Source: an uncultured Gemmatimonadaceae bacterium (lineage in GTDB: Bacteria; Gemmatimonadota; Gemmatimonadetes; Gemmatimonadales; Gemmatimonadaceae). From it: a DNA stretch of 64,000 nt. Every line of letters starts with the position of its first letter. Within the stretch, counting starts at the first letter, position 1. Position numbers and translations under genes: made by a program. This document shows positions 1 through 64,000 of the stretch, piece by piece. The stretch spans positions 96,001 to 160,000 of the forward strand of contig CAWHHI010000017.1 of assembly GCA_963829055.1 (NCBI GenBank), written 5' to 3'. The notes below the pieces were generated by a model. It worked only from the letters and a program-made list of their open reading frames with translations, was not told the DNA's origin and did no database searches.

Positions 1-449
1 ATCGAGACTCCGGGACACACGATCACGCCGCCACCGAGCCACGCCCGCGAGCCGATCGTGATCGGACGGGCCAGCTCGGCGCCGGCTGTACGCGTTGCCG
101 CGTCTCGCGGGTGATCCGCCGTGAGTAGCTGGACGTTCGGACCGAGTTGCGCGTGTGCGCCAATGATGATCGCTGCCGGATCGAGGAACACCGCGCCGAA
201 GTTGATGAAGACTCCGTCGCCCAGCTGTATCTGTGTCCCGTAGTCGCAGAGGAACGGTGGCTCGATCCACGCGCCGTCGCCCACGGCACCGAGGAGCTTG
301 GACAGGAGTGTCGCGCGCTGCGCGGCGTCTTCCGGATCGCTGGCGTTGAACTGCGCACAGAGCCGACGCGCGTGAACCCGGGCCGCGACGAGCTCCGGCG
401 CACTCGCGAGATAGAGATCGCCGCGCAGCATCTTCTCGCGTTCACTCAC
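1..449 (-). CDS. Sugar (maltose/galactoside-type) O-acetyltransferase, 3' end runs off the window
   Basis: Hand translation of the minus strand from GTG at 449 (in-frame ATG at 458 lies inside a repeat): SEREKMLRGDLYLASAPELVAAR...WIEPPFLCDYGTQIQLGDGVFINFGAVFLD...IGAHAQLGPNVQLLTADHP...ELARPITIGSRAWLGGGVIVCPGVS. This is the typical Maa/LacA pattern. Not in the ORF track because it has no stop in the window. Confidence 0.9.
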   Translation of the reverse strand, partial: MSEREKMLRGDLYLASAPELVAARVHARRLCAQFNASDPEDAAQRATLLSKLLGAVGDGAWIEPPFLCDYGTQIQLGDGVFINFGAVFLDPAAIIIGAHAQLGPNVQLLTADHPRDAATRTAGAELARPITIGSRAWLGGGVIVCPGVS

Positions 450-453
450 TGCA

Positions 454-589
454 GTCATTCCGAGCGGAGCGCCGAAGGCGCGGAGTCGAGGAATCGCGAT
501 CGTACGGGTAGAGGGGTTCCTCTATCGGGACGATCGCGATTCCTCGACTCGCTGTCGCTCGCTCGGAATGACCACCCGCTCGGAATGAC
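454..589. repeat. Family A REP-like palindromic doublet (GTCATTCCGAGCG...CGAGGAATC // GATTCCTCG...CGCTCGGAATGAC), with a duplicated right end
   Basis: Inverted arms are visible directly. Close copies at 11537-11644 and 14431-14569, a variant at 41037-41142, half copies at 28178-28200 and 45051-45064. Confidence 0.85.
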
Positions 590-658
590 GTCCCAGGTCT
601 TGCCCGCCGCGGCACCCTGCGGCAGAATCCATGTCGGTCCACGTGCGAGGAGCTCGTC

Positions 659-868
659 ATGACGGCCATGTTCGCGCAAGTCGCTCAGTTGATCCAGGGG
701 GCCTTGCTGCCCGAAAACCGATGGACGCTGCTACTCATTGCGGCCATCGGCCTCGGCGGATTCGCCGCGGTGCGTGGGAAGTTGACCGAGTCCTGGGTGC
801 TCATCCCGCTGCTCGCGCTGATCATCTGGTACGCGATGTATCGCTGGCTCGACCTCAGGGCCCGATAG
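659..868 (+). CDS. Small hypothetical membrane protein (69 aa, two hydrophobic segments)
   Basis: GAGGAG RBS just upstream; two predicted TM stretches; fills the gap without overlapping neighbours. Confidence 0.65.
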   Translation: MTAMFAQVAQLIQGALLPENRWTLLLIAAIGLGGFAAVRGKLTESWVLIPLLALIIWYAMYRWLDLRAR

Positions 869-887
869 CTGCGACGCCAGCTCCGTC

Positions 888-3317
888 TCAGCTCGATCGC
901 ATCGCGGCCATCGGATCGACGCGCGTGGCTCGACGAGCGGGGATGAGGCACGCGGCAACGCCGCTCACGACGAGCACCGCCACCACCGCCGCGAACACGG
1001 TTGGATCCGCGGTGCCCACGCCGAACAGCATCACCTGCAGGCCGCGCGCCAACAGTAGCGCGAGCACGAGGCCGATCGCGAGACCGACGCCGAGCTGCAC
1101 GAGCCCCTGACGTAGCACGAGCCGCAGGACGTCTCCGGGGCCGGCGCCAAGCGCGAGCCTAACGCCCATCTCCTGCGTGCGGCGGCTGACCGAGAACGAC
1201 ATCACGCCGTACAGCCCGATCGCGGCGAGGAACAGCGCCGCGACGCCGAACGCGCTGAACAGCGTACCGAACGTGCCGTAGAACCACGTGCTCAACGCCA
1301 CCACCTGGTCCATCGTCCGCACGTCGTACGTGGGGATATCGGCATCGATCGACGCGACGATCTCGCGCACGCGACTCGTGAGCGCCAGCGGATTCGCGTC
1401 CGACGTCCGAACGGCAACACTCACCGCGCTCGGCGCGGCCTGCGCCGCTGGCAGGTAGAAGCCCGCGCCGTTCTCCGCATCGCGCACGCCGTTCATGTGC
1501 GCGTCCGGCACGACGCCTACGATAGTCAGCCACGGCGCCGTCGACTTCTCTTCGCCGACGCGGAAGCGACGACCGATCGCGTCGCCGTTCGGGAAATGGC
1601 GACGCACGAAGCTCGCGTTCACGACGGCGACGGGAACGGAGCCCGCGCGATCGGCCGGCGTGAAGCCACGCCCCTGACGGATCGCAATGCCGAACGTCGA
1701 GAAGAACGTCGGCGTCACAGCGACCTCGCGCGCGAACGGGCGATCGTTCTCCGTCGCGTAGCGCTCGCCTTCGACCGTATACTCCGCGCCTGACGACGGC
1801 GTCAGCGGAAGCGCGGTCGAGAGCGTTACGGCGCGCGCGTTAGGCTCGCGCTCCAGCCGACGCGTGAGCTCCTCGACGAACCGCACACGCTTCTCTGCAT
1901 CCGGGTACGTGCTCGCGGGAAGATCGACGCGCGCGGTGAACATCGACGCCGTGGTGACGCCGAAATCAGTGCGCTGGAGCACCACGATACTCTTGATCGC
2001 CATCCCGGCCGCGACGAGCAGCGCACATGACAGCGCGACCTCCGCTATCACGAGCGCGCGGCTGAAGCGCGCGAGCCGGAAGCTCGACGAGCCGCGTCCC
2101 TCGTCCTTGAGCACGTCACCGATGCTCACGCCGGACGCCTGGATCGCCGGCAGCACTCCGGCGAGCAGACTCGCGAGCGTCGTGATGCCGACAGTGAACG
2201 CCACCACCGTGAAGTCCATGTTCACGCGAATCCAGAACGGAATCTCGATAGCGGACTTCATCGCGTTATTGAAGAACGAGACGCCGGCGAATCCGATGCC
2301 GAGCCCCAGTGCGCCACCTAACGCGGAAAGTACGAGCGCCTCCGCCATGAACTGGACGAGGATGCGACGACGCGTCGCGCCAAGCGCGCTGCGGATCGCG
2401 ACCTCGCGACTGCGCACGACGGCGCGCGCGAGCAGGAGGTTCGCAACGTTCGCGCAGGCGATGAGCAGCACGCCGAGCACGGCGACGAACATCGTATAGA
2501 AGAGCACGAGCTCGTCGCTGTTGACGAACTCCCGCGCGTACGGCTTGAGGATCGGCAGCACGCCCGCGTTCGTCGCCGGATAGCGCGTCTCGAGCGCCTT
2601 GGTCACCGTCGCCATGTTCGCGTAGGCGCGATCGAGTGACACACCGGGACGAAGTCGACCAAATACCTCGAGCCGCTGGCCCTCTCCGCGCGGAATCTCG
2701 AGGGGGTTCAGGCGGAGCGGGACCCAGATGTCCTGTCTGACCGGAAACGCGAACCCCTTGGGCATGACGCCGATGATCGTCGCGGGGTCGCCGTTCACCC
2801 GCACGACGCGCCCGATGATCCCCGGATCGCGCGCGAACCGGTTCTCCCAGATCGTGTTGCCGATGACGACCACGTTCGGCGCCCCGGGGCGTTCATCGTC
2901 CGCGGTCAGCGTGCGACCCATGGCTGCCCGCACACGCGCCAGGCCGAACATGCTCGCCGTCGCGAACGCGCCCGAATACCGCTCGGCTCGCGCACCCGGC
3001 GCGGCGAGATTGACCGTACCCTCGTAAAACGCGGCCAGGTCCGTGAACGATTGCTGCGCACTGCGCCAGTCGACGAAGTCGTGAATTGGAACCGGCACGC
3101 TCTGAACGCCTGCCGGCAGGTTGCTCTCCTCGATGTGAACGAGCTCCTCCGGCTTCTCCAGCGGCAGCCCCTTGAGAACGACACCGTCGAGGATGCTGAA
3201 CGTCGCCGTGGTCAGGCCAATACCCAGCGCGAACGCGAGCACGGCGATGGCCGAGAGGCCGGGGCTCCGCGCGAGAAAGCGCGTCGCGAGGCGAACGTCG
3301 GAGATCGATGACTTCAT
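888..3317 (-). CDS. Duplicated orphan ABC permease (ADOP; MacB_PCD/FtsX x2)
   Basis: 809 aa; LALGIG motif, LLIACANVANLLLAR, REVAIRSALGA, C-terminal EMGVRLALGA and PARRATRVDPMAAMR. Confidence 0.92.
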   Translation of the reverse strand: MKSSISDVRLATRFLARSPGLSAIAVLAFALGIGLTTATFSILDGVVLKGLPLEKPEELVHIEESNLPAGVQSVPVPIHDFVDWRSAQQSFTDLAAFYEGTVNLAAPGARAERYSGAFATASMFGLARVRAAMGRTLTADDERPGAPNVVVIGNTIWENRFARDPGIIGRVVRVNGDPATIIGVMPKGFAFPVRQDIWVPLRLNPLEIPRGEGQRLEVFGRLRPGVSLDRAYANMATVTKALETRYPATNAGVLPILKPYAREFVNSDELVLFYTMFVAVLGVLLIACANVANLLLARAVVRSREVAIRSALGATRRRILVQFMAEALVLSALGGALGLGIGFAGVSFFNNAMKSAIEIPFWIRVNMDFTVVAFTVGITTLASLLAGVLPAIQASGVSIGDVLKDEGRGSSSFRLARFSRALVIAEVALSCALLVAAGMAIKSIVVLQRTDFGVTTASMFTARVDLPASTYPDAEKRVRFVEELTRRLEREPNARAVTLSTALPLTPSSGAEYTVEGERYATENDRPFAREVAVTPTFFSTFGIAIRQGRGFTPADRAGSVPVAVVNASFVRRHFPNGDAIGRRFRVGEEKSTAPWLTIVGVVPDAHMNGVRDAENGAGFYLPAAQAAPSAVSVAVRTSDANPLALTSRVREIVASIDADIPTYDVRTMDQVVALSTWFYGTFGTLFSAFGVAALFLAAIGLYGVMSFSVSRRTQEMGVRLALGAGPGDVLRLVLRQGLVQLGVGLAIGLVLALLLARGLQVMLFGVGTADPTVFAAVVAVLVVSGVAACLIPARRATRVDPMAAMRSS

Positions 3318-3363
3318 GGGCGTCGTCCTGGTAGGTGAGTCGGCCGGTCCGGGATGAGGGACG

Positions 3364-3389
3364 GACGGACCCCGCCGGGAGAAGTTTCA
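3364..3389 (-). promoter_or_regulatory. Candidate ECF-sigma promoter (TGAAAC-N16-CGTC) upstream of the first ADOP permease
   Basis: Minus strand reads TGAAAC ttctcccggcggggtc CGTC about 47 bp before the ATG, matching the generic ECF AAC/CGT consensus. Pattern match only. Confidence 0.35.
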
Positions 3390-3462
3390 GCGATGTGACG
3401 AGACGAGACCCGCCTACACCAGGCGCACCGGACGCCGCCGTTCGCGGCGCGGCGCCGGCGTC

Positions 3463-4587
3463 TCAGTCGCCTTCAGGCTTCCACTCACCGGACAGCTCCT
3501 GCCACATCCGGTCGATCGCCGATCCCTTCATCTGCGCGTCGAAGTTCGCGCGGAGGAACGCATCGCCATGCGAGAAGCGTTCGCCTAACGCCGCGAGATC
3601 GATCGCGGCGCGGAGCTGATCCGCGGTCATTCCAGGACGGTACGCCGCCTTCGCCTGACGCGAGATCGACTCGAGCGTCTCGGCCACGTCGCGCAGATAT
3701 TGATTGTCGCGCATGACAGGCCCGTGCCCGGGGACGATGCTCGCAACGTCCATGCGCTCGATGGTGCGGAGGACGACTGCCCACTCGGTGATGTAGGACT
3801 CTGTCGCGAACGGGAACGGAAAGACAATGAGATCGCCGACGAGCAGACTTTTCGAGTCCGGCAGGTAAGCGACGATATCGCCGGCCGTGTTGCCGCGTCC
3901 GAGGAAGCTGAGCTCGACGCTGCGTTTGCCGAGGTCGAGTGTCAGCGTCGTATCGATCTGGCGGTCGACGCCGCGGTACTCCATCGCATCGCACTCCGGC
4001 ATCTGCGCATCCGTCGCCTCGGCGAAGTTCTGCAGGCGATGGAGTGTGGAGTCGGAGATCGGAGTGCCGTCGGGTCGCTTGCGGCTCGCGAGCAGGTCGC
4101 GGAGCGGCTGTGAGGAATCCACGAGATCTTTCCTGCACGCCTCGCCGCGAAAGCTGTCGCGACGACTCTCGATCATCTTCGCGGTGAACGTGTGCGCGAC
4201 GATCTGGACGCCGGGGTAGGCCCTGGCGATTTCGGCGTTGCCCGCCCAGTGATCGTCGTGCCAGTGTGAGATGACCACGTAGCGCACCGGCTTGTCGGTG
4301 AGCCGCTTCACGTCGCCGGCGATCTGCCGCGTGATCGACGGATGGTGTCCCGTGTCGAAGAGCAATACGGCGTCCGTACCGATCACCGCGATGATGTTGC
4401 TGCTGACGATCGGGTTGAGGCGCTTCTCGAAGAAGCCGTAGACGTTCGGCGCGATCTCGACGGTGTCGTAGTCGAACGGCCCGGGCGCGCGAACCGAGGG
4501 CGTGCCGGCCGTCGCCAACAGCGAAGTGGCGACGAGCGCGGATCGGCTGGCGCGGAGCCCAGTACGGGCGGGATGAGGTAGCCGCAT
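3463..4587 (-). CDS. Secreted MBL-fold metallo-hydrolase
   Basis: SHWHDDH metal motif, GNTAGD, LVGDL, VPGHG; signal-peptide-like N-terminus. The start at 4587 avoids overlap with the divergent peptidase. Confidence 0.85.
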   Translation of the reverse strand: MRLPHPARTGLRASRSALVATSLLATAGTPSVRAPGPFDYDTVEIAPNVYGFFEKRLNPIVSSNIIAVIGTDAVLLFDTGHHPSITRQIAGDVKRLTDKPVRYVVISHWHDDHWAGNAEIARAYPGVQIVAHTFTAKMIESRRDSFRGEACRKDLVDSSQPLRDLLASRKRPDGTPISDSTLHRLQNFAEATDAQMPECDAMEYRGVDRQIDTTLTLDLGKRSVELSFLGRGNTAGDIVAYLPDSKSLLVGDLIVFPFPFATESYITEWAVVLRTIERMDVASIVPGHGPVMRDNQYLRDVAETLESISRQAKAAYRPGMTADQLRAAIDLAALGERFSHGDAFLRANFDAQMKGSAIDRMWQELSGEWKPEGD

Positions 4588-4711
4588 TCGCCAAGGTTGC
4601 GCCGCGCATGCGGTGGTGATTGCACGATATTGTGCGACCGCCGGCGAGTGCGTCGCCCCTGTCGAGCCGAGGCGATAGCTTTCCTGTCGACCCACCCATA
4701 ACGGAGCGAAT

Positions 4712-6440
4712 GTGAACGCACCCGTCTTTCGTCGAACCGCGAGCCTCGGTGTCCTGGCGACCGTGGCCTGCCTCGCATGCAACTCCAGCGGCGAGGACGC
4801 GAGCCGGGATGCCGCGGTGTCCAGCGCGGCGCTGCAACCCGCGCTGGCGGCGATCACCGCCGACAACATTCTCCAGCACGTGAACCGCCTCGCGTCGGAT
4901 GGCTTCGAAGGGCGCGGTCCGGGCACGGCCGGCGAGGACAGCTCGGTCGCGTACATCACGGAGCAGTTCAAGGCGCTGGGCCTCGCGCCGGGCAATCCGG
5001 ACGGCACGTACATCCAGCCCGTCTCGATGATCGGCTACACGAGCCATCCCGATGCGTCGATCGCGGTTGGCGGGAAGACGATGAAGCTCCGCTTCCCTAA
5101 CGACTACGTCGCCGTCTCGCGCCGCAACGCGAACGCCATTCGCGTCGACAACTCGGACGTCGTGTTCGTCGGCTACGGCGTCGTCGCGCCCGAGTACGGC
5201 TGGGACGACTACAAGGGGCTCGACGTGAAGGGCAAGACGATCATCATGCTCGTCAACGATCCCGCGGTGCCGAGCCCGACGATTCGACGAAGCTCGACTC
5301 GACGATGTTCAAGGGCAAGGCGATGACCTACTACGGCCGCTGGACGTACAAGTACGAGATCGCGTCCGAGAAGGGCGCGGCGGCGGCGATCATCGTGCAC
5401 GAGACCGGGCCGGCGGGGTACCCGTACGAGGTGGTCGTTGGCAGCTGGGGCCGCGAGAACTTCGACGTCAAGGCGACTGGCCCGACGAATCGCGTGGCCG
5501 TCGAGGCCTGGATGGCACTCGACAAGACCAAGGAGCTGTTCCGCAACGCGGGGCTCAACTTCGATTCGCTCAAGAAGGCCGCGACGCGCAAGGACTTCAA
5601 GCCCGTCGCGCTCAACGCGAAGGCGACCTTCCACGTGCGCAACCAGGTGCGCGAGATCCAGTCGAAGAACGTCGTCGCGAAGCTCGAGGGATCGGACGCG
5701 AACCTCAAGGACGAGTACGTCGATCTACACGGCGCACTGGGACCACCTGGGCCGTGACACGACGCTCAAGGGCGACCAGATCTTCAACGGCGCGCTCGAC
5801 AACGCGTCGGGCGTCGGCGCGCTGCTGACCGTCGCCAAGGCGTTCAAGGCGCTGCCGAAGCCGCCGGCGCGGTCGATCCTCTTTCTCGCGGTGACGGCCG
5901 AGGAGCAGGGCTTGTTCGGCGCGAAGTAGTACGCCGACGCATCCGCTCTACCCGCTGAACAAGACGCTGGCGGACATCAACATGGACGGCGTCAACCAGT
6001 GGGGCAAGACGAAGGACCTGACGGTCGTCGGCTACGGCAACTCGACGCTCGATGACTTGTTAGGCACCGTGCTCGCGTCGCAGGGTGGCCGGACGATCAA
6101 GCCGGACCCGGAGCCCGAGAAGGGCTTCTTCTACCGCTCCGATCACTTCGAGTTCGCGAAGCAGGGCGTGCCGGCGCTCTACGTCGAGGCGGGCACGGAG
6201 TACGTCGGCAAGGACTCGACGTACGGCCAGAAGAAGCGCGACGAGTACACGGAGAACGACTACCACAAGCCGTCGGACCAGGTGAAGCCGGACTGGGATC
6301 TGTCGGGCGCGGTCGAGGACCTTCAGGCGTTCTTCCAGGTCGGGTATCGCGTCGCGCAGACGGACCGCTGGCCCGAGTGGAAACAGGGGACGGAGTTCAA
6401 GGCCAGGCGAGATTCGATGGTGAAGGGCGATAAGCCGTAA
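4712..6440 (+). CDS. M28-family aminopeptidase with PA domain, lipoprotein; broken by about 3 frameshifts and one in-frame TAG (probable sequence errors)
   Basis: Fragments join end to end: [13 protein letters not shown] / [19 protein letters not shown] / [12 protein letters not shown] / [28 protein letters not shown] / NMDG, FYRSDHF, YHKPSD. Breaks near 5280, 5722, 5927 and 5940. Confidence 0.88.
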
Positions 6441-6447
6441 AGAGCAG

Positions 6448-6548
6448 GCTGGTGGCTGGGTGCTCGTGCTGGTGGCTGGGTGACGCTGGATGGGGACCCG
6501 CTGCAACCAGCGTCACCCAGCAACAAGCACGAGCACCCAGCTACCAGC
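6448..6548. repeat. Long hairpin (42-bp arms) between convergent genes; arm equals module 1 of repeat family C; probable bidirectional terminator
   Basis: GCTGGTGGCTGGGTGCTCGTGCTGGTGGCTGGGTGACGCTGG (6448-6489) is inverted at 6507-6548. The same arm occurs at 8512 and 38278. Confidence 0.8.
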
Positions 6549-6559
6549 TCCTGCAGTTG

Positions 6560-7759
6560 TCAGTACCCGAGTGTCAAGGCAAGTGATTCAGTCGGTAGCA
6601 TGTCCTTCCATTGGTGGATGAGCCTCTGATACGCATGCCCGACCGCACGCTGTTTGCGGTCGATGTCGTAGAGGCCTAACGAGTTCACGCGGCCGTTGTT
6701 CTCGCGCAGGCTCGTGTCCCAGTCCACCTGGTCGATCAGCGAGTACCAGGTGAAGCCGACGATCGGGATGCCGTCTTCCTTGAGACGGATCATCTGGGCC
6801 CACTCCTTCCACAGCCACCGCTCGGCGAACGGCTCCTTGATGTTCGTCTCGGTGTGCATGACCGGGAGGCGATAGCGGCTGAAATATTGCCGAGCGAGGA
6901 TGTAGTAGCCGAAGATCTCGCCAGCCGTCTTCGTCTCGCGCTCCTCGCAGACGAGGTGCTCGTTCGTCTCGTAGTAGTCCGTTCCCATGATGCAGTGCGC
7001 CTTCACGCGGTTCTCCTGGAACCAGCGGTACTCCTCGCGGGTCATGCCGTAATCCATCAGGTATTGATAGATCGGCGCGGAGACGGGATAGCCATACGTG
7101 AGGTCGAGCGCGAGAAAGCGTCGCTCGTTGAGAAAGCGCGCGAGCGGCAAGCACGTCGGATCCTCCGGATGGAAGTACTCCGACGATTCGCTCTGGATGA
7201 ACGTGGGGCGGTCGATCGTGCCGAGGATCGCGACCATCGCGCGCACGTTCGCCTCGCACAGATGCCTGATCGCGGTGACGAACGCGCGCTCGCTGCGCAG
7301 CCGTTCGTTCCACCAGCCGTTCAGCGCGGAGAACGTCGCGGCGATGAAGATCTCGTTGACAGGCGTGTAGAGCTTGAGCCACGGATAGCGCTGCGCGAAC
7401 GCGCGCGCGTATTCGGCGAAGTGGCGGGGGAAGTCCGGGTTCTGAAAGTCGCCGAGCCAGTCGGGAATCCCGAAGTGACAGAGGTCGACGATCGGCGTGA
7501 TGCCGAGCTCGCTCAGGGCGTTGAATGTCTCATCCGCGAACGACCAGTCGTAGCGGCCGGGACCGAGATGCGTACGGTAGTACGGCGGACCGTAGCGGAG
7601 AAACGGGATGCCCATCTCGACCACGAGGCCGAAGTCCTCGCGCCACCGCTCGTAGTGTCCCGTCTTCTCCATCTCGTCGACGCGCATGGTGCTTCCATCC
7701 GGGAGCGCGACAGTCGGGTAACTGTTCTCGATGCCGGACGCGAACATGAAGTCGTGCAT
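6560..7759 (-). CDS. Glycoside hydrolase family 1-like protein
   Basis: FMFASGIENSYP, HYERWREDF, LRYGPPY, DLCHFG, YTPVNE (acid/base), MHTETN (nucleophile), GFTWYSLIDQVDW. Confidence 0.85.
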   Translation of the reverse strand: MHDFMFASGIENSYPTVALPDGSTMRVDEMEKTGHYERWREDFGLVVEMGIPFLRYGPPYYRTHLGPGRYDWSFADETFNALSELGITPIVDLCHFGIPDWLGDFQNPDFPRHFAEYARAFAQRYPWLKLYTPVNEIFIAATFSALNGWWNERLRSERAFVTAIRHLCEANVRAMVAILGTIDRPTFIQSESSEYFHPEDPTCLPLARFLNERRFLALDLTYGYPVSAPIYQYLMDYGMTREEYRWFQENRVKAHCIMGTDYYETNEHLVCEERETKTAGEIFGYYILARQYFSRYRLPVMHTETNIKEPFAERWLWKEWAQMIRLKEDGIPIVGFTWYSLIDQVDWDTSLRENNGRVNSLGLYDIDRKQRAVGHAYQRLIHQWKDMLPTESLALTLGY

Positions 7760-7861
7760 GGGGCGGGACTGGGATCGGGGGTCGGGGCAGCGTGGGCATA
7801 GTGAACCGTGGCCAAGTGCAGCAGTCGGGCCGCGCGTCGCTGGCATTGATAGCTTTCGGCC

Positions 7862-8492
7862 ATGGCTGAGCGAAGGCACGGCGCGAAGGCGCCCGCCGAC
7901 GGATGGGACCGTGTCCGGGGCCGACTGGTCCGACAAGGACATTTCGGGCGAGACGCACGAGCGCGTCGCGTTCGTCGACCTCGACCTGACGGAGGTCGTC
8001 AACAACGGAGCGACGTTCTCCGAGTGCACGTTCCGTCGCGCGCGCTTCAACGCGTCGGTGCACACGGACGCGGCATTCATGAACTGCACATTCACGAATT
8101 GCAACTTCTTCGACGCGCAGTTCCATCAGTGCAAGCTCGTCGGAAGCATGTTCGACCGCTGCACGTTCGAGATCACGAAGGTGGTCGGCGGGAACTGGTC
8201 GCTGGTCGGATTGCCGGGCGCGGATCTCCGTAGCGCGTCGTTCACCGGCGCGCGCATGCGCGAGGCAGATCTCACGGGTGCGCGCTGTCGGGAGGGGTCG
8301 TTCCGCGACGTCGATCTCGCGGGTGCGCTGCTGGCGCGTGCGGACTTCTCGTTATGCGACCTGCGGGGGAGTGACCTGAGCTCGCTGGACCCGGCGGAGA
8401 CGGAGATCCGGGGCGCGATCATCACGCTCGATCAGGCGATCGTGATCGCAACCGCGCTCGGCCTCGATATCCGGGCGGATGAGGAGGACTGA
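7862..8492 (+). CDS. Pentapeptide-repeat protein (MfpA/Qnr-like fold); probable +1 frameshift near 7893
   Basis: A(D/N)LxX pentapeptide runs (ADLRSASFTGARMREADLTGARC...). ATG at 7862 joins the main frame if one C is removed from gcgcccgccg. Confidence 0.82.
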
Positions 8493-8511
8493 ACTGCAGG
8501 ACTGAACTGCA

Positions 8512-8663
8512 GCTGGTGGCTGGGTGCTCGTGCTTGTTGCTGGGTGACGCTGGGTGCGGCTGCGATGCAGCGAGCAGCGCGTGGCGTACCGGGCGCTAAT
8601 AGCAGCAGCGCGCAGCGTGCGGCCGCAGCATGCAGCCGTCGGCAACAGTTCCCAGCGTGCAGC
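8512..8663 (+). repeat. Family C intergenic repeat (module 1 plus conserved core AATAGCAGCAGCG(C/G)GCAGCGTGCGGCCGCAGCATGCAGCCGTCGGCA)
   Basis: Copies at 38278-38430, 53567-53660 and 57113-57202 (reverse). Confidence 0.85.
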
Positions 8664-8670
8664 CGCGTGT

Positions 8671-11367
8671 CTAGTCCCCTCGCAATACCTCCACCGGATT
8701 CGTCCGAGTAGCCCGCAGCGCCGGGACGTAGCTCGCGGCCAGTGCCGCGATCGCAAGCGTCGCAGCAACCAGCACCATCGTGATCGGGTCCGTCGGCGTG
8801 ACCGCGAACAGGAAGCTCGAGAGGAATCGCGTTAGGCCGAACGCCAGCACCAGACCCGCCACGATGCCGACGCCCGCCAGCGCCATCCCCTGCCGCACCA
8901 CCATCCCCGCCACGCTCGACGGCTTCGCACCCAGAGCCACACGGATGCCGATCTCCTTCCTCCGCTGTGCGACACCGTACGCGATGACACCGTAGATCCC
9001 GATCACCGCGATCGCCAGCGCCACGATCGAGAACGTCGAGAAGAGGAACATCAGGAATCGCGGCTGCGACACCGACTCGCCGCGCACTTCCTCCATGGTG
9101 CGGAACTGACCCACCGGAAGCTGGGCATCCAGCGCCGCGACCTCGCCACGCACCGCGCGCGTGAGCGTGGACGGCTCGCCGGTCGTCCGCAGCACGAGGT
9201 TCAGCGAGCGCATGACGGCCCCGCCACCCCAGAAGCGGAATTGCGTGTGCGCGAGATACATCTCGCCGACCGGCGTCGCCGCCAGGCTCGCCTGCCTAAC
9301 GTCGGCGACGATGCCGACGATCGTCACCATCCCCGGCCCGGCCTTGCCGCCGAGCTTGAAACGCTTGCCGATCGGGTCGTCGTTCTGCCAGTACTTCTTC
9401 GCCAGCGCTTCGTTGATCACGACCACGCCCGGAGTCGTTTCGAGATCCGTCTCCTCGATGCCTCGACCGCGAAGCAGCCGCATCCCGATCGCCTTGAAAT
9501 ACCCCGGCGTCACCACCTGCCAGTCCGCTCGGCGACGCGTCTCCCCCGGTGCGACCGGACGCCCCTCGATCTCGATGCCGAGGTCGCCCCGCTCCGCCAC
9601 GAGTGGCACGCCGGCGACGCCGCCGGCACTCGAGACACCCGGAAGTCCCGCGACACGGCGCGTGAGCTCCTGATAGAACCGCACGACGCGCTCGGTCTCC
9701 GCATAACGAGATGACGGCAGCGAGATCGGCACCGTGAGCACGTGGTCGACGCGGTAGCCGGGGTCCACCGACAGCAGTTGGACAAAGCTTCGCGTCATGA
9801 GGCCCGCACCGACGAGCAGCACGAGCGCGATCGCGACTTCGCTGATCACGAGCGTGCGGCGCGCCCCCTGCCTGACGCCGCCGGCCACGCCCCGGCCACC
9901 CTCGCGCAGCATCGACTGCACGTTGACGCGCGTCGCGTTCACGGCGGGAAGCAGCCCGAAGATCACGCCCACTACCGTCGATGCCGCCAACGCGAACAGC
10001 AGAACGCGGAAGTCGACGCCGATCGCGTCGAGACGCGGGATGTTCGGCGGACGCAGCGCGACGAGAAACCGAGTCCCGAGAAAGGCGAGCGCTATTCCAA
10101 CGACGCCACCCGTGAGCGACAGCACGACGCTCTCGACGAGCATTTGCCGCATGAGTCGCGCGCGACCGGCGCCGAGCGCGGTGCGCACCGCCATCTCGCG
10201 ACGACGCCCCTCGGTTCGCGACAACAGCAAGCTCGCGACGTTCGCGCAGGCGATGAGCAGCACGAACCCGACCGCGCCCAGCAACACCATGAGCGTCGGG
10301 CGCACTCGGCCGACGACACTGTCGAGCAGCGGCAGCGCGCCGCCGACGAAGTTCATCTTCGCCGGGTAATCGTTAGGGAAGTCCACCGGGAACCGACGCG
10401 CCACCGACGCCACGTCCGCACTCGCCTGACTCGGCGTCACCCCGCGGCGCAGTCGCGCGACGCCGGACAGGAAATGACTCCCGCGGATCATGGTGCTGTC
10501 ACGGCTCAATCCCAGCGGGACGAACAGCTGCGCGGCGTCGGTCTCCGAGAGCTGCTCGGGAACACGGAAGCCTTCGGGCATCACGCCGACGACAGTGGTC
10601 GCCGTACCATCGAGGATGATGCTCTTCCCGACGACGTCCCGCGCGCCACCGAAGCGGCGCTGCCAGAGTCCATAGCCGAGGACCACGACGTTGACGCCGG
10701 GGACATCCTCGGACGAGCTGATGACACGCCCGACTGCCGGAGCGACCCCGAGCGCCGGAAAAACACCCGCACTGAGCAGAACCGCGGGGAGACGTTCCGG
10801 CTCGCCATCTCCCGTTAGGCTGACCACGGCGGGCGTGTAGACGCCGAACGCCTCGAACGTCTTGGTGCCGTCGCGATAATCGAAGTACTCCGCGGGCGAG
10901 ACTGATGAGATCGCGCCGAGGATGTCGGCGTTCCCGTCCCACGTGTTGCGAATGGCGACGAGGCGCTCGGGCTCCGCGTAAGGCAGCGGTCGCAGCAGCA
11001 CGCCGTTCACGACGCTGAACAGCGCGGTGTTCGCGCCGATGCCGAGCGCGAGCGTGATGATCGCGACGATGGTGAAGCCGGGATTGCGGCGAAGCGCGCG
11101 CACGGCGTAGCGGAGGTCCTTCACGGTATTCTCGACGCCGTTCCCGCCGCGCGCGTCGCGGAGCTCGTCCTTCGTGCTCTCGAAGCCGCCGAACACCCGG
11201 GCCGCTTCGGTCCGCGCGGTGTTCGCGTCCAGCCCGCGCCGCTGGCGCGCCGAGGCCTCCATGTCGAGATGAAACCGGAGCTCGTCGTCGATCTCGCGCT
11301 CGACTGTTCGTCGATCGAACAGTGCGCGGAGACCGAACACCAGGCGTTGGATGATCGGTGCGGGCAT
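8671..11367 (-). CDS. Duplicated orphan ABC permease (ADOP) with N-terminal permease-prefix domain
   Basis: 898 aa; EIDDELRFHLDME...ARVFGG prefix, DLRYAVRALRRNPGF, LLIACANVA, IGIRVALGA; GAAGGAG RBS. Confidence 0.93.
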   Translation of the reverse strand: MPAPIIQRLVFGLRALFDRRTVEREIDDELRFHLDMEASARQRRGLDANTARTEAARVFGGFESTKDELRDARGGNGVENTVKDLRYAVRALRRNPGFTIVAIITLALGIGANTALFSVVNGVLLRPLPYAEPERLVAIRNTWDGNADILGAISSVSPAEYFDYRDGTKTFEAFGVYTPAVVSLTGDGEPERLPAVLLSAGVFPALGVAPAVGRVISSSEDVPGVNVVVLGYGLWQRRFGGARDVVGKSIILDGTATTVVGVMPEGFRVPEQLSETDAAQLFVPLGLSRDSTMIRGSHFLSGVARLRRGVTPSQASADVASVARRFPVDFPNDYPAKMNFVGGALPLLDSVVGRVRPTLMVLLGAVGFVLLIACANVASLLLSRTEGRRREMAVRTALGAGRARLMRQMLVESVVLSLTGGVVGIALAFLGTRFLVALRPPNIPRLDAIGVDFRVLLFALAASTVVGVIFGLLPAVNATRVNVQSMLREGGRGVAGGVRQGARRTLVISEVAIALVLLVGAGLMTRSFVQLLSVDPGYRVDHVLTVPISLPSSRYAETERVVRFYQELTRRVAGLPGVSSAGGVAGVPLVAERGDLGIEIEGRPVAPGETRRRADWQVVTPGYFKAIGMRLLRGRGIEETDLETTPGVVVINEALAKKYWQNDDPIGKRFKLGGKAGPGMVTIVGIVADVRQASLAATPVGEMYLAHTQFRFWGGGAVMRSLNLVLRTTGEPSTLTRAVRGEVAALDAQLPVGQFRTMEEVRGESVSQPRFLMFLFSTFSIVALAIAVIGIYGVIAYGVAQRRKEIGIRVALGAKPSSVAGMVVRQGMALAGVGIVAGLVLAFGLTRFLSSFLFAVTPTDPITMVLVAATLAIAALAASYVPALRATRTNPVEVLRGD

Positions 11368-11480
11368 CTATGCTCTCTCCTTCGGATGGCTCAGGATACC
11401 GTTCCTGTAGCCATTCGACAAGAGAAGGTGCCGGATGGTTTGCAGGGTGCGATCTTCGCGGATTGGTCGGTCTGGCTTGT

Positions 11481-11920
11481 CGCGCCGGGGCCGGTGGGAA
11501 CTACGATTTGGCGGATGAACTGCAAAACGCCGGGCTGTCATTCCGAGCGGAGCCGCGAAGGCGCAGTCGAGGAATCGCGATCATACGGGCAGAGGGCTCT
11601 ACCGGGACTCGATTCCTCGACTCGCTGCGCTCGCTCGGAATGACAGCCCGGCTTTGCATCGACGCATCATCGCGCCGGGGCCGGTGAGAACTGCGATTGG
11701 GCGGATGAAACGGAAGAAGCAGGATAGCGCCCGCGTAAGGGCCGGCTCCGCTCGCACCGAGCCGGGACTCTTTGGGAACGGCCGCTCGGGACGTCAATGC
11801 GTCCCGAGCGGCCGTTCCTATTTCAGTCACGCTCCGGCGAGAGCCAGCGTCGATGCAAAGCCGTATCCGGCCGTTTTCCGTGTCATCCGCAAAATCGTAG
11901 TTCCCACCGGCCCCGGCGCG
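11481..11920. mobile_element. Family B MITE-like composite repeat, with a family A element nested at 11537-11644
   Basis: Terminal inverted arms CGCGCCGGGGCCGGTGGGAACTACGATTT..GCGGATGA and internal hairpin GGAACGGCCGCTCGGGACG/CGTCCCGAGCGGCCGTTCC. Copies at 22571-22911 and 61809-62068. Confidence 0.75.
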
Positions 11921-12020
11921 GTGAACCAGACGAGCAGATCCGCGACGATCGCCGCACGGCTATCGTCGCACAGCCAACTGTACCATCCCCGCACGTGTCT
12001 CAGCCGTTACCCCTCCCCGG

Positions 12021-14426
12021 ATGAAGACTCCGATGCTGACACTCGCGGGCGATGTGCGGTACGCGGTTCGGGCCCTCAGGCGACGTCCCGGCTTCACGAT
12101 CGTTGCGATCCTCACGCTCGCGCTCGGGATCGGCGCGAACGCTGCCATCTTCAGCGCCGTCCGCGGCATCCTGCTCAGTCCCCTGCCGTTCCGCGCACCC
12201 GAGCGGCTCGTGTCGTTCAACGCCGAGCAGTTCATCGCGAATGCGGAGTTGCTGCATCTGCAGCAGAACGCACGCACGCTCGACGGCGTCGCCGCTCTCA
12301 GCCCCGGATGGGGGATGGCGCTCACGGGCAGCGGCGAGGCAACTCAGCTCAACACGAACCGAGTCTCCACCAACCTCCTCGACGTGCTCGGCGTTCGACC
12401 AATGCTCGGGCGGACATTCGTCGACGGCGAGTCCATCCCTGGCCGCGAGACGGTCGCGATCCTCAGCCATGCACTCTGGGCCGAGCGGTTCGGGAGTGAT
12501 CGCTCGATCATCGGGCGCAGCATGGTGCTCGATGGCACGCCGTACACCATCGTCGGCGTTTTGCCACCGGGGTTCGAAGTGCTCGGTCGGCCAGCAGACC
12601 TGTGGACACCACTCGTCATCGACCCAACCGCCTGGTTCCATCGCGGCGCGACCGCATGGCTCGTCGCGCGACTCCGCGCCGGCGTGACGATCGAGCAGGC
12701 GCGCGCCGAGCTCGCGACGCTGTACCCGCGGATGCGCGAGGCCTACGACTTCGCGCCCGACTACTACAAAAACGCGACGCTGCTCCCATTGCAGGAGCGC
12801 GCCGTCGGAAGCGTGCGCACGGCGTTGCTCGTGCTGCTGGCGGCCGTCGGCTTCATCGTGATGATCGCCGGAGCGAACGTCGGGAATCTGTTGCTCATGC
12901 GCGCGGCCGGACGTCGACGCGAGATCGCCGTCCGCACCGCACTCGGCGCCACGCGCCGGCGGGTGCTCGCGCAGATGCTCGTCGAGAGCGTCGTTCTCGC
13001 GTTAGGTGGCGCCGCCGTCGGCGTCGCGCTCGGTGCGTTCGGCGTTCGCGTCCTTCGCGCGGCACTGCCGCCCGACACGCCACGGCTGTCGTCTATCACG
13101 CTCGACGCGCCAGTGCTCGCGTTATGCGCTGGCCTGGCGATTCTTCTCGGCATCGCGTTCGGGCTCGCGCCCGCCTTGCTCGCCAGCGGCGGCGACGTGC
13201 AGGACGCCTTACGCGGCGCGCGTGGTGTCGCCGGACGCGCGGGCGGTGAACGTGCGCGCGGCACGCTCGTGGTGGCGGAGGTCGCGCTGACGCTCGTGCT
13301 CGTGATCGGCGCAGGGTTGATGATGCGCACGCTCTGGTCGTTGTCGCACGTCGCGACCGGATTCCGACCCGACGGCGTATTGACCATGCGCCTTCAGCCG
13401 ACTGGCGGACGATTCGACACGGGAGCGAAGCAGGGCGAGTACGTGACCACCGTACTCGAACGGCTCGCACGATTGCCGGGCGTGCAGTCGACAGGCGCGA
13501 TCCATCACCTGCCGCTGGCGGGGCTCTCGTGGTATGCGAACGTCGATCTCGAGGGGCGCGTCAGGCCCGCTGGAGAGCCGCCGATGCGATCCGGCTGGCG
13601 CGTCATTGCCGGCGACTACTTCCAGACGATGCGCATTCCACTCATCCGCGGTCGCGCGTTCAGCGCGACGGACACGCGCGAGGGCCCGCCGGTGGCGATC
13701 GTGAGCGACGCGTTCGCCCGCATCGCCTGGCCTGGTGAGGACCCCATCGGCAAACGATTCCTCGCCGGGAACGCGACGCGTGGTGGCGCCGTGACCGTCG
13801 TGGGTGTTGTTGGAGGCGTTAGGCACGTGACGCTCGACGCGGCGCCGGCCCCGGAGCTCTACCGGCCGATCGCGCAGACGCCGATGGCCGCGGTGACGGT
13901 CGCCGTACGAACCACGGGCGACCCACTGGCCCTGGCGGCGCTCGCGCAGCAGGCAGTCCGCGCGATCGACGCCAATGTTCCGATCTCCGACGTGCGATCG
14001 CTCGAACAGGTGATGTCGACGTCCGTCGCCCGCCCTCGGCTCATCATGGCGCTGTTGCTCGTGTTCGCGGGGGTCGGCACGGTGCTGGGCGCGGTCGGGG
14101 TCTATGGGGTGATCGCGTACGCGGTGGGCGAGCGGCGCCGTGAGATCGGCGTCCGCATTGCGTTAGGCGCGGAGCCGAGTGCGGTCGCGGCCGCGGTGGT
14201 GTTGCGGGGTGTGCGGTACGCGGCGATTGGCGTGGGCGTGGGCCTCGCCGGGGCGCTGGCGGTGACGAGAGTGATGCGAACGCTGTTGTTCGGGGTCAGC
14301 GCTACCGATCCCGTGACATTCGTCGGCTTGGCGGTGCTCCTGATACTGATTGCGGCACTGGCGAGCTACTTACCGGCGCGTCAGGCGTCGACGATCAACC
14401 CCATGGAGGCGATGCGCGCGGATTGA
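12021..14426 (+). CDS. Duplicated orphan ABC permease (ADOP)
   Basis: 801 aa; DVRYAVRALRRRPGF, LALGIGANAAIFS, REIAVRTALGA, EIGVRIALGA, PARQASTINPMEAMR. Confidence 0.93.
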   Translation: MKTPMLTLAGDVRYAVRALRRRPGFTIVAILTLALGIGANAAIFSAVRGILLSPLPFRAPERLVSFNAEQFIANAELLHLQQNARTLDGVAALSPGWGMALTGSGEATQLNTNRVSTNLLDVLGVRPMLGRTFVDGESIPGRETVAILSHALWAERFGSDRSIIGRSMVLDGTPYTIVGVLPPGFEVLGRPADLWTPLVIDPTAWFHRGATAWLVARLRAGVTIEQARAELATLYPRMREAYDFAPDYYKNATLLPLQERAVGSVRTALLVLLAAVGFIVMIAGANVGNLLLMRAAGRRREIAVRTALGATRRRVLAQMLVESVVLALGGAAVGVALGAFGVRVLRAALPPDTPRLSSITLDAPVLALCAGLAILLGIAFGLAPALLASGGDVQDALRGARGVAGRAGGERARGTLVVAEVALTLVLVIGAGLMMRTLWSLSHVATGFRPDGVLTMRLQPTGGRFDTGAKQGEYVTTVLERLARLPGVQSTGAIHHLPLAGLSWYANVDLEGRVRPAGEPPMRSGWRVIAGDYFQTMRIPLIRGRAFSATDTREGPPVAIVSDAFARIAWPGEDPIGKRFLAGNATRGGAVTVVGVVGGVRHVTLDAAPAPELYRPIAQTPMAAVTVAVRTTGDPLALAALAQQAVRAIDANVPISDVRSLEQVMSTSVARPRLIMALLLVFAGVGTVLGAVGVYGVIAYAVGERRREIGVRIALGAEPSAVAAAVVLRGVRYAAIGVGVGLAGALAVTRVMRTLLFGVSATDPVTFVGLAVLLILIAALASYLPARQASTINPMEAMRAD

Positions 14427-14430
14427 GGTC

Positions 14431-14569
14431 GTCATTCCGAGCGGAGCGCCGTCAGGCGCGGAGTCGAGGAATCGCGATCGTACCGGTAGAGGGCCCTCTA
14501 CACCGCAGGCCAAGGATTCCTCGACTCCGCCGCTTCGCGGCTCCGCTCGGAATGACAACCCGCTCGGAA
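14431..14569. repeat. Family A REP-like palindromic doublet
   Basis: GTCATTCCGAGCGGAGCGCC...GTCGAGGAATC // GATTCCTCGACTCCG...CGCTCGGAATGAC, plus the partial extra right end also seen at 573-589. Confidence 0.85.
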
Positions 14570-14612
14570 GCGAGTGGCGTGACTTCGACCGCCGCTCACG
14601 GGTTGTATTCCC

Positions 14613-17086
14613 GTGAGGCAGCCTGCTGCTACTACACCTACTGACGCGTTCGCTCTGGACCTGCGCCGCGTCGTGCGGCGACTCGTGCGCGCCCCCGGGT
14701 TCGCCGCCACCGTCGTGCTCTCGCTCGCGATCGGCATGGCGTCCGTCATCGCGCTGCTCGGCGTCATCGACACACAGCTCTTTCGCGACCCCGCCGGTCT
14801 CCGCGACCCACGTCGCGTCGTCGCCATTGGACCGTGGGCCGGCTTCGCGCGAACATCCTACCCCGACTTCGTCGACCTCCGCGACCAGGGGCGATCGCTC
14901 GAGTCCGTCGGCGCGTTCGGAGTCTGGAACTACTCCGCGCGCGTCGGCAGCGCCGTAGCGCCAGCCCGCGGACTTCTCGCATCGCACTCGCTGCTGCCGA
15001 CCCTCGGCATGGCGCCCGCCATTGGTCGCACGTTCGTCGCAACCGAGGACCGGCCGGGTGCACCGACGGTCGCTCTCATCGGTGCCGGCCTTCGACATCG
15101 GTTCTTCAACACTGATCGCGAAGCACTGGGCAAGACGGTCCGGCTCGCCGGTATCGACTTCACGATCATCGGCGTCCTTCCGTCGAGCTTCACCGCGCCC
15201 GACATGTCGCCGGTCGACCTCGTGCTGCCGATCGAGAACGCCCCGTGGTTCGGAGGACGCGAAGCGCTCGTCAACCGCGACTTTCAGTGGGTTCGCATCG
15301 TCGGCCGATTGCGGCCGGCAGCTCGGCGGCCGCCGCGAGCGCGGAAGCGAGCGCGATCTACCGGCGCGCGAATGTCGGCGTTCGCGCGGTCGATCAGACG
15401 ACGCTCGCGCGCGAGACGATTCCCGTTCGCTCGTTGCGTGAGGCGCGCCGCGATCCGAGTGCGCCGAGCGCGCGGGTGTCCGTGTGGCTCACGGCGCTGG
15501 CGGCCGTGGTCCTGCTCATCGCGTGCGCGAACGTCGCCAGCCTCTTCGTCGCGCGCGGCGTCGCCGACCAGCACGAGCTCGCGATCCATGTGGCGTTAGG
15601 CGCGACCAGTGGGCGACTCGCGCGCCGCGCGCTGCTCGAAGTCGGGATCCTCGTCGTGCTCGCGGTCGTGCTCGCGCTGATCACAGCGCGCTTCGCATCC
15701 ACCGCGCTCGGCGCCTTGCTGGCCAATACGCTGGCCCCCACGCCGATTGATGTACGCACCGGCGCGATCGCGGCTGGCATCGCGGCGATCACGTGCGTGG
15801 CCTGCGCGCTCGGTCCAGTCGTACGGGCGACACGAGTGAACCCGCGTTCGACGCTCGGCATCCAGTCGCGGACGGTGGCGTCATCGCATCGGTATGCGCT
15901 GCGCACGCTCGTCTCTCTCCAGGTCGCGCTCGGCGTCGTACTCGTCTCCGAAGCGGCGGTGTTCGCCGCCAGTCTGCGCAACGCGACCCGCGTGGACCTC
16001 GGCTTCGATCTCGATCGTCTCGTTGTTGCGGACGTCGACCTGCGAGCGGCGGGGTTCACGCCGTCGACGAGCTCGAGCGCCGCGGCCCGCGCGCTCGACG
16101 CCGTGCGTCGCATTCGGGGCGTCACCGCTGCGGGGATGACCAACGCCGCCACTGTTCCAGGCTATCTCAATCCGCCGGTGCGAGTACCCGGTCGAGATTC
16201 GGTACCCGCCGGAATCGACGACAGCGAGCCGTACGTCAACTCCGTGACGGCCGGTTTCCTCGAGGCGTTAGGCGTGCCGCTGCTGCGCGGGCGACGACTG
16301 ACCGAAGACGATGAACGCGCGGCCAGACCGGTCCTGCTCGTGAGCGAGCGCTTCGCCCACCTGTACTGGCGTGGCGAGAACGCGATCGGCCAGTGCGTGC
16401 GAGTCGGACGGTCGCTGTCGACGCCGTGCGCACAAGTCGTTGGTGTGGTCGGGGACCGCCGCGGCTCGCCCGGCGCGACGCACGGCGTGGCCGAGGTGTA
16501 TCTGCCGTCGACGTCGTCAGCGATGCCGGCGGATCTGGCGCAGGCGTTCCTCGGACGCGAGCTGGCGGTGCGCGTCGACCCCGGCCACCCGGAGGTCGCG
16601 ACCGCCGTGCAACGGAATCTGCTCGACGCGATCCCCGCGCTGACGTCCGTACGCGTGCGTGTGGGCGACGACTACCTCGAGCGGCAGACGCGATCGTGGC
16701 GCCTGGGCGCGGCGGTGATCGGTGTCTTCGCCGCGGTCGCACTGCTGCTGGCGGCGGTTGGCGTGTTCAGCGTGTGGTCGCACGCGGTCGCAACACGACG
16801 CCGCGAGCTCGGCATTCGCGGCGCGCTCGGCGCTCGACCCGGTGACCTCGCGTGGCTCATCGTCCGCGACGCGCTGGCGGTCGCGTCGGTGGGGGCTGTG
16901 TTCGGAATCGCTGTGGCCGTCGCGGCGGGCGGCGCGGTCCGGTCGATGGCCTTCGGAATCTCGCCGCTGGACCCACGCGTCTTCGCGGTCAGCTGCATCG
17001 CGTTCGTGCTCGTGACCTGCCTGGCGACGATCGGACCCGCCTTGCGAGCGGCGTTCACGGATCCGAGGGGGGCGTTGGCAGGCTAG
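14613..17086 (+). CDS. Divergent ADOP-type ABC permease, frameshift near 15318
   Basis: N-part LVRAPGFAATVVLSLAIG...IVGRLRP continues in another frame as ...LLIACANVASL, RRELGIRGALGA, PALRAAFTDP. Confidence 0.85.
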
Positions 17087-17249
17087 TGGATTGCTTCCCA
17101 GATGTTGAATAGCAGGCGAGGCAGGCCCTATTGCCAGATTTGGCCATACACGCCGCAGCTCGCCCCGGTGCAGCGGCTTTGCCGTTGGCCAAATCTGGCA
17201 ATGAGGCCAGAATCGCCTGCTATTCAACATCTCAGACGTGTTCCACTAG
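17083..17249. repeat. AT-richer nested inverted-repeat element between convergent genes, bounded by CTAG
   Basis: CTAGTGGA/TCCACTAG outer arms; AGATGTTGAATAGCAGGCGA (17100-17119) perfectly inverted at 17213-17232; inner ATTGCCAGATTTGGCCA/TGGCCAAATCTGGCAAT. Confidence 0.8.
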
Positions 17250-17253
17250 GCCA

Positions 17254-18033
17254 TCACGCCGGCATCTGCTCTCGGAGCCGCTTGCTCTTCTTCAGTGCGC
17301 GCGCCCAGGCCCAGAAAACCACCACGAGCGCGATCCCGGTGGCGAGGACCGCGTGACGGACCGGGTGCGCGCTCCATGGCTGGTAACGCAGGGAGTCCGC
17401 CAGCATCAAAACGAACGCACCGGCGATCCAGTACGCGGAGCTGCCGTATTCCTTGAGGATGACGCGTCGCCAGTTGAACGCCATGCCTTGCATCGACGTG
17501 GCAAAGCCGCCGAGACGTACTCTCCAGCGCGGTACGCGCGCCGCGTACGCGTCGTACTGGGCGCCGAACTTCCGTCTCAGAAATGCCTCTTCGGCGGCAA
17601 CAATCGCGGAGTAGCCGATGAGGAAGAACGGCACTCCGACGAGATACGCCGCCGGTGCGTTCCATGTGAGCAGCAGCCCGAGCAGAATGAGCAGGTTGCC
17701 AACGTAGAGCGGATTGCGCGAATGATTGAAGAACCCGCCGGTCACGAGATCCTCGGCGTATACCTGCCGGTTCTTCCCACCACGGATGATGTACGCGTAG
17801 CCAACGACCGCCACGCGCAGTGCCTGCCCGAGCAGCGCGACGCCGAAGCCGACGAGATCGAGTGCGGTGTCATAGTCGTCGCGCCCGCGTGGCCAGTGTG
17901 GCCGCGTGAGAACGAACAGCGCGAGGAGTACCGCGGGGAAGATTCCGTCGCGGTACTTGAAGAGGAAGTTGCCGTAGCGGACGAGCGCTGACGGCACGGT
18001 GTCGTCGGCGGAGGTCGTGGCCGGCGAGATCAT
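17254..18033 (-). CDS. Isoprenylcysteine carboxylmethyltransferase / PEMT-family membrane methyltransferase
   Basis: LVTGGFFNHSRNPLYVGNLL, EEAFLRRKFGAQYDAYAARVPR; several TM helices; ATG overlaps the cmoA stop (ATGA). Confidence 0.85.
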   Translation of the reverse strand: MISPATTSADDTVPSALVRYGNFLFKYRDGIFPAVLLALFVLTRPHWPRGRDDYDTALDLVGFGVALLGQALRVAVVGYAYIIRGGKNRQVYAEDLVTGGFFNHSRNPLYVGNLLILLGLLLTWNAPAAYLVGVPFFLIGYSAIVAAEEAFLRRKFGAQYDAYAARVPRWRVRLGGFATSMQGMAFNWRRVILKEYGSSAYWIAGAFVLMLADSLRYQPWSAHPVRHAVLATGIALVVVFWAWARALKKSKRLREQMPA

Positions 18034-18851
18034 TTGACGGCGATCATCCCGGCGAAGTTGTACCAGCGGAAGAACTCCTGGAACTTCGTGAAGCCGCACT
18101 CCAGTAGCAGATCCCGATTTTCGTCGAGGCGATAGGGGATCAGCACGTTCTCCAGCGCTTCGCGCTTGCGCGCGATCTCCATGTCGGAGTAGCCGTGCCG
18201 CCGCTTCATGTCGTAGTAGTTGTCGATGAAGAGGCGGTTGAACAGCGTGTCGCTCTCAATGACCTTCTCGGCCACGATGATCGCGCCCTGTTTGCGCGTT
18301 CCCTCGGCGATCGTGCGGATCACGCGGTCGCGGTGCAGCGGACGGACGAACTGGAGCGTGAACAGCATGACGGTGACGGAAGCGTTCTCGATCGCGAACG
18401 GCTCGTGCAGGTCGGCGAGCCGTATCTCGCGCTGACGGGACGGTGGCAGCGTCGTGAGCTTCTGGCGTGCCCGCTCCACCATGTCGGGTGCGTTGTCGTA
18501 GCCAACGAACGCGATCGAGGGGTCGAGTTGCGGCTCGAGCGCCAGGAACGTCGTGCCCGTGGAGCAGCCGAGGTCGTAGACCGTGGTACCAGGCACGGCG
18601 AACTCCGCGGCGAGCTCCGCGGTCATACGTTGGATCTCGCCGTAAAACGGCACCGAGCGGCTGACCATGTTGTCGAACACGCGCACGGTGGTCGCGTCGA
18701 ACGTGAAGTCCGTGGGGCGTGTGGTGCTCTCCGCGAAGATGTCGTCCGTCGGCTCGCCGCCGGGCGTGATCGGTGCCGGCATGCCAGCACCCACTGTTGC
18801 GGTGTCAACGGCCGTGTGCGCTTCGCCGTTCGACCTCGGTTCTGGTGTCAT
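18030..18851 (-). CDS. cmoA: Carboxy-S-adenosyl-L-methionine synthase
   Basis: DFTFD..VFDNMVSRSVPFY, VYDLGCSTG, DNAPDM, IENAS..FTLQF, EKV, GYSDMEIARKREALENVL, FRWYNF. Colinear with E. coli CmoA as I recall it. Confidence 0.85.
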   Translation of the reverse strand: MTPEPRSNGEAHTAVDTATVGAGMPAPITPGGEPTDDIFAESTTRPTDFTFDATTVRVFDNMVSRSVPFYGEIQRMTAELAAEFAVPGTTVYDLGCSTGTTFLALEPQLDPSIAFVGYDNAPDMVERARQKLTTLPPSRQREIRLADLHEPFAIENASVTVMLFTLQFVRPLHRDRVIRTIAEGTRKQGAIIVAEKVIESDTLFNRLFIDNYYDMKRRHGYSDMEIARKREALENVLIPYRLDENRDLLLECGFTKFQEFFRWYNFAGMIAVK

Positions 18852-19204
18852 GGCTTGTCTGTCTCGAGGTAAGCACCCGCGTCCTCAGCACGGGCGAGGG
18901 CACTTTGCGCCCACGCGAAGCCCGGACGAGTCAACATCCTTGTACCGCAGCAAATCAGGAGCCCACAGGGGCCGAACCGACAAAGGCCGCTCGGAGGCAG
19001 TTAGTGACCACGGACAATGCCGAACGATGTATCACGTTCGCTCCGGTCCCGCTGTCTGGCCAGTCACCCCAGCACCCTGTTCCCCATCCGCGGCCCGTCC
19101 CTCAGATACGCTGGACGTCCCGCCCACGGCCGGCTCATCATCCGGGGCGATGAGGGCGCGGCACAGGGCCGTACCCTGCACGCGATGCCTCAGGAGAGAC
19201 CCGG

Positions 19205-20458
19205 TTGAGCACCGTCACCACCCTGGCCCACGACGCCCCGTTCTCAATCCGGCGAACGGCCATCACGCGAGGTGCGACGTACTTCGTCGCCTGGACCGTC
19301 GTCGCGTTCACGACGTCCGAGCTGCAGTACGTCGCGCAGCCCGCGAGCAACGCGCAGCCGTACGGCCGCCTGTTGCGGATGGCGCTCGCGAGCTGCTGGC
19401 TGTGGGCCGCGTTCACCCCCGCGATTCTCGCGTTCGCGCGACGGATTCGCATCGATCGCACGAACTGGCCGCGTACGCTTCCGGTGCACCTCGCCGCCGC
19501 CGCTGCCGCGACGTTCCTGGACGTCTGGCTCATGCACGCGATCATGCCGTTCGTGAGCCCGGACGCGCCGATGAATCGCGTCCCCATTCACATCGTCTTC
19601 CTGCGGCAGCTGTTCCTGTACTCGGTCTGCTACTTCGTGATCATGGCGCTCGCGCACGTGCGCTACTACGCGGGCCTCTCGTACGAACGCGACCTCCGCG
19701 CCGCGCAGCTCGAGGCGCAGCTCTCGGCCGCGCGCCTAACGGCGCTCCAGGGACAGCTCCGGCCGCACTTCCTGTTCAACACGCTGAACATGATCGCCGA
19801 GCAGGTCTACACGGACCCGGCTGGCGCGGACGCGATGCTGACGCGGCTCGGCGTGTTGTTGCGGTCGTCGTTCATCGAGACCGACCGCGAGCGCGTGCCG
19901 CTGCATCGCGAGCTGGAATTGCTCGAGAGTTACGTCGAGATCATGCGTGCGCGCTTCCATGGACGCCTGACATTCGAGCTCGACATCGATCCGGCGACGC
20001 TCGACGCGTTGGTCCCGCGGTTCATGCTGCAGCCGCTCGTGGAGAATGCCATCAAGCACGGCGTCGAGCCTCGTGAGGAAGGTGGCCGCGTGACCGTGAC
20101 TGCCCGTCGTCAGGGCGATTCGCTGACACTCGACGTCCGCGACAACGGCGACGGGCTCGCCGGCGCGATCCGCGAAGGCACCGGCGTTCGCAATACGCGC
20201 GAGCGGTTACAACATCTCTATGGCATCGCGCGTCAGCAGTTCGCGCTCGCGCCCGCACCGGGCGGCGGCACGGTCGCATCGCTCGTCATCCCGTTCGACA
20301 CGGACGACGGCCCGGCGGACAGCTACACGGCGACGGCACCGGGCACCGCGTCGGACACCCGAGGTGCCACGGTTCCCGGCCGTGCACCCCTGCCCTCATC
20401 GCCTGACGTGCCAGCGATGCCGGGTGTCGGGCCTGCGTTCCGGCGAGGCGTGTCATGA
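19205..20458 (+). CDS. LytS/YehU-family membrane sensor histidine kinase
   Basis: N-terminal TM helices; QLRPHFLFNTLN, LQPLVENAIKHG, VRDNGDG, GTGVRNTRERL; TTG start after AGGAGA. Confidence 0.9.
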   Translation: MSTVTTLAHDAPFSIRRTAITRGATYFVAWTVVAFTTSELQYVAQPASNAQPYGRLLRMALASCWLWAAFTPAILAFARRIRIDRTNWPRTLPVHLAAAAAATFLDVWLMHAIMPFVSPDAPMNRVPIHIVFLRQLFLYSVCYFVIMALAHVRYYAGLSYERDLRAAQLEAQLSAARLTALQGQLRPHFLFNTLNMIAEQVYTDPAGADAMLTRLGVLLRSSFIETDRERVPLHRELELLESYVEIMRARFHGRLTFELDIDPATLDALVPRFMLQPLVENAIKHGVEPREEGGRVTVTARRQGDSLTLDVRDNGDGLAGAIREGTGVRNTRERLQHLYGIARQQFALAPAPGGGTVASLVIPFDTDDGPADSYTATAPGTASDTRGATVPGRAPLPSSPDVPAMPGVGPAFRRGVS

Positions 20459-21267
20459 CGCTACTCCGCGTCCTCATCGTCGACGATGAGGCGTTTGCGC
20501 GCCAGCGGCTCCGTCGCCTGCTCACGGAGCTTCAGGACATCGAGGTCGTCGGCGAGGCCGCGAACGGGCGCGAGGCGGTCGCGCTGATCACGCAGCACGA
20601 CCCTGACGTGGTGCTGCTCGACGTGCAGATGCCGCGTGTCGATGGCTTCGGCGTGCTGCGCGCGCTCGACGGGCCCGCGCCTCTCGTGATCTTCGTGACG
20701 GCGTTCGACGAGCACGCCGTGGCCGCGTTCAACGTCCACGCGTTCGACTACATCCTCAAGCCGGTGGACCCGGCGCGTTTCGCGGACGCCATCGCGCGTG
20801 CCCGCGCGCAGATCGAGCAGTCGACGATCGCCGAGCGTCATGCGAAGCTCGTGGCGTTTCTGGATGCGTCGCCGGGCGCACCGACGCGGGACGTTGCCGT
20901 GCCCGCCGCCGAATCGGCGACGGCGAGCGGGCGCGCGCCACTCGATCGATTGCTCGTCAAGGAGGAGGGCAAGATGTATTTCGTGCCCGTCGCCGAGATC
21001 GACTGGATCGAGGCGTTCGGCAACTACGCGCGTCTGCATACGGGGCCGCGCACCCACCTCATTCGCGAGACGATGTCGACGCTCGAGCGCGCGCTCGACG
21101 TGCGTCGCTTCGCGCGCATCCATTGCTCGACGATCGTGAATCTCGATCGCATCAGGCAGATGGATCTGTGGGGCTCGGGAGATTACATGGTGCGGCTGGC
21201 CGATGGCACGCAGCTCAAGCTCAGCCGATGGTATCGGGATCGGCTCGAGGCGCGGTTGCGACCGTAG
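20455..21267 (+). CDS. LytTR-family response regulator
   Basis: IVDDE, LDVQMP, VTAFD, DYILKP receiver; IDWIEAFGNY...FARIHCSTIVN LytTR domain; ATGA overlap with the kinase. Confidence 0.93.
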   Translation: MTLLRVLIVDDEAFARQRLRRLLTELQDIEVVGEAANGREAVALITQHDPDVVLLDVQMPRVDGFGVLRALDGPAPLVIFVTAFDEHAVAAFNVHAFDYILKPVDPARFADAIARARAQIEQSTIAERHAKLVAFLDASPGAPTRDVAVPAAESATASGRAPLDRLLVKEEGKMYFVPVAEIDWIEAFGNYARLHTGPRTHLIRETMSTLERALDVRRFARIHCSTIVNLDRIRQMDLWGSGDYMVRLADGTQLKLSRWYRDRLEARLRP

Positions 21268-21271
21268 CATT

Positions 21272-21313
21272 GGGAATCGGGGATCGGGAATCGGGAATCG
21301 GGAATCGGGAATC
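21272..21313 (+). repeat. Tandem heptamer array (GGGAATC)x6
   Basis: Six consecutive units with one GGGGATC variant, directly after the LytTR stop. Confidence 0.92.
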
Positions 21314-21411
21314 GCACGTGCAGGTCGTCCCACCGATGTGCAGATCATCACGCCGGCCTTCGTTCGCCGGCCGAGTGGCGTGAGTTTCGGGTCCACTCCT
21401 GCCTGACGAGA

Positions 21412-22560
21412 ATGATGCTACGCTCCGCATTGCCTCCACGCGCGCGCATGTCCGCGCTGAAGTTCATTACCGTTGTTGGCACTACGGCCGTCGCCGTTCT
21501 TGTGCCCCTCTGCCACGCCATCGCGCAACCGCCGGCGCCGCGACACGCGGTGCTCGCCGTGCCGTCCAAGTATCCGTCCATTCAGGCGGCGATCGACAGC
21601 GCCATGAACGGCGATACCGTGCTCGTCGCGCCCGGGCGGTACTACGAGAACATCCGCTTCAAGGGAAAGGGCATCGTCGTCACGAGCCAGTTCGCGCGCA
21701 CGCGCAACGAGGCGGACATCGAGCGGACCATCATCGACGGCAGTCGGCCGACGCACCCCGATACGGGGACAGTCGTTAGGTTCGTCAACCAGGAGGACTC
21801 GACGGCGGTGATCCAGGGATTCACGATCACCGGCGGCACGGGCACCGTGTGGCTCGACGCGAAGGACGTGACGTACTTCCGCGAGGGCGGCGGGATCCTG
21901 TGCGAGCTCGGGTCGCCGACGATTCGCTTCAATCACATCGAGAACAACAGCGCGGTCTCGAAGGCGAAGAACGTGAAGGGCGACTCGTTGATCAGCGCCG
22001 GTGGCGGCGCCATCCGCTGCGGCTACTCCGAGCCGACGATCACGAACAACGTCATTCGCGGCAATCACGGGCGCTACGGCGGTGGCGTCGTGCTGTTCTA
22101 CTCCGCCGGCATCGTGAAGAACAACCTCATCGTCGACAACGACGGCGGCGAGGACTTCGGTGGCGCCGGGCTGTGGATCGTCGGTGGGTTGAGCTATCGG
22201 CTGTCGACGCTCGTCGAGCACAACACGATCGTCAATAACCGATCGATGACACCGGATTCCGCGCGCGGCATGAAGGGCCGCGGCGGCGCCATGATCGCGG
22301 CCGGCACGAAGGTCGTGTTCCGAAACAACATCGTGTGGGGTAACGCGCAGAGCGCGGGCAATCAGGTGAGCTACTCCCCGGCGACGCCGCCCGAGATGAG
22401 CAACAACATCGTGCAGGGTGGTCTGCCGGGCACGGGCAATCTCGATAAGGATCCGCAGTTCGCCGACATGACACGCTTCACGTTGAAGCCGGATTCGCCG
22501 GCGAAGCGCGGCGCCGGTTTCGAGCTCGGCGCCTATGGTGGCGTGCCGCGTACTCGCTGA
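21412..22560 (+). CDS. Secreted right-handed beta-helix (pectin-lyase-like) protein
   Basis: Signal peptide; VPSKYPSIQAAID..GDTVLVAPGRYYENI, GFTITGG, repeated NN-x-I motifs, GNLDKDPQF, LGAYGG. The start may be 21448. Confidence 0.8.
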   Translation: MMLRSALPPRARMSALKFITVVGTTAVAVLVPLCHAIAQPPAPRHAVLAVPSKYPSIQAAIDSAMNGDTVLVAPGRYYENIRFKGKGIVVTSQFARTRNEADIERTIIDGSRPTHPDTGTVVRFVNQEDSTAVIQGFTITGGTGTVWLDAKDVTYFREGGGILCELGSPTIRFNHIENNSAVSKAKNVKGDSLISAGGGAIRCGYSEPTITNNVIRGNHGRYGGGVVLFYSAGIVKNNLIVDNDGGEDFGGAGLWIVGGLSYRLSTLVEHNTIVNNRSMTPDSARGMKGRGGAMIAAGTKVVFRNNIVWGNAQSAGNQVSYSPATPPEMSNNIVQGGLPGTGNLDKDPQFADMTRFTLKPDSPAKRGAGFELGAYGGVPRTR

Positions 22561-22570
22561 CACGCGGCTT

Positions 22571-22988
22571 GCATCATCGCGCCGCGGCCGGTGGGGACTA
22601 CGATTTGGCGGATCGGTACTGCGAAACTGCCGGATACTGCTCTGCATCGACGCATCGTCCCGCACGGCCGGTGGGAACGGCGATCGCGCGGAGGACGCGG
22701 AAGAAGCAGGATCGATCGCGTTCGGGACGGCCCCTCGCGCCACGAGCCGGGATTCTTTGGGAACGGCCGCTCGGGACGCAGGAGTCTCCCGAGCGGCCGT
22801 TCCTCTGTCATTCAGGCCGCGGCGAGAGCCAGCGTCGATGCAAAGCCGGATCCGGCCGTTTTCCGTGTCATCCGCAAAATCGTAGTTCCCACCGGCCCGG
22901 AGCGCTGATGCGTGAATGCAAGCCGAATCGGCTGTCTCGCGGTTCATCCGGCCAATCGTAGTCGCCAACGACCGCGGCGCGACGAAGC
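22571..22988. mobile_element. Family B MITE-like composite repeat (two left arms, central hairpin, two right arms)
   Basis: Right arm GCGTCGATGCAAAGCCG.ATCCGGCCGTTTTCCGTGTCATCCGCAAAATCGTAGTTCCCACCGGCCC nearly identical to 11847-11913; central hairpin 22760-22803. Confidence 0.75.
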
Positions 22989-23032
22989 CAGCAACAGGTT
23001 GTGCCGCGTGATCGCCGTTCCGATCTTGGGGC

Positions 23033-24859
23033 ATGCACCCACTGCTCCGCACGATCCTAACGCTCTCGCCGGCCCTTCTTTCGGCGGCGCGCCTCGACCT
23101 CGGCGTCGCGCCCAGGGCAGCCCCGACGAGCGTCATTCGCGTCAATCAGCTCGGGTACCTGCCTAACGCTCCCAAGACGGCCGTGATGTGCGTCGTCCCC
23201 GACTCGCTGGGCGGCGGTGGCACGTGGCTCCCACCCGCGTCCGTGCCCTTCACCGTCGAGGACACCACCGGTCGCCGCGTGCTCGCGCCGCGCACCGCCA
23301 GCGCCGCCGGTCAATTCGGACCCTGCGCACAGACGTACCGGCTCGACTTCTCGTCGCTTCGAAAGCCCGGCCGCTACCACATCGTCTCCGCTGGCGTTCG
23401 CTCGCCCGTCGTGCGCATCGACGCCCGCGCGTACGCCGGCGCCGCGGACACGCTCCTCTACTACATGCGCCAGCAGCGCTCGGGCTACAACCCGACGCTC
23501 AAGGATTCCGTTCACAAGCGCGACGGGATCATCGTCGATCACCCGACGCGCACCGGTGAGTTCATCAACGTGAGCGGCGGCTGGGCCGACGCCGCGGACT
23601 ATCTGCAGTACGTCACGACGTCCGCGACCGCCACCTACGTCATGCTCAAGGCGCGTCACGAATTTCCGCGCGCGTTCTCCGACAACTTCGCCGCGACCGG
23701 TCTCCCGGGCGCGAATGGCGTCGACGACGCGCTCGACGAGGCGCGCCATGGACTCGAGTGGCTGCTGCGCATGTTCCCGGACGACTCGACGATGTTCAAC
23801 CAGCTCGCTGACGACCGCGATCACACGTACTTCGATCTGCCGACGTCCGACTCCGCGGACTACGGCTGGGGCAAGGGCAAGGAGCGCCCCGTGTATCCGT
23901 GCACGGGCAAGCCGCAGGGGCTTTTCACCGGAAAGAATCGCGCGACGGGCTACGCGTCCACGGCCGGCAAGTACGCGGCGACGTTCGCACTCGCCTCGCG
24001 TGCGTATGCGACCACGGACCCCGCGTTCGCGCGTCGGCTCCGCGAACGGGCGCTGGCGGCGTACGCGTTAGGCGTGAAATACCCCGGCAACTGTCAGACG
24101 GCGCCCGGCAAGTCGCCGTACTTCTACGAAGAAGAGAACTGGGCGGATGACATGGAGCTCGGAGCGGCCGAGCTCTACGCGCTGACGCGCGAACAGCGGT
24201 TTCTGCGGGATGCGTTAGGCTACGCCGCGAAGGAGCCGGTCACGCCGTGGATGGGCGCCGATACGGCGCGTCACTATGAATGGTACCCCTGGATCAATCA
24301 CGGCCACGACGCGGTCTGGCGCGTCGGTGACGCGTCGGCCAAGCGCCTCATGGCCAGCTACTACCGCCAGGGCCTCGAGCGTGTAGCCGCGCGCGCGAAA
24401 ACCAACGGCTTCCGCGTCGGCATCCCGTTCATCTGGTGCTCGAACAATCTCATGTCGGCGTTCGCGACGCAGGCGCTGATCTATCGTCGCATGACGGGCG
24501 ACGAGCGCTTCCGCGAGTACGAGGCAGCGGCGCTGGACTGGCTGTTCGGCGCGAACCCGTGGGGCACGTCGATGGTGATCGGCCTGCCGTGGTCAGGCAC
24601 CTGGCCACACGATCCGCATTCGGTGCTCGCCAAGCAGCTTGGCGTGGAGACGCAGCTCGGCGGTCTCGTGGATGGCCCGGTCTATCGTTCGATCTACGCC
24701 AACCTGCGCGGCATCCGCCTGTTCGACCCGGACGAGTACGCGCGGTTCAACACGGGCTTCATCGTCTATCACGACGACCTGGGCGACTACTCGACGAATG
24801 AGCCGATCATGGACGGGACAGGCATGCTCACGTACCTGCTCGCTGCGCTCGCGCCGTGA
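23033..24859 (+). CDS. Glycoside hydrolase family 9 with N-terminal Ig-like (CelD_N) domain
   Basis: IRVNQLGYLP..PKTA, DFSSL..PGRY, GGWADAADY, DDMELGAAELY, DWLFGANPWG, HDPH, DYSTNEP. Confidence 0.9.
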   Translation: MHPLLRTILTLSPALLSAARLDLGVAPRAAPTSVIRVNQLGYLPNAPKTAVMCVVPDSLGGGGTWLPPASVPFTVEDTTGRRVLAPRTASAAGQFGPCAQTYRLDFSSLRKPGRYHIVSAGVRSPVVRIDARAYAGAADTLLYYMRQQRSGYNPTLKDSVHKRDGIIVDHPTRTGEFINVSGGWADAADYLQYVTTSATATYVMLKARHEFPRAFSDNFAATGLPGANGVDDALDEARHGLEWLLRMFPDDSTMFNQLADDRDHTYFDLPTSDSADYGWGKGKERPVYPCTGKPQGLFTGKNRATGYASTAGKYAATFALASRAYATTDPAFARRLRERALAAYALGVKYPGNCQTAPGKSPYFYEEENWADDMELGAAELYALTREQRFLRDALGYAAKEPVTPWMGADTARHYEWYPWINHGHDAVWRVGDASAKRLMASYYRQGLERVAARAKTNGFRVGIPFIWCSNNLMSAFATQALIYRRMTGDERFREYEAAALDWLFGANPWGTSMVIGLPWSGTWPHDPHSVLAKQLGVETQLGGLVDGPVYRSIYANLRGIRLFDPDEYARFNTGFIVYHDDLGDYSTNEPIMDGTGMLTYLLAALAP

Positions 24860-24938
24860 TCGCTGGCTGCTGGCTGCTGCTGCTGACGTTCGGGATCGCT
24901 GTCTTGTCGGCGGGGGCGTCGCGTCTCCGGCGCCGTAG

Positions 24939-25338
24939 GCGCTTACACGCCCTGAGCCGACGGGTACCGAACTCCGTGTACGGCTGGCTGGCTCGGCCCC
25001 GTCGTCTCGGGGCTACGCGCCAACGGCCCCTACGACGCGACACCCCCGCCTCCTGGTACGCATCCCGACCGGTCGGGGCAAGCAGCGCGCAGCACCCAGC
25101 AAGTGCGCGCCCTAACGCGTGACGGCGCCGCCCGCGAGAGGGGACGCGGCACTTGCTGCGCGCTGGGTGCGGTCGCGAATGCGTGCGTGCGGTGACGAGC
25201 GGCCGGCCACGGAGCGTGCCATGACCGGGGGCGCGGGCGCTCGGCGTAGGGGGCCTCGCGCGTAGCCCCGAGACGGCGGGGCCGAGCCACTCTCACGGCA
25301 TGGAGTTCGGTACCCGTCGGCTCGAGGCGTGTAAGCGC
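24939..25338. repeat. About 400-bp element with long imperfect terminal inverted repeats between convergent genes
   Basis: GCGCTTACACGCC..GAGCCGACGGGTACCGAACTCC and GGCTCGGCCCCG.CGTCTCGGGGCTACGCGC recur inverted at 25259-25338. Confidence 0.8.
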
Positions 25339-25439
25339 GTGGCCACCGGAGCCGAGTGCCCGCGCCTAGCGCCGCGACAGACTCGACCAGCCCCGCGCGC
25401 CGCAATGCCAGCACGCAGCACGCAGCACGCAGCTCAGCG

Positions 25440-25956
25440 CTACGGCAGCGTCTCGAACGACGTGACTTTGTAGACGATCTCGTCCCCCGGCAAGCGCCGT
25501 GACCGGGTCGATCAGCACGCTGATCGGATACCCCAACGTCGCGTCGTACGTGATCCGCGAGTCCTGAGGACCCAGCGCCAGCCCCTGCGCGATGAGCACC
25601 AGCAGTCCATCCACCGACTTCGCCGCCGCGCGACGATCCTCGCTCACCGCCAGGTTCGTCGCCGCGTCCACCACGCTCTCGATCGTCTCGCCCGTCTCAC
25701 CAGGCGTCCGCCTCACCGTGACGCGCACGGGACGCTGGAACTCGGTCGTGCACTCGCACGTCTGAGCCACCACAATGCGGTAGTGCGCCGGCCCCACCGT
25801 CTGCCACTTCTTCAGCGCGCCGTCGTACTCCGCCTGCGTCGTCCCATTGTTGTTGCTGCCGTTACCGCCGAGCCCGATCACGTCCCCACCAGCACATGCA
25901 CCAACCACCAGCACGAGCGCCGCGACAACGGATGCGCGGCCAAGGAATGCACTCAT
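25440..25956 (-). CDS. Lipoprotein, DUF6174-like; +1 frameshift in a G run near 25486
   Basis: Lipobox VGAC; ALKKWQ...HYRIVVAQTCEC, SVDGLL, ITYDATLGYP.SVLID; corrected end ...AGDEIVYKVTSFETLP*. Confidence 0.7.
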
Positions 25957-26021
25957 AGTTCTCCGGAGTTCTCTACTGCACGAGTCCAGCGTCCGTATTA
26001 GGATGTGTCGGTACACACGCT

Positions 26022-27309
26022 ATGACCAGCCTGCCGAACCCTCGAACGATGCGGTCCGTCACCTCAATGCGCGGTGACGGGGACGAACCGTCACGCCCGG
26101 CAGGATTCGCCTGGCGATTCGTGCTCGCAAACCGTCGCGATGGATCAGGGATCTGGGGAGCGGCGTGCCTCGTGTTCGCCTCGCAGAACGCGCTGCGCTA
26201 CATCATGCGCGACCAGGCGGTGGACTGGGTCAACGCGCTGTGGATGGAAGCGCTGTACTGGGTCCCGTGGCTCGTGCTCACGCCCGTCCTGCTCGCGACG
26301 GCGCGTCGCAAGCCGCTCGGCTCCGGCGCACCGCGGTCGAACGTGTGGTGGCACCTCGGGTGTCATGGTCGCGCTGTCGCTCGTGCAGGTCGTCAGCCGC
26401 CGATGCGCTGCAGTATCCGGTGGCGGTCGCGCATGGCTTAGTCCCAGTGGCGCTGACCGGCTCCGCGCACGCGCTGGAGACGTACCGCCGCTCGTTCCCG
26501 GCGCTCGTGATCACCGTGTGGTGGAAGTACTGGGTGTTCATGGGCCTCTACTACGCGTTCGACTATCACCGTCGCTTCCGCGAGCGCGAGGTCGCGGCGG
26601 CGCAACTCGAGACGCAGCTGGCGACGGCGCATCTGCAGGCGCTGCGGATGCAGCTCAATCCGCACTTCCTGTTCAACGCGCTGCACTCGGCGGCGATGCT
26701 GACGATGATCGACCCCGACGGCGCGCACCGCGTGCTCGTACAGCTGAGCGCGCTGCTTCGGACGACGCTCGACCGCTCATCAGCGGCCGAGGTGCCGCTC
26801 TCGGAGGAGATCGACTTCGTCGACCGCTACCTGGCGATCGAGCGCATTCGGTTCCAGGATCGGCTTCGGCGTCGAGATCGAGGCCGATGACGATGCGCTG
26901 TCGGCGATCGTGCCGAACCTGATCCTGCAGCCACTGGTGGAGAACGCGGTGCGCCACGGGATCGCGCGCCGAACCGACGCCGGCGACCTCACGATTCGCG
27001 CGGTGCGGCGCGGGGGTCTCCTCGTGGTCGAGGTCGAGGACGACGGCCCCGGGCTTCCCGCGGGTTGGACGTTCACCCCACCGGAGGGGAGCGGCGTCGG
27101 CCTGACGAATGTCCGCTCGCGGCTCGAGCGGCTGTATGGAAGTCAGGGTCGACTCGAGCTGCTGACTCCAACGGATGAAGCCGGCCGGCCAACGCACGGG
27201 TGTGCTCGCGCGCGTGACGATCCCGTTCCGCGTCGCTGCGCCGTCGCCCCGCCGTCGCGAAGTCGCGTCCCCGATTCCCAGTGCACAATCCCCAGTCCCC
27301 ACCGCATGA
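26022..27309 (+). CDS. Second LytS-family sensor histidine kinase, several frameshifts
   Basis: TM region, then QLNPHFLFNALHS, YLAIERIRFQDRL, ILQPLVENAVRHG, EDDGPG, GVGLTNVRSRL. Corrected end GVLARVTIPF...PTA* overlaps the next ATG (ATGA). Breaks near 26360-26400, 26870 and 27195. The start could be 26067. Confidence 0.85.
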
Positions 27310-28148
27310 TCCGCGCGCTCATCGTCGACGACGAGCCGATCGCGCGCGCCGGCATCGCGAAGCTGCTCGAGGGCGAGTCGGATGTGACGGTGATCGGGGA
27401 GTGTCGGGACGGGGCAGAGGCTGTCGCGCACATCCGCGCACATCGGCCCGACCTCGTGTTCCTCGATGTGCAGATGCCCGAGCGCAACGGCTTCGAGGTG
27501 CTGGCGTCGCTCGAGCCACACGAGCTTCCGGCGACGATCTTCGTCACGGCGTACGACGAGTACGCGCTCGACGCGTTCGAAGCGAGTGCGGTCGACTACC
27601 TGCTCAAACCGTTCGACCGTGAGCGGTTCGCGCGCGCGCTGTCGCGGGCGCGCCGTTTCCTCGCCGGCGATCAGCTCGCGGTGTTCCGCGCGAAGGTCTC
27701 GTCGGTGCTGCAGACGATGCGACCGAACACTCGCCTCGTTGGCACAGGCGCGAGTCCTCGAACGGCTCGACTCCGCATCGCGCCTAACGGTGGCCCGAGC
27801 CGAGCGACGGAACGCGCGCGCGGCGGTGACAGTCGGCTCGCCATCCGGACGCGCGGGCGCATCACGTTCGTCGCGATCGGCGAGATCGAGTGGATCGAGA
27901 CGTCGCGCAACTACGTGCGCGTGCGCGCGAAAGGCGTGTGGCACACGATGCGCGAGCCGCTGTCGACGTTCGCGGGTCGACTCGACCCGCTGCAGTTCGT
28001 GCGCGTGAGCCGCTCGTGCATCGTCAATCTCGATCGCGTGCGCGAGTTCCGTCGGCAGGCGAACGGCCAGTACACGGTCCTGCTCGACGACGGCCAGCGA
28101 CTCGTGGCGAGTCGCCGCTATGGCGCGAAGTTGGCGCCTGACGCGTAG
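27306..28148 (+). CDS. Second LytTR-family response regulator
   Basis: MIRALIVDDEPIAR, FLDVQMP, VTAYDEYA, DYLLKP, IEWIETSRNYV, FVRVSRSCIVN. Confidence 0.92.
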   Translation: MIRALIVDDEPIARAGIAKLLEGESDVTVIGECRDGAEAVAHIRAHRPDLVFLDVQMPERNGFEVLASLEPHELPATIFVTAYDEYALDAFEASAVDYLLKPFDRERFARALSRARRFLAGDQLAVFRAKVSSVLQTMRPNTRLVGTGASPRTARLRIAPNGGPSRATERARGGDSRLAIRTRGRITFVAIGEIEWIETSRNYVRVRAKGVWHTMREPLSTFAGRLDPLQFVRVSRSCIVNLDRVREFRRQANGQYTVLLDDGQRLVASRRYGAKLAPDA

Positions 28149-28259
28149 AGGAAGGAGGAAGGCGGTCGAGGACGATCGCCTCGCTGCGCTCGGGATGACA
28201 TGGCTCCTTCCTCAGGCCTCCTTCCTTAGGCCTCGTTCCTCAGGCCTCCTTCCCAAGGC
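28148..28259. repeat. Half family-A REP followed by a 14-bp tandem array (CTCCTTCCTCAGGC)x4
   Basis: CGCTCGGGATGACA at 28187-28200; array units at 28204, 28218, 28232, 28246. The same composite occurs at 41105-41215. Confidence 0.8.
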
Positions 28260-28291
28260 CTCTCGTACAATATTCGCATAGGCGATGAGCC

Positions 28292-29194
28292 ATGCAGTCC
28301 CTCGCTCGTCTGCTCGCCATCGCCTGTCTCGTCGCGCTCGGTGCTTGCAATCCCATGCGCTATCTGTTCGGATGGGAGGCGCGGCTTCGCCCCGACACCA
28401 CCGAACGCGCCGGAGGGCAGTCCCTCGTCGGCGCCGGCGACATTGGGTTCTGTGGTCTGATCGGCGACCGCGCCACCGGGATTCTGCTCGATCAGATTCC
28501 CGGCACCGTCTTCACCCTCGGCGACAACGCGTATCCCGACGGTACGCTCGAAGATTTTCAGAAGTGCTACGAGCCTACCTGGGGCCGACACAAGAGCCGA
28601 ACGCGGCCGTCCGCCGGTAACCACGAGTACCACGCCGACGGCGCACCGGGCTATTTCGCGTACTTCGGCGCCGTCGCGGGCGATTCCTCGAAAGGATACT
28701 ACAGCTACGACCTCGGCACCTGGCACGTGGTGGTGCTCAACAGCAACATCGACGTCAGCGCGACGTCGGAGCAGATGCGATGGCTCGCGAATGACCTGGC
28801 CGAGCACCGCACGTTATGCACGGTGGCGTACTGGCATCACGCGTTTCTGAGCTCGAGCTCTGACGCTACCCCCAAGATGCGAGACGCATGGCGGCTGCTC
28901 TACGACGCCGGCGTCGAGGTCGCGCTCACGGGCCACCACCACGCCTACGAGCGCTTCGCACCGGTGAACGCCACGGCAACCGCCCTCGACCAAGGGCGGG
29001 GCGTTCGAGAATTCGTCGTCGGCACAGGCGGCTCGCTGCTGGACAACTTCGGCCGCAAAGCCCACTTCAGCGAACGTCGCTACAACAACAACTTCGGCGT
29101 GCTACAGCTCCAGCTCTATCCCGGTCACTATGCCTGGCAGTTCATCTCGGTGAACGGGCACATACGAGACTCGGGGCGGGACAGATGCCACTGA
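28292..29194 (+). CDS. Calcineurin-like metallophosphoesterase (acid/alkaline phosphatase-like), lipoprotein
   Basis: Lipobox LGAC; GAGDI, LGDNAY, AGNHEY, YWHH, TGHHHAYER, VVGTGG. Confidence 0.9.
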   Translation: MQSLARLLAIACLVALGACNPMRYLFGWEARLRPDTTERAGGQSLVGAGDIGFCGLIGDRATGILLDQIPGTVFTLGDNAYPDGTLEDFQKCYEPTWGRHKSRTRPSAGNHEYHADGAPGYFAYFGAVAGDSSKGYYSYDLGTWHVVVLNSNIDVSATSEQMRWLANDLAEHRTLCTVAYWHHAFLSSSSDATPKMRDAWRLLYDAGVEVALTGHHHAYERFAPVNATATALDQGRGVREFVVGTGGSLLDNFGRKAHFSERRYNNNFGVLQLQLYPGHYAWQFISVNGHIRDSGRDRCH

Positions 29195-29351
29195 TAGCTG
29201 GAAGGGGCGGAGGGCGGGATGGCGGGAAGGCGGCAGCGAGCGGCAGCGAGGTCTCGCGACGACGCGCGCGGAGAACCGCGAATCCTGCTGCGTGCTGCGG
29301 CGCCGCAGTCCGCGCCATCCGCCTTCCGTCCTGAGCCCGTTCCTCCTTCCG

Positions 29352-30839
29352 CTATTGCGCGACGGGCCGCGGGAACTTCCCCTCCCTCGTCGCTGCCTGC
29401 CACGCGAAGATCGCGAAGATCATCGCCGACTGCTGCAGATCCTTCTCGCTGACACGTTCGTAGAAATCCGCGTTCGTGTGGTGCGTTCGCACGTCGTAAT
29501 CCCGGTAGTCCTTGAGCGTCGTGAAGCCCGGAATCCCCACCGCGGTAAAGCTCAGGTGATCCGTGTTTCCGATCTTGTCCACCGGATTGCGCTTCACGCC
29601 GAGCTCGCCTAACGCGCCCAGCCAGCCATCGAAGATCGCCTTGGCGCCGGCGTTCTCCTCGGTATAGAACCCGTACGTCGGCCCCATCCCTGGATCATCG
29701 TTGAGATACACCGCGATCGCGTCCCGTGCCGCCGCATCGTTCTTGAGATGCCGCTCCACATACGCCTTCGACCCCAGCAGCCCTTCCTCCTCCCCGCCCC
29801 ACAGCGCCAGGCGAATCGTCCGCTTCGGCTGCGCGCCCACCGCCTTGAGCATCCGCATTGCCTCGATGGCCGCAGCCACCGCGTCCGCGTTGTCCGTGGC
29901 GCCGGTTGCCGAATGCCACGAGTCGAGGTGCGCGCCAAGCAGTACCACCTCGTTCTTGAGTACCGGATCCGTCCCCGGAATCTCGGCGATCACGTTGTAG
30001 CCACTCGTGTCCGCCGCCTGGTACCTAACGCGCACCTCGGCCGCGAGCTTGACCGGCGTGCCATGCTGCGCCAGCCGCGCGATCATGTTGTAGTGTTCGG
30101 CCGCCATCACCACGCTCGGCACGGCATCATCCCGCGTGCCTCGGTTGCCGAGCACGAAGATGGTTCCGTGTTGGCCCTGATTCGGGCGGAGCACGAGACC
30201 GACGCCCAGCTGCTGCAGGATCGGCATCATCTCACGCACCGGCGTTAGGCCATCCGTGCGCAGCATTGGCGGTGCGCCGATGCGCACTCGCGCCTCCGTG
30301 TCGCCCGGCTGCGGACGGTCGGCCGAGATGAGCGCCTGTCCCTCCTGCGGCGGCTGCGGCAACACGATGGCGCCCTTTAGCTTCGCGCCCATCGCCTTGA
30401 TCTGCTCGGCCGTCTTGTCGCCGAGGTAGATGGGGTTCGTCGCGAGGACGCCGCGCGTCGATGGCGTCCACGCCTCCGGATAGCCCTCGAGCGGGAAATA
30501 GCGAGGCTGCGTCATCTCGAGGGTAAATTTCTCCAACGCCCAACCACGACCGAACGGGAACGGCTCGACAGCGACGTTGCTCATACCCCATTCTGTAAGG
30601 CGATCGCGCGTCCAGTCGACGGCACGCTTGAACCCGGGCGAGCCGGTGAGCCGCGGGCCGATCACGTCGGTGAGCGTGCGATAGCTCTCGAGCACACGTG
30701 AATGCGCTTGCGACTCGGCACTCAATCGCGCCATCATCGCGCGGTCGACGGACTCCTGCGCGGTGAGTGGTGTACAGATCGATGGCGCGACACCGATCGT
30801 GAGTGCGAGGGCGATACCAATCAAGGATTTGTGCAGCAT
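29352..30839 (-). CDS. M28-family (carboxypeptidase Q-like) peptidase
   Basis: Signal peptide; LTDVIGPRLTGSP, GAHLDSWH, GATDNA, WGGEEEGLLGS, TDHLSF, HHTNAD. Confidence 0.9.
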   Translation of the reverse strand: MLHKSLIGIALALTIGVAPSICTPLTAQESVDRAMMARLSAESQAHSRVLESYRTLTDVIGPRLTGSPGFKRAVDWTRDRLTEWGMSNVAVEPFPFGRGWALEKFTLEMTQPRYFPLEGYPEAWTPSTRGVLATNPIYLGDKTAEQIKAMGAKLKGAIVLPQPPQEGQALISADRPQPGDTEARVRIGAPPMLRTDGLTPVREMMPILQQLGVGLVLRPNQGQHGTIFVLGNRGTRDDAVPSVVMAAEHYNMIARLAQHGTPVKLAAEVRVRYQAADTSGYNVIAEIPGTDPVLKNEVVLLGAHLDSWHSATGATDNADAVAAAIEAMRMLKAVGAQPKRTIRLALWGGEEEGLLGSKAYVERHLKNDAAARDAIAVYLNDDPGMGPTYGFYTEENAGAKAIFDGWLGALGELGVKRNPVDKIGNTDHLSFTAVGIPGFTTLKDYRDYDVRTHHTNADFYERVSEKDLQQSAMIFAIFAWQAATREGKFPRPVAQ

Positions 30840-30960
30840 CGTTGGGCTAGCGTGAGAGTGGCGGTCCGAGGCTATCTTCCCGCTCGACGATGAGCGTCGC
30901 AAGGGCCGACAGCGTCGCGATGCGGAACCTGCAGGCCCAGCGATCCATCGATTATTCCAC

Positions 30961-31452
30961 ATGCCCCGAACGAGCCGACCCAATGTGAGCGCCGGTCTCC
31001 TCCTCTTCCGGCGGTCCGTCGCCGGACTGGAGGTGTTCATCGCCCATCCCGGCGGCCCGTTCTGGAAGGATCGCGATGCAGGCGCGTGGACCATTCCGAA
31101 GGGCATCGTCGAGCAAGGTGAGGATTTCCTCGATGCCGCGCGGCGGGAGTTCGAAGAAGAAACGAGCATTCAACCGATCGGTCCGTTCATTCCGCTCGGC
31201 AGCATCCGTCAGAAGGCCGGCAAGACCATTCACGCGTGGGCCTGGGAAGGGGATGCGGACCCGAGTGCGATCGTGAGCAACAGCATGCGGACGGAATGGC
31301 CGCGCGGCTCCGGACGTTGGATCGAGTTCCCCGAAGTTGATCGTTGCGAATGGGCCAATCCGGCGACCGCACGCGCGAAGATGAATCCGGCCCAGGCAGA
31401 GCTGGTGACCCGCCTCGAGGCCGCACTTGTGGGGAGCGACGCCGCGCCGTAG
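30961..31452 (+). CDS. NUDIX hydrolase
   Basis: SAGLLL, HPGGPFW, WTIPKG..E..E....AARREFEEET Nudix box, EWPRGSG, FPEVDR. Confidence 0.92.
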   Translation: MPRTSRPNVSAGLLLFRRSVAGLEVFIAHPGGPFWKDRDAGAWTIPKGIVEQGEDFLDAARREFEEETSIQPIGPFIPLGSIRQKAGKTIHAWAWEGDADPSAIVSNSMRTEWPRGSGRWIEFPEVDRCEWANPATARAKMNPAQAELVTRLEAALVGSDAAP

Positions 31453-31463
31453 CTATGCGGCCT

Positions 31464-33143
31464 ATGTCCAACTCCTCGACTCGGCCGACCTCGCTTCAGC
31501 GCCGCGACTTTCTTCGCGCCGGTGCGCTCGCCGCGGCAGCAACCGCGCTCGACGTCTCGCGTGGCGAGAGTGCGACGACCTCATCGCCCGCCGCGACGGC
31601 GCTCGCGCGAGCGCCCGAGAAGAATGCGTTCGAGCAGAATGCGTTCGAGCTCGAGGAGACGACGATCGCGGCGTTGCAGGACGGCATGCGTACCGGTCGG
31701 TACACCGCTCGCTCCATCACTGAGCTCTACCTCGGCCGCATGGACGCGGTCGACAAGGCGGGTCCCGCGATCAACTCGGTGATCGAGAGAAATCCGGACG
31801 CCGTCCGCATTGCCGAGGAGCGCGATGCCGAGCGAAAGGCCGGGCGCGTTCGCGGCCCGCTGCACGGCGTCCCCGTGCTGATCAAGGACAACATCGACAC
31901 CGCCGACCGCATGCGCACGAGCGCCGGTTCGCTCGCGCTCGGCGAATCGATCGCACCGCGTGACGCGTTCATCGCTGCACGGCTGCGCGAGGCCGGTGCG
32001 GTGATCCTCGGCAAGACGAACCTGAGCGAGTGGGCGAACTTCCGATCGACTCACTCGACGAGTGGCTGGAGCGGACGGGGTGGGCAGACGAAGAACCCCT
32101 ACGTCCTCGACCGCAACCCGTGTGGCTCGAGCTCAGGGACGGGCGCGTCGATCTCGGCCAACCTCGCCGCGGTAGGTGTCGGGACGGAGACGGACGGCTC
32201 GATCGTGTGTCCGTCGTCGGCGAACGGCCTCGTGGGCATCAAGCCCACGGTAGGCCTCGTGAGCCGGTCCGGCATCATTCCCATCTCGCACAGTCAGGAC
32301 ACGGCCGGTCCAATGGCCCGCACGGTCACGGACGCGGCGGCGTTGCTCGCCGTGCTGAGTGGTGTTGACCCACGCGATACCGCGACCGCTGCGTCGCGCG
32401 GCAAGTCGACGTCGGACTACGCTCGCGTCCTGAATGCCGGCGCGCTCAAGGGCGCGCGCATCGGCGTCGCCCGCAGCTTCTTCGGCTTCAGCGACGCCGT
32501 CGACCGCGTGATGAGTGAGGCCATCGCGGCCATGAAATCCGCCGGCGCCACGATCGTCGACCCCGCGAACATCGCCACCGCCGGCAAGTTCGATGATGCC
32601 GAATCGGATGTGCTGCACTTCGAGTTCAAGACGGACCTCAATGCGTATCTCGCCGCGTTAGGCCCGAAGGCGCCTCACAAGGACCTGGCCTCGCTCATCG
32701 CGTTCAACGAGCAGAACAAGGACCGCGAGATGCCGTACTTCGGCCAGGAGACGTTCATCAAGGCGCAGGCGAAGGGTCCGCTCACGAGTCCGGCGTACAA
32801 GGCAGCCCGCGACAAGTGCATTCGCCTGTCACGCACCGAAGGCATTGACGCCACGCTCGCGAAGTATCGGCTGTCGGCGATCATCGCGCCCACGGGCGGA
32901 CCGGCGTGGCCGACCGATCTCCTGAATGGCGATCACTTCACCGGCGGAAGCTCGACACCGTCAGCCGTGTCGGGGTACCCCAGCGTCACGGTGCCGGCGG
33001 GTTGGGTGCACGGCTTACCCGTCGGGCTCTCGTTCATCGGCGCGCAGTGGAGCGATGCCGCGCTCGTTGGTCTCGCGTACGCGTTCGAGCAGGCGACGAA
33101 GGTGCGGAAGCCGCCGCGCTTCCTGCCGAGCGTCAGGCTGTAG
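31464..33143 (+). CDS. Amidase-signature family protein with Tat signal peptide
   Basis: QRRDFL twin-arginine; GPLHGVPVLIKDNIDT, GKTNLSEWANFRS, CGSSSG, GTETDGSIVCPS. Confidence 0.93.
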   Translation: MSNSSTRPTSLQRRDFLRAGALAAAATALDVSRGESATTSSPAATALARAPEKNAFEQNAFELEETTIAALQDGMRTGRYTARSITELYLGRMDAVDKAGPAINSVIERNPDAVRIAEERDAERKAGRVRGPLHGVPVLIKDNIDTADRMRTSAGSLALGESIAPRDAFIAARLREAGAVILGKTNLSEWANFRSTHSTSGWSGRGGQTKNPYVLDRNPCGSSSGTGASISANLAAVGVGTETDGSIVCPSSANGLVGIKPTVGLVSRSGIIPISHSQDTAGPMARTVTDAAALLAVLSGVDPRDTATAASRGKSTSDYARVLNAGALKGARIGVARSFFGFSDAVDRVMSEAIAAMKSAGATIVDPANIATAGKFDDAESDVLHFEFKTDLNAYLAALGPKAPHKDLASLIAFNEQNKDREMPYFGQETFIKAQAKGPLTSPAYKAARDKCIRLSRTEGIDATLAKYRLSAIIAPTGGPAWPTDLLNGDHFTGGSSTPSAVSGYPSVTVPAGWVHGLPVGLSFIGAQWSDAALVGLAYAFEQATKVRKPPRFLPSVRL

Positions 33144-33203
33144 ACCGCTGGCGCGTTAGGCCGCGGTTCGTTCGCGGACGCTGACGCGCTACTCGCTGAC
33201 GCG

Positions 33204-35373
33204 CTACTTGCGCTTGAGTCGACGCACCGCGTCGCGCAGCTCGGCGGTGCGCGCCGAGGCCATTTCCGCGAAGCATTCGGATTGCGCCTGCGCCCAGAAC
33301 GGCCCGCCGCCCGAGGGGGCCTGACGCGGGCACTCGCTCTCGCGGACGCCGAGCCACACGCGTTGCTCGACACGGATACGCTGCACCGTCGGCGGATCCG
33401 GCGCGCCTAACGGCGTGCCGGCCACGCGTCGCATCTCGTCCACGAGCGACTCGAACGTGCGATTGAGTGGCGCGTCGCCAATCTCGATGTACGCGGCGAG
33501 GCAGGCGCGCTGATCCGCCGTCGCGGCGATGCGACACCGAGGGATCGGGCCAGCGCCATCGCCGGACGACGCTCCTTTTTTCGGCCTCGGTGGTGGAATC
33601 TTGAACGGGTCCTCGATCGGTGCGCTGGCCCTGGCCGTAGAGTCAGGGTCCGGAGGCGTCGCGGCGGTAGCGGGTAGCGCTGCGTTGTTGGAGTCGGCGT
33701 TCGGCGCGGGCGGCTTTGCGGATGCTACCGCGCGATTGCTGTCGCCCCGCGTCTTGCGACGCGCGCGCGACGGCGCCTTCGCGGTCGGGGCCGCGCCTCT
33801 ACGCGTCTCACGCACGACGGGCTGCTTTCCTGGCGCCGGTGTGCTCTTGTCAGTCGCCGGCATCGTCACGGCGACGCTGCTCCCACCCGTGATGCCGCTC
33901 GCGCGTGGCGCGGGATTCTCCGGGGGAGGCGCGGCCATCAAGCCGCCGGACGACGGCGCAGCTGGCGGAGTAGCCGAGTCGCTGCACGATGCTCCCAGCG
34001 CTCGTCGTTACGCGACTCGATCCAGGCGCTCGCCCCGCACCGTCCCGTGCGCTGCCGCTGAGCATGATGAACAGCGACGCCGCAGCCAGGGTGAGCGGAA
34101 CGACGAGTCCGACGGCCTGCAGCATTCGCCTGCGGCGGGTCGTGAACGCGAACGGTGACTCCGCGTTAGGTGCCGCGGCATCGTCGCGCTCGACGACCTT
34201 CGTCATCGCCGGCAGCAGAATCCGGGTCGGCGCCTCGTCAGAGTCACGCGGCGCACTCCCGAGCGCGCTCGATTGAACTGGCGGGACCAGCATCATCGGT
34301 TCCGCGCGGGCTGTGACCGCCGCTGATTCGCGGTGCGTCTCCGGCGGAGGCGTTATCGGCGCCACTGCGCCCACCTCTGCCTCGCGATGCAGGCCGGCGT
34401 GCACGTCGGTGCTGGCTGTCGGAACGTGGCTCGATTGGTCGGGGTCGATCGCGGCCGCGCGGAACTGGACCGTGGGCTGGTCGTCCATCGGCGACGCGCC
34501 CGGCGGGTACGTCTGCGCCAACACCGGCGGCGGATTGTACGTCAGCTGATCGAGAAACGCATCGATCGTCTGCCACCGGCGTGTCTTGTCCTTGATCAGC
34601 GCGCCTTCGATCGCGAACAGGAGGTTGGCCGGCACGCGTGGCCGGAGCGACGTGATGCGCGGCAGATCCTCGTGCTTCTGCTTGTAGATGATGCCGTACA
34701 GACTCTCGCCCGCCCACGGCCGACGTCCGGTGAGCAACTCCCAGCCGAGGACGCCGAGGCTGTAGATGTCGCTCCGGCCGTCGACCACCTCGCCATCGAT
34801 CTGCTCGGGCGACATGTACTGCGGCGTGCCTAACGCTGCGCCGAGGAGCGTGATGCCGCCTTCGCCGTCGATCGACCGCGCGATCCCGAAGTCGGAAAGG
34901 AGGGCGCGGCCCCGCGTGACGTCGAGGAAGATGTTCTCGGGTTTGACGTCGCGATGCACGATGCCGCGTCGGTGCGCGTACGCCAGCGCGCTGGCCACAT
35001 CCCGCAGGATGGCCTCCGCATCCTCGGCGCCTAACGAGCCGTGTTCGCGGAGCCGGTCACGGACGGTGCCGCCCGGCACGTGCTCCATGATGATCGCGAC
35101 GGCGCGGTCGTCGATCTGCTCGATGGCTTCGGTGCGGACGATGTTTGCATGGTCCAGGCCGGCAACCGTTCGCGCCTCGCGCGCGAAGCGACGGATGGCG
35201 TCGGGGTCGTCGAGGTACCGTCCGCGGATGGCCTTGATGGCGACGAGCCGCCCGCTGACGCGCTTGCGGGCGAGGTAGACAGCCGCCACTCCCCCGTGCC
35301 CGAGCTCTCGGATGAGCTCGTACTCGCGTTCGAGGGCGCGGAGGTCGGACGGAAAGTCGGCGTCGGTTGCCAT
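33204..35373 (-). CDS. Hanks-type Ser/Thr kinase with TM helix, Pro/Ala-rich linker and C-terminal LprI/DUF1311-like domain; frameshift near 33995
   Basis: LGHGGVAAVY, VAIK, HRDVKPEN, DFG, GTPQYMSPEQ, DIYSLG. After the TM segment the shifted frame gives QRACLAAY...DAPLNRTFESL...EQRVWLGVRESEC...CFAEMASARTAEL. Confidence 0.82.
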
Positions 35374-35423
35374 CGATTCGGGGAAGCTATCCGGGTGTGA
35401 TGCGGGTTGTGTGCCGAAGGCGC

Positions 35424-35986
35424 CGGAGGGCGGAGGGCGGAGGGCGGAGGGCGGGGGCGGGAGCCGGTTTGCGGAAAGTTGCTTCGATACGCAATAAAAC
35501 GATGATAGGCGGGGCCGTAAGAGGCGATAGCATCACGCCTTCGATGCGACTCCTCCTCCTAGCCAGCCGATGTCGACTCCCACGAGTTATCGCGATCTCG
35601 AAGTGTGGCAAAAATCCATGAAGCTCGCCGTCGCGATTTACACGATGACGGCCACGTTTCCCAAGCATGAGTTGTACGGCCTGACTTCGCAAATGAGGCG
35701 GGCCGCGGTCTCCGTACCGGCGAACATCGCTGAGGGACGTGGGCGGGGCTACCGAGGCGAGTTCGCGCACCACGCGTCTATAGCCCGTGGATCAGTGACA
35801 GAACTCGACACGTACCTGGAGCTCGCGCTACGACTCGGCTACCTCGATGCACACGTTGTCGAGTCACCGGTGCAGCTAGCGGATGATGTGAGTCGAATGC
35901 TGACTATGCTCATTCGCGCACTACGACGCCCTCAGCTTAAGAGATAAGTTGTCCGCCCTCCGCCTTCCGCCCGACGCCTTCCGCTC
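35424..35986. repeat. Inverted heptamer arrays bracketing the four-helix-bundle gene
   Basis: (CGGAGGG)x4 at 35424-35451 and complementary TCCGCCC/TCCGCCT units x5 at 35952-35986. Confidence 0.8.
35570..35947 (+). CDS. Four-helix-bundle protein (23S rRNA IVP / Avd-like family)
   Basis: SYRDLEVWQKSM, FPKHELYGLTSQMRRAAVSVPANIAEG, SIARGS..EL.T.L, RLGYL. Confidence 0.93.
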   Translation: MSTPTSYRDLEVWQKSMKLAVAIYTMTATFPKHELYGLTSQMRRAAVSVPANIAEGRGRGYRGEFAHHASIARGSVTELDTYLELALRLGYLDAHVVESPVQLADDVSRMLTMLIRALRRPQLKR

Positions 35987-38208
35987 TAGGCCAGAGGCAA
36001 CCTCCTCACCCGCCTCCCCGTCGCCGCGAAAATCCCGTTCGCCACCGCCGGAGCGACCGGCGAGACCGGTGGCTCGCCCAACCCAGACGGCGGCTCCGCG
36101 CTGCGGACGAAATGCACCTCGATCACTGGCACCTCGCTCATACGTAACAGACGATAGTTGTTGAAGTTGCCCTGGTTCACGCGACCGCGATCGACCGTGA
36201 TCTCGCCGTACAGCGCCGCACTCAGCCCGTCGATCACGCCGCCCTGCACCTGCGCTTCGGCTCCACTCGCGTTGACCACCGTTCCGCAGTCCACCGCGGC
36301 CACGATCCGGTGCACCCGCGGCTTCCCAGCCGAGTCCACCGAGACCTCCGCCACGTGCGCGACGTAGCTCCCGAACGTGAAGTGCGCGGCGATGCCGCGT
36401 CCTCGACCACGCGGGAGCGGTGTGCCCCATCCGGACCGATCCGCGGCCAGTCGGAGGACGTTCGCGAGCCGACCCGTATCGAATGTGGGCCCGCCGTGGT
36501 CCGCGTACGGGAGGCGCCGGGGCGCGCCGAGCATCGCGAGTCGGAACGCGAGCGGGTCGCGACCGGCGAGATGCGCCAGCTCATCGATCGCGCTTTGCAC
36601 CACGAACGCGTTCGCCGAGTGGAGCGTCGCACGCCAGGCGCCGACCGGAATGACCGATGCCACGCGCGTGTACTCGAGCCGTACGTTAGGCAGCAGGCGC
36701 GCGGGAAAATCGTCCGGGTAGAGCTCCGACTTGTACGGGGTTGGGCCGGCCGGCGAACGCATAACGCGACGTGTTCGCGAGATGGTGCGCCCATGCGATG
36801 GGGGCGCCGGCAGCATCGAGCGCCGCGCGCACCCGGTGCACGCCCGCGGGGCGGTAGTAGTCGTGCTGGAGATCGTCCTCGCGCGTGCGGACCACCTTGA
36901 TCGGCGCGGCCATCGCCTTGGAGAGGTACGCCGCCTCCGCCGCATAGTCCGACATGAGTCGCCGCCCGAACCCTCCTCCGGCTCGTTCCATGTGCACCGT
37001 CACATTCGCTGGCGGAATGCCGACGACGCGCGCCGCGAGCGCCTGTGCATCACCAGGACTCTGCGCCGTTCCCCACAGCTCGACGCGATCACCGCGAACG
37101 TCCGCCGTGAAGTTCACCGGCTCCATGGGGACGTGCGCGATGAACGGAATCTCGTACACGACGTTCAGTGTCCGCGCCGCGACCGCGATGACCGCGTCGA
37201 CATCACCGTCATCGCGAATGCGTTCGCCCGGTCGTTCGAGCGCCGCATGGAAGCTGGCGACGAGCTCGGCCGACGTCGCGCCGACGATTCCAGGGTCGCT
37301 CCATGTCACCACGAGCGCCCGCCGCCCTTCGAACGCAGCCCACGTGTTATCGGCGACAACGGCAACGCCTTCACGCAGCTCGACGGGATTGTCACGCGGC
37401 GTTAGGCGCACGACGCGGCGGACACCCGGTACGGCGAGCGCCCGTGTGTCATCCACACTCACGAGGCGCGCCCCGAACGGCGCGTGCACGATACTGGCAA
37501 TGAGCATTCCCGGTAGCGAGACATCGATGCCGATAGCGCTGCGTCCCGCGTGCGATGGCCCGTGCGTCCACGTTGCGAACACGCGTCCCGACGAGACGGA
37601 AATCCTATCGCGCTTGAGCGGCACGTCGGACGGGACGCGCACGGTCGCGGCGTCAGCGGCGAGTGCGCCGTAGCCGAGTCGTCGGCCGGTCGGGCCATGA
37701 ATGACGGTGCCGTGTTCGGTGCGACACGCGGCCGGCTCGACGCCCCACCGCGCAGCCGCGGCCGCGACGAGCGCATAACGCGCGGCGGCGCCGGCGCGGC
37801 GGAGCGCCGACCAGTTCGAGCTCACGCCGGTGCTGCCACCGGTGAACTGGTCACCGAATCGCGAGTCGAACGCAGCCTGGATGACGCGCACTGTGTCCCA
37901 CGGCGACGTCGAGCTCTTCGGCGACGATCATGGGAAGCGCGGTCTTGGTTCCGGTGCCGATCTCGGGATTCTTGGCGGCAATGATGACGACGCCGTCGGG
38001 CTCGATCTCGATGAACGCACCGATCCGTGCGGCCGAGGCAGACCGGGTCGCCCGGTTTGGTCGGCGGAAGCCACACGGTGACGGCGACCCCGCCGGCGGC
38101 GGTGGCACCAAGGCGGATGAAGCTGCGGCGATCGAGTGACGGTGGCACTGACGCGGGTTCCACGAAGCGTCTCGCGAGAGGATTCGAGACGTTATGCGAT
38201 GCGCTCAC
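35986..38208 (-). CDS. IorB-like xanthine dehydrogenase-family molybdopterin-binding subunit, Tat signal, multiple frameshifts
   Basis: [102 protein letters not shown]. Confidence 0.87.
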
Positions 38209-38277
38209 CGCGCAGCAACGCGGTTGGGACGAGGACGGCAGTATTTACACAAATACCACACTGCCCACGGGACTGCC

Positions 38278-38430
38278 GCTGGTTGCTGGGTGGTCGTGCT
38301 TGTTGCTGGGTGACGCTGGGTGCTTTGCGAGCAGCGAGCAGCGCGTGGGTCGCTGGCCAGTAATAGCAGCAGCGGGCAGCGTGCGGCCGCAGCATGCAGC
38401 CGTCGGCAGATGTGTCCAGCAGCGTGCAGC
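38278..38430 (+). repeat. Family C intergenic repeat
   Basis: Both modules match 8512-8663. Confidence 0.85.
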
Positions 38431-38437
38431 TGCTCTG

Positions 38438-41010
38438 CTACTGCTTCCTGATCCGTCGCGTCGGTGTCGCAGTCATGGGATCGTCCGGCCAGTGATGCTT
38501 GGGGTAGCGTCCTCGCAGCTCCTTCCGAACGTCGAAGTAGGACGTGCGCCAGAACCCAGCCAGGTCACGCGTCACCTGCACCGGCCGCTGTGCCGGCGAC
38601 AGCAGGTGGACCGTCAGCGGCACCGCCCCGCGCGCAATGCGCGGCGTATCCGCCAGGCCGAACATCTCCTGCAGTCGCACCGCGAGCACCGGGGCCGAGG
38701 CGTCACCGTAGTCGATCGCGATCCGACTCCCGCTCGGAACCGTGATGTGGGTCGGCGCGAGATCGTCGAGCAGCGCGCGCCGGTCCCACGGCAGTTGCGA
38801 CAGCAGCGCACCCGCGAGATCGATGCGACCGAGATCATCGAGCGACCGCGCGCCGCGTACGTGCGGCGCCAGCCACTCGCCTAACGTCTCGAGCAGCGCC
38901 GCATCCGACACGTCCGGCCACGTCGCGTCCACGCCATGCATGAACGCCAGGCGCTCACGCAGCGATCGCGCGCCACCACTCCACGGCAGCGCCTCGATCC
39001 CCTCCCGGCGCACACCTTCGAGCAGCGCCGCCGTGGTTGCCTCAGGGTCAGCATCCCGCAATGGACGCTCGACGAGCACGATGGCACCCAGCCGCTCGCG
39101 CTCACGCGCGACCACCGCGCGCTCACGCGCGTCCCACATGGTCTCGCGCTCGCGTGTGACCTGGTCGGCGAAGTGGTGTTCGATGTCCTCGAGCTCGAGC
39201 GCGGCGGCGAGAAAGATCCGGCTCTCCGGTCGTCGCCCGTCGAGCTCGACGGCCACGATGAATGGCGCGTCGGACAGCGACTGCGCGCCCTGCAGCACGG
39301 CCCCGTTTCCGTTGCGCAGCAGAAACCGCCCGGACCTCGGCGCACGGAGTTGGCCGATGCGATCCGGATACGCGAACGCGAGCAGTAGTCCGACCGACGC
39401 ATCGCCGTCGCGCTGGCCAGGTGCACGTGCGACGACGGCGTTGCCTAACGCTGAGCGTAGCCGGTCGGATTCCGTCCGGATGCGCCGAACGGCGTCGCCA
39501 TCGACCGAGTGACCCGGTGACGACACGGCGCGCGATCCGCGAATCAACGGCAGCCTCGTCTCGACGTCGGCGTCCGGCGCCGAACCGGCATCGACGCGCA
39601 GCGGATCGCGCTCGCTGAGCAACGCCGCGAGGTCACAGGCGAGACCGATGCTGCCTGACGCCCGTGCCTGGAGCACCATGTGCGCGAGGCGGGGGTGCAT
39701 CGGCAGCTCCGCCATGCGCTGCCCGTGCGGCGTGATCCGCGGCGCCGCGCTCGATGCACTCGACCCGCGATCAGTCGCCGGCGGCGCGGCGATGGCACCC
39801 AGCTCTTCCAGGAGCTCGCGTGCCTGAGCGTACGACGCCGCGGGTGGTTGATCGAGCCATCGCAACCCCGACGGATCACTGATTCCCGCAGCCGCCAGCT
39901 CGAGCGCAACGGGCGCCAGATCGGCCTCGAGGATCTCGGGCGCGGTGTGCGCGACGAGATGGTGTTGCTCGTGCTCCGCCCAGAGCCGATAGCACACGCC
40001 GGGCGCGACGCGTCCGGCCCGCCCTCGCCTCTGATCTGCCGACGCCTGTGACACGCGCACCGTCTCGAGCCGCGTCATGCCCGTGCGCGGCGAGAACCGC
40101 GGTACGCGGGACACTCCGCTGTCGATCACCACCCGCACGCCCTCGATGGTCAGACTCGTTTCAGCGATGGACGTCGCGAGCACGACCTTGCGCTCCCCAG
40201 GAGCGACTCGGAGCGATCGCGGCGTCCTGCGCTTCGCCCGACAGGCTGCCATGCAGCGGGTAGACGTGCGTGCGCGGCGGCAGCGCTCCGCTCACGAGCA
40301 GGTCGTGAGCGCGTCGAATCTCGCCGGCGCCAGGGAGGAAGACGAGTACGTCACCGTCATCCGCGCCGAGCGCACGCCTAACGACTGAGGCGACAGCGTC
40401 CTCGAGGCGAACGTCGGGCCGGCGCTCGATGTAACGCGTCTCGACCGGGAAGGCGCGACCCTCGCTCGTGATGACCGGCGCGTCACCCAGCAGTCCGCGC
40501 GACGCGAGCGCCATCGAGCGTCGCCGACATGACGAGAACGCGCAGCTCGGGCCGGAGCACATCGCGCGTCTCGAGTGTGAGCGCGAGCGCGAGATCGGCG
40601 TCGAGGCTCCGCTCGTGGAACTCGTCGAAGATGACGAGGCCCACGCCGTCGAGCGACGAGTCGCGCTGGAGCATGCGCGTGAGGATGCCTTCGGTGACGA
40701 CCTCGATGCGCGTGCTTCGTCCGACACGCGACTCTCCGCGCACGCGAAATCCGACGGTGTCCCCTACCCGCTCGCCGCGCACGGACGCCATGCGCCGAGC
40801 GGCCGCCCGCGTCGCGAGCCGCCGCGGCTCGAGCATGAGGATGCGCTGGGAGCCGAGCCAGGGCGCGCCAAGCAGGGCGAGCGGCACGCCGGTGGTCTTC
40901 CCCGCCCCCGGCGGCGCCTGCAGCACCGCACTCGTGCCGTCGCCTAACGCCGCGGCCAGGGCGGGGATGACGGCGTCGATCGGCAGCGTGACGGACGGAG
41001 GACGGGCACG
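38438..41010 (-). CDS. hrpB: ATP-dependent helicase HrpB; frameshifts near 40495 and 40200; start uncertain
   Basis: LPIDAVIP, APPGAGKTT, LEPRRLA, VTEGILTR, DEFHERS, MSATL, FLPGAGEI, ATSIAETSLTIEG, QRRGRAGR, AYPDRI, LLSPAQRPVQVT.DLAGFW, RYPKHHWP. Confidence 0.92.
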
Positions 41011-41036
41011 CCGAAGTGTAAACGGCCGCCGATGGC

Positions 41037-41215
41037 GTCATCCCGCAGGAGCAAACGCGACGAGGGACCTCCTGTAGCGTCATCGTAGCCAGTCCAGCCA
41101 CGATGGCGGTCGAGAAGGTCCCTCGCTGACGCTCGGGATGACACGCTTTCTCCGCCATCCGGTCGCCTCCAGCCTCCTTCCTACGGCCTCCTTCCTACGG
41201 TCTCCTTCCTCCTGC
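41037..41215. repeat. Family A variant doublet (GTCATCCC...CGAGGGACCT // AGGTCCCTCG...CGCTCGGGATGAC) plus a 14-bp array (CTCCTTCCTACGGC)x3
   Basis: Inverted arms at 41037-41142; array units at 41174, 41188, 41202. Confidence 0.78.
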
Positions 41216-41223
41216 CTCGGCCG

Positions 41224-41920
41224 CTATTCCTTCGTCCCTCGAATCACCGGCTTGAACAGCAGCCCGTTCTGGTCGATCGTGCCACCGCGCACGACGAAGC
41301 TCTTGCTCACGTCGAACTTCACCACGAGCGTGCTCGTCGCGCCTTCCGTCACGTCCACCGCGCCACCCGAGAGCTTGATCTTGATGCCCGTCTTCGCCGC
41401 GCTCGGGAACTTGAGCCCCACGATCGACTCACCGCCGATCACCGTGTTCGTCTCGTCGTTCAACGTCACGCTCGACTTCGCGGGATCGATGATCAGTCGA
41501 AAGCCGTTGTAGGAACCCGCCGCCACCTCCGCGTCGCCGAGGAACGTGTTCGTGCCGTCCGCGAGCTTCATGAGATCGAACAGCGCGTTCGGCTCGGCCA
41601 CCGTCACCCAGCCGCCCTGCTCCGATTCCGATTCCTCGGTGGCCGCGGCCGCATCGTCGTCCGTCGGCTCCTGACGCTTCGCATCGATGCGCACGACGAA
41701 GATGTCGACGCTCTTCACCGAACCCGCGGGAAGCGGCGATTCAGTCATCCGGCCCGCCGACGTCGCCGCGACGAGCTGCGACAGCGCCGCGACGGACTCG
41801 TTCGTCAATCGCACACCGACCGTACCCGTACCGGCACCCGTCGAATCACTGCAGGCCGCGGCGCCGAACAGCGCCGTGGTCGAAAGGGCAATGACGTGCA
41901 AGACGGTTCGAACCGATCAT
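41224..41920 (-). CDS. DUF4382-like lipoprotein (probable frameshift just after the start)
   Basis: GAGGAGG RBS before ATG 41920; lipobox AAAC; VRLT.., FDLMKL, G.Y...RLII, LKFPSA.KTGIKI, FDVSKSFV, LFKPVIR. Confidence 0.75.
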
Positions 41921-42155
41921 GCATTCCTCCTCTATGAACTCACGTTGGCGAACTCGCGCGGTCGCCCGTGGCGTCGCGCAGCGCCCAGACACGATCGCGG
42001 AGCGCGCACCGACCGTGCGGTGACTGCACGAGAGCCAGCTCATGTGATTCGCCTCACGTTTCCCCTCGATCGGGCACTTCGTCCTCGTGATGCCGTCCCT
42101 CTCCTCGCACTCCGCGTCATGAGATCGCACGATCCGATCGCTCGCAGTCCCAACC

Positions 42156-43266
42156 ATGCGCATCGTGCGACGAGCCGCGCAATGCACGCTCGCGCTCTCG
42201 GGCCTCGTCGCTCTCGCATGCACCGGGCGAGGCGACGATGGCGGCGTCATTCGCATCGGCATCGCCGCCGACCTCAAGCGCCCGAACATGCAGACGGTGC
42301 TGCGAGGCGTCGAGCTGGCGATCGAGCGGCTGAATGCCGAGGGCAACGGTCGACGCTTCGAGATCGCGAAGCCTCCGACGACGGCGACCGGCGCCGTCGA
42401 GATCGCGGCCGCCCTGCGCGATGACCCGCGCGTCGTCGCGGTCGTCGGACCGGCCGACAGCCGGAGCAGCCGCGAATCGGCGCCGATCTTCGCCGACGAA
42501 GACGGCGGCGGTCGACGAGCGCTGGCAGCGGTATCGCCGACGTCGACGAGCATGTCGCTCACCGGCCTGAGTCCGTGGCTGTTCCGCGTCTGCCCGAGCG
42601 ACGCCGCCTCGAGCCGAGCCGCTGCGCGCTACGTGCTCGACTCGTTAGGCTTCCGCCGCGCGACGATCATGTACCGCAACGACTCCTACGGTCGCGGCTG
42701 GAGCACCGCGTTCACGCAGGCGTACAGCGCCGGCGGCGGCGAAGTGCTGGAGCGCAATCCGCACCTCGCCGACATGAACGAGTGGCGCGCGTATGCCGGC
42801 ATCGTGAAGCTCACGAAGCCCAACATCGTCCTGTTCCCCGGATCGCCGGCGGACCTCGCGGGCCTCGTCCGCTCGCTCCGCGCCATCGGCGCCGACACGC
42901 CCGTACTCGGCGGCGACGCGGTCTCCGAGCTCGAGGCGCAGGCCACGGAGTTCGCCGGGCGTTCGCTACATCGCGTTCTTCCAGGCGTCGCGCGTGCAGT
43001 CGAGCGAAGCGAAGGCGTTCGTCTCCGCGTTCGCGCGGAAGTACGGCGTCCCGCCGGAGCAGCGCTCGGCGCTCGCGTACGATGCCACCATGCTCATCGG
43101 CCACGCGGTGCTCGAGGGCGGCGCGACTCGGCCCCGTGTGCGTGAGTACCTCGCGTCCGTCGGCAACTCGCGACCGCCGGTATCCGGCGTGACCGGCCCG
43201 ATCTCGTTCGATCAGCAACACGACGTCGTCGACAAGCCGGTCGTGATCGCGACGGTGGGCAAGTGA
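42156..43266 (+). CDS. Branched-chain amino-acid-type (LivJ/K-like) substrate-binding lipoprotein; frameshift near 42960
   Basis: Lipobox ALAC; GVELAIERLN, VVAVVGPADS, FRVCPSD, NDSYGRG, LGGD; second frame FVSAFARKYG, ALAYDA, GVTGPISFD. Confidence 0.85.
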
Positions 43267-45095
43267 CCGGCCTCGCTGTGTCGCTGCCGAATCGGGTTGG
43301 TGGCGCCGCGGCGCGCCTCATGGAAGGGCTACGCCCGCGAGCCATGCGCACGATCCGCGGGCGCCTCGCGTTCGGCTTCGGCGTCACCGTCGTCCTCGTC
43401 GCGACGATCGCGACCCTCGCCGTCAACGCGCTGCGCCGAGGCAACGCCGGCAACGCGGAGGCGCTCGAATCCGTCGAGCAGGAGTTCGATGGATCGCAGC
43501 GCGTGATCACCGCCGCACTCCGCGAGATCGCGTCCGGCGTGCAGTACCTCGAGAGCGGCACCGCCGACGATCGCGAACGGTGGGAAGCCATGGTGTCGCG
43601 CGCCGGAGTCGGCGCGATCGGACGCGGCGAAGGTATCGACGTTGACCGCCGACCAGCGCGCGCGCCTCGAGGAAGTCGGCAACCTTCAGAGCGCGGTCGA
43701 AGTGCGCATCGCGATGGCGCAGGCGTACCGCCGCATCGGCGAGCCTGGCCAGGCCGCACCGCTGGTAAAGAAGGCGTTCGATGACGTCGAGTCCATCGAC
43801 CGGACGCTCGAACAATTTCGCGCTGGGTCGGCAGCACGACGGCGCGACATTGCGTCCGGGCTCGCGGACAGCCTGCGCCGCGACCAGTTGCTCGTGCTCC
43901 TGCTCGGTGTCGCCGCCGTCGTCGTTGCGATCATCTTCGGCGTCGGGACATCGCGGGCAGTGACGCGTCCGCTCGCGGCGTTCGCCGTGGACATGGAAGC
44001 GATGGGCGAAGGCGATCTGCGTCTCGCCATCGATGACCACCGCGGCGCCGACGAGTTCGCGAAGCTCGCGAACGCGCTTCGCCGTGCCCGGGAGCGGCTG
44101 GGCGCACTCGTCTCGCACGTGCAGGTCGAGTCGGAACAGGTCTCGTCGGCGGCGAATCAGCTCGCCGCGAGCGCGACCAGCGTGTCCGACGCCGCGAGCC
44201 ACATGACGCGCGGGCATCACAGACATCGCAGAGGGTGCGTCGGCGCAGCTCGAGGCGTTGGGCTCCGCCGCGGCTGCTGTTCGGCGACTGAGCGACGCCG
44301 GCACGGCCATCCAGAGCGCCGTGGCAGCGACGGGTAGTGCGGGCGTCGAGATCCGCGCGACGGCGAACGACGCGCGCTCCGAGCTGGCGAACGCGGTCGA
44401 CGACGCTGCGCGAGGCGGCGGAAGTCGCCAACGGTTCGGCCGCCGAGATCCGGGAGCTGCAGGACGCGACCGCCGCGGTCGACAACTTCGCGACGCTCAT
44501 CGGCAGCATCGCGTCGCAGACGAACCTGCTCGCGCTCAACGCGGCAATCGAGGCCGCGCGTGCGGGCGCGTACGGTCGCGGCTTCGCGGTCGTCGCCGAG
44601 GAAGTGCGGCTGCTCGCTGACCAGAGCCACCAGGCGTCGGAGGAAGTCGCCGAGAGCGTGCGTCGCATCCGCGAGCGGATCGATCGCGCGGTCGGATCGG
44701 TCGGCGTGGGCACGGCACGCATGCGCGACGCGCGGAAGGTTGCGGAGAACGCGTCGGCGTCGCTCGACCGGATCGAGCGCGCGATCGCGTCCGTCGAGGA
44801 GGCGACGGCGCAGGTGGAGGAGGTCGTCGCCGCGAGCCGGGAGCTCATCGGCGAGGTCGACAGCGCAATGGAGCGCGTGCGCGCGGCGGCAGAAGGACAC
44901 GCGGCCGCCGCGCAGGAAGTTGCCGCGGCGGCCGAGGAGAGCTCGGGATCGATGCAGGAAGTCTCGGCCACCGCGCAGCAGCTGCAGCTCGCGGCGAACC
45001 GCGTCCAGGGAATGACGCAGGAATTCCGGACGGAGGAATTCCGCGCCGTAGTCATTCCGAGCGAGCTCGCCGGGCGGGGTCAGACTCGAGTCTGA
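43263..45095 (+). CDS. Methyl-accepting chemotaxis protein (2 TM, HAMP, MA domain), several frameshifts
   Basis: [13 protein letters not shown]1; TM2 plus HAMP VTRPL...GDL...DEFAKLA; signalling [41 protein letters not shown] overlap with the upstream gene. Confidence 0.88.
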
Positions 45096-45106
45096 CCCCA
45101 ATGACG
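45076..45106. repeat. Family D perfect palindrome GGGGTCAGACTCGAGTCTGACCCC
   Basis: 24-bp palindrome containing the MCP stop codon. Other copies at 48454, 48503 and 50722. Confidence 0.9.
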
Positions 45107-45116
45107 CAACTACGGA

Positions 45117-46400
45117 TTACTTCTTCTTCGCCTTTCCTGCCGGCACCGACGCAGCCGCTGACGTGTCTCCCGCCTTCTTCGCTCTGAACACCATCGTCTG
45201 CCCTTCGTAGCCGAACGTGACGTCGGCTGAATTCTCGACCTGCGCGATGGCGACGCGCAGCGAGTCGAGCGGCGCATCGACACTCGCCGGCCGATCGAGC
45301 GCCTTGAGCTCGGGGACCTTGATGTCGACGCCGTACCACCGATTGAGCTCCGTCACCACGTCGCGCAGTTGACGGGCGATCGTGACCCGCCGCGTCGTCC
45401 AGTTCGTGGCAACGCCGAGTTCCGCTGGCGTCGGCTCGCGCATTGTTCCGTTGCTCTCGATCACCAGGGCCTGCCCATTCGAGAGCGCGCGCTCCTGTTT
45501 GTCCACCTTCACCGTTGCCTGTCCCTCGGGGACGCGCACCGTGACGACCGGATCGTTGGGGTACGCCCGTACGATGATCGTCGTGCCCGTCGCGATGACG
45601 GCCGCGTTTCCAGCACGAATCTCGAACGGCAGCGGGTTCCCCGGCGCGACCGTGAAGCGTCCCGCGCCGTCGACCTTCACCGCGCGCATCTGTTCGTTGA
45701 ACTGCTTGGGGAGCGTGAGCTTCGAGCCCGCGCCGAGCATCACCTTGGTCGAGTCGTCGAGCGTCAGCGTGCCGGTCTGGCCGTTCGCCGCGGAGAGCGT
45801 GCGCGCTTCGCTCGAGGCCAGCGCTCGCGTCACGGCGCGGTCGGCACCGAGCTGTGTGGCGTACCACATGGCGCCGCCGGCGATGGCCGCTCCGACCACG
45901 CCGATGAGCACCGGAATCCGCCAGGACTGCGGCTTCGACAGATCGCCGACGTGTTCCGCAGCCGAGTGGCGAAGCTGCTCGGTGTACGCCTGCGCTTCGG
46001 CGCGGGTGGCTTCGGGATGGATCTGTCGCGTTAGGTGCTGCCACGCCTGATCCACATCCGGCGCCGATGTCGCGTGGTGGGCACCGCCGCTCGATGCCCC
46101 GCCGAGATGATGGGCTGCCGCGCGACGACTGAGCTCGCGGGCGGCGCAGCGGCGCACCATGTCGTGGAGGTACGCCGTCAGGTCGGCTTCCGTGGCGATG
46201 CTCGCGCGATCGTCCCACGCCTGGCGGAATGCCGACTCGACGACCTTTGGCGCGGCGGACGCCGCGCTTTCCCCCAAGTGGCCTCGAGCCTCCTGGCAGA
46301 GACTCGAGAAGTGCGTGCGGAAGAGGTTTTCGAGTGTGGCCTCATCACGCAGCGGTCCGTCGATCGTTCCTGGAGCGTTCGACAGCGACGATCCGGTCAT
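45117..46400 (-). CDS. FecR-domain membrane protein with an N-terminal ECF sigma region-2-like domain
   Basis: GGAGGT RBS. N-terminal TLENLFRTHFSSLCQEARGHLG...VVESAFRQAW...LTAYLHDMVRR; DVDQAWQHL; one TM; FecR LTLDDSTKVMLGAGSKL, GRFTV, PFEIRAG, ATGT; C-terminal LRDVVTELNRWYGVDI. Confidence 0.8.
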   Translation of the reverse strand: MTGSSLSNAPGTIDGPLRDEATLENLFRTHFSSLCQEARGHLGESAASAAPKVVESAFRQAWDDRASIATEADLTAYLHDMVRRCAARELSRRAAAHHLGGASSGGAHHATSAPDVDQAWQHLTRQIHPEATRAEAQAYTEQLRHSAAEHVGDLSKPQSWRIPVLIGVVGAAIAGGAMWYATQLGADRAVTRALASSEARTLSAANGQTGTLTLDDSTKVMLGAGSKLTLPKQFNEQMRAVKVDGAGRFTVAPGNPLPFEIRAGNAAVIATGTTIIVRAYPNDPVVTVRVPEGQATVKVDKQERALSNGQALVIESNGTMREPTPAELGVATNWTTRRVTIARQLRDVVTELNRWYGVDIKVPELKALDRPASVDAPLDSLRVAIAQVENSADVTFGYEGQTMVFRAKKAGDTSAAASVPAGKAKKK

Positions 46401-46807
46401 TGCGACCTCCGGGACGCGCAGGGTGGCTCGGGCCGCCCATTGCTTCTTCATCCCGGCATCGTCGCCGGGGTGACTGACGGCCATACGATTCAGCCTGCAG
46501 CCTATGCAGCCTTTACCGCATTTATCTGACCCAATCCTGCCACATGCGGCGGGCATGTCAAGCCGAGCCAGAGACAGCGCGGCGGAGTTTTCAGCGGAAG
46601 GCCATTCGTCCGGGCTCACCAGAAGGGATTGGGATGTCAAACGTCTTCCCATTCTCACGGACGCAGCGTGGCGCTCGTCACCGCGCAGAGCGTGCACGAG
46701 CCCGACATTCAAGTGCACACGGATGACGTCGTTACGCGCACGAGGGCCGCGCGTCCAGAGGGAGCCCAGAGCAGTTGTCCGCGCCGTTTTAGCCTTAAGA
46801 GGACGTA

Positions 46808-47173
46808 ATGCGTGTACCGCACGTGATCGCCGGAGTTCTGGCTTTGGTGCTCGTCGGGTGTGCGCGACTCATTCCACCCGATTCGATCATCGCGCTGGAA
46901 GTAGGGCCGCAACAGGTGAACGTGGTGGTGGGGGCAAGCCAGCCACTGCAGTTGATCGGAACGCGCGGGGACGGTCGCACGGTGAAGCTCTCGGCCAAAG
47001 ACCTCCGATTCTCGTCGCGCGACTCGTCGGTAGCACGCGTGACGCGTGACGGTGCCGTTCAGGGCTTGCGGCTCGGCCGGACTTCGATCTCCGCTACGCT
47101 CATGACGCCTGGTGGGCTAGTGTCGGTGAACGGAATTGCGGTCGCGGTTGGAGCGATGGTCGCGCGAAAGTAG
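46808..47173 (+). CDS. Small Ig-like (Big_2) domain lipoprotein
   Basis: GAGGA RBS; lipobox LVGC; FSSRDSSVARVTRDGAVQGLRLGRTSISAT. Confidence 0.75.
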   Translation: MRVPHVIAGVLALVLVGCARLIPPDSIIALEVGPQQVNVVVGASQPLQLIGTRGDGRTVKLSAKDLRFSSRDSSVARVTRDGAVQGLRLGRTSISATLMTPGGLVSVNGIAVAVGAMVARK

Positions 47174-47214
47174 AAGCCGAGCTCGACAAAGTCGCGCTAA
47201 GAGCGGTAGCTGAA

Positions 47215-47247
47215 GCGGCCTCACCGGAATATCTCCGGCGAGGCCGC
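47215..47247 (+). terminator. GC-rich hairpin after the Ig-like gene
   Basis: GCGGCCTCACCGGA-ATATC-TCCGGCGAGGCCGC followed by TCTCT. Confidence 0.55.
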
Positions 47248-47339
47248 TCTCTCATCCGTGGCCGATCCGTTTCGTGGAGCATGGCACCTCGCATGCGTTT
47301 TTGAGCGGATCACTCGCTCAGCAAGGAGGAACAGCCACC

Positions 47340-47903
47340 ATGGAGTCACTCAACCCTCAAATACTCATTGGCGTGCTCGTCGCGTTGGCGGTCGTCGTGA
47401 TCGCCTTCGTGCTGATGCAGAAGCGACGCACGGACGAGTTGCGCGGGAAATTCGGACCCGAGTACGAGCGACTGGTTCAGCAGCATGGCGACGCTCGACA
47501 TGCGGAGAGCGAGCTCGCCAGTCGCGTGGATCGGGTGAAGCAACTGCACATCAAGCCGATCACACCCGAGCACCGCGACCGATTTGCCGAAGCGTGGCGC
47601 TCCGACCAGGCGCGGTTCGTAGATGATCCGAAGGGCGCGGTGGTGGAAGCCGACCGACTCGTCGCAGACCTGATGCAGGTCCGTGGCTATCCAGTGGGCG
47701 ACTTCGAGCAGCGCGCCGCGGATGTGTCGGTGGATCACCCGCACGTCGTACAGAACTATCGCGTTGCGCACGACATCGCCGTCCGCGAGCAGCGGGGCGA
47801 AGCATCGACCGAAGATCTCCGCGTCGCGATGGTTCACTATCGCGCGCTGTTCGAGGATCTGCTCGACTCGAACGAGCCTGAGCCAAGGGAGGCACACCGA
47901 TGA
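47340..47903 (+). CDS. Hypothetical protein with N-terminal membrane anchor
   Basis: AAGGAGG RBS; TM helix; LRGKFGPEYER, ARFVDDPKGAVVEADRLV, STEDLRVAMVHYRALFEDLL. Confidence 0.85.
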   Translation: MESLNPQILIGVLVALAVVVIAFVLMQKRRTDELRGKFGPEYERLVQQHGDARHAESELASRVDRVKQLHIKPITPEHRDRFAEAWRSDQARFVDDPKGAVVEADRLVADLMQVRGYPVGDFEQRAADVSVDHPHVVQNYRVAHDIAVREQRGEASTEDLRVAMVHYRALFEDLLDSNEPEPREAHR

Positions 47904-48442
47904 CCGATCCTCGACGTTCCAATGATGAGCGCCTGTCCACCGCCGACCTCGCCGCCGCTGGTGAGCGTGCGACCCAGCGCGGAGTCGACCAGACACAGGC
48001 TCAGCGTCCCGCGCAGGCGCAGCCTACGCCGCCCGGACGCCCGCAGACCGACCGCGAGGTCATGCGCGACGCGCAGCGCGCCCAGCGCGCCGATGTCGGT
48101 ACGGAGACCCCGGGGCCATCGGCGACGCCCGCGCCGCGCGCGACGGCCGACCACGCGCACGACCACGACCATCCTACGCCACTGTTCGCCGGCAACGAGA
48201 CCGACGAGTTCCGGCACCGTTGGAACGACATCCAGACGGGTTTCGTGGACGAGCCGCGTCAGGCGGTCGAGCGCGCCGACGCGCTGGTTGCCACCGCGAT
48301 CAAGCGCCTGGCGGAGATCTTCGCGCAGGAGCGCGGCGTCCTCGAACAGCAGTGGGCGCGCGGCGGCGATGTCTCGACGGAGGACCTGCGCGTTGCTTTG
48401 CGCAGATACCGCGGGTTTTTCGACCGCCTGTTGTCCGTCTAG
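47900..48442 (+). CDS. Hypothetical protein, soluble paralog of the upstream gene's C-terminal domain
   Basis: ATGA overlap and GGAGG RBS; GFVDEPRQAVERADALV, STEDLRVALRRYRGFFDRLL. Confidence 0.85.
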   Translation: MTDPRRSNDERLSTADLAAAGERATQRGVDQTQAQRPAQAQPTPPGRPQTDREVMRDAQRAQRADVGTETPGPSATPAPRATADHAHDHDHPTPLFAGNETDEFRHRWNDIQTGFVDEPRQAVERADALVATAIKRLAEIFAQERGVLEQQWARGGDVSTEDLRVALRRYRGFFDRLLSV

Positions 48443-48453
48443 GACATCGGATC

Positions 48454-48564
48454 GGGGTCAGACTCGAGTCTGACCCCATTTGCGATCATCGTTTTGTTGC
48501 TACGTCATTGGGGTCAGACTCGAGTCTGACCCCAATGACGCCAATGACGTAGTCTGACCCCATT
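48454..48564. repeat. Cluster of family D palindromes
   Basis: 24-bp palindrome at 48454-48477, 38-bp perfect palindrome at 48503-48540, partial arms to 48564. Confidence 0.9.
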
Positions 48565-48658
48565 CCAGGCCGGCAGCGCACGTTGCTGACGACTCGCCGG
48601 ACGCGCATCATCTGCGAGCGTTTCAATGCTTGCCGCCCTTCCCATTCCCGATCCGCCG

Positions 48659-50176
48659 ATGCGTCGTTCCGCCCTCCTCGCGGCCGCCCTGCTCCTTCCG
48701 CCAGCCGCCTTCCGCGCCAGTGCGCAGAAGCCTAACGAACCTGCCCGCCAACTCGACGCGTACACCGCGCAGGCGGTGAAGGACTGGGGCGCCGTCGGGC
48801 TCGCGATCGCCGTCGTCAAGGATGGCCAGCTCGTCTTCGCCAAAGGCTACGGCGTGCGCGAGCTCGGGAAGCCCGAACAGGTCGACAGCGCGACGCTGTT
48901 CGCCATTGGATCCACCACGAAGGCCATGACCGCGGCGTCCATCGGCATGCTCGTGGACGAAGGCAAGCTGCGTTGGGACGACCCCGTCACCAACTACCTG
49001 CCGACGTTCCAGCTGCACGACCCGTGGGTCACGCGCGAGATCACCATCCGCGACCTGCTCACGCACCGCGCCGGCCTCCCCAACGCTGATTACCTCTGGT
49101 ACGGCTCCAACAATTCGACGACCGAGATTCTCCGCCGCGTGCGGCTCGTCGAGCCGGCGTACTCGCTGCGATCGAGCTTCATCTATCAGAACGTGATGTA
49201 CGCGGCGGCCGGCCAGGTCATCGCCGCCGTCAGTGGCATGCCGTGGGAAGAATTCGTCCGCACACGCATCTTCACGCCGTTGCACATGGCCCGCACGGTG
49301 CCGCTCCTTTCGCGCGCCGGCGCGATGCCTAACGTCGCCACGCCGCATGGCCTGGTCGACGACACCATGCGCGTCATCCCGAATGCGAGTGTCGATCCGG
49401 TCGCCTCGGCCGGCTCGGTCTGGTCGAGCGTCGCCGACATGTCGAAGTGGATGCGCTTCATCCTCGACAGTGGTCGCGTCGACGGCAAACCGCTGCTCAA
49501 ACCGACGACGTTCGCCGAGCTGCTCAAGCCGCAGACGATGGTGCCGCCGAACGAGTTCTATCCGACGGCCCGCCTCACGCACCCGCACTGGACCACATAC
49601 GCCCTCGGCTGGTTCCAGCAGGACTACAACGGCCGCGCAGTCAGCTTTCACACCGGAAGTATCGACGGGATGGTCGCCATCATCGGGCTCGTTCCCGACG
49701 AGCGGCTCGGCGTCTACGTCCTGGCCAACGCCGACCACGTCGAGCTGAGGCACGCGCTCATGTTGAAGGCGTTCGACCTCTGGGGCCCGCCGAACGCAAA
49801 GCCACGGGACTGGAGCACCGAGCTCCGCACGATGTATGGGAACCAGCGCGCTCAGGCGGTCGCCGCCGCGAAGGCAGCGGAGGCCAAGCGCGTGACCGGC
49901 ACGAAGCCGTCGTTGGCGCTCGCGCGCTACGCGGGCGTCTACGCCGACTCGCTGTACGGCGAGGCGACCGTACGCTCAGCCGGGGACGGCTTGCGACTGC
50001 GGGTTGGAACGACGGAGGGCTCTCTCGAGCACTGGCAGTACGACACCTTCAAGGTCCGATGGGACACGCGCTGGCTCGGCACCGACCTCGTGACTTTTGT
50101 GCTCGGCTCTGACGGTGCGCCAGCGCGGCTGGAGATGGACAGACGGTCGTTCGCGAGAACCGATCGTGGCAAGTAA
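48659..50176 (+). CDS. Serine hydrolase (beta-lactamase class C-like) with C-terminal DUF3471-like domain
   Basis: Signal peptide; FAIGSTTK (SxxK), DLLTHRAG, FIYQNVMY (YxN), HTGSIDG; YAGVYADSLYG, LEHWQYDTF. Confidence 0.9.
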   Translation: MRRSALLAAALLLPPAAFRASAQKPNEPARQLDAYTAQAVKDWGAVGLAIAVVKDGQLVFAKGYGVRELGKPEQVDSATLFAIGSTTKAMTAASIGMLVDEGKLRWDDPVTNYLPTFQLHDPWVTREITIRDLLTHRAGLPNADYLWYGSNNSTTEILRRVRLVEPAYSLRSSFIYQNVMYAAAGQVIAAVSGMPWEEFVRTRIFTPLHMARTVPLLSRAGAMPNVATPHGLVDDTMRVIPNASVDPVASAGSVWSSVADMSKWMRFILDSGRVDGKPLLKPTTFAELLKPQTMVPPNEFYPTARLTHPHWTTYALGWFQQDYNGRAVSFHTGSIDGMVAIIGLVPDERLGVYVLANADHVELRHALMLKAFDLWGPPNAKPRDWSTELRTMYGNQRAQAVAAAKAAEAKRVTGTKPSLALARYAGVYADSLYGEATVRSAGDGLRLRVGTTEGSLEHWQYDTFKVRWDTRWLGTDLVTFVLGSDGAPARLEMDRRSFARTDRGK

Positions 50177-50327
50177 CCGTGGACAGACCTCGCCAGCGTC
50201 GGTCTGGCACGGTCTGAGCATAGAGAGGGCTTTGCTCATCCAGCGATGGACGTCCACGCCGTTGTGGGGCATCGCTTGAGCCGAGTATCAGCGTCGTCAA
50301 CCCTTCTAACGCGGTGCGAGGCCAACC

Positions 50328-50588
50328 ATGTCGATCCTCTGGACCATCATCATCGGACTCATCGTCGGTGCGCTCGCGAAGTTCGTGATGCCCGGCAAAG
50401 ACCCGGGCGGCATCATCATCACGATTCTTCTCGGCATCGTCGGCGCGTTCGTCGGTACGTTCATCGGGCGCGCGCTCGGATTGTATGCGAATGGCCAGTC
50501 CGCTGGCTGGATCATGTCGGTGATCGGCGCGGTCATCGTGCTGTTCATCTACCGTATGGTCACGGGTCGTCGCGGACCTGTCGTGTAA
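50328..50588 (+). CDS. GlsB/YeaQ/YmgE family stress-response membrane protein
   Basis: IIIGLIVGALAKFVMPG, LGIVGAFVG, SVIGAVIVLFIY; GAGG RBS. Confidence 0.92.
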   Translation: MSILWTIIIGLIVGALAKFVMPGKDPGGIIITILLGIVGAFVGTFIGRALGLYANGQSAGWIMSVIGAVIVLFIYRMVTGRRGPVV

Positions 50589-50721
50589 GCAGCCGGGGCC
50601 AGGCTACTGGCTCCCGCAGTGTGCTTGTGGCTACGTGTCGGACGGATGAGCCTGACCGCTTCCATCCAGTTCCGGCACGTAGTCGCGTGCGCACGTAACG
50701 CAGCCGCAATCGTGATCCGAC

Positions 50722-50763
50722 TACGTCATTGGGGTCAGGCTCGAGCCTGACCCCAATGACGTA
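50722..50763. repeat. Family D 42-bp perfect palindrome with a compensatory base-pair change
   Basis: TACGTCATTGGGGTCAGGCTC-GAGCCTGACCCCAATGACGTA, between convergent genes. Confidence 0.9.
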
Positions 50764-50786
50764 TAGCAAGCAAATCAGCGCAGATC

Positions 50787-51665
50787 CTACCGCGCCATTC
50801 CGACCACCACGCAGCCGACCACAATGAGCGCCACGCCAACGCGCTTCGGCGTCGAGATGTGTTCGCGGAGCAGGATCGCCCCGAGGGCCACGCCCACCGC
50901 GATGCTCAGCTGCCGGAGCGCGATCACGTAGCTGGACGTCCCCGTCCGTAGCGCCACGAGGACCAGCAGGTACGACGTGATATTGAAGAACCCGACCTGC
51001 AGAATCGCGCCCCAATGCTGCCGCCACTGCGCGGCGACCTCCGCGCGCGGATACCGGCGCCAGATGAACGCGCCATAGGCCACGGCCGTGATCGCCGTGT
51101 ACGCGTAGATGTACGCGAACGCCGGCACGCGCTGCACGGCGCGCTTGTCCCAGATCGTGTAGCACGCCGCCGCGAACGCGGCGAGCAACGCGAACGACGT
51201 AGCCGGGCTCCGCAGTCGCTGCCCGAGTGACGCAAGCGAGCGCCACTCGAGCGTCGGTAGCTGGAGCGCGAGGATCCCGGCTACGATGAGGGCGAGCGCG
51301 GCGGCGCCCAGTGGACTCACGCGTTCGCCGACGGTCAGGTACGCGAGCGCCGGCAGAAACAGCAGGATGCTGCCGCGAGCGACCGGATACACGAACGACA
51401 GATCGCCGTGACTGTACGCCCAGGCGAGGCAGACGTAGTTCGTCAGCACGAACCCCGCGCCGACGACCGCGAGCCACAGGAGGCCGTGCTGCTGGGCAAG
51501 TGTCGGGACGACGAGGACCAGAAACAGCGGCGCGAACATCACGACCTCGCCGACCTTGCTGAGTCCCACGAACAACTGCGTACCGCCACTGCGCTTGAGC
51601 AGGAAGTTCCAGTAGGCGTGGGTCGCGGCCGAGAGGACGACGAGCAGGAGCGCGGTCAGCGTCAT
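50787..51665 (-). CDS. EamA/DMT family transporter
   Basis: About 10 TM; SAATHAYWNFLLK, AYSHGDLSFVYPVARG, YTIWDK, ALRQLSI, LLRE. Confidence 0.9.
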   Translation of the reverse strand: MTLTALLLVVLSAATHAYWNFLLKRSGGTQLFVGLSKVGEVVMFAPLFLVLVVPTLAQQHGLLWLAVVGAGFVLTNYVCLAWAYSHGDLSFVYPVARGSILLFLPALAYLTVGERVSPLGAAALALIVAGILALQLPTLEWRSLASLGQRLRSPATSFALLAAFAAACYTIWDKRAVQRVPAFAYIYAYTAITAVAYGAFIWRRYPRAEVAAQWRQHWGAILQVGFFNITSYLLVLVALRTGTSSYVIALRQLSIAVGVALGAILLREHISTPKRVGVALIVVGCVVVGMAR

Positions 51666-51793
51666 CCGTCCAACCTATCGGGGCTGCGCGCGCGCGGCCA
51701 ACGGTTCGCCGCCAGCCGCCGTTCTGTATGACGAACGGTTTGCCCCATCACCCGCCTGGACCAGGCGTACCACTCGTGAAGGACTCGCTCCAT

Positions 51794-53503
51794 ATGACCC
51801 GCAGACACGTCTTCGGCCCGCTCCTCGTCATCGTGCCCGCTGCCCTCGCGGCCCAGCAGCCGGCGACGCTTCCCCTCAAGCACACGGCCCAGCCGACCAC
51901 GGCCGCGATCTCGCCGGCGGATCTCATGACCCGCCTCTACATCTTCGCCGACGACTCCATGCAGGGTCGTGAGACCGGCACGGTCGGCCATCTGAAATCG
52001 ACGGCCTACATCGCGGGTGAGCTCAAGCGGCTCGGGATCCAGCCCGGCGGTGACGAGGGCAGCTACTTCCAGGATGTCCCGATGATCCGTCGCGCCTTCG
52101 ACCCGGCGTCGACGATCACGGTGGGCTCGACGACGCTCCGCGGCGGCACCGACTTCATCGCCCAGGCGCGCGGCGCGATCCCGTCGCTGAGCGGCGTAGG
52201 CGTCGTGTTCGGTGGGACCGCGGGCGACACGACGTCGCTGCCAAGCCACGACCAGATCGCCGGCAAGATCGTGATTCTCAAGGCGGCTCCGGGCGGCGCC
52301 GGCTTCGGCGGACGCGGTGGCGGCGGACGCGGCTTCGGCGCCCTCCGCGCGTTCAGCGATGCCGTGGCGATCGCGACGGTGACAGACGCGCTCACGCCGG
52401 CGGCGGTGAATGCGGCAACACATCCGCGCGAAGGCGATGTGATGATGAAGCCAGCGGGCACCAACGCTGCTGCACCCGGCGCGCAGCTCACGCTCACGAT
52501 CACGCGCTCCGCCGCCGAGGCCTTGTTAGGCACCACCGTCGATGCCGCGACGAAGGGGCAGGCGGGTAAGACGATTCAGGCGGACATCAAGTTCCGTGAC
52601 GATCCCGCGCCGGCGCGCAACGTCGTCGCGATCATCCGCGGCTCCGACCCCAAGCTGCGCGGCGAGTGGGTGGCGTTAGGCGCGCACAACGACCATGTGG
52701 GCATCGGCAATCAGGCTGTCGACCACGACTCGCTCCACACCTACAACGCGGCGCGCTTCGCGATTCGCGGCATGGTGTCGCGTGGCCAGCAGGCGACTCC
52801 GGAGCAGGACGCGGCGGTCGCAGCGATTCGCCTGAACCTCGACAGCATCCACGCGGCGCGCCCGGCGCGCCTGGACTCGATCCGCAACGGCGCCGACGAC
52901 GACGGCTCGGGCTCGGTGACGCTGCTCGAGCTGGCCGAAGCGTTCCAGAAGTCTGCGGTCAAGCCGAAGCGCTCGCTGGTGTTCGTCTGGCACGTCGGCG
53001 AGGAGAAGGGCTTGTTAGGCTCACGCTGGTACTCGGATCACCCGAGCGTTCCGCGCGATTCGATCGTGGCGCAGCTCAACATGGACATGATCGGCCGCGG
53101 CGATGCCCAGGACCTGCCGGTCGGGAGCCCGACGTACGTGCAGCTCGTCGGCTCGCGGCGTCTCTCCACGGAGCTCGGCGACATGGTCGAGGCGGTGAAC
53201 AAGACGGAGAAGATGCCGCTCACCTTCGACTACCAGTTCGACGCGAACGGTCACCCGGAGAACATCTACTGCCGCAGCGATCACTACAACTACGCGCGCT
53301 GGGGCATTCCGGTGGTGTTCTTCACGACGGGCCTGCACGGCGACTACCACCAGGTGACGGACGAGCCGCAGTACATCGACTATCCGCACATGGCGCGCAT
53401 CGGCCAGCTGGTGTACGACGTCGCGACGAAGGTCGCGAACCTCGATCACCGTATCGTGGTGGATAAGGAGAAGCCGGATCCGGCGGGGGTCTGCCGCCAG
53501 TAG
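51794..53503 (+). CDS. M28-family peptidase
   Basis: Signal peptide; FADDSMQGRETG, GAHNDHVG, NGADDDGSG, WHVGEEKGLLGS, NMDMIGR, RSDHYNY, DYHQVTDE. Confidence 0.92.
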   Translation: MTRRHVFGPLLVIVPAALAAQQPATLPLKHTAQPTTAAISPADLMTRLYIFADDSMQGRETGTVGHLKSTAYIAGELKRLGIQPGGDEGSYFQDVPMIRRAFDPASTITVGSTTLRGGTDFIAQARGAIPSLSGVGVVFGGTAGDTTSLPSHDQIAGKIVILKAAPGGAGFGGRGGGGRGFGALRAFSDAVAIATVTDALTPAAVNAATHPREGDVMMKPAGTNAAAPGAQLTLTITRSAAEALLGTTVDAATKGQAGKTIQADIKFRDDPAPARNVVAIIRGSDPKLRGEWVALGAHNDHVGIGNQAVDHDSLHTYNAARFAIRGMVSRGQQATPEQDAAVAAIRLNLDSIHAARPARLDSIRNGADDDGSGSVTLLELAEAFQKSAVKPKRSLVFVWHVGEEKGLLGSRWYSDHPSVPRDSIVAQLNMDMIGRGDAQDLPVGSPTYVQLVGSRRLSTELGDMVEAVNKTEKMPLTFDYQFDANGHPENIYCRSDHYNYARWGIPVVFFTTGLHGDYHQVTDEPQYIDYPHMARIGQLVYDVATKVANLDHRIVVDKEKPDPAGVCRQ

Positions 53504-53566
53504 CGAGGCCTTAGGAAGCCGGAGGAAGGAGGTGGCTGGGGACTGGGGACTGGGTAGTTCAGGCGC

Positions 53567-53660
53567 GCAGCGAGCAGCGCGTGGTGTACAAGCGCGCGAA
53601 TAGCAGCAGCGGGCAACGTGCGGCCGCGGCATGCAGCCGTCGGCACAGGCAGCGTGCAGC
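53567..53660 (+). repeat. Family C core repeat, preceded by 7/14-bp periodic sequence (53505-53554)
   Basis: GCAGCGAGCAGCGCGTGG...AATAGCAGCAGCGGGCAACGTGCGGCCGCGGCATGCAGCCGTCGGCA...CAGCGTGCAGC. Confidence 0.85.
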
Positions 53661-53667
53661 GCGATTC

Positions 53668-55080
53668 TCAGTCCCCAGTAGCTACCGATACGGCACGCGC
53701 CCGGCGTGCCGCCAGCGTGTAGATCCCAGCGCCTAACAAGTTCGTGCCAACCACGATCCCCCCGACCTTCATCGCGAACAGCTGCCAGCTCGGCACATCG
53801 ATGATCGGGAAGATCGACAGGATCGAATAGAGCACCGTGACGGCGAGGCCCGAGGCTGATGCGAGCTTGAGCCACAGCGGCGGCGTCCAGCCGATGCGTC
53901 CCGCGCCAAACAGCGGGATCGAGAACAGCGCGATGTACGCCATCGCGTACATGATGCCGCCCGCGTTCTCGAGCAGCTGAAACGCTTCCTGCGTCCCCGT
54001 CCCGACGAGGCTCCCCAGCGAGAGCACGAGTGTCACCGCGCCGACGAAGAGAATCGAGTTCACTGGCGTGCGCGACTTCGGATGCAGCCGCGTGAACCAC
54101 TTCGGCAGGAGCCCATCCCATCCCGCGACCATCGGCAGCCGCGTGTTCCCGGCGAACATCATGTTCAGCGCGCCGAGCAGGCGCGTCAGGAGCAACAGGA
54201 TCAGTACCGGCGCGATGTAGCTGGCCACGCCGAGTCCGCGGACGCCGGCCCGGAGCGTCTGCGGGATGGGACTCACGAGATCGATCTGGTCACGCGGCAC
54301 GAACGCCAGCACCGTGGCCGTCCCCATGATGAACATGAGCGCGATGAGCGGCGTCGCGATCACCACCGATTGCGGGATCGTGCGCTCGGGGCGCTTGGCC
54401 TCGCCGGCCATGAGCGCCACGAACTCGAACCCGGACATGGCGCCTAACGCCATCTTGCCGAAGATGTTGAGGCTGAGCAGGGACAGCGCGGGCAGCTCGG
54501 TCTCGAAGGGACGGTAGCGCGGCAGCGTCCCACGACTGAGCGCCAGGATCGGCAGGCCAATGAGCGCGATGTAGGTGAGGATCTGCGCCACGCCGCCGAA
54601 GTTGCTGAACCACTTGCCGAGGCCGAGTCCCTTGATCGCAACGAGGACGAGCAGCACCGCCAGCACGACGCTCACGGTGGGCATGTACCACCCGGCGCTC
54701 GCAATGGAGCTCGGCCCGCCTCCTGTCCCACCAATCAGGTACGCGATGTTCTGCCCGGCCATCACGTAGAACGACGCGAGGATCACGATCGCGAACACCC
54801 ACAGGTTCCACGCGACCAGAAAGCCGACGAACTCGCCGAAGCTGGCCTTGGCCCACTGATAGAGTCCGCCCTCGAGCGGCATGCGGCGATTGAGGTAGAT
54901 CACCACCGCGGCCTGCGGCAGGTAGTAGGTCACGATCGCCAGCATCCAGAACACGAGCTGGGACGGTCCGAGCTTCGCCGCGGTTCCGACCCAGCCGGAC
55001 CCGACGACGAAGACCACCTGCATGAGAACGAGATCGGCGAGCCCGAGCTCGCGGCGGAGTTCCGTGGTCGGAGAATTCAT
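53668..55080 (-). CDS. APC-family amino acid permease
   Basis: LRRELGLADLV, PLEGGLYQW, GFEF...AGEAKRPERTIP, WFTRLHPKSRTP; about 12 TM. Confidence 0.92.
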   Translation of the reverse strand: MNSPTTELRRELGLADLVLMQVVFVVGSGWVGTAAKLGPSQLVFWMLAIVTYYLPQAAVVIYLNRRMPLEGGLYQWAKASFGEFVGFLVAWNLWVFAIVILASFYVMAGQNIAYLIGGTGGGPSSIASAGWYMPTVSVVLAVLLVLVAIKGLGLGKWFSNFGGVAQILTYIALIGLPILALSRGTLPRYRPFETELPALSLLSLNIFGKMALGAMSGFEFVALMAGEAKRPERTIPQSVVIATPLIALMFIMGTATVLAFVPRDQIDLVSPIPQTLRAGVRGLGVASYIAPVLILLLLTRLLGALNMMFAGNTRLPMVAGWDGLLPKWFTRLHPKSRTPVNSILFVGAVTLVLSLGSLVGTGTQEAFQLLENAGGIMYAMAYIALFSIPLFGAGRIGWTPPLWLKLASASGLAVTVLYSILSIFPIIDVPSWQLFAMKVGGIVVGTNLLGAGIYTLAARRARAVSVATGD

Positions 55081-55252
55081 CGGCGACGAACCTACGAGCC
55101 GGATGGCGGCGGGCGGAAGGCGGACGGCGGGAAACTGTGCGACTGTAGGACGAAGACCGAGAACTGACAACCCCGGGAAACCATTCTCGCGTGAGAGGGC
55201 TTTCCGGGGTCATGCAGTTCCGCCTTCCGGCGGCCGCCCTCCGCGTTCCGAG

Positions 55253-55897
55253 CTACATGACCACCTGCTGCGTCGTCTGCAGCGTCATCTTCGAGCCGGC
55301 CGGGAGAACCGCATCCACCTCTCCGCCGCCGAGCGAGATCACCGTGCCCGCCGCCGCGCCGATCGCCGCGCCGCCGATGATCTTCGATACGTCACCGCCG
55401 CCGAGGACGGCACCGAGCACCGCGCCAGCCGCCGCGCCGATGCCCGCTTTCTTCAGCGTCTCATTGCGCGTGTCATTGCCGCTCGTCTCGAGGTTCGTCG
55501 CCGTGATGTTTGCCTCGAACGGACGCTCCACGCCATTCACGTTGATGCGCTCGAAGTCGAGACGGATCGCCGCCTTCTGCGTCGCGTTGTCCGAGTCCTG
55601 AAGGCCGGTCACCTTGCCGTAAACCTTGGAGCCCGCGGGCACCACGGTCTGTCCGTTCGACGCCACGATCGCATCGACGACCGTCGCGCTGAACGTGTCG
55701 CCGACCTTGCTGTTCTTCGTGCCGACCTGCTGGTCGAGCGTTACGGTGACGGTCGATCCAGTCGGCAGCGTGCTGGCGTTGACGGGCGTCGACGGCAAGG
55801 CAACGTCTCCGCCCGAAGAAACAGTGGATGGGCGCGTGCACGCACCCACCGTCGCGAGCGTCGCGAGCGCGAAGAGTGCCGGAATCGTCTTTCTCAT
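55253..55897 (-). CDS. Lipoprotein with glycine-zipper segment
   Basis: GGAGG RBS; lipobox VGAC; LPTGSTVTVTL, GDTFSATV, VPAGSKVYGKV, GAAAGAVLGAVLGG. Confidence 0.8.
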   Translation of the reverse strand: MRKTIPALFALATLATVGACTRPSTVSSGGDVALPSTPVNASTLPTGSTVTVTLDQQVGTKNSKVGDTFSATVVDAIVASNGQTVVPAGSKVYGKVTGLQDSDNATQKAAIRLDFERINVNGVERPFEANITATNLETSGNDTRNETLKKAGIGAAAGAVLGAVLGGGDVSKIIGGAAIGAAAGTVISLGGGEVDAVLPAGSKMTLQTTQQVVM

Positions 55898-56019
55898 AGA
55901 GCCTCCAATGGTCGATTGCTCGTTGCAGCCACTAGTAAAGCAAAGGGCACGCCGCCGCGGCGTGCCCTGACTCGATGCTTCAAGCTGCCTAACTATGTGT
56001 TTGCCTAACGCTCAGATGC

Positions 56020-57049
56020 TCAGGCCGCTATCGGTTTCACCGGGTCCATTTTCCAGAACGAGATGCCACTCGCCTGCTGCCCGACATCGACGGTCGCCAC
56101 CTTCGCGAATGCCGTCAGGTCGAACACCTCCACCTTCCCCGGCTGCGCGCCCTTCCCTTCCACGCTCACGAATGCATAACGAGAGTCCGAGCTCACCGTG
56201 ACGCCATGCGCGAGCGTGATGCTCGTCTTCTCCTGCATCATCGACTTGCCCGTCGCGAGATCGAACACCTGCACACCACTCCCCGCCTTCAGCGTCGCGA
56301 TGAGCAGCTTCCCATCCGGCGTCACCGCGAGATTGTACGGCGCGCGTCCGGTCGCGAATCGTCGCGTCACGGCCCATGTGGCGCCATCGATTTCCAGGAT
56401 CTCGTCGCTCTTGTTGCACGCGACGTAGACCTTCGTGCCCGTGGCTGATGGCTGCGCCCACGTCGGTGAACACGTGGCCGGCGCCATCGTGCTTGCCGGC
56501 GACCCCCGTCGAATCCGCGGGCAGCATCTCCTTCATCATCGCCTCGTACTCACCGGCCGGGATCGCGTGCTCACCGCCCTTCGCCACACCGAAGCGCCGC
56601 GACACCTTGAACGTCCGCGTGTCCACTTCGACGAGCTGATCATCCATCATGCACGTCGAGTACTGGCGCGTTCCGTCCGCGCTCACGCGACTGCCGTGCG
56701 GCATCGTACACGTCGTGGGCCGAGCGACTTCGGTGTTCGTCGGCGTGTAGATCACCGACACGCTCGACGGCACCATCTCGCCGTGCAGGTTGAAATTCAC
56801 GGCGAACGCGTACAAGCCATCGGGCGTCACGTCGATCGACGCCGGAAAGTTGCCGAGGAAGATCGGCGCTCCCACGAGCGTGTCGGGGCCGAGCTCGTAC
56901 TTCCAGTACTTGCCGTCGGGCGAGCCGTGGCCCGTCGTCATGTGCAGATATTTGCCGTCGCGCGAGATCTGTAACCCGTGTGGCCCTTCGGCCTCGGTGG
57001 CCATCTCACCCGCGCCGATCGTTCGCTCCACGACCGCACACCCACTCAC
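56020..57049 (-). CDS. YncE/YVTN-type beta-propeller protein; frameshift near 56490; N-terminus unclear
   Basis: GPHGLQISRDG, FPASIDVTPDG, MPHGSRVSADG, PTWAQPS, APYNLAVTPDG, AHGVTVSSDS, VDVGQQASGI. Confidence 0.78.
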
Positions 57050-57112
57050 GTATCGTCGCGCGCGCGCGCGCCGGCGTCACGACGGCCAGGCCTTTCCGCA
57101 GACACCTGCTGC

Positions 57113-57202
57113 GCTGCACGCTGGGCACCTCTGCCGACGGCTGCATGCTGCGGCCGCACGCTGCCCGCTGCTGCTATTATCGCCCAGCAACCCACGCGCT
57201 GC
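57113..57202 (-). repeat. Family C core repeat (reverse orientation)
   Basis: TGCCGACGGCTGCATGCTGCGGCCGCACGCTGCCCGCTGCTGCTATT is the exact reverse complement of the core at 38362-38408. Confidence 0.88.
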
Positions 57203-57283
57203 ACACCGCGCGCAATGGAGGGCGACGGAGGGGTGGCATCGCCGATTGACCATCCAACCGGCGATGCCGTAACGGCCGCTCGC

Positions 57284-57727
57284 TTACGGTTTCGGCTGCG
57301 GCCTGATCGTATCCGCCGTCGCCTTCTTGACGTTGTGCTTCGTGGTGGTGACGGCCTTCTTCGTGCCCGTTTTCGTCGCCTCCGCCGCGTGAGACGCGTT
57401 GGTCTTGGTCGCGTCGGCGGCATGGCTGGCGTTCGTCTTGGTCGCGTCAGACGCGTGGCTCGCGTTCGTTTTCGTGGCCGACGCCGCGTTCTTGGCGTTG
57501 GTCTTGGTCGCGTCACTGGCGTGGCTGGCGTTCGTCTTTGTCGCCTTGCCGAGCGTCTTGACGTTGTGCGACGTGGTCTTCGCGGCTTTGTCGATTGACG
57601 TTCCGGTCTGGCGACCGATCTTGGCCGCCGTGCTCTCCTTCTTCTTCGTCGTATCCTGCTGTGCCTGGCTGACCGCCGGAACAGCAGCGACAGCCAAGGC
57701 GAGTGCGAATAGTCGAATGCGGTTCAT
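57284..57727 (-). CDS. Secreted Lys/Ala/Thr-rich protein with 11-aa tandem repeats
   Basis: Signal peptide MNRIRLFALALAVAAVPAVSQA; about 5-7 repeats of ATKTNASHA(S/A)(D/E); GGAG RBS. Confidence 0.8.
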   Translation of the reverse strand: MNRIRLFALALAVAAVPAVSQAQQDTTKKKESTAAKIGRQTGTSIDKAAKTTSHNVKTLGKATKTNASHASDATKTNAKNAASATKTNASHASDATKTNASHAADATKTNASHAAEATKTGTKKAVTTTKHNVKKATADTIRPQPKP

Positions 57728-57873
57728 TGCTCCATCCTCTGTAGGTGGTCGGACTGTCCTTGCCAACATTGCAAATCGCGGACGCACCTAGCCGGCTCCC
57801 CACAAAACACCGAAGGTTGACTGCCGAGCTGGGCTGTCCGGCCCTCAGGATCCCGCTACCCTGCGTCTCATCC

Positions 57874-59133
57874 GTGTCTCATCGATCGTTCTCGCTGTTC
57901 CTGTTCCACGCCGCCGGCGGTGCGCGTGTCGCGTCGCGTAACGCGATCGCCACGATCGGGCTCATCATCATCGTCCTCGGGTCAGCCCCCGACCCGTTCG
58001 TCTGGCTCCGCTTCCTCGCGCTCGGCGTCGCCGGAAAAGGAGTACCGAGTGGACCGCTCATCGGGCTCGTCGCGATCGCGTTCGGGCTCGCGCGGGATGC
58101 CGTCCCGCGCCTAACGCTTGGCCTGGGTGGCTGGACACGATCGTTGCCGGTGAACGGCGAGCAGCATCGCCGTGGGGTAATGTACGCCATGCCGGTCGTG
58201 CAAATTCCACTTGGGGTGTCTGTGCTCCTTGCCGCTGTCCTCACCGCGGCAGCCTATCACGTGCCGCTGTCGTGGCCGAAGCTGCTCGGCGCGCCGCTCG
58301 CGCTCGTGGCAGCCGGTGCAGCGGCGGTACCGGCGCGTCGATGGATCGTGAGCACGCCATGCTTCGCCGCGTCAGGCGTGCTCGCGGCGCTCGGGCGCTG
58401 GCCTGCGTTGGCCGCCTCGATCGCACTGTTCGTCATCGGAGACCTCGTCGCTGGCGCTCTGCGATTCGCGCGCCCGCGTGCCGCCGTTGCGGCGCCCGCG
58501 ACGCCGGGAACGCTGCGCATGTTTCGCTTCACCTGGCGCGCGGTTGGCTGGCGCCTGCTGGCGCCCTTTCCCGCGGCCGCGCTGGCGCTTGCCGCGGCGT
58601 GGTTCTACACGCGCAACAACGCGCTCTCGCCGTCGGACGTGGGATTCGTCGCCCGATTGTGGACCATCATCGCCATCGCGCTCTACATCGGCGTGGTCGG
58701 CGACACCATTGTGTCTCGCCGGCCTGACTGGCCGTGGATCCGATCGCTGCCGTGGTCGAGCGCGCAACGCGCGGTAGATGATGCGATCGCGCTTGGCGCG
58801 CCGGCGCTCGTGATCGCGATCGCGTCGGCCATCGTCGATGTGCGCACGGTCGCGATCGGCGTTGCCACCGTCCCACCGCTCGCGGCGCTCGGCGCCGTGT
58901 TACTCCACGGCGCTCGCGGTCGCCTAACGCGCGTGAGCGGCGCAATGATCGTTGTCGGCGCCGCACTCGGCACCGCGGTCGCGTTCGTCCCGTTGTTGGC
59001 CGCGGGCGCGCTCGCCTGCACGCCGCTGCTGCTCCGCTGGGCGGCGCGGCGAGATCGACGCGAGATCGTGACCGGCTGGAAGGAGTTGCATCACGACGCG
59101 TCCGGCGACTCGCTCGCCTGGAGCTCACGCTGA
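57874..59133 (+). CDS. Polytopic membrane protein, probable ABC exporter permease partner
   Basis: Many hydrophobic segments with an internal duplication (WTRSLPV / WIRSLPW); directly upstream of an ABC ATPase. Start uncertain. Confidence 0.7.
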   Translation: MSHRSFSLFLFHAAGGARVASRNAIATIGLIIIVLGSAPDPFVWLRFLALGVAGKGVPSGPLIGLVAIAFGLARDAVPRLTLGLGGWTRSLPVNGEQHRRGVMYAMPVVQIPLGVSVLLAAVLTAAAYHVPLSWPKLLGAPLALVAAGAAAVPARRWIVSTPCFAASGVLAALGRWPALAASIALFVIGDLVAGALRFARPRAAVAAPATPGTLRMFRFTWRAVGWRLLAPFPAAALALAAAWFYTRNNALSPSDVGFVARLWTIIAIALYIGVVGDTIVSRRPDWPWIRSLPWSSAQRAVDDAIALGAPALVIAIASAIVDVRTVAIGVATVPPLAALGAVLLHGARGRLTRVSGAMIVVGAALGTAVAFVPLLAAGALACTPLLLRWAARRDRREIVTGWKELHHDASGDSLAWSSR

Positions 59134-59164
59134 TGCGCACACGCTTTCCTCTGTCGAGGGCGCG

Positions 59165-59890
59165 ATGATCCAGCTGCGGGCTGTGCGATTCAGCTACGGC
59201 AAGACGGTGGCCCTCACGTGCGATGCGCTGGACATCGGCACCGGCGTCACACTGCTCCTCGGCCCGAACGGCGCGGGCAAGAGCACGCTCCTCAAGCTCG
59301 TTGCCGGCGTCGAGCACCCCACGGAAGGCACCGTTGCCATCGACAGTCACGATCTCTGGCGCGATGAAGTAGCGGCACGTTCCGGTCTCGCGTACGTACC
59401 GGAGCATCCGGACCTCACCCCCTACGCCACGGTCGCCGAGGTGCTCGGCCTCGTGTGTCGCCTGCGCGGGCGGCCAGTGGCTGACGGCGACGACGCACTG
59501 ACCACGGTGGGCCTCGATGGTCTTGGGCACCGCTCTGTGCGCGAGCTGTCCATGGGACAACGTCGGCGTGCCGTCCTGGCTGCTGCGTTCATCGGAACGC
59601 CGACCACACTGCTGCTGGACGAACCACTCGAGGCAATGGACCGCGCGATGCGCTCCTGGCTTCTCACGTGGATCGGTGACGCGAACGCTCGCGGCGCCAC
59701 GATCGTCGTCGCGACGCACGACATCGAGCCATTCGTCGATGTCGCGGCCCGCGCCGTGGTCGTCGCTGATGGCACTCCGGTTCTCCACGACCAACTTCCG
59801 ACCGACCGCGCCGTGCGCGCGCGATACCTGGACCAGTGGGCACGTGGGTCCGATCAGGCGACCTCGCCGAGCGATAGCGCGCCGCGCTAG
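59165..59890 (+). CDS. ABC transporter ATP-binding protein
   Basis: GPNGAGKST Walker A, LSMGQ signature, LLLDEP Walker B, ATHD. Confidence 0.92.
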   Translation: MIQLRAVRFSYGKTVALTCDALDIGTGVTLLLGPNGAGKSTLLKLVAGVEHPTEGTVAIDSHDLWRDEVAARSGLAYVPEHPDLTPYATVAEVLGLVCRLRGRPVADGDDALTTVGLDGLGHRSVRELSMGQRRRAVLAAAFIGTPTTLLLDEPLEAMDRAMRSWLLTWIGDANARGATIVVATHDIEPFVDVAARAVVVADGTPVLHDQLPTDRAVRARYLDQWARGSDQATSPSDSAPR

Positions 59891-59898
59891 GTTAGGAC

Positions 59899-61789
59899 AT
59901 GAACCGTTCTCATGTGATTCATCGCGCGGCGATTGTCGCGGCGTTCGTCGCCATCTCGCTCGATGCCGTGTCGTGCTCGCGCGCGACCACCACGACGCCG
60001 AGTCCGGGACCGCGCGTGGCGTCAGTTCCACAACCGGCGCCCGTCAAGCTGCCTGCTCCCCCGACTCGCTACGATTGGCCGCCGTACGATCCGCGCGCAA
60101 AGCTGACCGCAGCGCAGGCGAAGTGGATCGACAGCACGCTCGCGTCGCTCCCGCTTCGCGAGCGCATCGGCCAGATGGTCATGGTCTGGGTGCTCGGCGA
60201 CTACACGAGCTACGACGACTCCACGTTCGCCGAGGTGCGGCGGTGGATCGAGCGCGATCACATCGGCGGCGTCAGCATGTCGTTAGGCACGCCGATCGAG
60301 GTCGCGGCCAAGATCAACAACATGCAGCGGCTGTCGCGCGTGCCGCTCATGACCTCGGCCGATCTCGAGCCGGGACTCGGACGGCTCGAGGGTGGCGTTT
60401 TCTCGCACTACCTGCTGGACGCGGGTGGCGCGACGGTGTTCCCGAGCGCGATGGCGATCGCCGCGACGGGACGCGATGAGGACGCGTACGACGTCGCGAA
60501 GATCATTGCGCAGGAAGCGCGCGCCGTCGGCATTCAGGTCAACTTCTCGCCGGTCGTGGACGTCAACAACAATCCATCGAACCCGGTCATCAACACGCGA
60601 TCGTTCGGAGAGGACCCTCAGCGCGTCGCCCGCTTGTCGGCCGCGTTCGTGCGCGGCACGCAGGACGGCGGCGCGGTGTCGACGGCGAAGCACTTCCCGG
60701 GGCATGGCGACACCGACGTCGACTCGCACGTCGGACTCCCGATCGTCGCCGCGAACTGGACCCGACTGGACACGTTGGAGCTCGTGCCGTTTCGCGCGGC
60801 CATCGCGGCCGGGGCGGGCATGGTGATGACGGCGCACATCGCGCTGCCCGTCGTCGAAGGCGACTCGACGACGCCCGCGACGCTCGCGCCGCGCATCATC
60901 ACGGGCGTGCTGCGCGACTCGCTGAAATTCCGCGGTCTCGCGATCACCGACGCGATGACCATGGAAGGCGTCGGCAAGGGCTACGGCGTCGAGGAAAGTT
61001 CGGTGCTCGCGGTGAAGGCGGGTGCGGACATCATCCTCAAGCCGAGCGATCCGACGAAGGCGATCGACGCGGTGCTCGCGGCGGTGGAGCGCGGCGAGAT
61101 CTCGCGCGCGCGCATCGACTCGGCCGCGCGACGCGTGCTCGAGATGAAGGCGCGGACGGGCATCGCGTTCCGGCCGATCGCCGACCTCGATGCGCTACGC
61201 GAAGTCGTTGGCTCCCGCGAGCATCGTGCGACGGCCGACGACATCGCGCGCCGAGCAGTGACGGTCCTGCGCGACAGAAGTGCGCTGCTGCCGGCCGCGG
61301 GGCGCCGCGTAGCAGTCGTGCAGTACATGCCGGAGACGGAGATTCGCGCCGGGAAAATCTTCGGCGGCGAGATTCGCGCGGCAATTCCCGGCGCGCGTGT
61401 GTTCAAGGTGTCACCGGCGACATCGCTGAGCGATCTCGATTCGTTGACTCGGCAGGTCGCGGGGTCGGATCGCGTGATCGTCGCGGCGTACGTGCGCCGG
61501 ATCGAAGGCGAGGGGCGTCCCGCGGTGCCGCCTCACATCGCACGCTGGATCGATACCCTGGCAAAGAAGGAGAAGGTGGTCGTCGTGGCGTTAGGTAATC
61601 CGTATCTGATCCGCCAGTTCCCGAACGTGTCGACGTATCTGGTGACGTACGGGGTAGGCGATGCGCTCGAGCGCGCGGCGGTCGGCGTGGTCCTCGGCCG
61701 CGCAGCGGCGACGGGAACAACGCCGGTGTCGCTGCCGGGCTTCTTCAAGAGAGGGCGATGGCATCCGGCGCGAGCCTGGTACGCGATAG
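59899..61789 (+). CDS. GH3 beta-N-acetylglucosaminidase-like protein; probable +1 frameshift near 61753 (the ORF track runs to 61854)
   Basis: SADLEPG, FSPVVDVN..NPVINTRSFG, KHFPGHGDTDVDSH, MTAHI, ITDAMTM; corrected end FFKRGDGIRREPGTR*. Confidence 0.9.
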
Positions 61790-61808
61790 GCGCTGATCCT
61801 GGTCGCAT

Positions 61809-62068
61809 GGCGTCATCGCGCCGGGGCCGGTGGGAACTACGATTGCGCGGATGACGCGGAACAGCCGGATACGACGCTTCGGCAGGCGCGCTCCTCGACG
61901 CGACTGAGCGGGATTCGGGAACGGCCGCTCGGGACGCATGCGTCCCGAGCGGCCGTTCCCATTATTCAGAGTCCGGTGATGAGCCAGCGTCGATGCAAAG
62001 CCGTATCCGGCCGTTTTCCGTGTCATCCGTCAAATCGCAGTTCCCACCGACCGCGGCGCGACGATGCC
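61809..62068. mobile_element. Family B MITE-like repeat (single left arm, hairpin, right arm)
   Basis: CATCGCGCCGGGGCCGGTGGGAACTACGATT...; hairpin 61918-61959; right arm matches 11843-11920. Confidence 0.75.
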
Positions 62069-62083
62069 GTGAGTGCAAGCGGC

Positions 62084-62664
62084 CTAACGTGAGGCCCCAA
62101 CTTTACGCCGGGCACGCGAGGGTTTCTTCGTAGCACTCGTGACCACCCGATAGTTCGACAACACACAACCTCCGTCGATTATCCGCGACTCCGTGAGCTG
62201 CAGAGAAATTCTTCTCCCGGGATCGCGGAAGAACGGCACTCCCGACCCGAGCAGGATCGGGTGCACGTTCAGCCCGACCTCGTCGATCACGCCTGCCGCA
62301 AAGAGCGACTGAGCGAGCTCGCCGCCACCCATCACGCAGATCCCCTTCCCCGGCTGCTCCTTCAGCCCGCGCACGAACTCGCCGGCATCGCTCGACACGA
62401 GATGGGCGCCATGACCCACTGACTCGAGCGTCCGGGAAAACACGTACGTCGTGATCCCGCCCGTGCTCGCCGCCGCCACCACCGCCCATCGCGTTCGCGA
62501 CCTCCCACGTCTTCCGGCCCATGAGCATCGTGTCGATGCTCGCCCAGTACGTCGTTCATGACCTCCTGCACATCGCGGCTGAAGTGCAGCCAGTCCATCG
62601 ACCCATCGGGTGGCGCGATGAATCCATCGAGACTGCAGGCGGCGCCGTAGGTGACGGTTCGCAT
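62084..62664 (-). CDS. RibD C-terminal / dihydrofolate reductase-like protein, two frameshifts
   Basis: ACSLDGFIA..DGSMDWL / MLMGRKTWE / YVFSRTL, MGGGELAQSL, IDE..LNVHPILLGSG; GGAGG RBS. Confidence 0.87.
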
Positions 62665-62794
62665 CCGTATCCTCCGCGTAGGGGCTCCAACAGGGAGCGA
62701 GGCGTGGTCGTTCGCGACGAACGGTTCGTGGACGTTATACTATACCGGCGTTTAGTTTCGAACCTATATCGTCATTTAGAAACGGTCAAGACCC

Positions 62795-63414
62795 GTGAGC
62801 CCGCGTCCACGAAAGGTCAGCGACGACGAGATCTTCGCCGCCACGCACCGCGCCACCATGCGCCTCGCACCGAACGAGCTCACGCTCGCCGAGATCGCGG
62901 CCGAGGCTGGCGTGACGGCGGGCGCGGTGGCGCAACGGTTCGGGTCGAAGCGGGCGCTGTTGCTCGCGCTCGCCAAAGCAGCGGCGCGTCCACCGGCGAC
63001 TTCATCGCGCAGCTACGCGCGGAGCATCGATCGCCGCTCGCGGCGGTACGGGCATACGCCGGATGCATGGCCGGTCTCGCGCAGTCCCCCGCGGCACTCG
63101 CGCGTAACCTGGCCTACCTGCAGATCGACCTCGCCGACCCCGACTTTCGCGAGCAACTCTCCGTGCAGGCGCGCCAGACGCGCGCCGGACTACGCGACCT
63201 GTTCGAGGCGGCGGTGGCCGCGCGCGAGTTGAAGCGCGGCACGGACGTCGACGCGCTTGCCCGCACCGTCGAAGCCATGATCGCCGGATCGCTCATGACG
63301 TGGGCGTTCTACCACGATGGGCCGGCCGAGCGCTGGATCCGCGACGACGTGAACGCCGTGCTCGCGCCCTACCTGCACGACGCGCTCGGCCACGAAGCGA
63401 CGTTGACGCGTTAG
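62795..63414 (+). CDS. TetR-family transcriptional regulator, frameshift near 62985, divergent from the reductase
   Basis: RPRKVSDDEI, LTLAEIAAEAGVTAGAVAQRFGSKRALL HTH; helical C-domain in the second frame. Confidence 0.87.
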
Positions 63415-63424
63415 GCGCTTCGCC

Positions 63425-64000
63425 TCAGGCGAGAATATCCCTCAACGCGGCCACGGCCGCGTCCACTTCGGCCTCGGTATTGTAGTAGTGCGGCGAGAGT
63501 CGTACCGCCGATTTCACGTGCTTGGCGTCGAAGTCGTAGATGCCGAACTCACGCAGCGATGAGACGGTGTTGATCCGCCGATCCTTGAGCGCCCGAACGA
63601 TCGGCTCGGCGTCACGTCCCTCGAACGCCGCCGTGACAATGGCGCACCGCGTCGCGCCACGATCGAGCACGCGCACACCGCGCATGCGCGCCTAACGCAT
63701 CACGCAGCCGCTGTGCGAGCGCCCACGCGCGGGATTGCGCCACGTCGATACCGACGTCGAGGGAGTAGCGCGCCGCTGCAGCCTGGCCGAGCACGAGCGC
63801 GTACGGGAATTCCCAATCCTCGTAGCGACGCGCGGTCGGAACGACCTCGTACGTGCCGGCCTCCACCCAGCGCGCGCCGCGCATGTCGACGAACAGCGGG
63901 TGATCTCCGCGCGCGAGCGCGCGATCGGACGCGAACATGAAGCCGATGCCGCGCGGCCCGCGCATGAACTTGCGCGCCGTGGCCGAGAGGTAGTCGCACT
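63425..64000 (-). CDS. Class V aminotransferase / cysteine desulfurase-like protein, 5' part outside the window, frameshift near 63685
   Basis: DYLSATARKFMRGPRGIGF PLP-lysine motif, ARRYE.WE, CAIVT, VRLSPHYYNTEAEV. Confidence 0.87.

What the first reader, a model, noticed from the sequence alone, without database searches (positions are those of the whole stretch)
1157..63697. A non-palindromic motif CGTTAGG(C) is written into the genome about once per kb, on both strands and across reading frames: candidate undescribed uptake-sequence or HIP1-like genome mark
SEEN (manual count, may miss a few): 58 GTTAGG/CCTAAC hexamers, of which 52 are CGTTAGG/CCTAACG and 41 the exact octamer CGTTAGGC/GCCTAACG. 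Octamer starts: 1157, 1838, 3583, 6674, 8830, 9294, 10813, 13817, 14161, 15594, 16266, 19734, 23161, 24066, 24213, 27782, 29607, 30243, 32656, 33154, 33405, 34828, 35029, 36684, 37400, 38879, 39443, 40376, 40942, 42643, 48730, 49327, 52674, 54442, 56003, 58109, 58922, 60281, 62082, 63409, 63690. A simple base-composition model at about 69% GC predicts roughly 2 octamers and 7 heptamers. Orientation is balanced (18 CGTTAGGC versus 23 GCCTAACG on the + strand). Most copies lie inside genes and occupy different codon registers, usually via codons disfavoured at high GC: GCG-TTA-GGC (ALG; 3583, 14161), GTT-AGG (VR; 1157, 9294, 13817), CCT-AAC (PN; 1838, 23161), CTA-ACG (LT; 8830, 19734) and CGT-TAG stops (62082, 63409). 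Conserved protein motifs are preserved. ESTABLISHED: Neisseria DUS, Pasteurellaceae USS and cyanobacterial HIP1 are short motifs at high density that accumulate in coding DNA through synonymous positions, whereas Chi and KOPS are strand-polarised. INFERENCE: convergence on one DNA word from different amino-acid contexts points to DNA-level selection or molecular drive. Candidates are uptake bias in transformation, a methyltransferase/repair-driven mark, or a nucleoid-protein site. I do not recognise this motif from any described system, and no cognate protein is evident in the window.
Basis: partly seen in the sequence, partly recalled or inferred. Interest (0 to 1): 0.88.

Follow-up and report, generated by a model that had tools for sequence, protein, structure and literature searches.

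The report
Genome-wide DNA word matching integron core
This soil bacterium has written the eight-letter DNA word CGTTAGGC about 5,000 times through its genes, against its own codon habits, much as a few bacteria tag their own DNA for uptake, and the word is the same one that marks the ends of mobile gene cassettes; what reads it is still unknown.

Summary
The window holds 41 CGTTAGGC (18 +, 23 -) against 1.15 expected. The whole 7.78-Mb genome holds 5,004 against 131-258 expected. It is the most over-represented 8-mer in the genome.

The word stands alone, with no conserved flanks. It shows no strand or replication polarity and occurs in every codon register. Synonymous shuffling predicts 147 copies in coding sequence; 3,155 are observed. 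Copies avoid each other below about 200 bp. A congener keeps 55 of 105 sites, against an 18-20% background.

The word is abundant in 45 of 151 sampled genomes of the family (probably Gemmatimonadaceae). It was enriched in 0 of 92 genomes from other families of the phylum. It is also abundant in Verrucomicrobiota of the order Chthoniobacterales and in tailed-phage structural genes. It equals the R' core of integron attC sites.

Integron integrase, Vsr, RecC, ComEC, ComEA-like genes and secretin do not track word abundance.

Best reading (about 0.4): an uptake-sequence-like self tag, spread by molecular drive and tied to the cassette core.

This scan had already found the same word in other genomes. 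My paper searches found no report.

The parts
1157..1164 (-). CGTTAGGC copy, in a MacB/FtsX permease gene, read GTT-AGG (V-R)
1838..1845 (+). copy, antisense to the same gene, read CCT-AAC (P-N)
3583..3590 (-). copy, read GCG-TTA-GGC (A-L-G), metallo-beta-lactamase-fold gene
6674..6681 (-). copy, read TCG-TTA-GGC (S-L-G)
8830..8837 (+). copy, antisense, read CTA-ACG (L-T)
9294..9301 (-). copy, read GTT-AGG (V-R)
10813..10820 (+). copy, antisense, read CTA-ACG (L-T)
13817..13824 (+). copy, read GTT-AGG (V-R)
14161..14168 (+). copy, read GCG-TTA-GGC (A-L-G)
15594..15601 (+). copy, read A-L-G
16266..16273 (+). copy, read A-L-G
19734..19741 (-). copy, antisense, read CTA-ACG (L-T), histidine kinase gene
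23161..23168 (-). copy, antisense, read CCT-AAC (P-N), GH9 gene
24066..24073 (+). copy, read A-L-G
24213..24220 (+). copy, read A-L-G
27782..27789 (-). copy, antisense, read P-N
29607..29614 (-). copy, read A-L-G, M28 peptidase gene
30243..30250 (+). copy, antisense, read L-T
32656..32663 (+). copy, read A-L-G, amidase gene
33154..33161 (+). copy with no gene call (intergenic by my rough calls)
33405..33412 (-). copy with no gene call
34828..34835 (-). copy, read A-L-G, Ser/Thr kinase gene
35029..35036 (-). copy, read S-L-G
36684..36691 (+). copy with no gene call
37400..37407 (+). copy, antisense, read L-T
38879..38886 (-). copy, read T-L-G, HrpB-like helicase fragment
39443..39450 (-). copy, read A-L-G
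40376..40383 (-). copy, read V-R
40942..40949 (-). copy with no gene call
42643..42650 (+). copy, read S-L-G
48730..48737 (-). copy, antisense, read P-N, beta-lactamase-family gene
49327..49334 (-). copy, antisense, read P-N
52674..52681 (+). copy, read A-L-G
54442..54449 (-). copy, read A-L-G, amino-acid permease gene
56003..56010 (-). copy with no gene call
58109..58116 (-). copy, antisense, read L-T
58922..58929 (-). copy, antisense, read L-T
60281..60288 (+). copy, read S-L-G, GH3 gene
62082..62089 (-). copy overlapping the stop codon (CGT-TAG) of the minus-strand gene 62087-62482 by my reading; the script itself printed 'no call'
63409..63416 (+). copy providing the stop codon CGT-TAG of gene 63067-63411
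63690..63697 (-). copy, read A-L-G

Best explanation
CGTTAGGC is a DNA-level 'self word' of the uptake-sequence kind. Its core GTTAGG is strict. The first letter tolerates C or T, and the last tolerates C, then T, then G.

Inferred mechanism. A still unidentified reader prefers double-stranded DNA that carries the word. Preferential entry of word-bearing alleles, followed by homologous replacement, acts as a molecular drive. The drive writes the word wherever protein coding tolerates it, through rare codons and even stop codons. It stops adding copies close to an existing one.

Tie to integrons. The word is identical to the R' core of integron attC sites, so every gene cassette in soil already carries one copy. 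The uptake bias and the cassette core are therefore most likely coupled.

What is shown and what is inferred. Shown here: the statistics, the anatomy, the conservation, the taxonomic range, the phage copies and the attC identity. Inferred: uptake, the drive, and the direction of the coupling.
For: Abundance and density.
- The genome holds 5,004 copies, or 0.64 per kb, on all 20 contigs. It is the top-ranked over-represented 8-mer.

Strand and polarity.
- Strands are balanced at 2,547 and 2,457.
- Orientation does not follow GC skew (r 0.10, p 0.22) or gene strand (r 0.13, p 0.12). Its spread equals binomial noise.

Anatomy.
- No flank is conserved.
- All four stop-free registers are used: 1,273, 414, 583 and 873 copies.
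- The two stop registers supply 172 TAG and 196 TAA stops.
- 1,861 copies lie outside my gene calls.

Codon cost.
- A synonymous shuffle predicts 147 +/- 15 copies against 3,155 observed.
- 1,276 of 2,743 TTA codons lie inside the word.

Spacing.
- Gaps under 200 bp number 215, against 611 expected from an exponential distribution. Gaps of 0.5-2 kb are in excess.

Evolution.
- A congener about 78% identical in DNA keeps 55 of 105 sites, against 18.1% and 20.4% background. It also has 57 sites of its own, so there is turnover.

Taxonomic range.
- The word is abundant in 45 of 151 sampled family genomes and scarce in 88.
- It was enriched in 0 of 92 genomes from other families of the phylum.

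Phages.
- Tailed-phage structural genes carry 26 copies in 35.7 kb, against 0.89 expected.
- Temperate Pasteurellaceae phages accumulate uptake sequences in the same way (PMC6776037, passages read).

Uptake machinery.
- ComEC, a ComEA-like gene and a secretin are present.

Fixed word.
- The same word serves in Chthoniobacterales, at 1,872-2,425 copies of the 9-mer per genome.
- It is the attC R' core.
- Natural transformation is reported to feed cassette capture by integrons (PMC12614218, abstract and passages).
Against: - No uptake assay exists, and no receptor was found. Only three PilA-like pilins turned up in my rough gene calls.
- ComEC (139 of 151), ComEA-like genes (36 of 36) and secretin (36 of 36) occur in word-rich and word-poor genomes alike. 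They explain nothing about the patchy range.
- There are no dialects. Four word-poor relatives, sampled at 100 kb each, have no alternative hyper-abundant 8-mer. Neisseriaceae and Pasteurellaceae, by contrast, have a dialect throughout (recalled; abstracts seen in the listing).
- Close inverted pairs that could act as terminators are rare.
- One identical word in two phyla is unlike known uptake sequences.
- The repulsion scale of about 150-300 bp is shorter than the fragment sizes I would expect for uptake (my assumption, untested).
Confidence: 0.4

Rival explanations
1. An in-cell self tag. The word is read inside the cell by a DNA-end-processing or defence enzyme, in the manner of Chi for an AddAB-type helicase-nuclease or an unknown nuclease. 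DNA that carries the word is spared or recombined. Both hosts and their phages are then selected, or driven, to carry it.
For: - It is a non-palindromic 8-mer, as Chi is.
- An AddAB-like pair of PD-(D/E)XK and UvrD_C fragments lies at C15:11673-16010.
- Phage structural genes carry the word at host density.
- Some lambdoid phages strongly over-represent host Chi (PMC3784561, abstract read).
Against: - The chromosome shows no polarity. Orientation against GC skew gives r 0.10, with binomial scatter.
- The phage contigs show mixed orientation as well: 7/8, 8/5 and 4/9.
- A 20- to 40-fold excess far exceeds what I recall for Chi.
- RecC is not found in this genome, and occurs in only 1 of 18 word-rich relatives.
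- The word is not G-rich or skewed, unlike known Chi sites (recalled).
Confidence: 0.15
2. Integron-integrase sites. The dispersed words are binding or recombination sites for the integron integrase or a relative. They would act as landing pads of the attG kind, or would be products of integrase-mediated exchange with cassette attC sites.
For: - The word matches the attC R' box, including the preceding C, at 8 of 8 positions in a related order's array (21 of 22 R' boxes).
- The enriched neighbour TGTTAGGC is the other arm of those attC sites.
- The enriched neighbour CGTTAGGT is an R' form in Chthoniobacterales arrays.
- Chthoniobacterales attC sites carry the T before CGTTAGG, as does 93% of that lineage's dispersed words.
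- Integrase is found in 3 of 3 word-rich Chthoniobacterales genomes, and in none of 1 weakly enriched one.
Against: - Integrase over the curated cut-off occurs in 27 of 45 rich and 51 of 88 poor family genomes (Fisher p 0.85).
- None of the window's 41 copies sits in an attC-like hairpin.
- Pairs spaced like attC arms are not enriched.
- Orientation is independent of the flanking genes.
- In one complete word-rich genome, 6 of 17 attC R' boxes are GTTAGAC. Yet CGTTAGAC occurs only 52 times, 30 of them inside the cassette array, against 4,469 CGTTAGGC.
- Published genomic insertion sites need only GWT (bioRxiv 10.1101/2022.09.11.507474, passages read).
- Non-shared sites differ by substitutions, not by 6-bp insertions.
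Confidence: 0.12
3. A chromosome-organising protein site. A nucleoid-associated or chromosome-organising protein binds the word. Selection for an even array of sites keeps it at about one per 1.5 kb.
For: - Copies repel each other at short range and favour gaps of 0.5-2 kb.
- Orientation is free.
- Copies are spread evenly along genes.
- All 20 contigs carry the word.
Against: - Selection on any single one of 5,000 sites would be very weak without a built-in drive.
- Phages carry the word at host density.
- Presence in two phyla and absence from most close relatives would need a mobile architectural protein.
- No candidate gene was found.
Confidence: 0.12
4. A methylation mark spread by repair. 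A methyltransferase marks the word, as with HIP1, and very-short-patch-like repair amplifies it.
For: - By analogy, HIP1 is recognised by two methylases and is reported to enhance transformation in a methylation-dependent way (PMC13756078, abstract read).
- An Eco57I-like fragment and a weak D12-class fragment exist on contig C8.
Against: - No PF00145, PF01555 or PF02384 match was found in the 7.78-Mb assembly, which is 86% complete.
- The gene that overlaps the Eco57I-like match has relatives in all 36 of 36 rich and poor panel genomes.
- Vsr is absent here and present in only 3 of 18 rich against 8 of 18 poor genomes.
- The C-to-T neighbours TGTTAGGC (435) and CGTTAGGT (827) are 10- to 13-fold enriched rather than depleted. 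No transition-specific depletion is seen at inner positions.
Confidence: 0.04
5. No real signal. The excess is a by-product of composition, codon-pair bias, a dispersed repeat, or a sequencing or assembly artefact.
For: - The assembly has many split genes.
- It contains foreign segments.
- Markov models of order 4 to 6 reproduce the count.
Against: - High-order models reproduce the count only because they are fitted on the word's own sub-words.
- The synonymous shuffle fails by 21-fold.
- Four coding registers, both stop registers and intergenic DNA all carry the word.
- There are no flanks to define a repeat.
- 128 kb of foreign high-GC DNA in the same assembly has no copy.
- The word is seen in MAGs from many studies, with contig names of different assembler styles.
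Confidence: 0.01

Closest known systems
DNA uptake sequences: DUS of Neisseriaceae and USS of Pasteurellaceae
   Same: - A short non-palindromic word at 0.5-0.9 per kb.
- Equal on both strands, with no polarity.
- Found inside genes in every usable frame, at the cost of rare codons.
- Spacing more even than chance at short range.
- Retained between species but turning over.
- Scarce in foreign DNA.
- Accumulated by phages of the host (PMC6776037).
   Different: - Uptake bias has not been tested, and no receptor is known.
- No dialects were found in four word-poor relatives.
- One identical word serves two phyla.
- Distribution within one family is patchy, on or off.
- No terminator-like inverted pairs.
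- The word equals the integron attC core.
HIP1 (GCGATCGC) of cyanobacteria
   Same: - A hyper-abundant octamer inside genes.
- Conserved across a clade.
- Quasi-regular spacing.
- Now proposed as an uptake recognition sequence (PMC13756078, abstract).
   Different: - HIP1 is palindromic and tied to two methylases.
- This word is asymmetric.
- No major DNA methylase family was found in the genome.
Integron attC recombination sites (R'' RYYYAAC ... R' GTTRRRY; consensus recalled)
   Same: The 8 letters are those of the R' box, with its preceding C, in cassette arrays of the same order, of a word-rich family member and of Chthoniobacterales.
   Different: - Dispersed copies lack the hairpin, the partner box, the co-orientation and the neighbouring integrase.
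- The attC variant GTTAGAC is not amplified genome-wide.
- Integrase presence does not track the word.
Chi and KOPS/architecture-imparting octamers
   Same: A non-palindromic 8-mer that marks self DNA. Chi is also abundant in some phages (PMC3784561, abstract).
   Different: - Those motifs are co-oriented with replication (recalled).
- This word has no polarity at any scale tested.
- Its excess is an order of magnitude larger.

Membership tests
DNA uptake sequences (DUS/USS) | Genome-wide hyper-abundance of one short word | tested here: met
   5,004 copies against 131-258 expected. Top-ranked 8-mer.
DNA uptake sequences (DUS/USS) | Equal use of both strands, with no replication or transcription polarity | tested here: met
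   2,547 and 2,457 by strand. r 0.10 with GC skew. Flanking-gene orientation is irrelevant.
DNA uptake sequences (DUS/USS) | Written into coding DNA in many frames beyond what codon usage predicts | tested here: met
   Four stop-free registers plus both stop registers are used. Synonymous shuffle gives 147 against 3,155 observed.
DNA uptake sequences (DUS/USS) | Competent cells preferentially take up DNA carrying the word | not testable with these tools
   Needs an uptake or transformation assay.
DNA uptake sequences (DUS/USS) | A cognate receptor in the uptake machinery (ComP-type or ComN-type minor pilin) | tested here: inconclusive
   Only three PilA-like pilins were found by a motif scan of rough gene calls. 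ComEC, ComEA-like genes and secretin are present but universal in the family.
DNA uptake sequences (DUS/USS) | Related lineages carry dialects of the word | tested here: not met
   Four word-poor relatives (100 kb each) have no other hyper-abundant 8-mer. Only the letter before the word varies: T in one genus and in Chthoniobacterales.
DNA uptake sequences (DUS/USS) | Accumulation in long-resident DNA and temperate phages, with scarcity in foreign DNA | tested here: met
   Phage hallmark genes hold 26 copies against 0.89 expected. Foreign segments of 128 kb hold none. Whether these phages are temperate was not tested.
HIP1-like iterated palindromes | Palindromic word recognised by cognate DNA methylases | tested here: not met
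   The word is asymmetric. There is no PF00145, PF01555 or PF02384 match.
Chi / KOPS | Orientation bias with replication direction | tested here: not met
   for the chromosome. One search, for mixed orientation in phage contigs.
Chi / KOPS | Cognate RecBCD or AddAB enzyme | tested here: inconclusive
   RecC is not found. AddAB-like fragments are present. Their specificity is unknown.
Integron attC sites | R''-L''...L'-R' imperfect hairpin of about 60-140 nt | tested here: not met
   0 attC-like hairpins in the 64-kb window. The same script found 22 sites in a true array.
Integron attC sites | Co-oriented array beside an integrase gene | tested here: not met
   Orientation is mixed in the window. 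Words next to this genome's integrase gene lie in coding sequence without hairpins.
REP / MITE dispersed repeats | Conserved sequence beyond the core | tested here: not met
   Flanking positions are near background composition.

The most novel reading that the evidence does not exclude
Two unrelated and abundant groups of soil bacteria, a third of the Gemmatimonadaceae and many Chthoniobacterales, use a DNA-uptake or self-recognition system whose cognate word is the crossover core of integron gene cassettes. Natural transformation in soil would then be tuned to import cassettes as well as kin DNA. The same bias would have written the word thousands of times into these genomes and into their phages.
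Probability: 0.2. Interest if true: 0.9.

Novelty: new variant of a known kind. Interest (0 to 1): 0.78.

Why it matters
Genome-wide self words with a known reader are established in very few bacterial families. Here the same kind of signal appears in uncultured or little-studied soil lineages that are among the most abundant on land.

Three features are unlike any described case:
- One identical word is shared across phyla.
- The word is either abundant or scarce within a single family.
- It is identical to the integron cassette core.

If the link to uptake holds, it would:
- connect natural transformation to the spread of gene cassettes in soil;
- give a sequence handle for making these bacteria genetically tractable;
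- provide a marker that separates resident from foreign DNA in their metagenome bins, as it did for the foreign segments in this assembly.

Tried and rejected
Readings that were tested and dropped.
1. Strand-polarised runs in two other genera. These were an artefact of the truncated match listing. The fetched DNA shows mixed orientation.
2. A cassette array to the right of this genome's integrase gene. The 11 co-oriented copies there are coding sequence without hairpins.
3. Motif-free islands as mobile DNA. They hold second copies of housekeeping genes, 47-59% identical to copies elsewhere. They are foreign or chimeric segments, not islands.
4. Contig C19 as misbinned Verrucomicrobia or a shared mobile element. 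It is the rpoBC, EF-Tu and ribosomal region. Its high cross-phylum identity is ordinary.

Candidate readers or writers that did not track the word.
5. Integron integrase, RecC, Vsr, ComEC, ComEA-like genes, secretin and a helicase/methylase-like gene. I meant to test a type IV secretion ATPase but entered the secretin family instead. The type IV secretion test was not done.
6. Cross-phylum screen of this proteome against 1.2 Mb of Chthoniobacterales DNA. Only conserved housekeeping genes stood out.
7. Pilin motif scan. Three major-pilin-like genes were found, with no match in Chthoniobacterales.

Searches and calls that gave nothing usable.
8. Same-orientation pair scan of viral contigs. It mostly returned co-oriented cassette arrays at all GC contents, not phages.
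9. Read-level check. Thirteen public runs hold half or more of the words of window 30001-40000.
10. Two pattern scans were rejected as 'bad gap'.
11. Paper searches. The searches were: the octamer itself (478 papers matched, the top 20 listed were primers and unrelated uses); Gemmatimonadetes plus uptake sequence (0 papers); Udaeobacter plus competence or DNA uptake; and six mixed terms. None found a report of this word as a genomic feature.

Full report
OBSERVATION. The window holds 41 exact CGTTAGGC at the listed places, 18 on the + strand and 23 on the - strand. Dinucleotide-preserving shuffles give 1.15 +/- 1.00, with at most 3 in 100 shuffles. There are 58 GTTAGG hexamers against 6.0 expected, and 52 heptamers.

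The window is contig 17, bases 96001-160000, of a 7,784,024-base assembly in 20 contigs. The assembly is 86% complete, with about 4% contamination.

GENOME-WIDE STATISTICS. Every contig carries the word at 0.48-0.80 per kb, 5,004 copies in all. Markov expectations are 131 (order 1), 102 (order 2) and 258 (order 3). The word ranks first among all 8-mers at orders 1 and 3.

Orders 4 to 6 reproduce the count. They do so only because they are fitted on the word's own parts: 5,004 of 7,103 GTTAGG hexamers are the word.

I built a rough gene caller based on codon log-likelihood. It gives 6,317 calls and covers 72% of the genome, too little because many genes are split. Shuffling synonymous codons inside each call gives 147 +/- 15 octamers, with a maximum of 177 in 20 shuffles, against 3,155 observed. 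Of all TTA codons, 1,276 of 2,743 lie inside the word.

ANATOMY. Twelve bases on either side of the word are near background composition, apart from a mild G just before (0.39) and just after (0.46). It is therefore not part of a longer repeat.

Of the 5,004 copies, 1,861 lie outside or at the edge of my gene calls. The rest use all four stop-free registers:
- xLG, 1,273 copies;
- VR, 414;
- xLT on the antisense strand, 583;
- PN on the antisense strand, 873.

The two remaining registers contain a stop, and they are used as stops. Of the genes, 172 end in CGT-TAG-GC and 196 end in GCC-TAA-CG. These are 10.6% of TAG stops and 25% of TAA stops.

Orientation does not follow GC skew (r 0.10, p 0.22) or gene strand (r 0.13, p 0.12). 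Its scatter in 50-kb windows equals binomial noise (0.183 against 0.177). Intergenic copies ignore the direction of flanking genes, and copies are spread evenly along genes.

Gaps between neighbouring copies are too rarely short. There are 215 gaps under 200 bp, against 611 expected from an exponential distribution. Gaps of 0.5-2 kb are in excess. Pairs arranged like the two arms of an attC site are no commoner than other arrangements.

Among one-letter neighbours, four are enriched: TGTTAGGC (435 copies, 10-fold), CGTTAGGT (827, 13-fold), CGTTAGGG (428) and CGTTATGC (583). Changes in the inner GTTAGG are otherwise depleted to 0.2-0.6 of expectation.

INTERNAL CONTROL. The three largest word-free stretches all lie at contig ends: C6:5440-55037, C6:591808-623330 and C11:1-46789. 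Their GC content is 0.66-0.73.

They encode housekeeping genes: aroC, the trp genes, ftsK, pepA, folD and greA. For five of the eight I tested, they are second copies, only 47-59% identical to copies elsewhere in the assembly. I read them as foreign or chimeric DNA in this metagenome bin. About 128 kb of high-GC coding DNA from the same assembly thus carries no copy. This speaks against a platform or assembler artefact and for lineage specificity.

EVOLUTION. I fetched 332.6 kb of a species of the same genus. Of this, 176.6 kb aligns to this genome at 77.7% identity. In the alignment, 55 word sites are shared, 50 are in this genome only and 57 are in the relative only.

For comparison, any 8-column window is identical in 18.1% of cases. 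Eight-mers of the same composition are identical in 20.4%. Sites are therefore kept about 2.6 times better than background, yet they turn over.

Where only one species has the word, the other most often has CGTTAGGT (12 cases), CGTCAGGC (12) or CGCTCGGC (6). Gaps are rare. Copies therefore arise by substitution, not by insertion.

TAXONOMIC RANGE. All 7 genomes of the genus have 2,501-5,112 copies.

In 151 genomes drawn from the family, density is bimodal:
- 45 have at least 100 copies per Mb;
- 88 have at most 15 per Mb, below a control word;
- 18 lie between.

One genus holds species with 3,896 and 4,141 copies beside one with 66. In a sample of the phylum, 0 of 92 genomes from 11 other families exceed their control count.

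Four unpublished genomes (G021, G047, G048, G146) are rows in the family tallies, and two (G205, G234) are rows in the phylum tally.

Named Gemmatimonadaceae MAG loci share up to 85% amino-acid identity with its proteins. The family is therefore probably Gemmatimonadaceae, as earlier notes of this scan say for other genomes with the word.

Four word-poor relatives, sampled at 100 kb each, have no other hyper-abundant 8-mer. Three word-rich genera use the same word, and one of them prefers a T before it.

A SECOND PHYLUM. I scanned one genome per species for an inverted pair of the 9-mer TCGTTAGGC. Of the 80 loci with fetched DNA, 72 are titled as Verrucomicrobiota, mostly Chthoniobacterales from many studies. 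Their contig names are of several assembler styles. Five loci are Gemmatimonadaceae and three are other taxa.

In 71 of those Verrucomicrobiota loci (1.226 Mb), there are 1,175 octamers (550 and 625 by strand), and 93% have the T before them. The control word occurs 102 times. Each locus was chosen for holding two copies, so the density is somewhat inflated.

Whole genomes behind three of these loci hold 1,872, 2,219 and 2,425 copies of the 9-mer, against 63-92 for the control. A Candidatus Udaeobacter genome holds only 128 against 46. A named Gemmatimonadaceae genome holds 3,882 against 80.

PHAGES. A scan of viral contigs for same-orientation pairs mostly returned co-oriented cassette arrays, at GC contents from 0.30 to 0.68.

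A scan for inverted pairs returned 53 loci. Six of them, from five contigs, have GC 0.65-0.68, mixed orientation and 0.64-0.91 copies per kb. Their genes match terminase, portal, major head, tape measure, sheath and baseplate families.

Eighteen such genes hold 26 copies in 35.7 kb. A synonymous shuffle gives 0.89 +/- 0.90, with a maximum of 4 in 200 shuffles. Three of the contigs are related to each other, so there are about three independent phage lineages.

I had recalled that prophages lack uptake sequences. The literature corrects this. Temperate Pasteurellaceae phages accumulate USS in step with co-evolution, while large, probably lytic phages do not (PMC6776037, passages read). The phage copies therefore fit the uptake model as well as a protective-tag model. 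I did not establish whether these phages are temperate.

THE INTEGRON LINK. I tested it as follows.
- A word-poor genome of another family of the order holds a true cassette array. Its 22 hairpin sites have the R' box [C/T]CGTTAGGC, and the other arm reads TGTTAGGC.
- A complete word-rich family genome has about 17 attC sites beside its integrase gene. Their R' boxes are GTTAGGC (8), GTTAGAC (6) and GTTGGGC (3), each preceded by TC.
- Chthoniobacterales arrays alternate TCTCGTTAGG[C/T] with C[A/T]TGGTTAGG[C/T] at 115-140 nt. Their R' box therefore carries the same T as that lineage's dispersed 9-mer.

The identity with the attC core is thus real. It extends to the enriched variants TGTTAGGC and CGTTAGGT.

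- Integrase over the curated cut-off is found in 27 of 45 rich and 51 of 88 poor genomes (Fisher p 0.85).
- None of the window's 41 copies lies in an attC-like hairpin.
- CGTTAGAC is common in that rich genome's own attC sites. Yet it occurs only 52 times genome-wide, 30 of them inside the array region, against 4,469 CGTTAGGC.
- Published genomic insertion sites of integron integrases need only GWT (bioRxiv 10.1101/2022.09.11.507474, passages read).

This genome has one integrase match just over the cut-off, at C20:208041-208958. One attC-like hairpin lies nearby, and I found no array.

OTHER CANDIDATE READERS. I compared 18 word-rich and 18 word-poor family genomes.
- RecC: 1 rich and 4 poor; none in this genome.
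- Vsr: 3 rich and 8 poor; none in this genome.
- ComEA-like genes: 36 of 36.
- Secretin: 36 of 36.
- ComEC: 139 of 151 sampled family genomes.

This genome has no match to the three main DNA methylase families. It has only a weak D12-class fragment and an Eco57I-like fragment. A gene overlapping the latter has relatives in all 36 panel genomes. AddAB-like fragments exist. None of these explains which lineages have the word.

READING. The pattern meets most hallmarks of uptake sequences that sequence data can test: density, strand balance, frame-independence at a codon cost, even spacing, retention with turnover, scarcity in foreign DNA and accumulation in phages. Only a process with a built-in drive plausibly maintains thousands of weakly selected sites. 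I therefore favour an uptake- or recombination-linked self tag (0.4).

Three features do not fit the classical cases: one fixed word in two phyla, no dialects, and identity with the cassette core. Transformation is reported to feed cassette capture (PMC12614218, abstract and passages). This coupling is inference.

The rivals are:
- an unpolarised Chi-like or defence self tag (0.15);
- integrase-related sites (0.12);
- a nucleoid protein array (0.12);
- a methylation and repair drive (0.04).

NOVELTY. My four paper searches found no report of this word as a genomic feature. Supplementary files were not searched. The scan itself has met the same word at least eight times in other genomes and reached a similar reading.

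LIMITS.
- The gene calls are rough.
- The genome is an incomplete bin with split genes.
- The candidate tests cover about ten families.
- Relatives are not independent samples.
- The read-level check could not be run.

Noticed in passing
outside the window: G000 C6:5440-55037, C6:591808-623330, C11:1-46789: Three word-free stretches at contig ends carry second, 47-59% identical copies of single-copy housekeeping genes (ftsK, aroC, pepA, folD, DAHP synthase). They are probably chimeric joins or foreign DNA in the bin.
   Followed up: partly
window 454, 561, 578, 11537, 11633, 14431, 14545, 45051: A second dispersed element with the core CCGCTCGGAATGACA has 669 copies genome-wide. It sits between genes, often in pairs about 100 bp apart, and looks like a REP-type repeat. 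Another 12-mer, AGTCGAGGAATC, has 372 copies.
   Followed up: partly
window 38441-40926, 26420-28145, 43642-45092, 5982-6437: Several genes are split or truncated: an HrpB-like helicase in three pieces, a histidine kinase, a chemoreceptor and an M28 peptidase. This suggests indel errors in the assembly, or pseudogenes. It also explains the low coverage of my gene calls.
   Followed up: no
window 891-3317, 8674-11367, 12021-14423, 15287-17083: Four paralogous MacB/FtsX-type permease genes lie within 17 kb.
   Followed up: no
G053:C2:815476-877758 (loci L409-L411); G015:C95:1-24000 (L056, L057): Large chromosomal integron cassette arrays. In the word-rich genome the attC-variant word CGTTAGAC is spread over at least 62 kb around the integrase gene.
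   Followed up: partly
L224 and L194 (82-kb viral contig): A tailed-phage contig rich in the word carries at least four DNA-methyltransferase-like genes. It also carries a Mom-like modification gene and a transposase-family gene.
   Followed up: no
G000 contig C19 (152.7 kb): The rpoB/rpoC, EF-Tu and ribosomal-protein region has the lowest word density of all contigs (0.48 per kb). It also has the lowest GC content and the highest coding density. The word is thus thinner, but still present, in the most constrained genes.
   Followed up: partly
G253 (Chthoniobacterales genome): Four integron-integrase matches over the curated cut-off in one 3.8-Mb genome.
   Followed up: no
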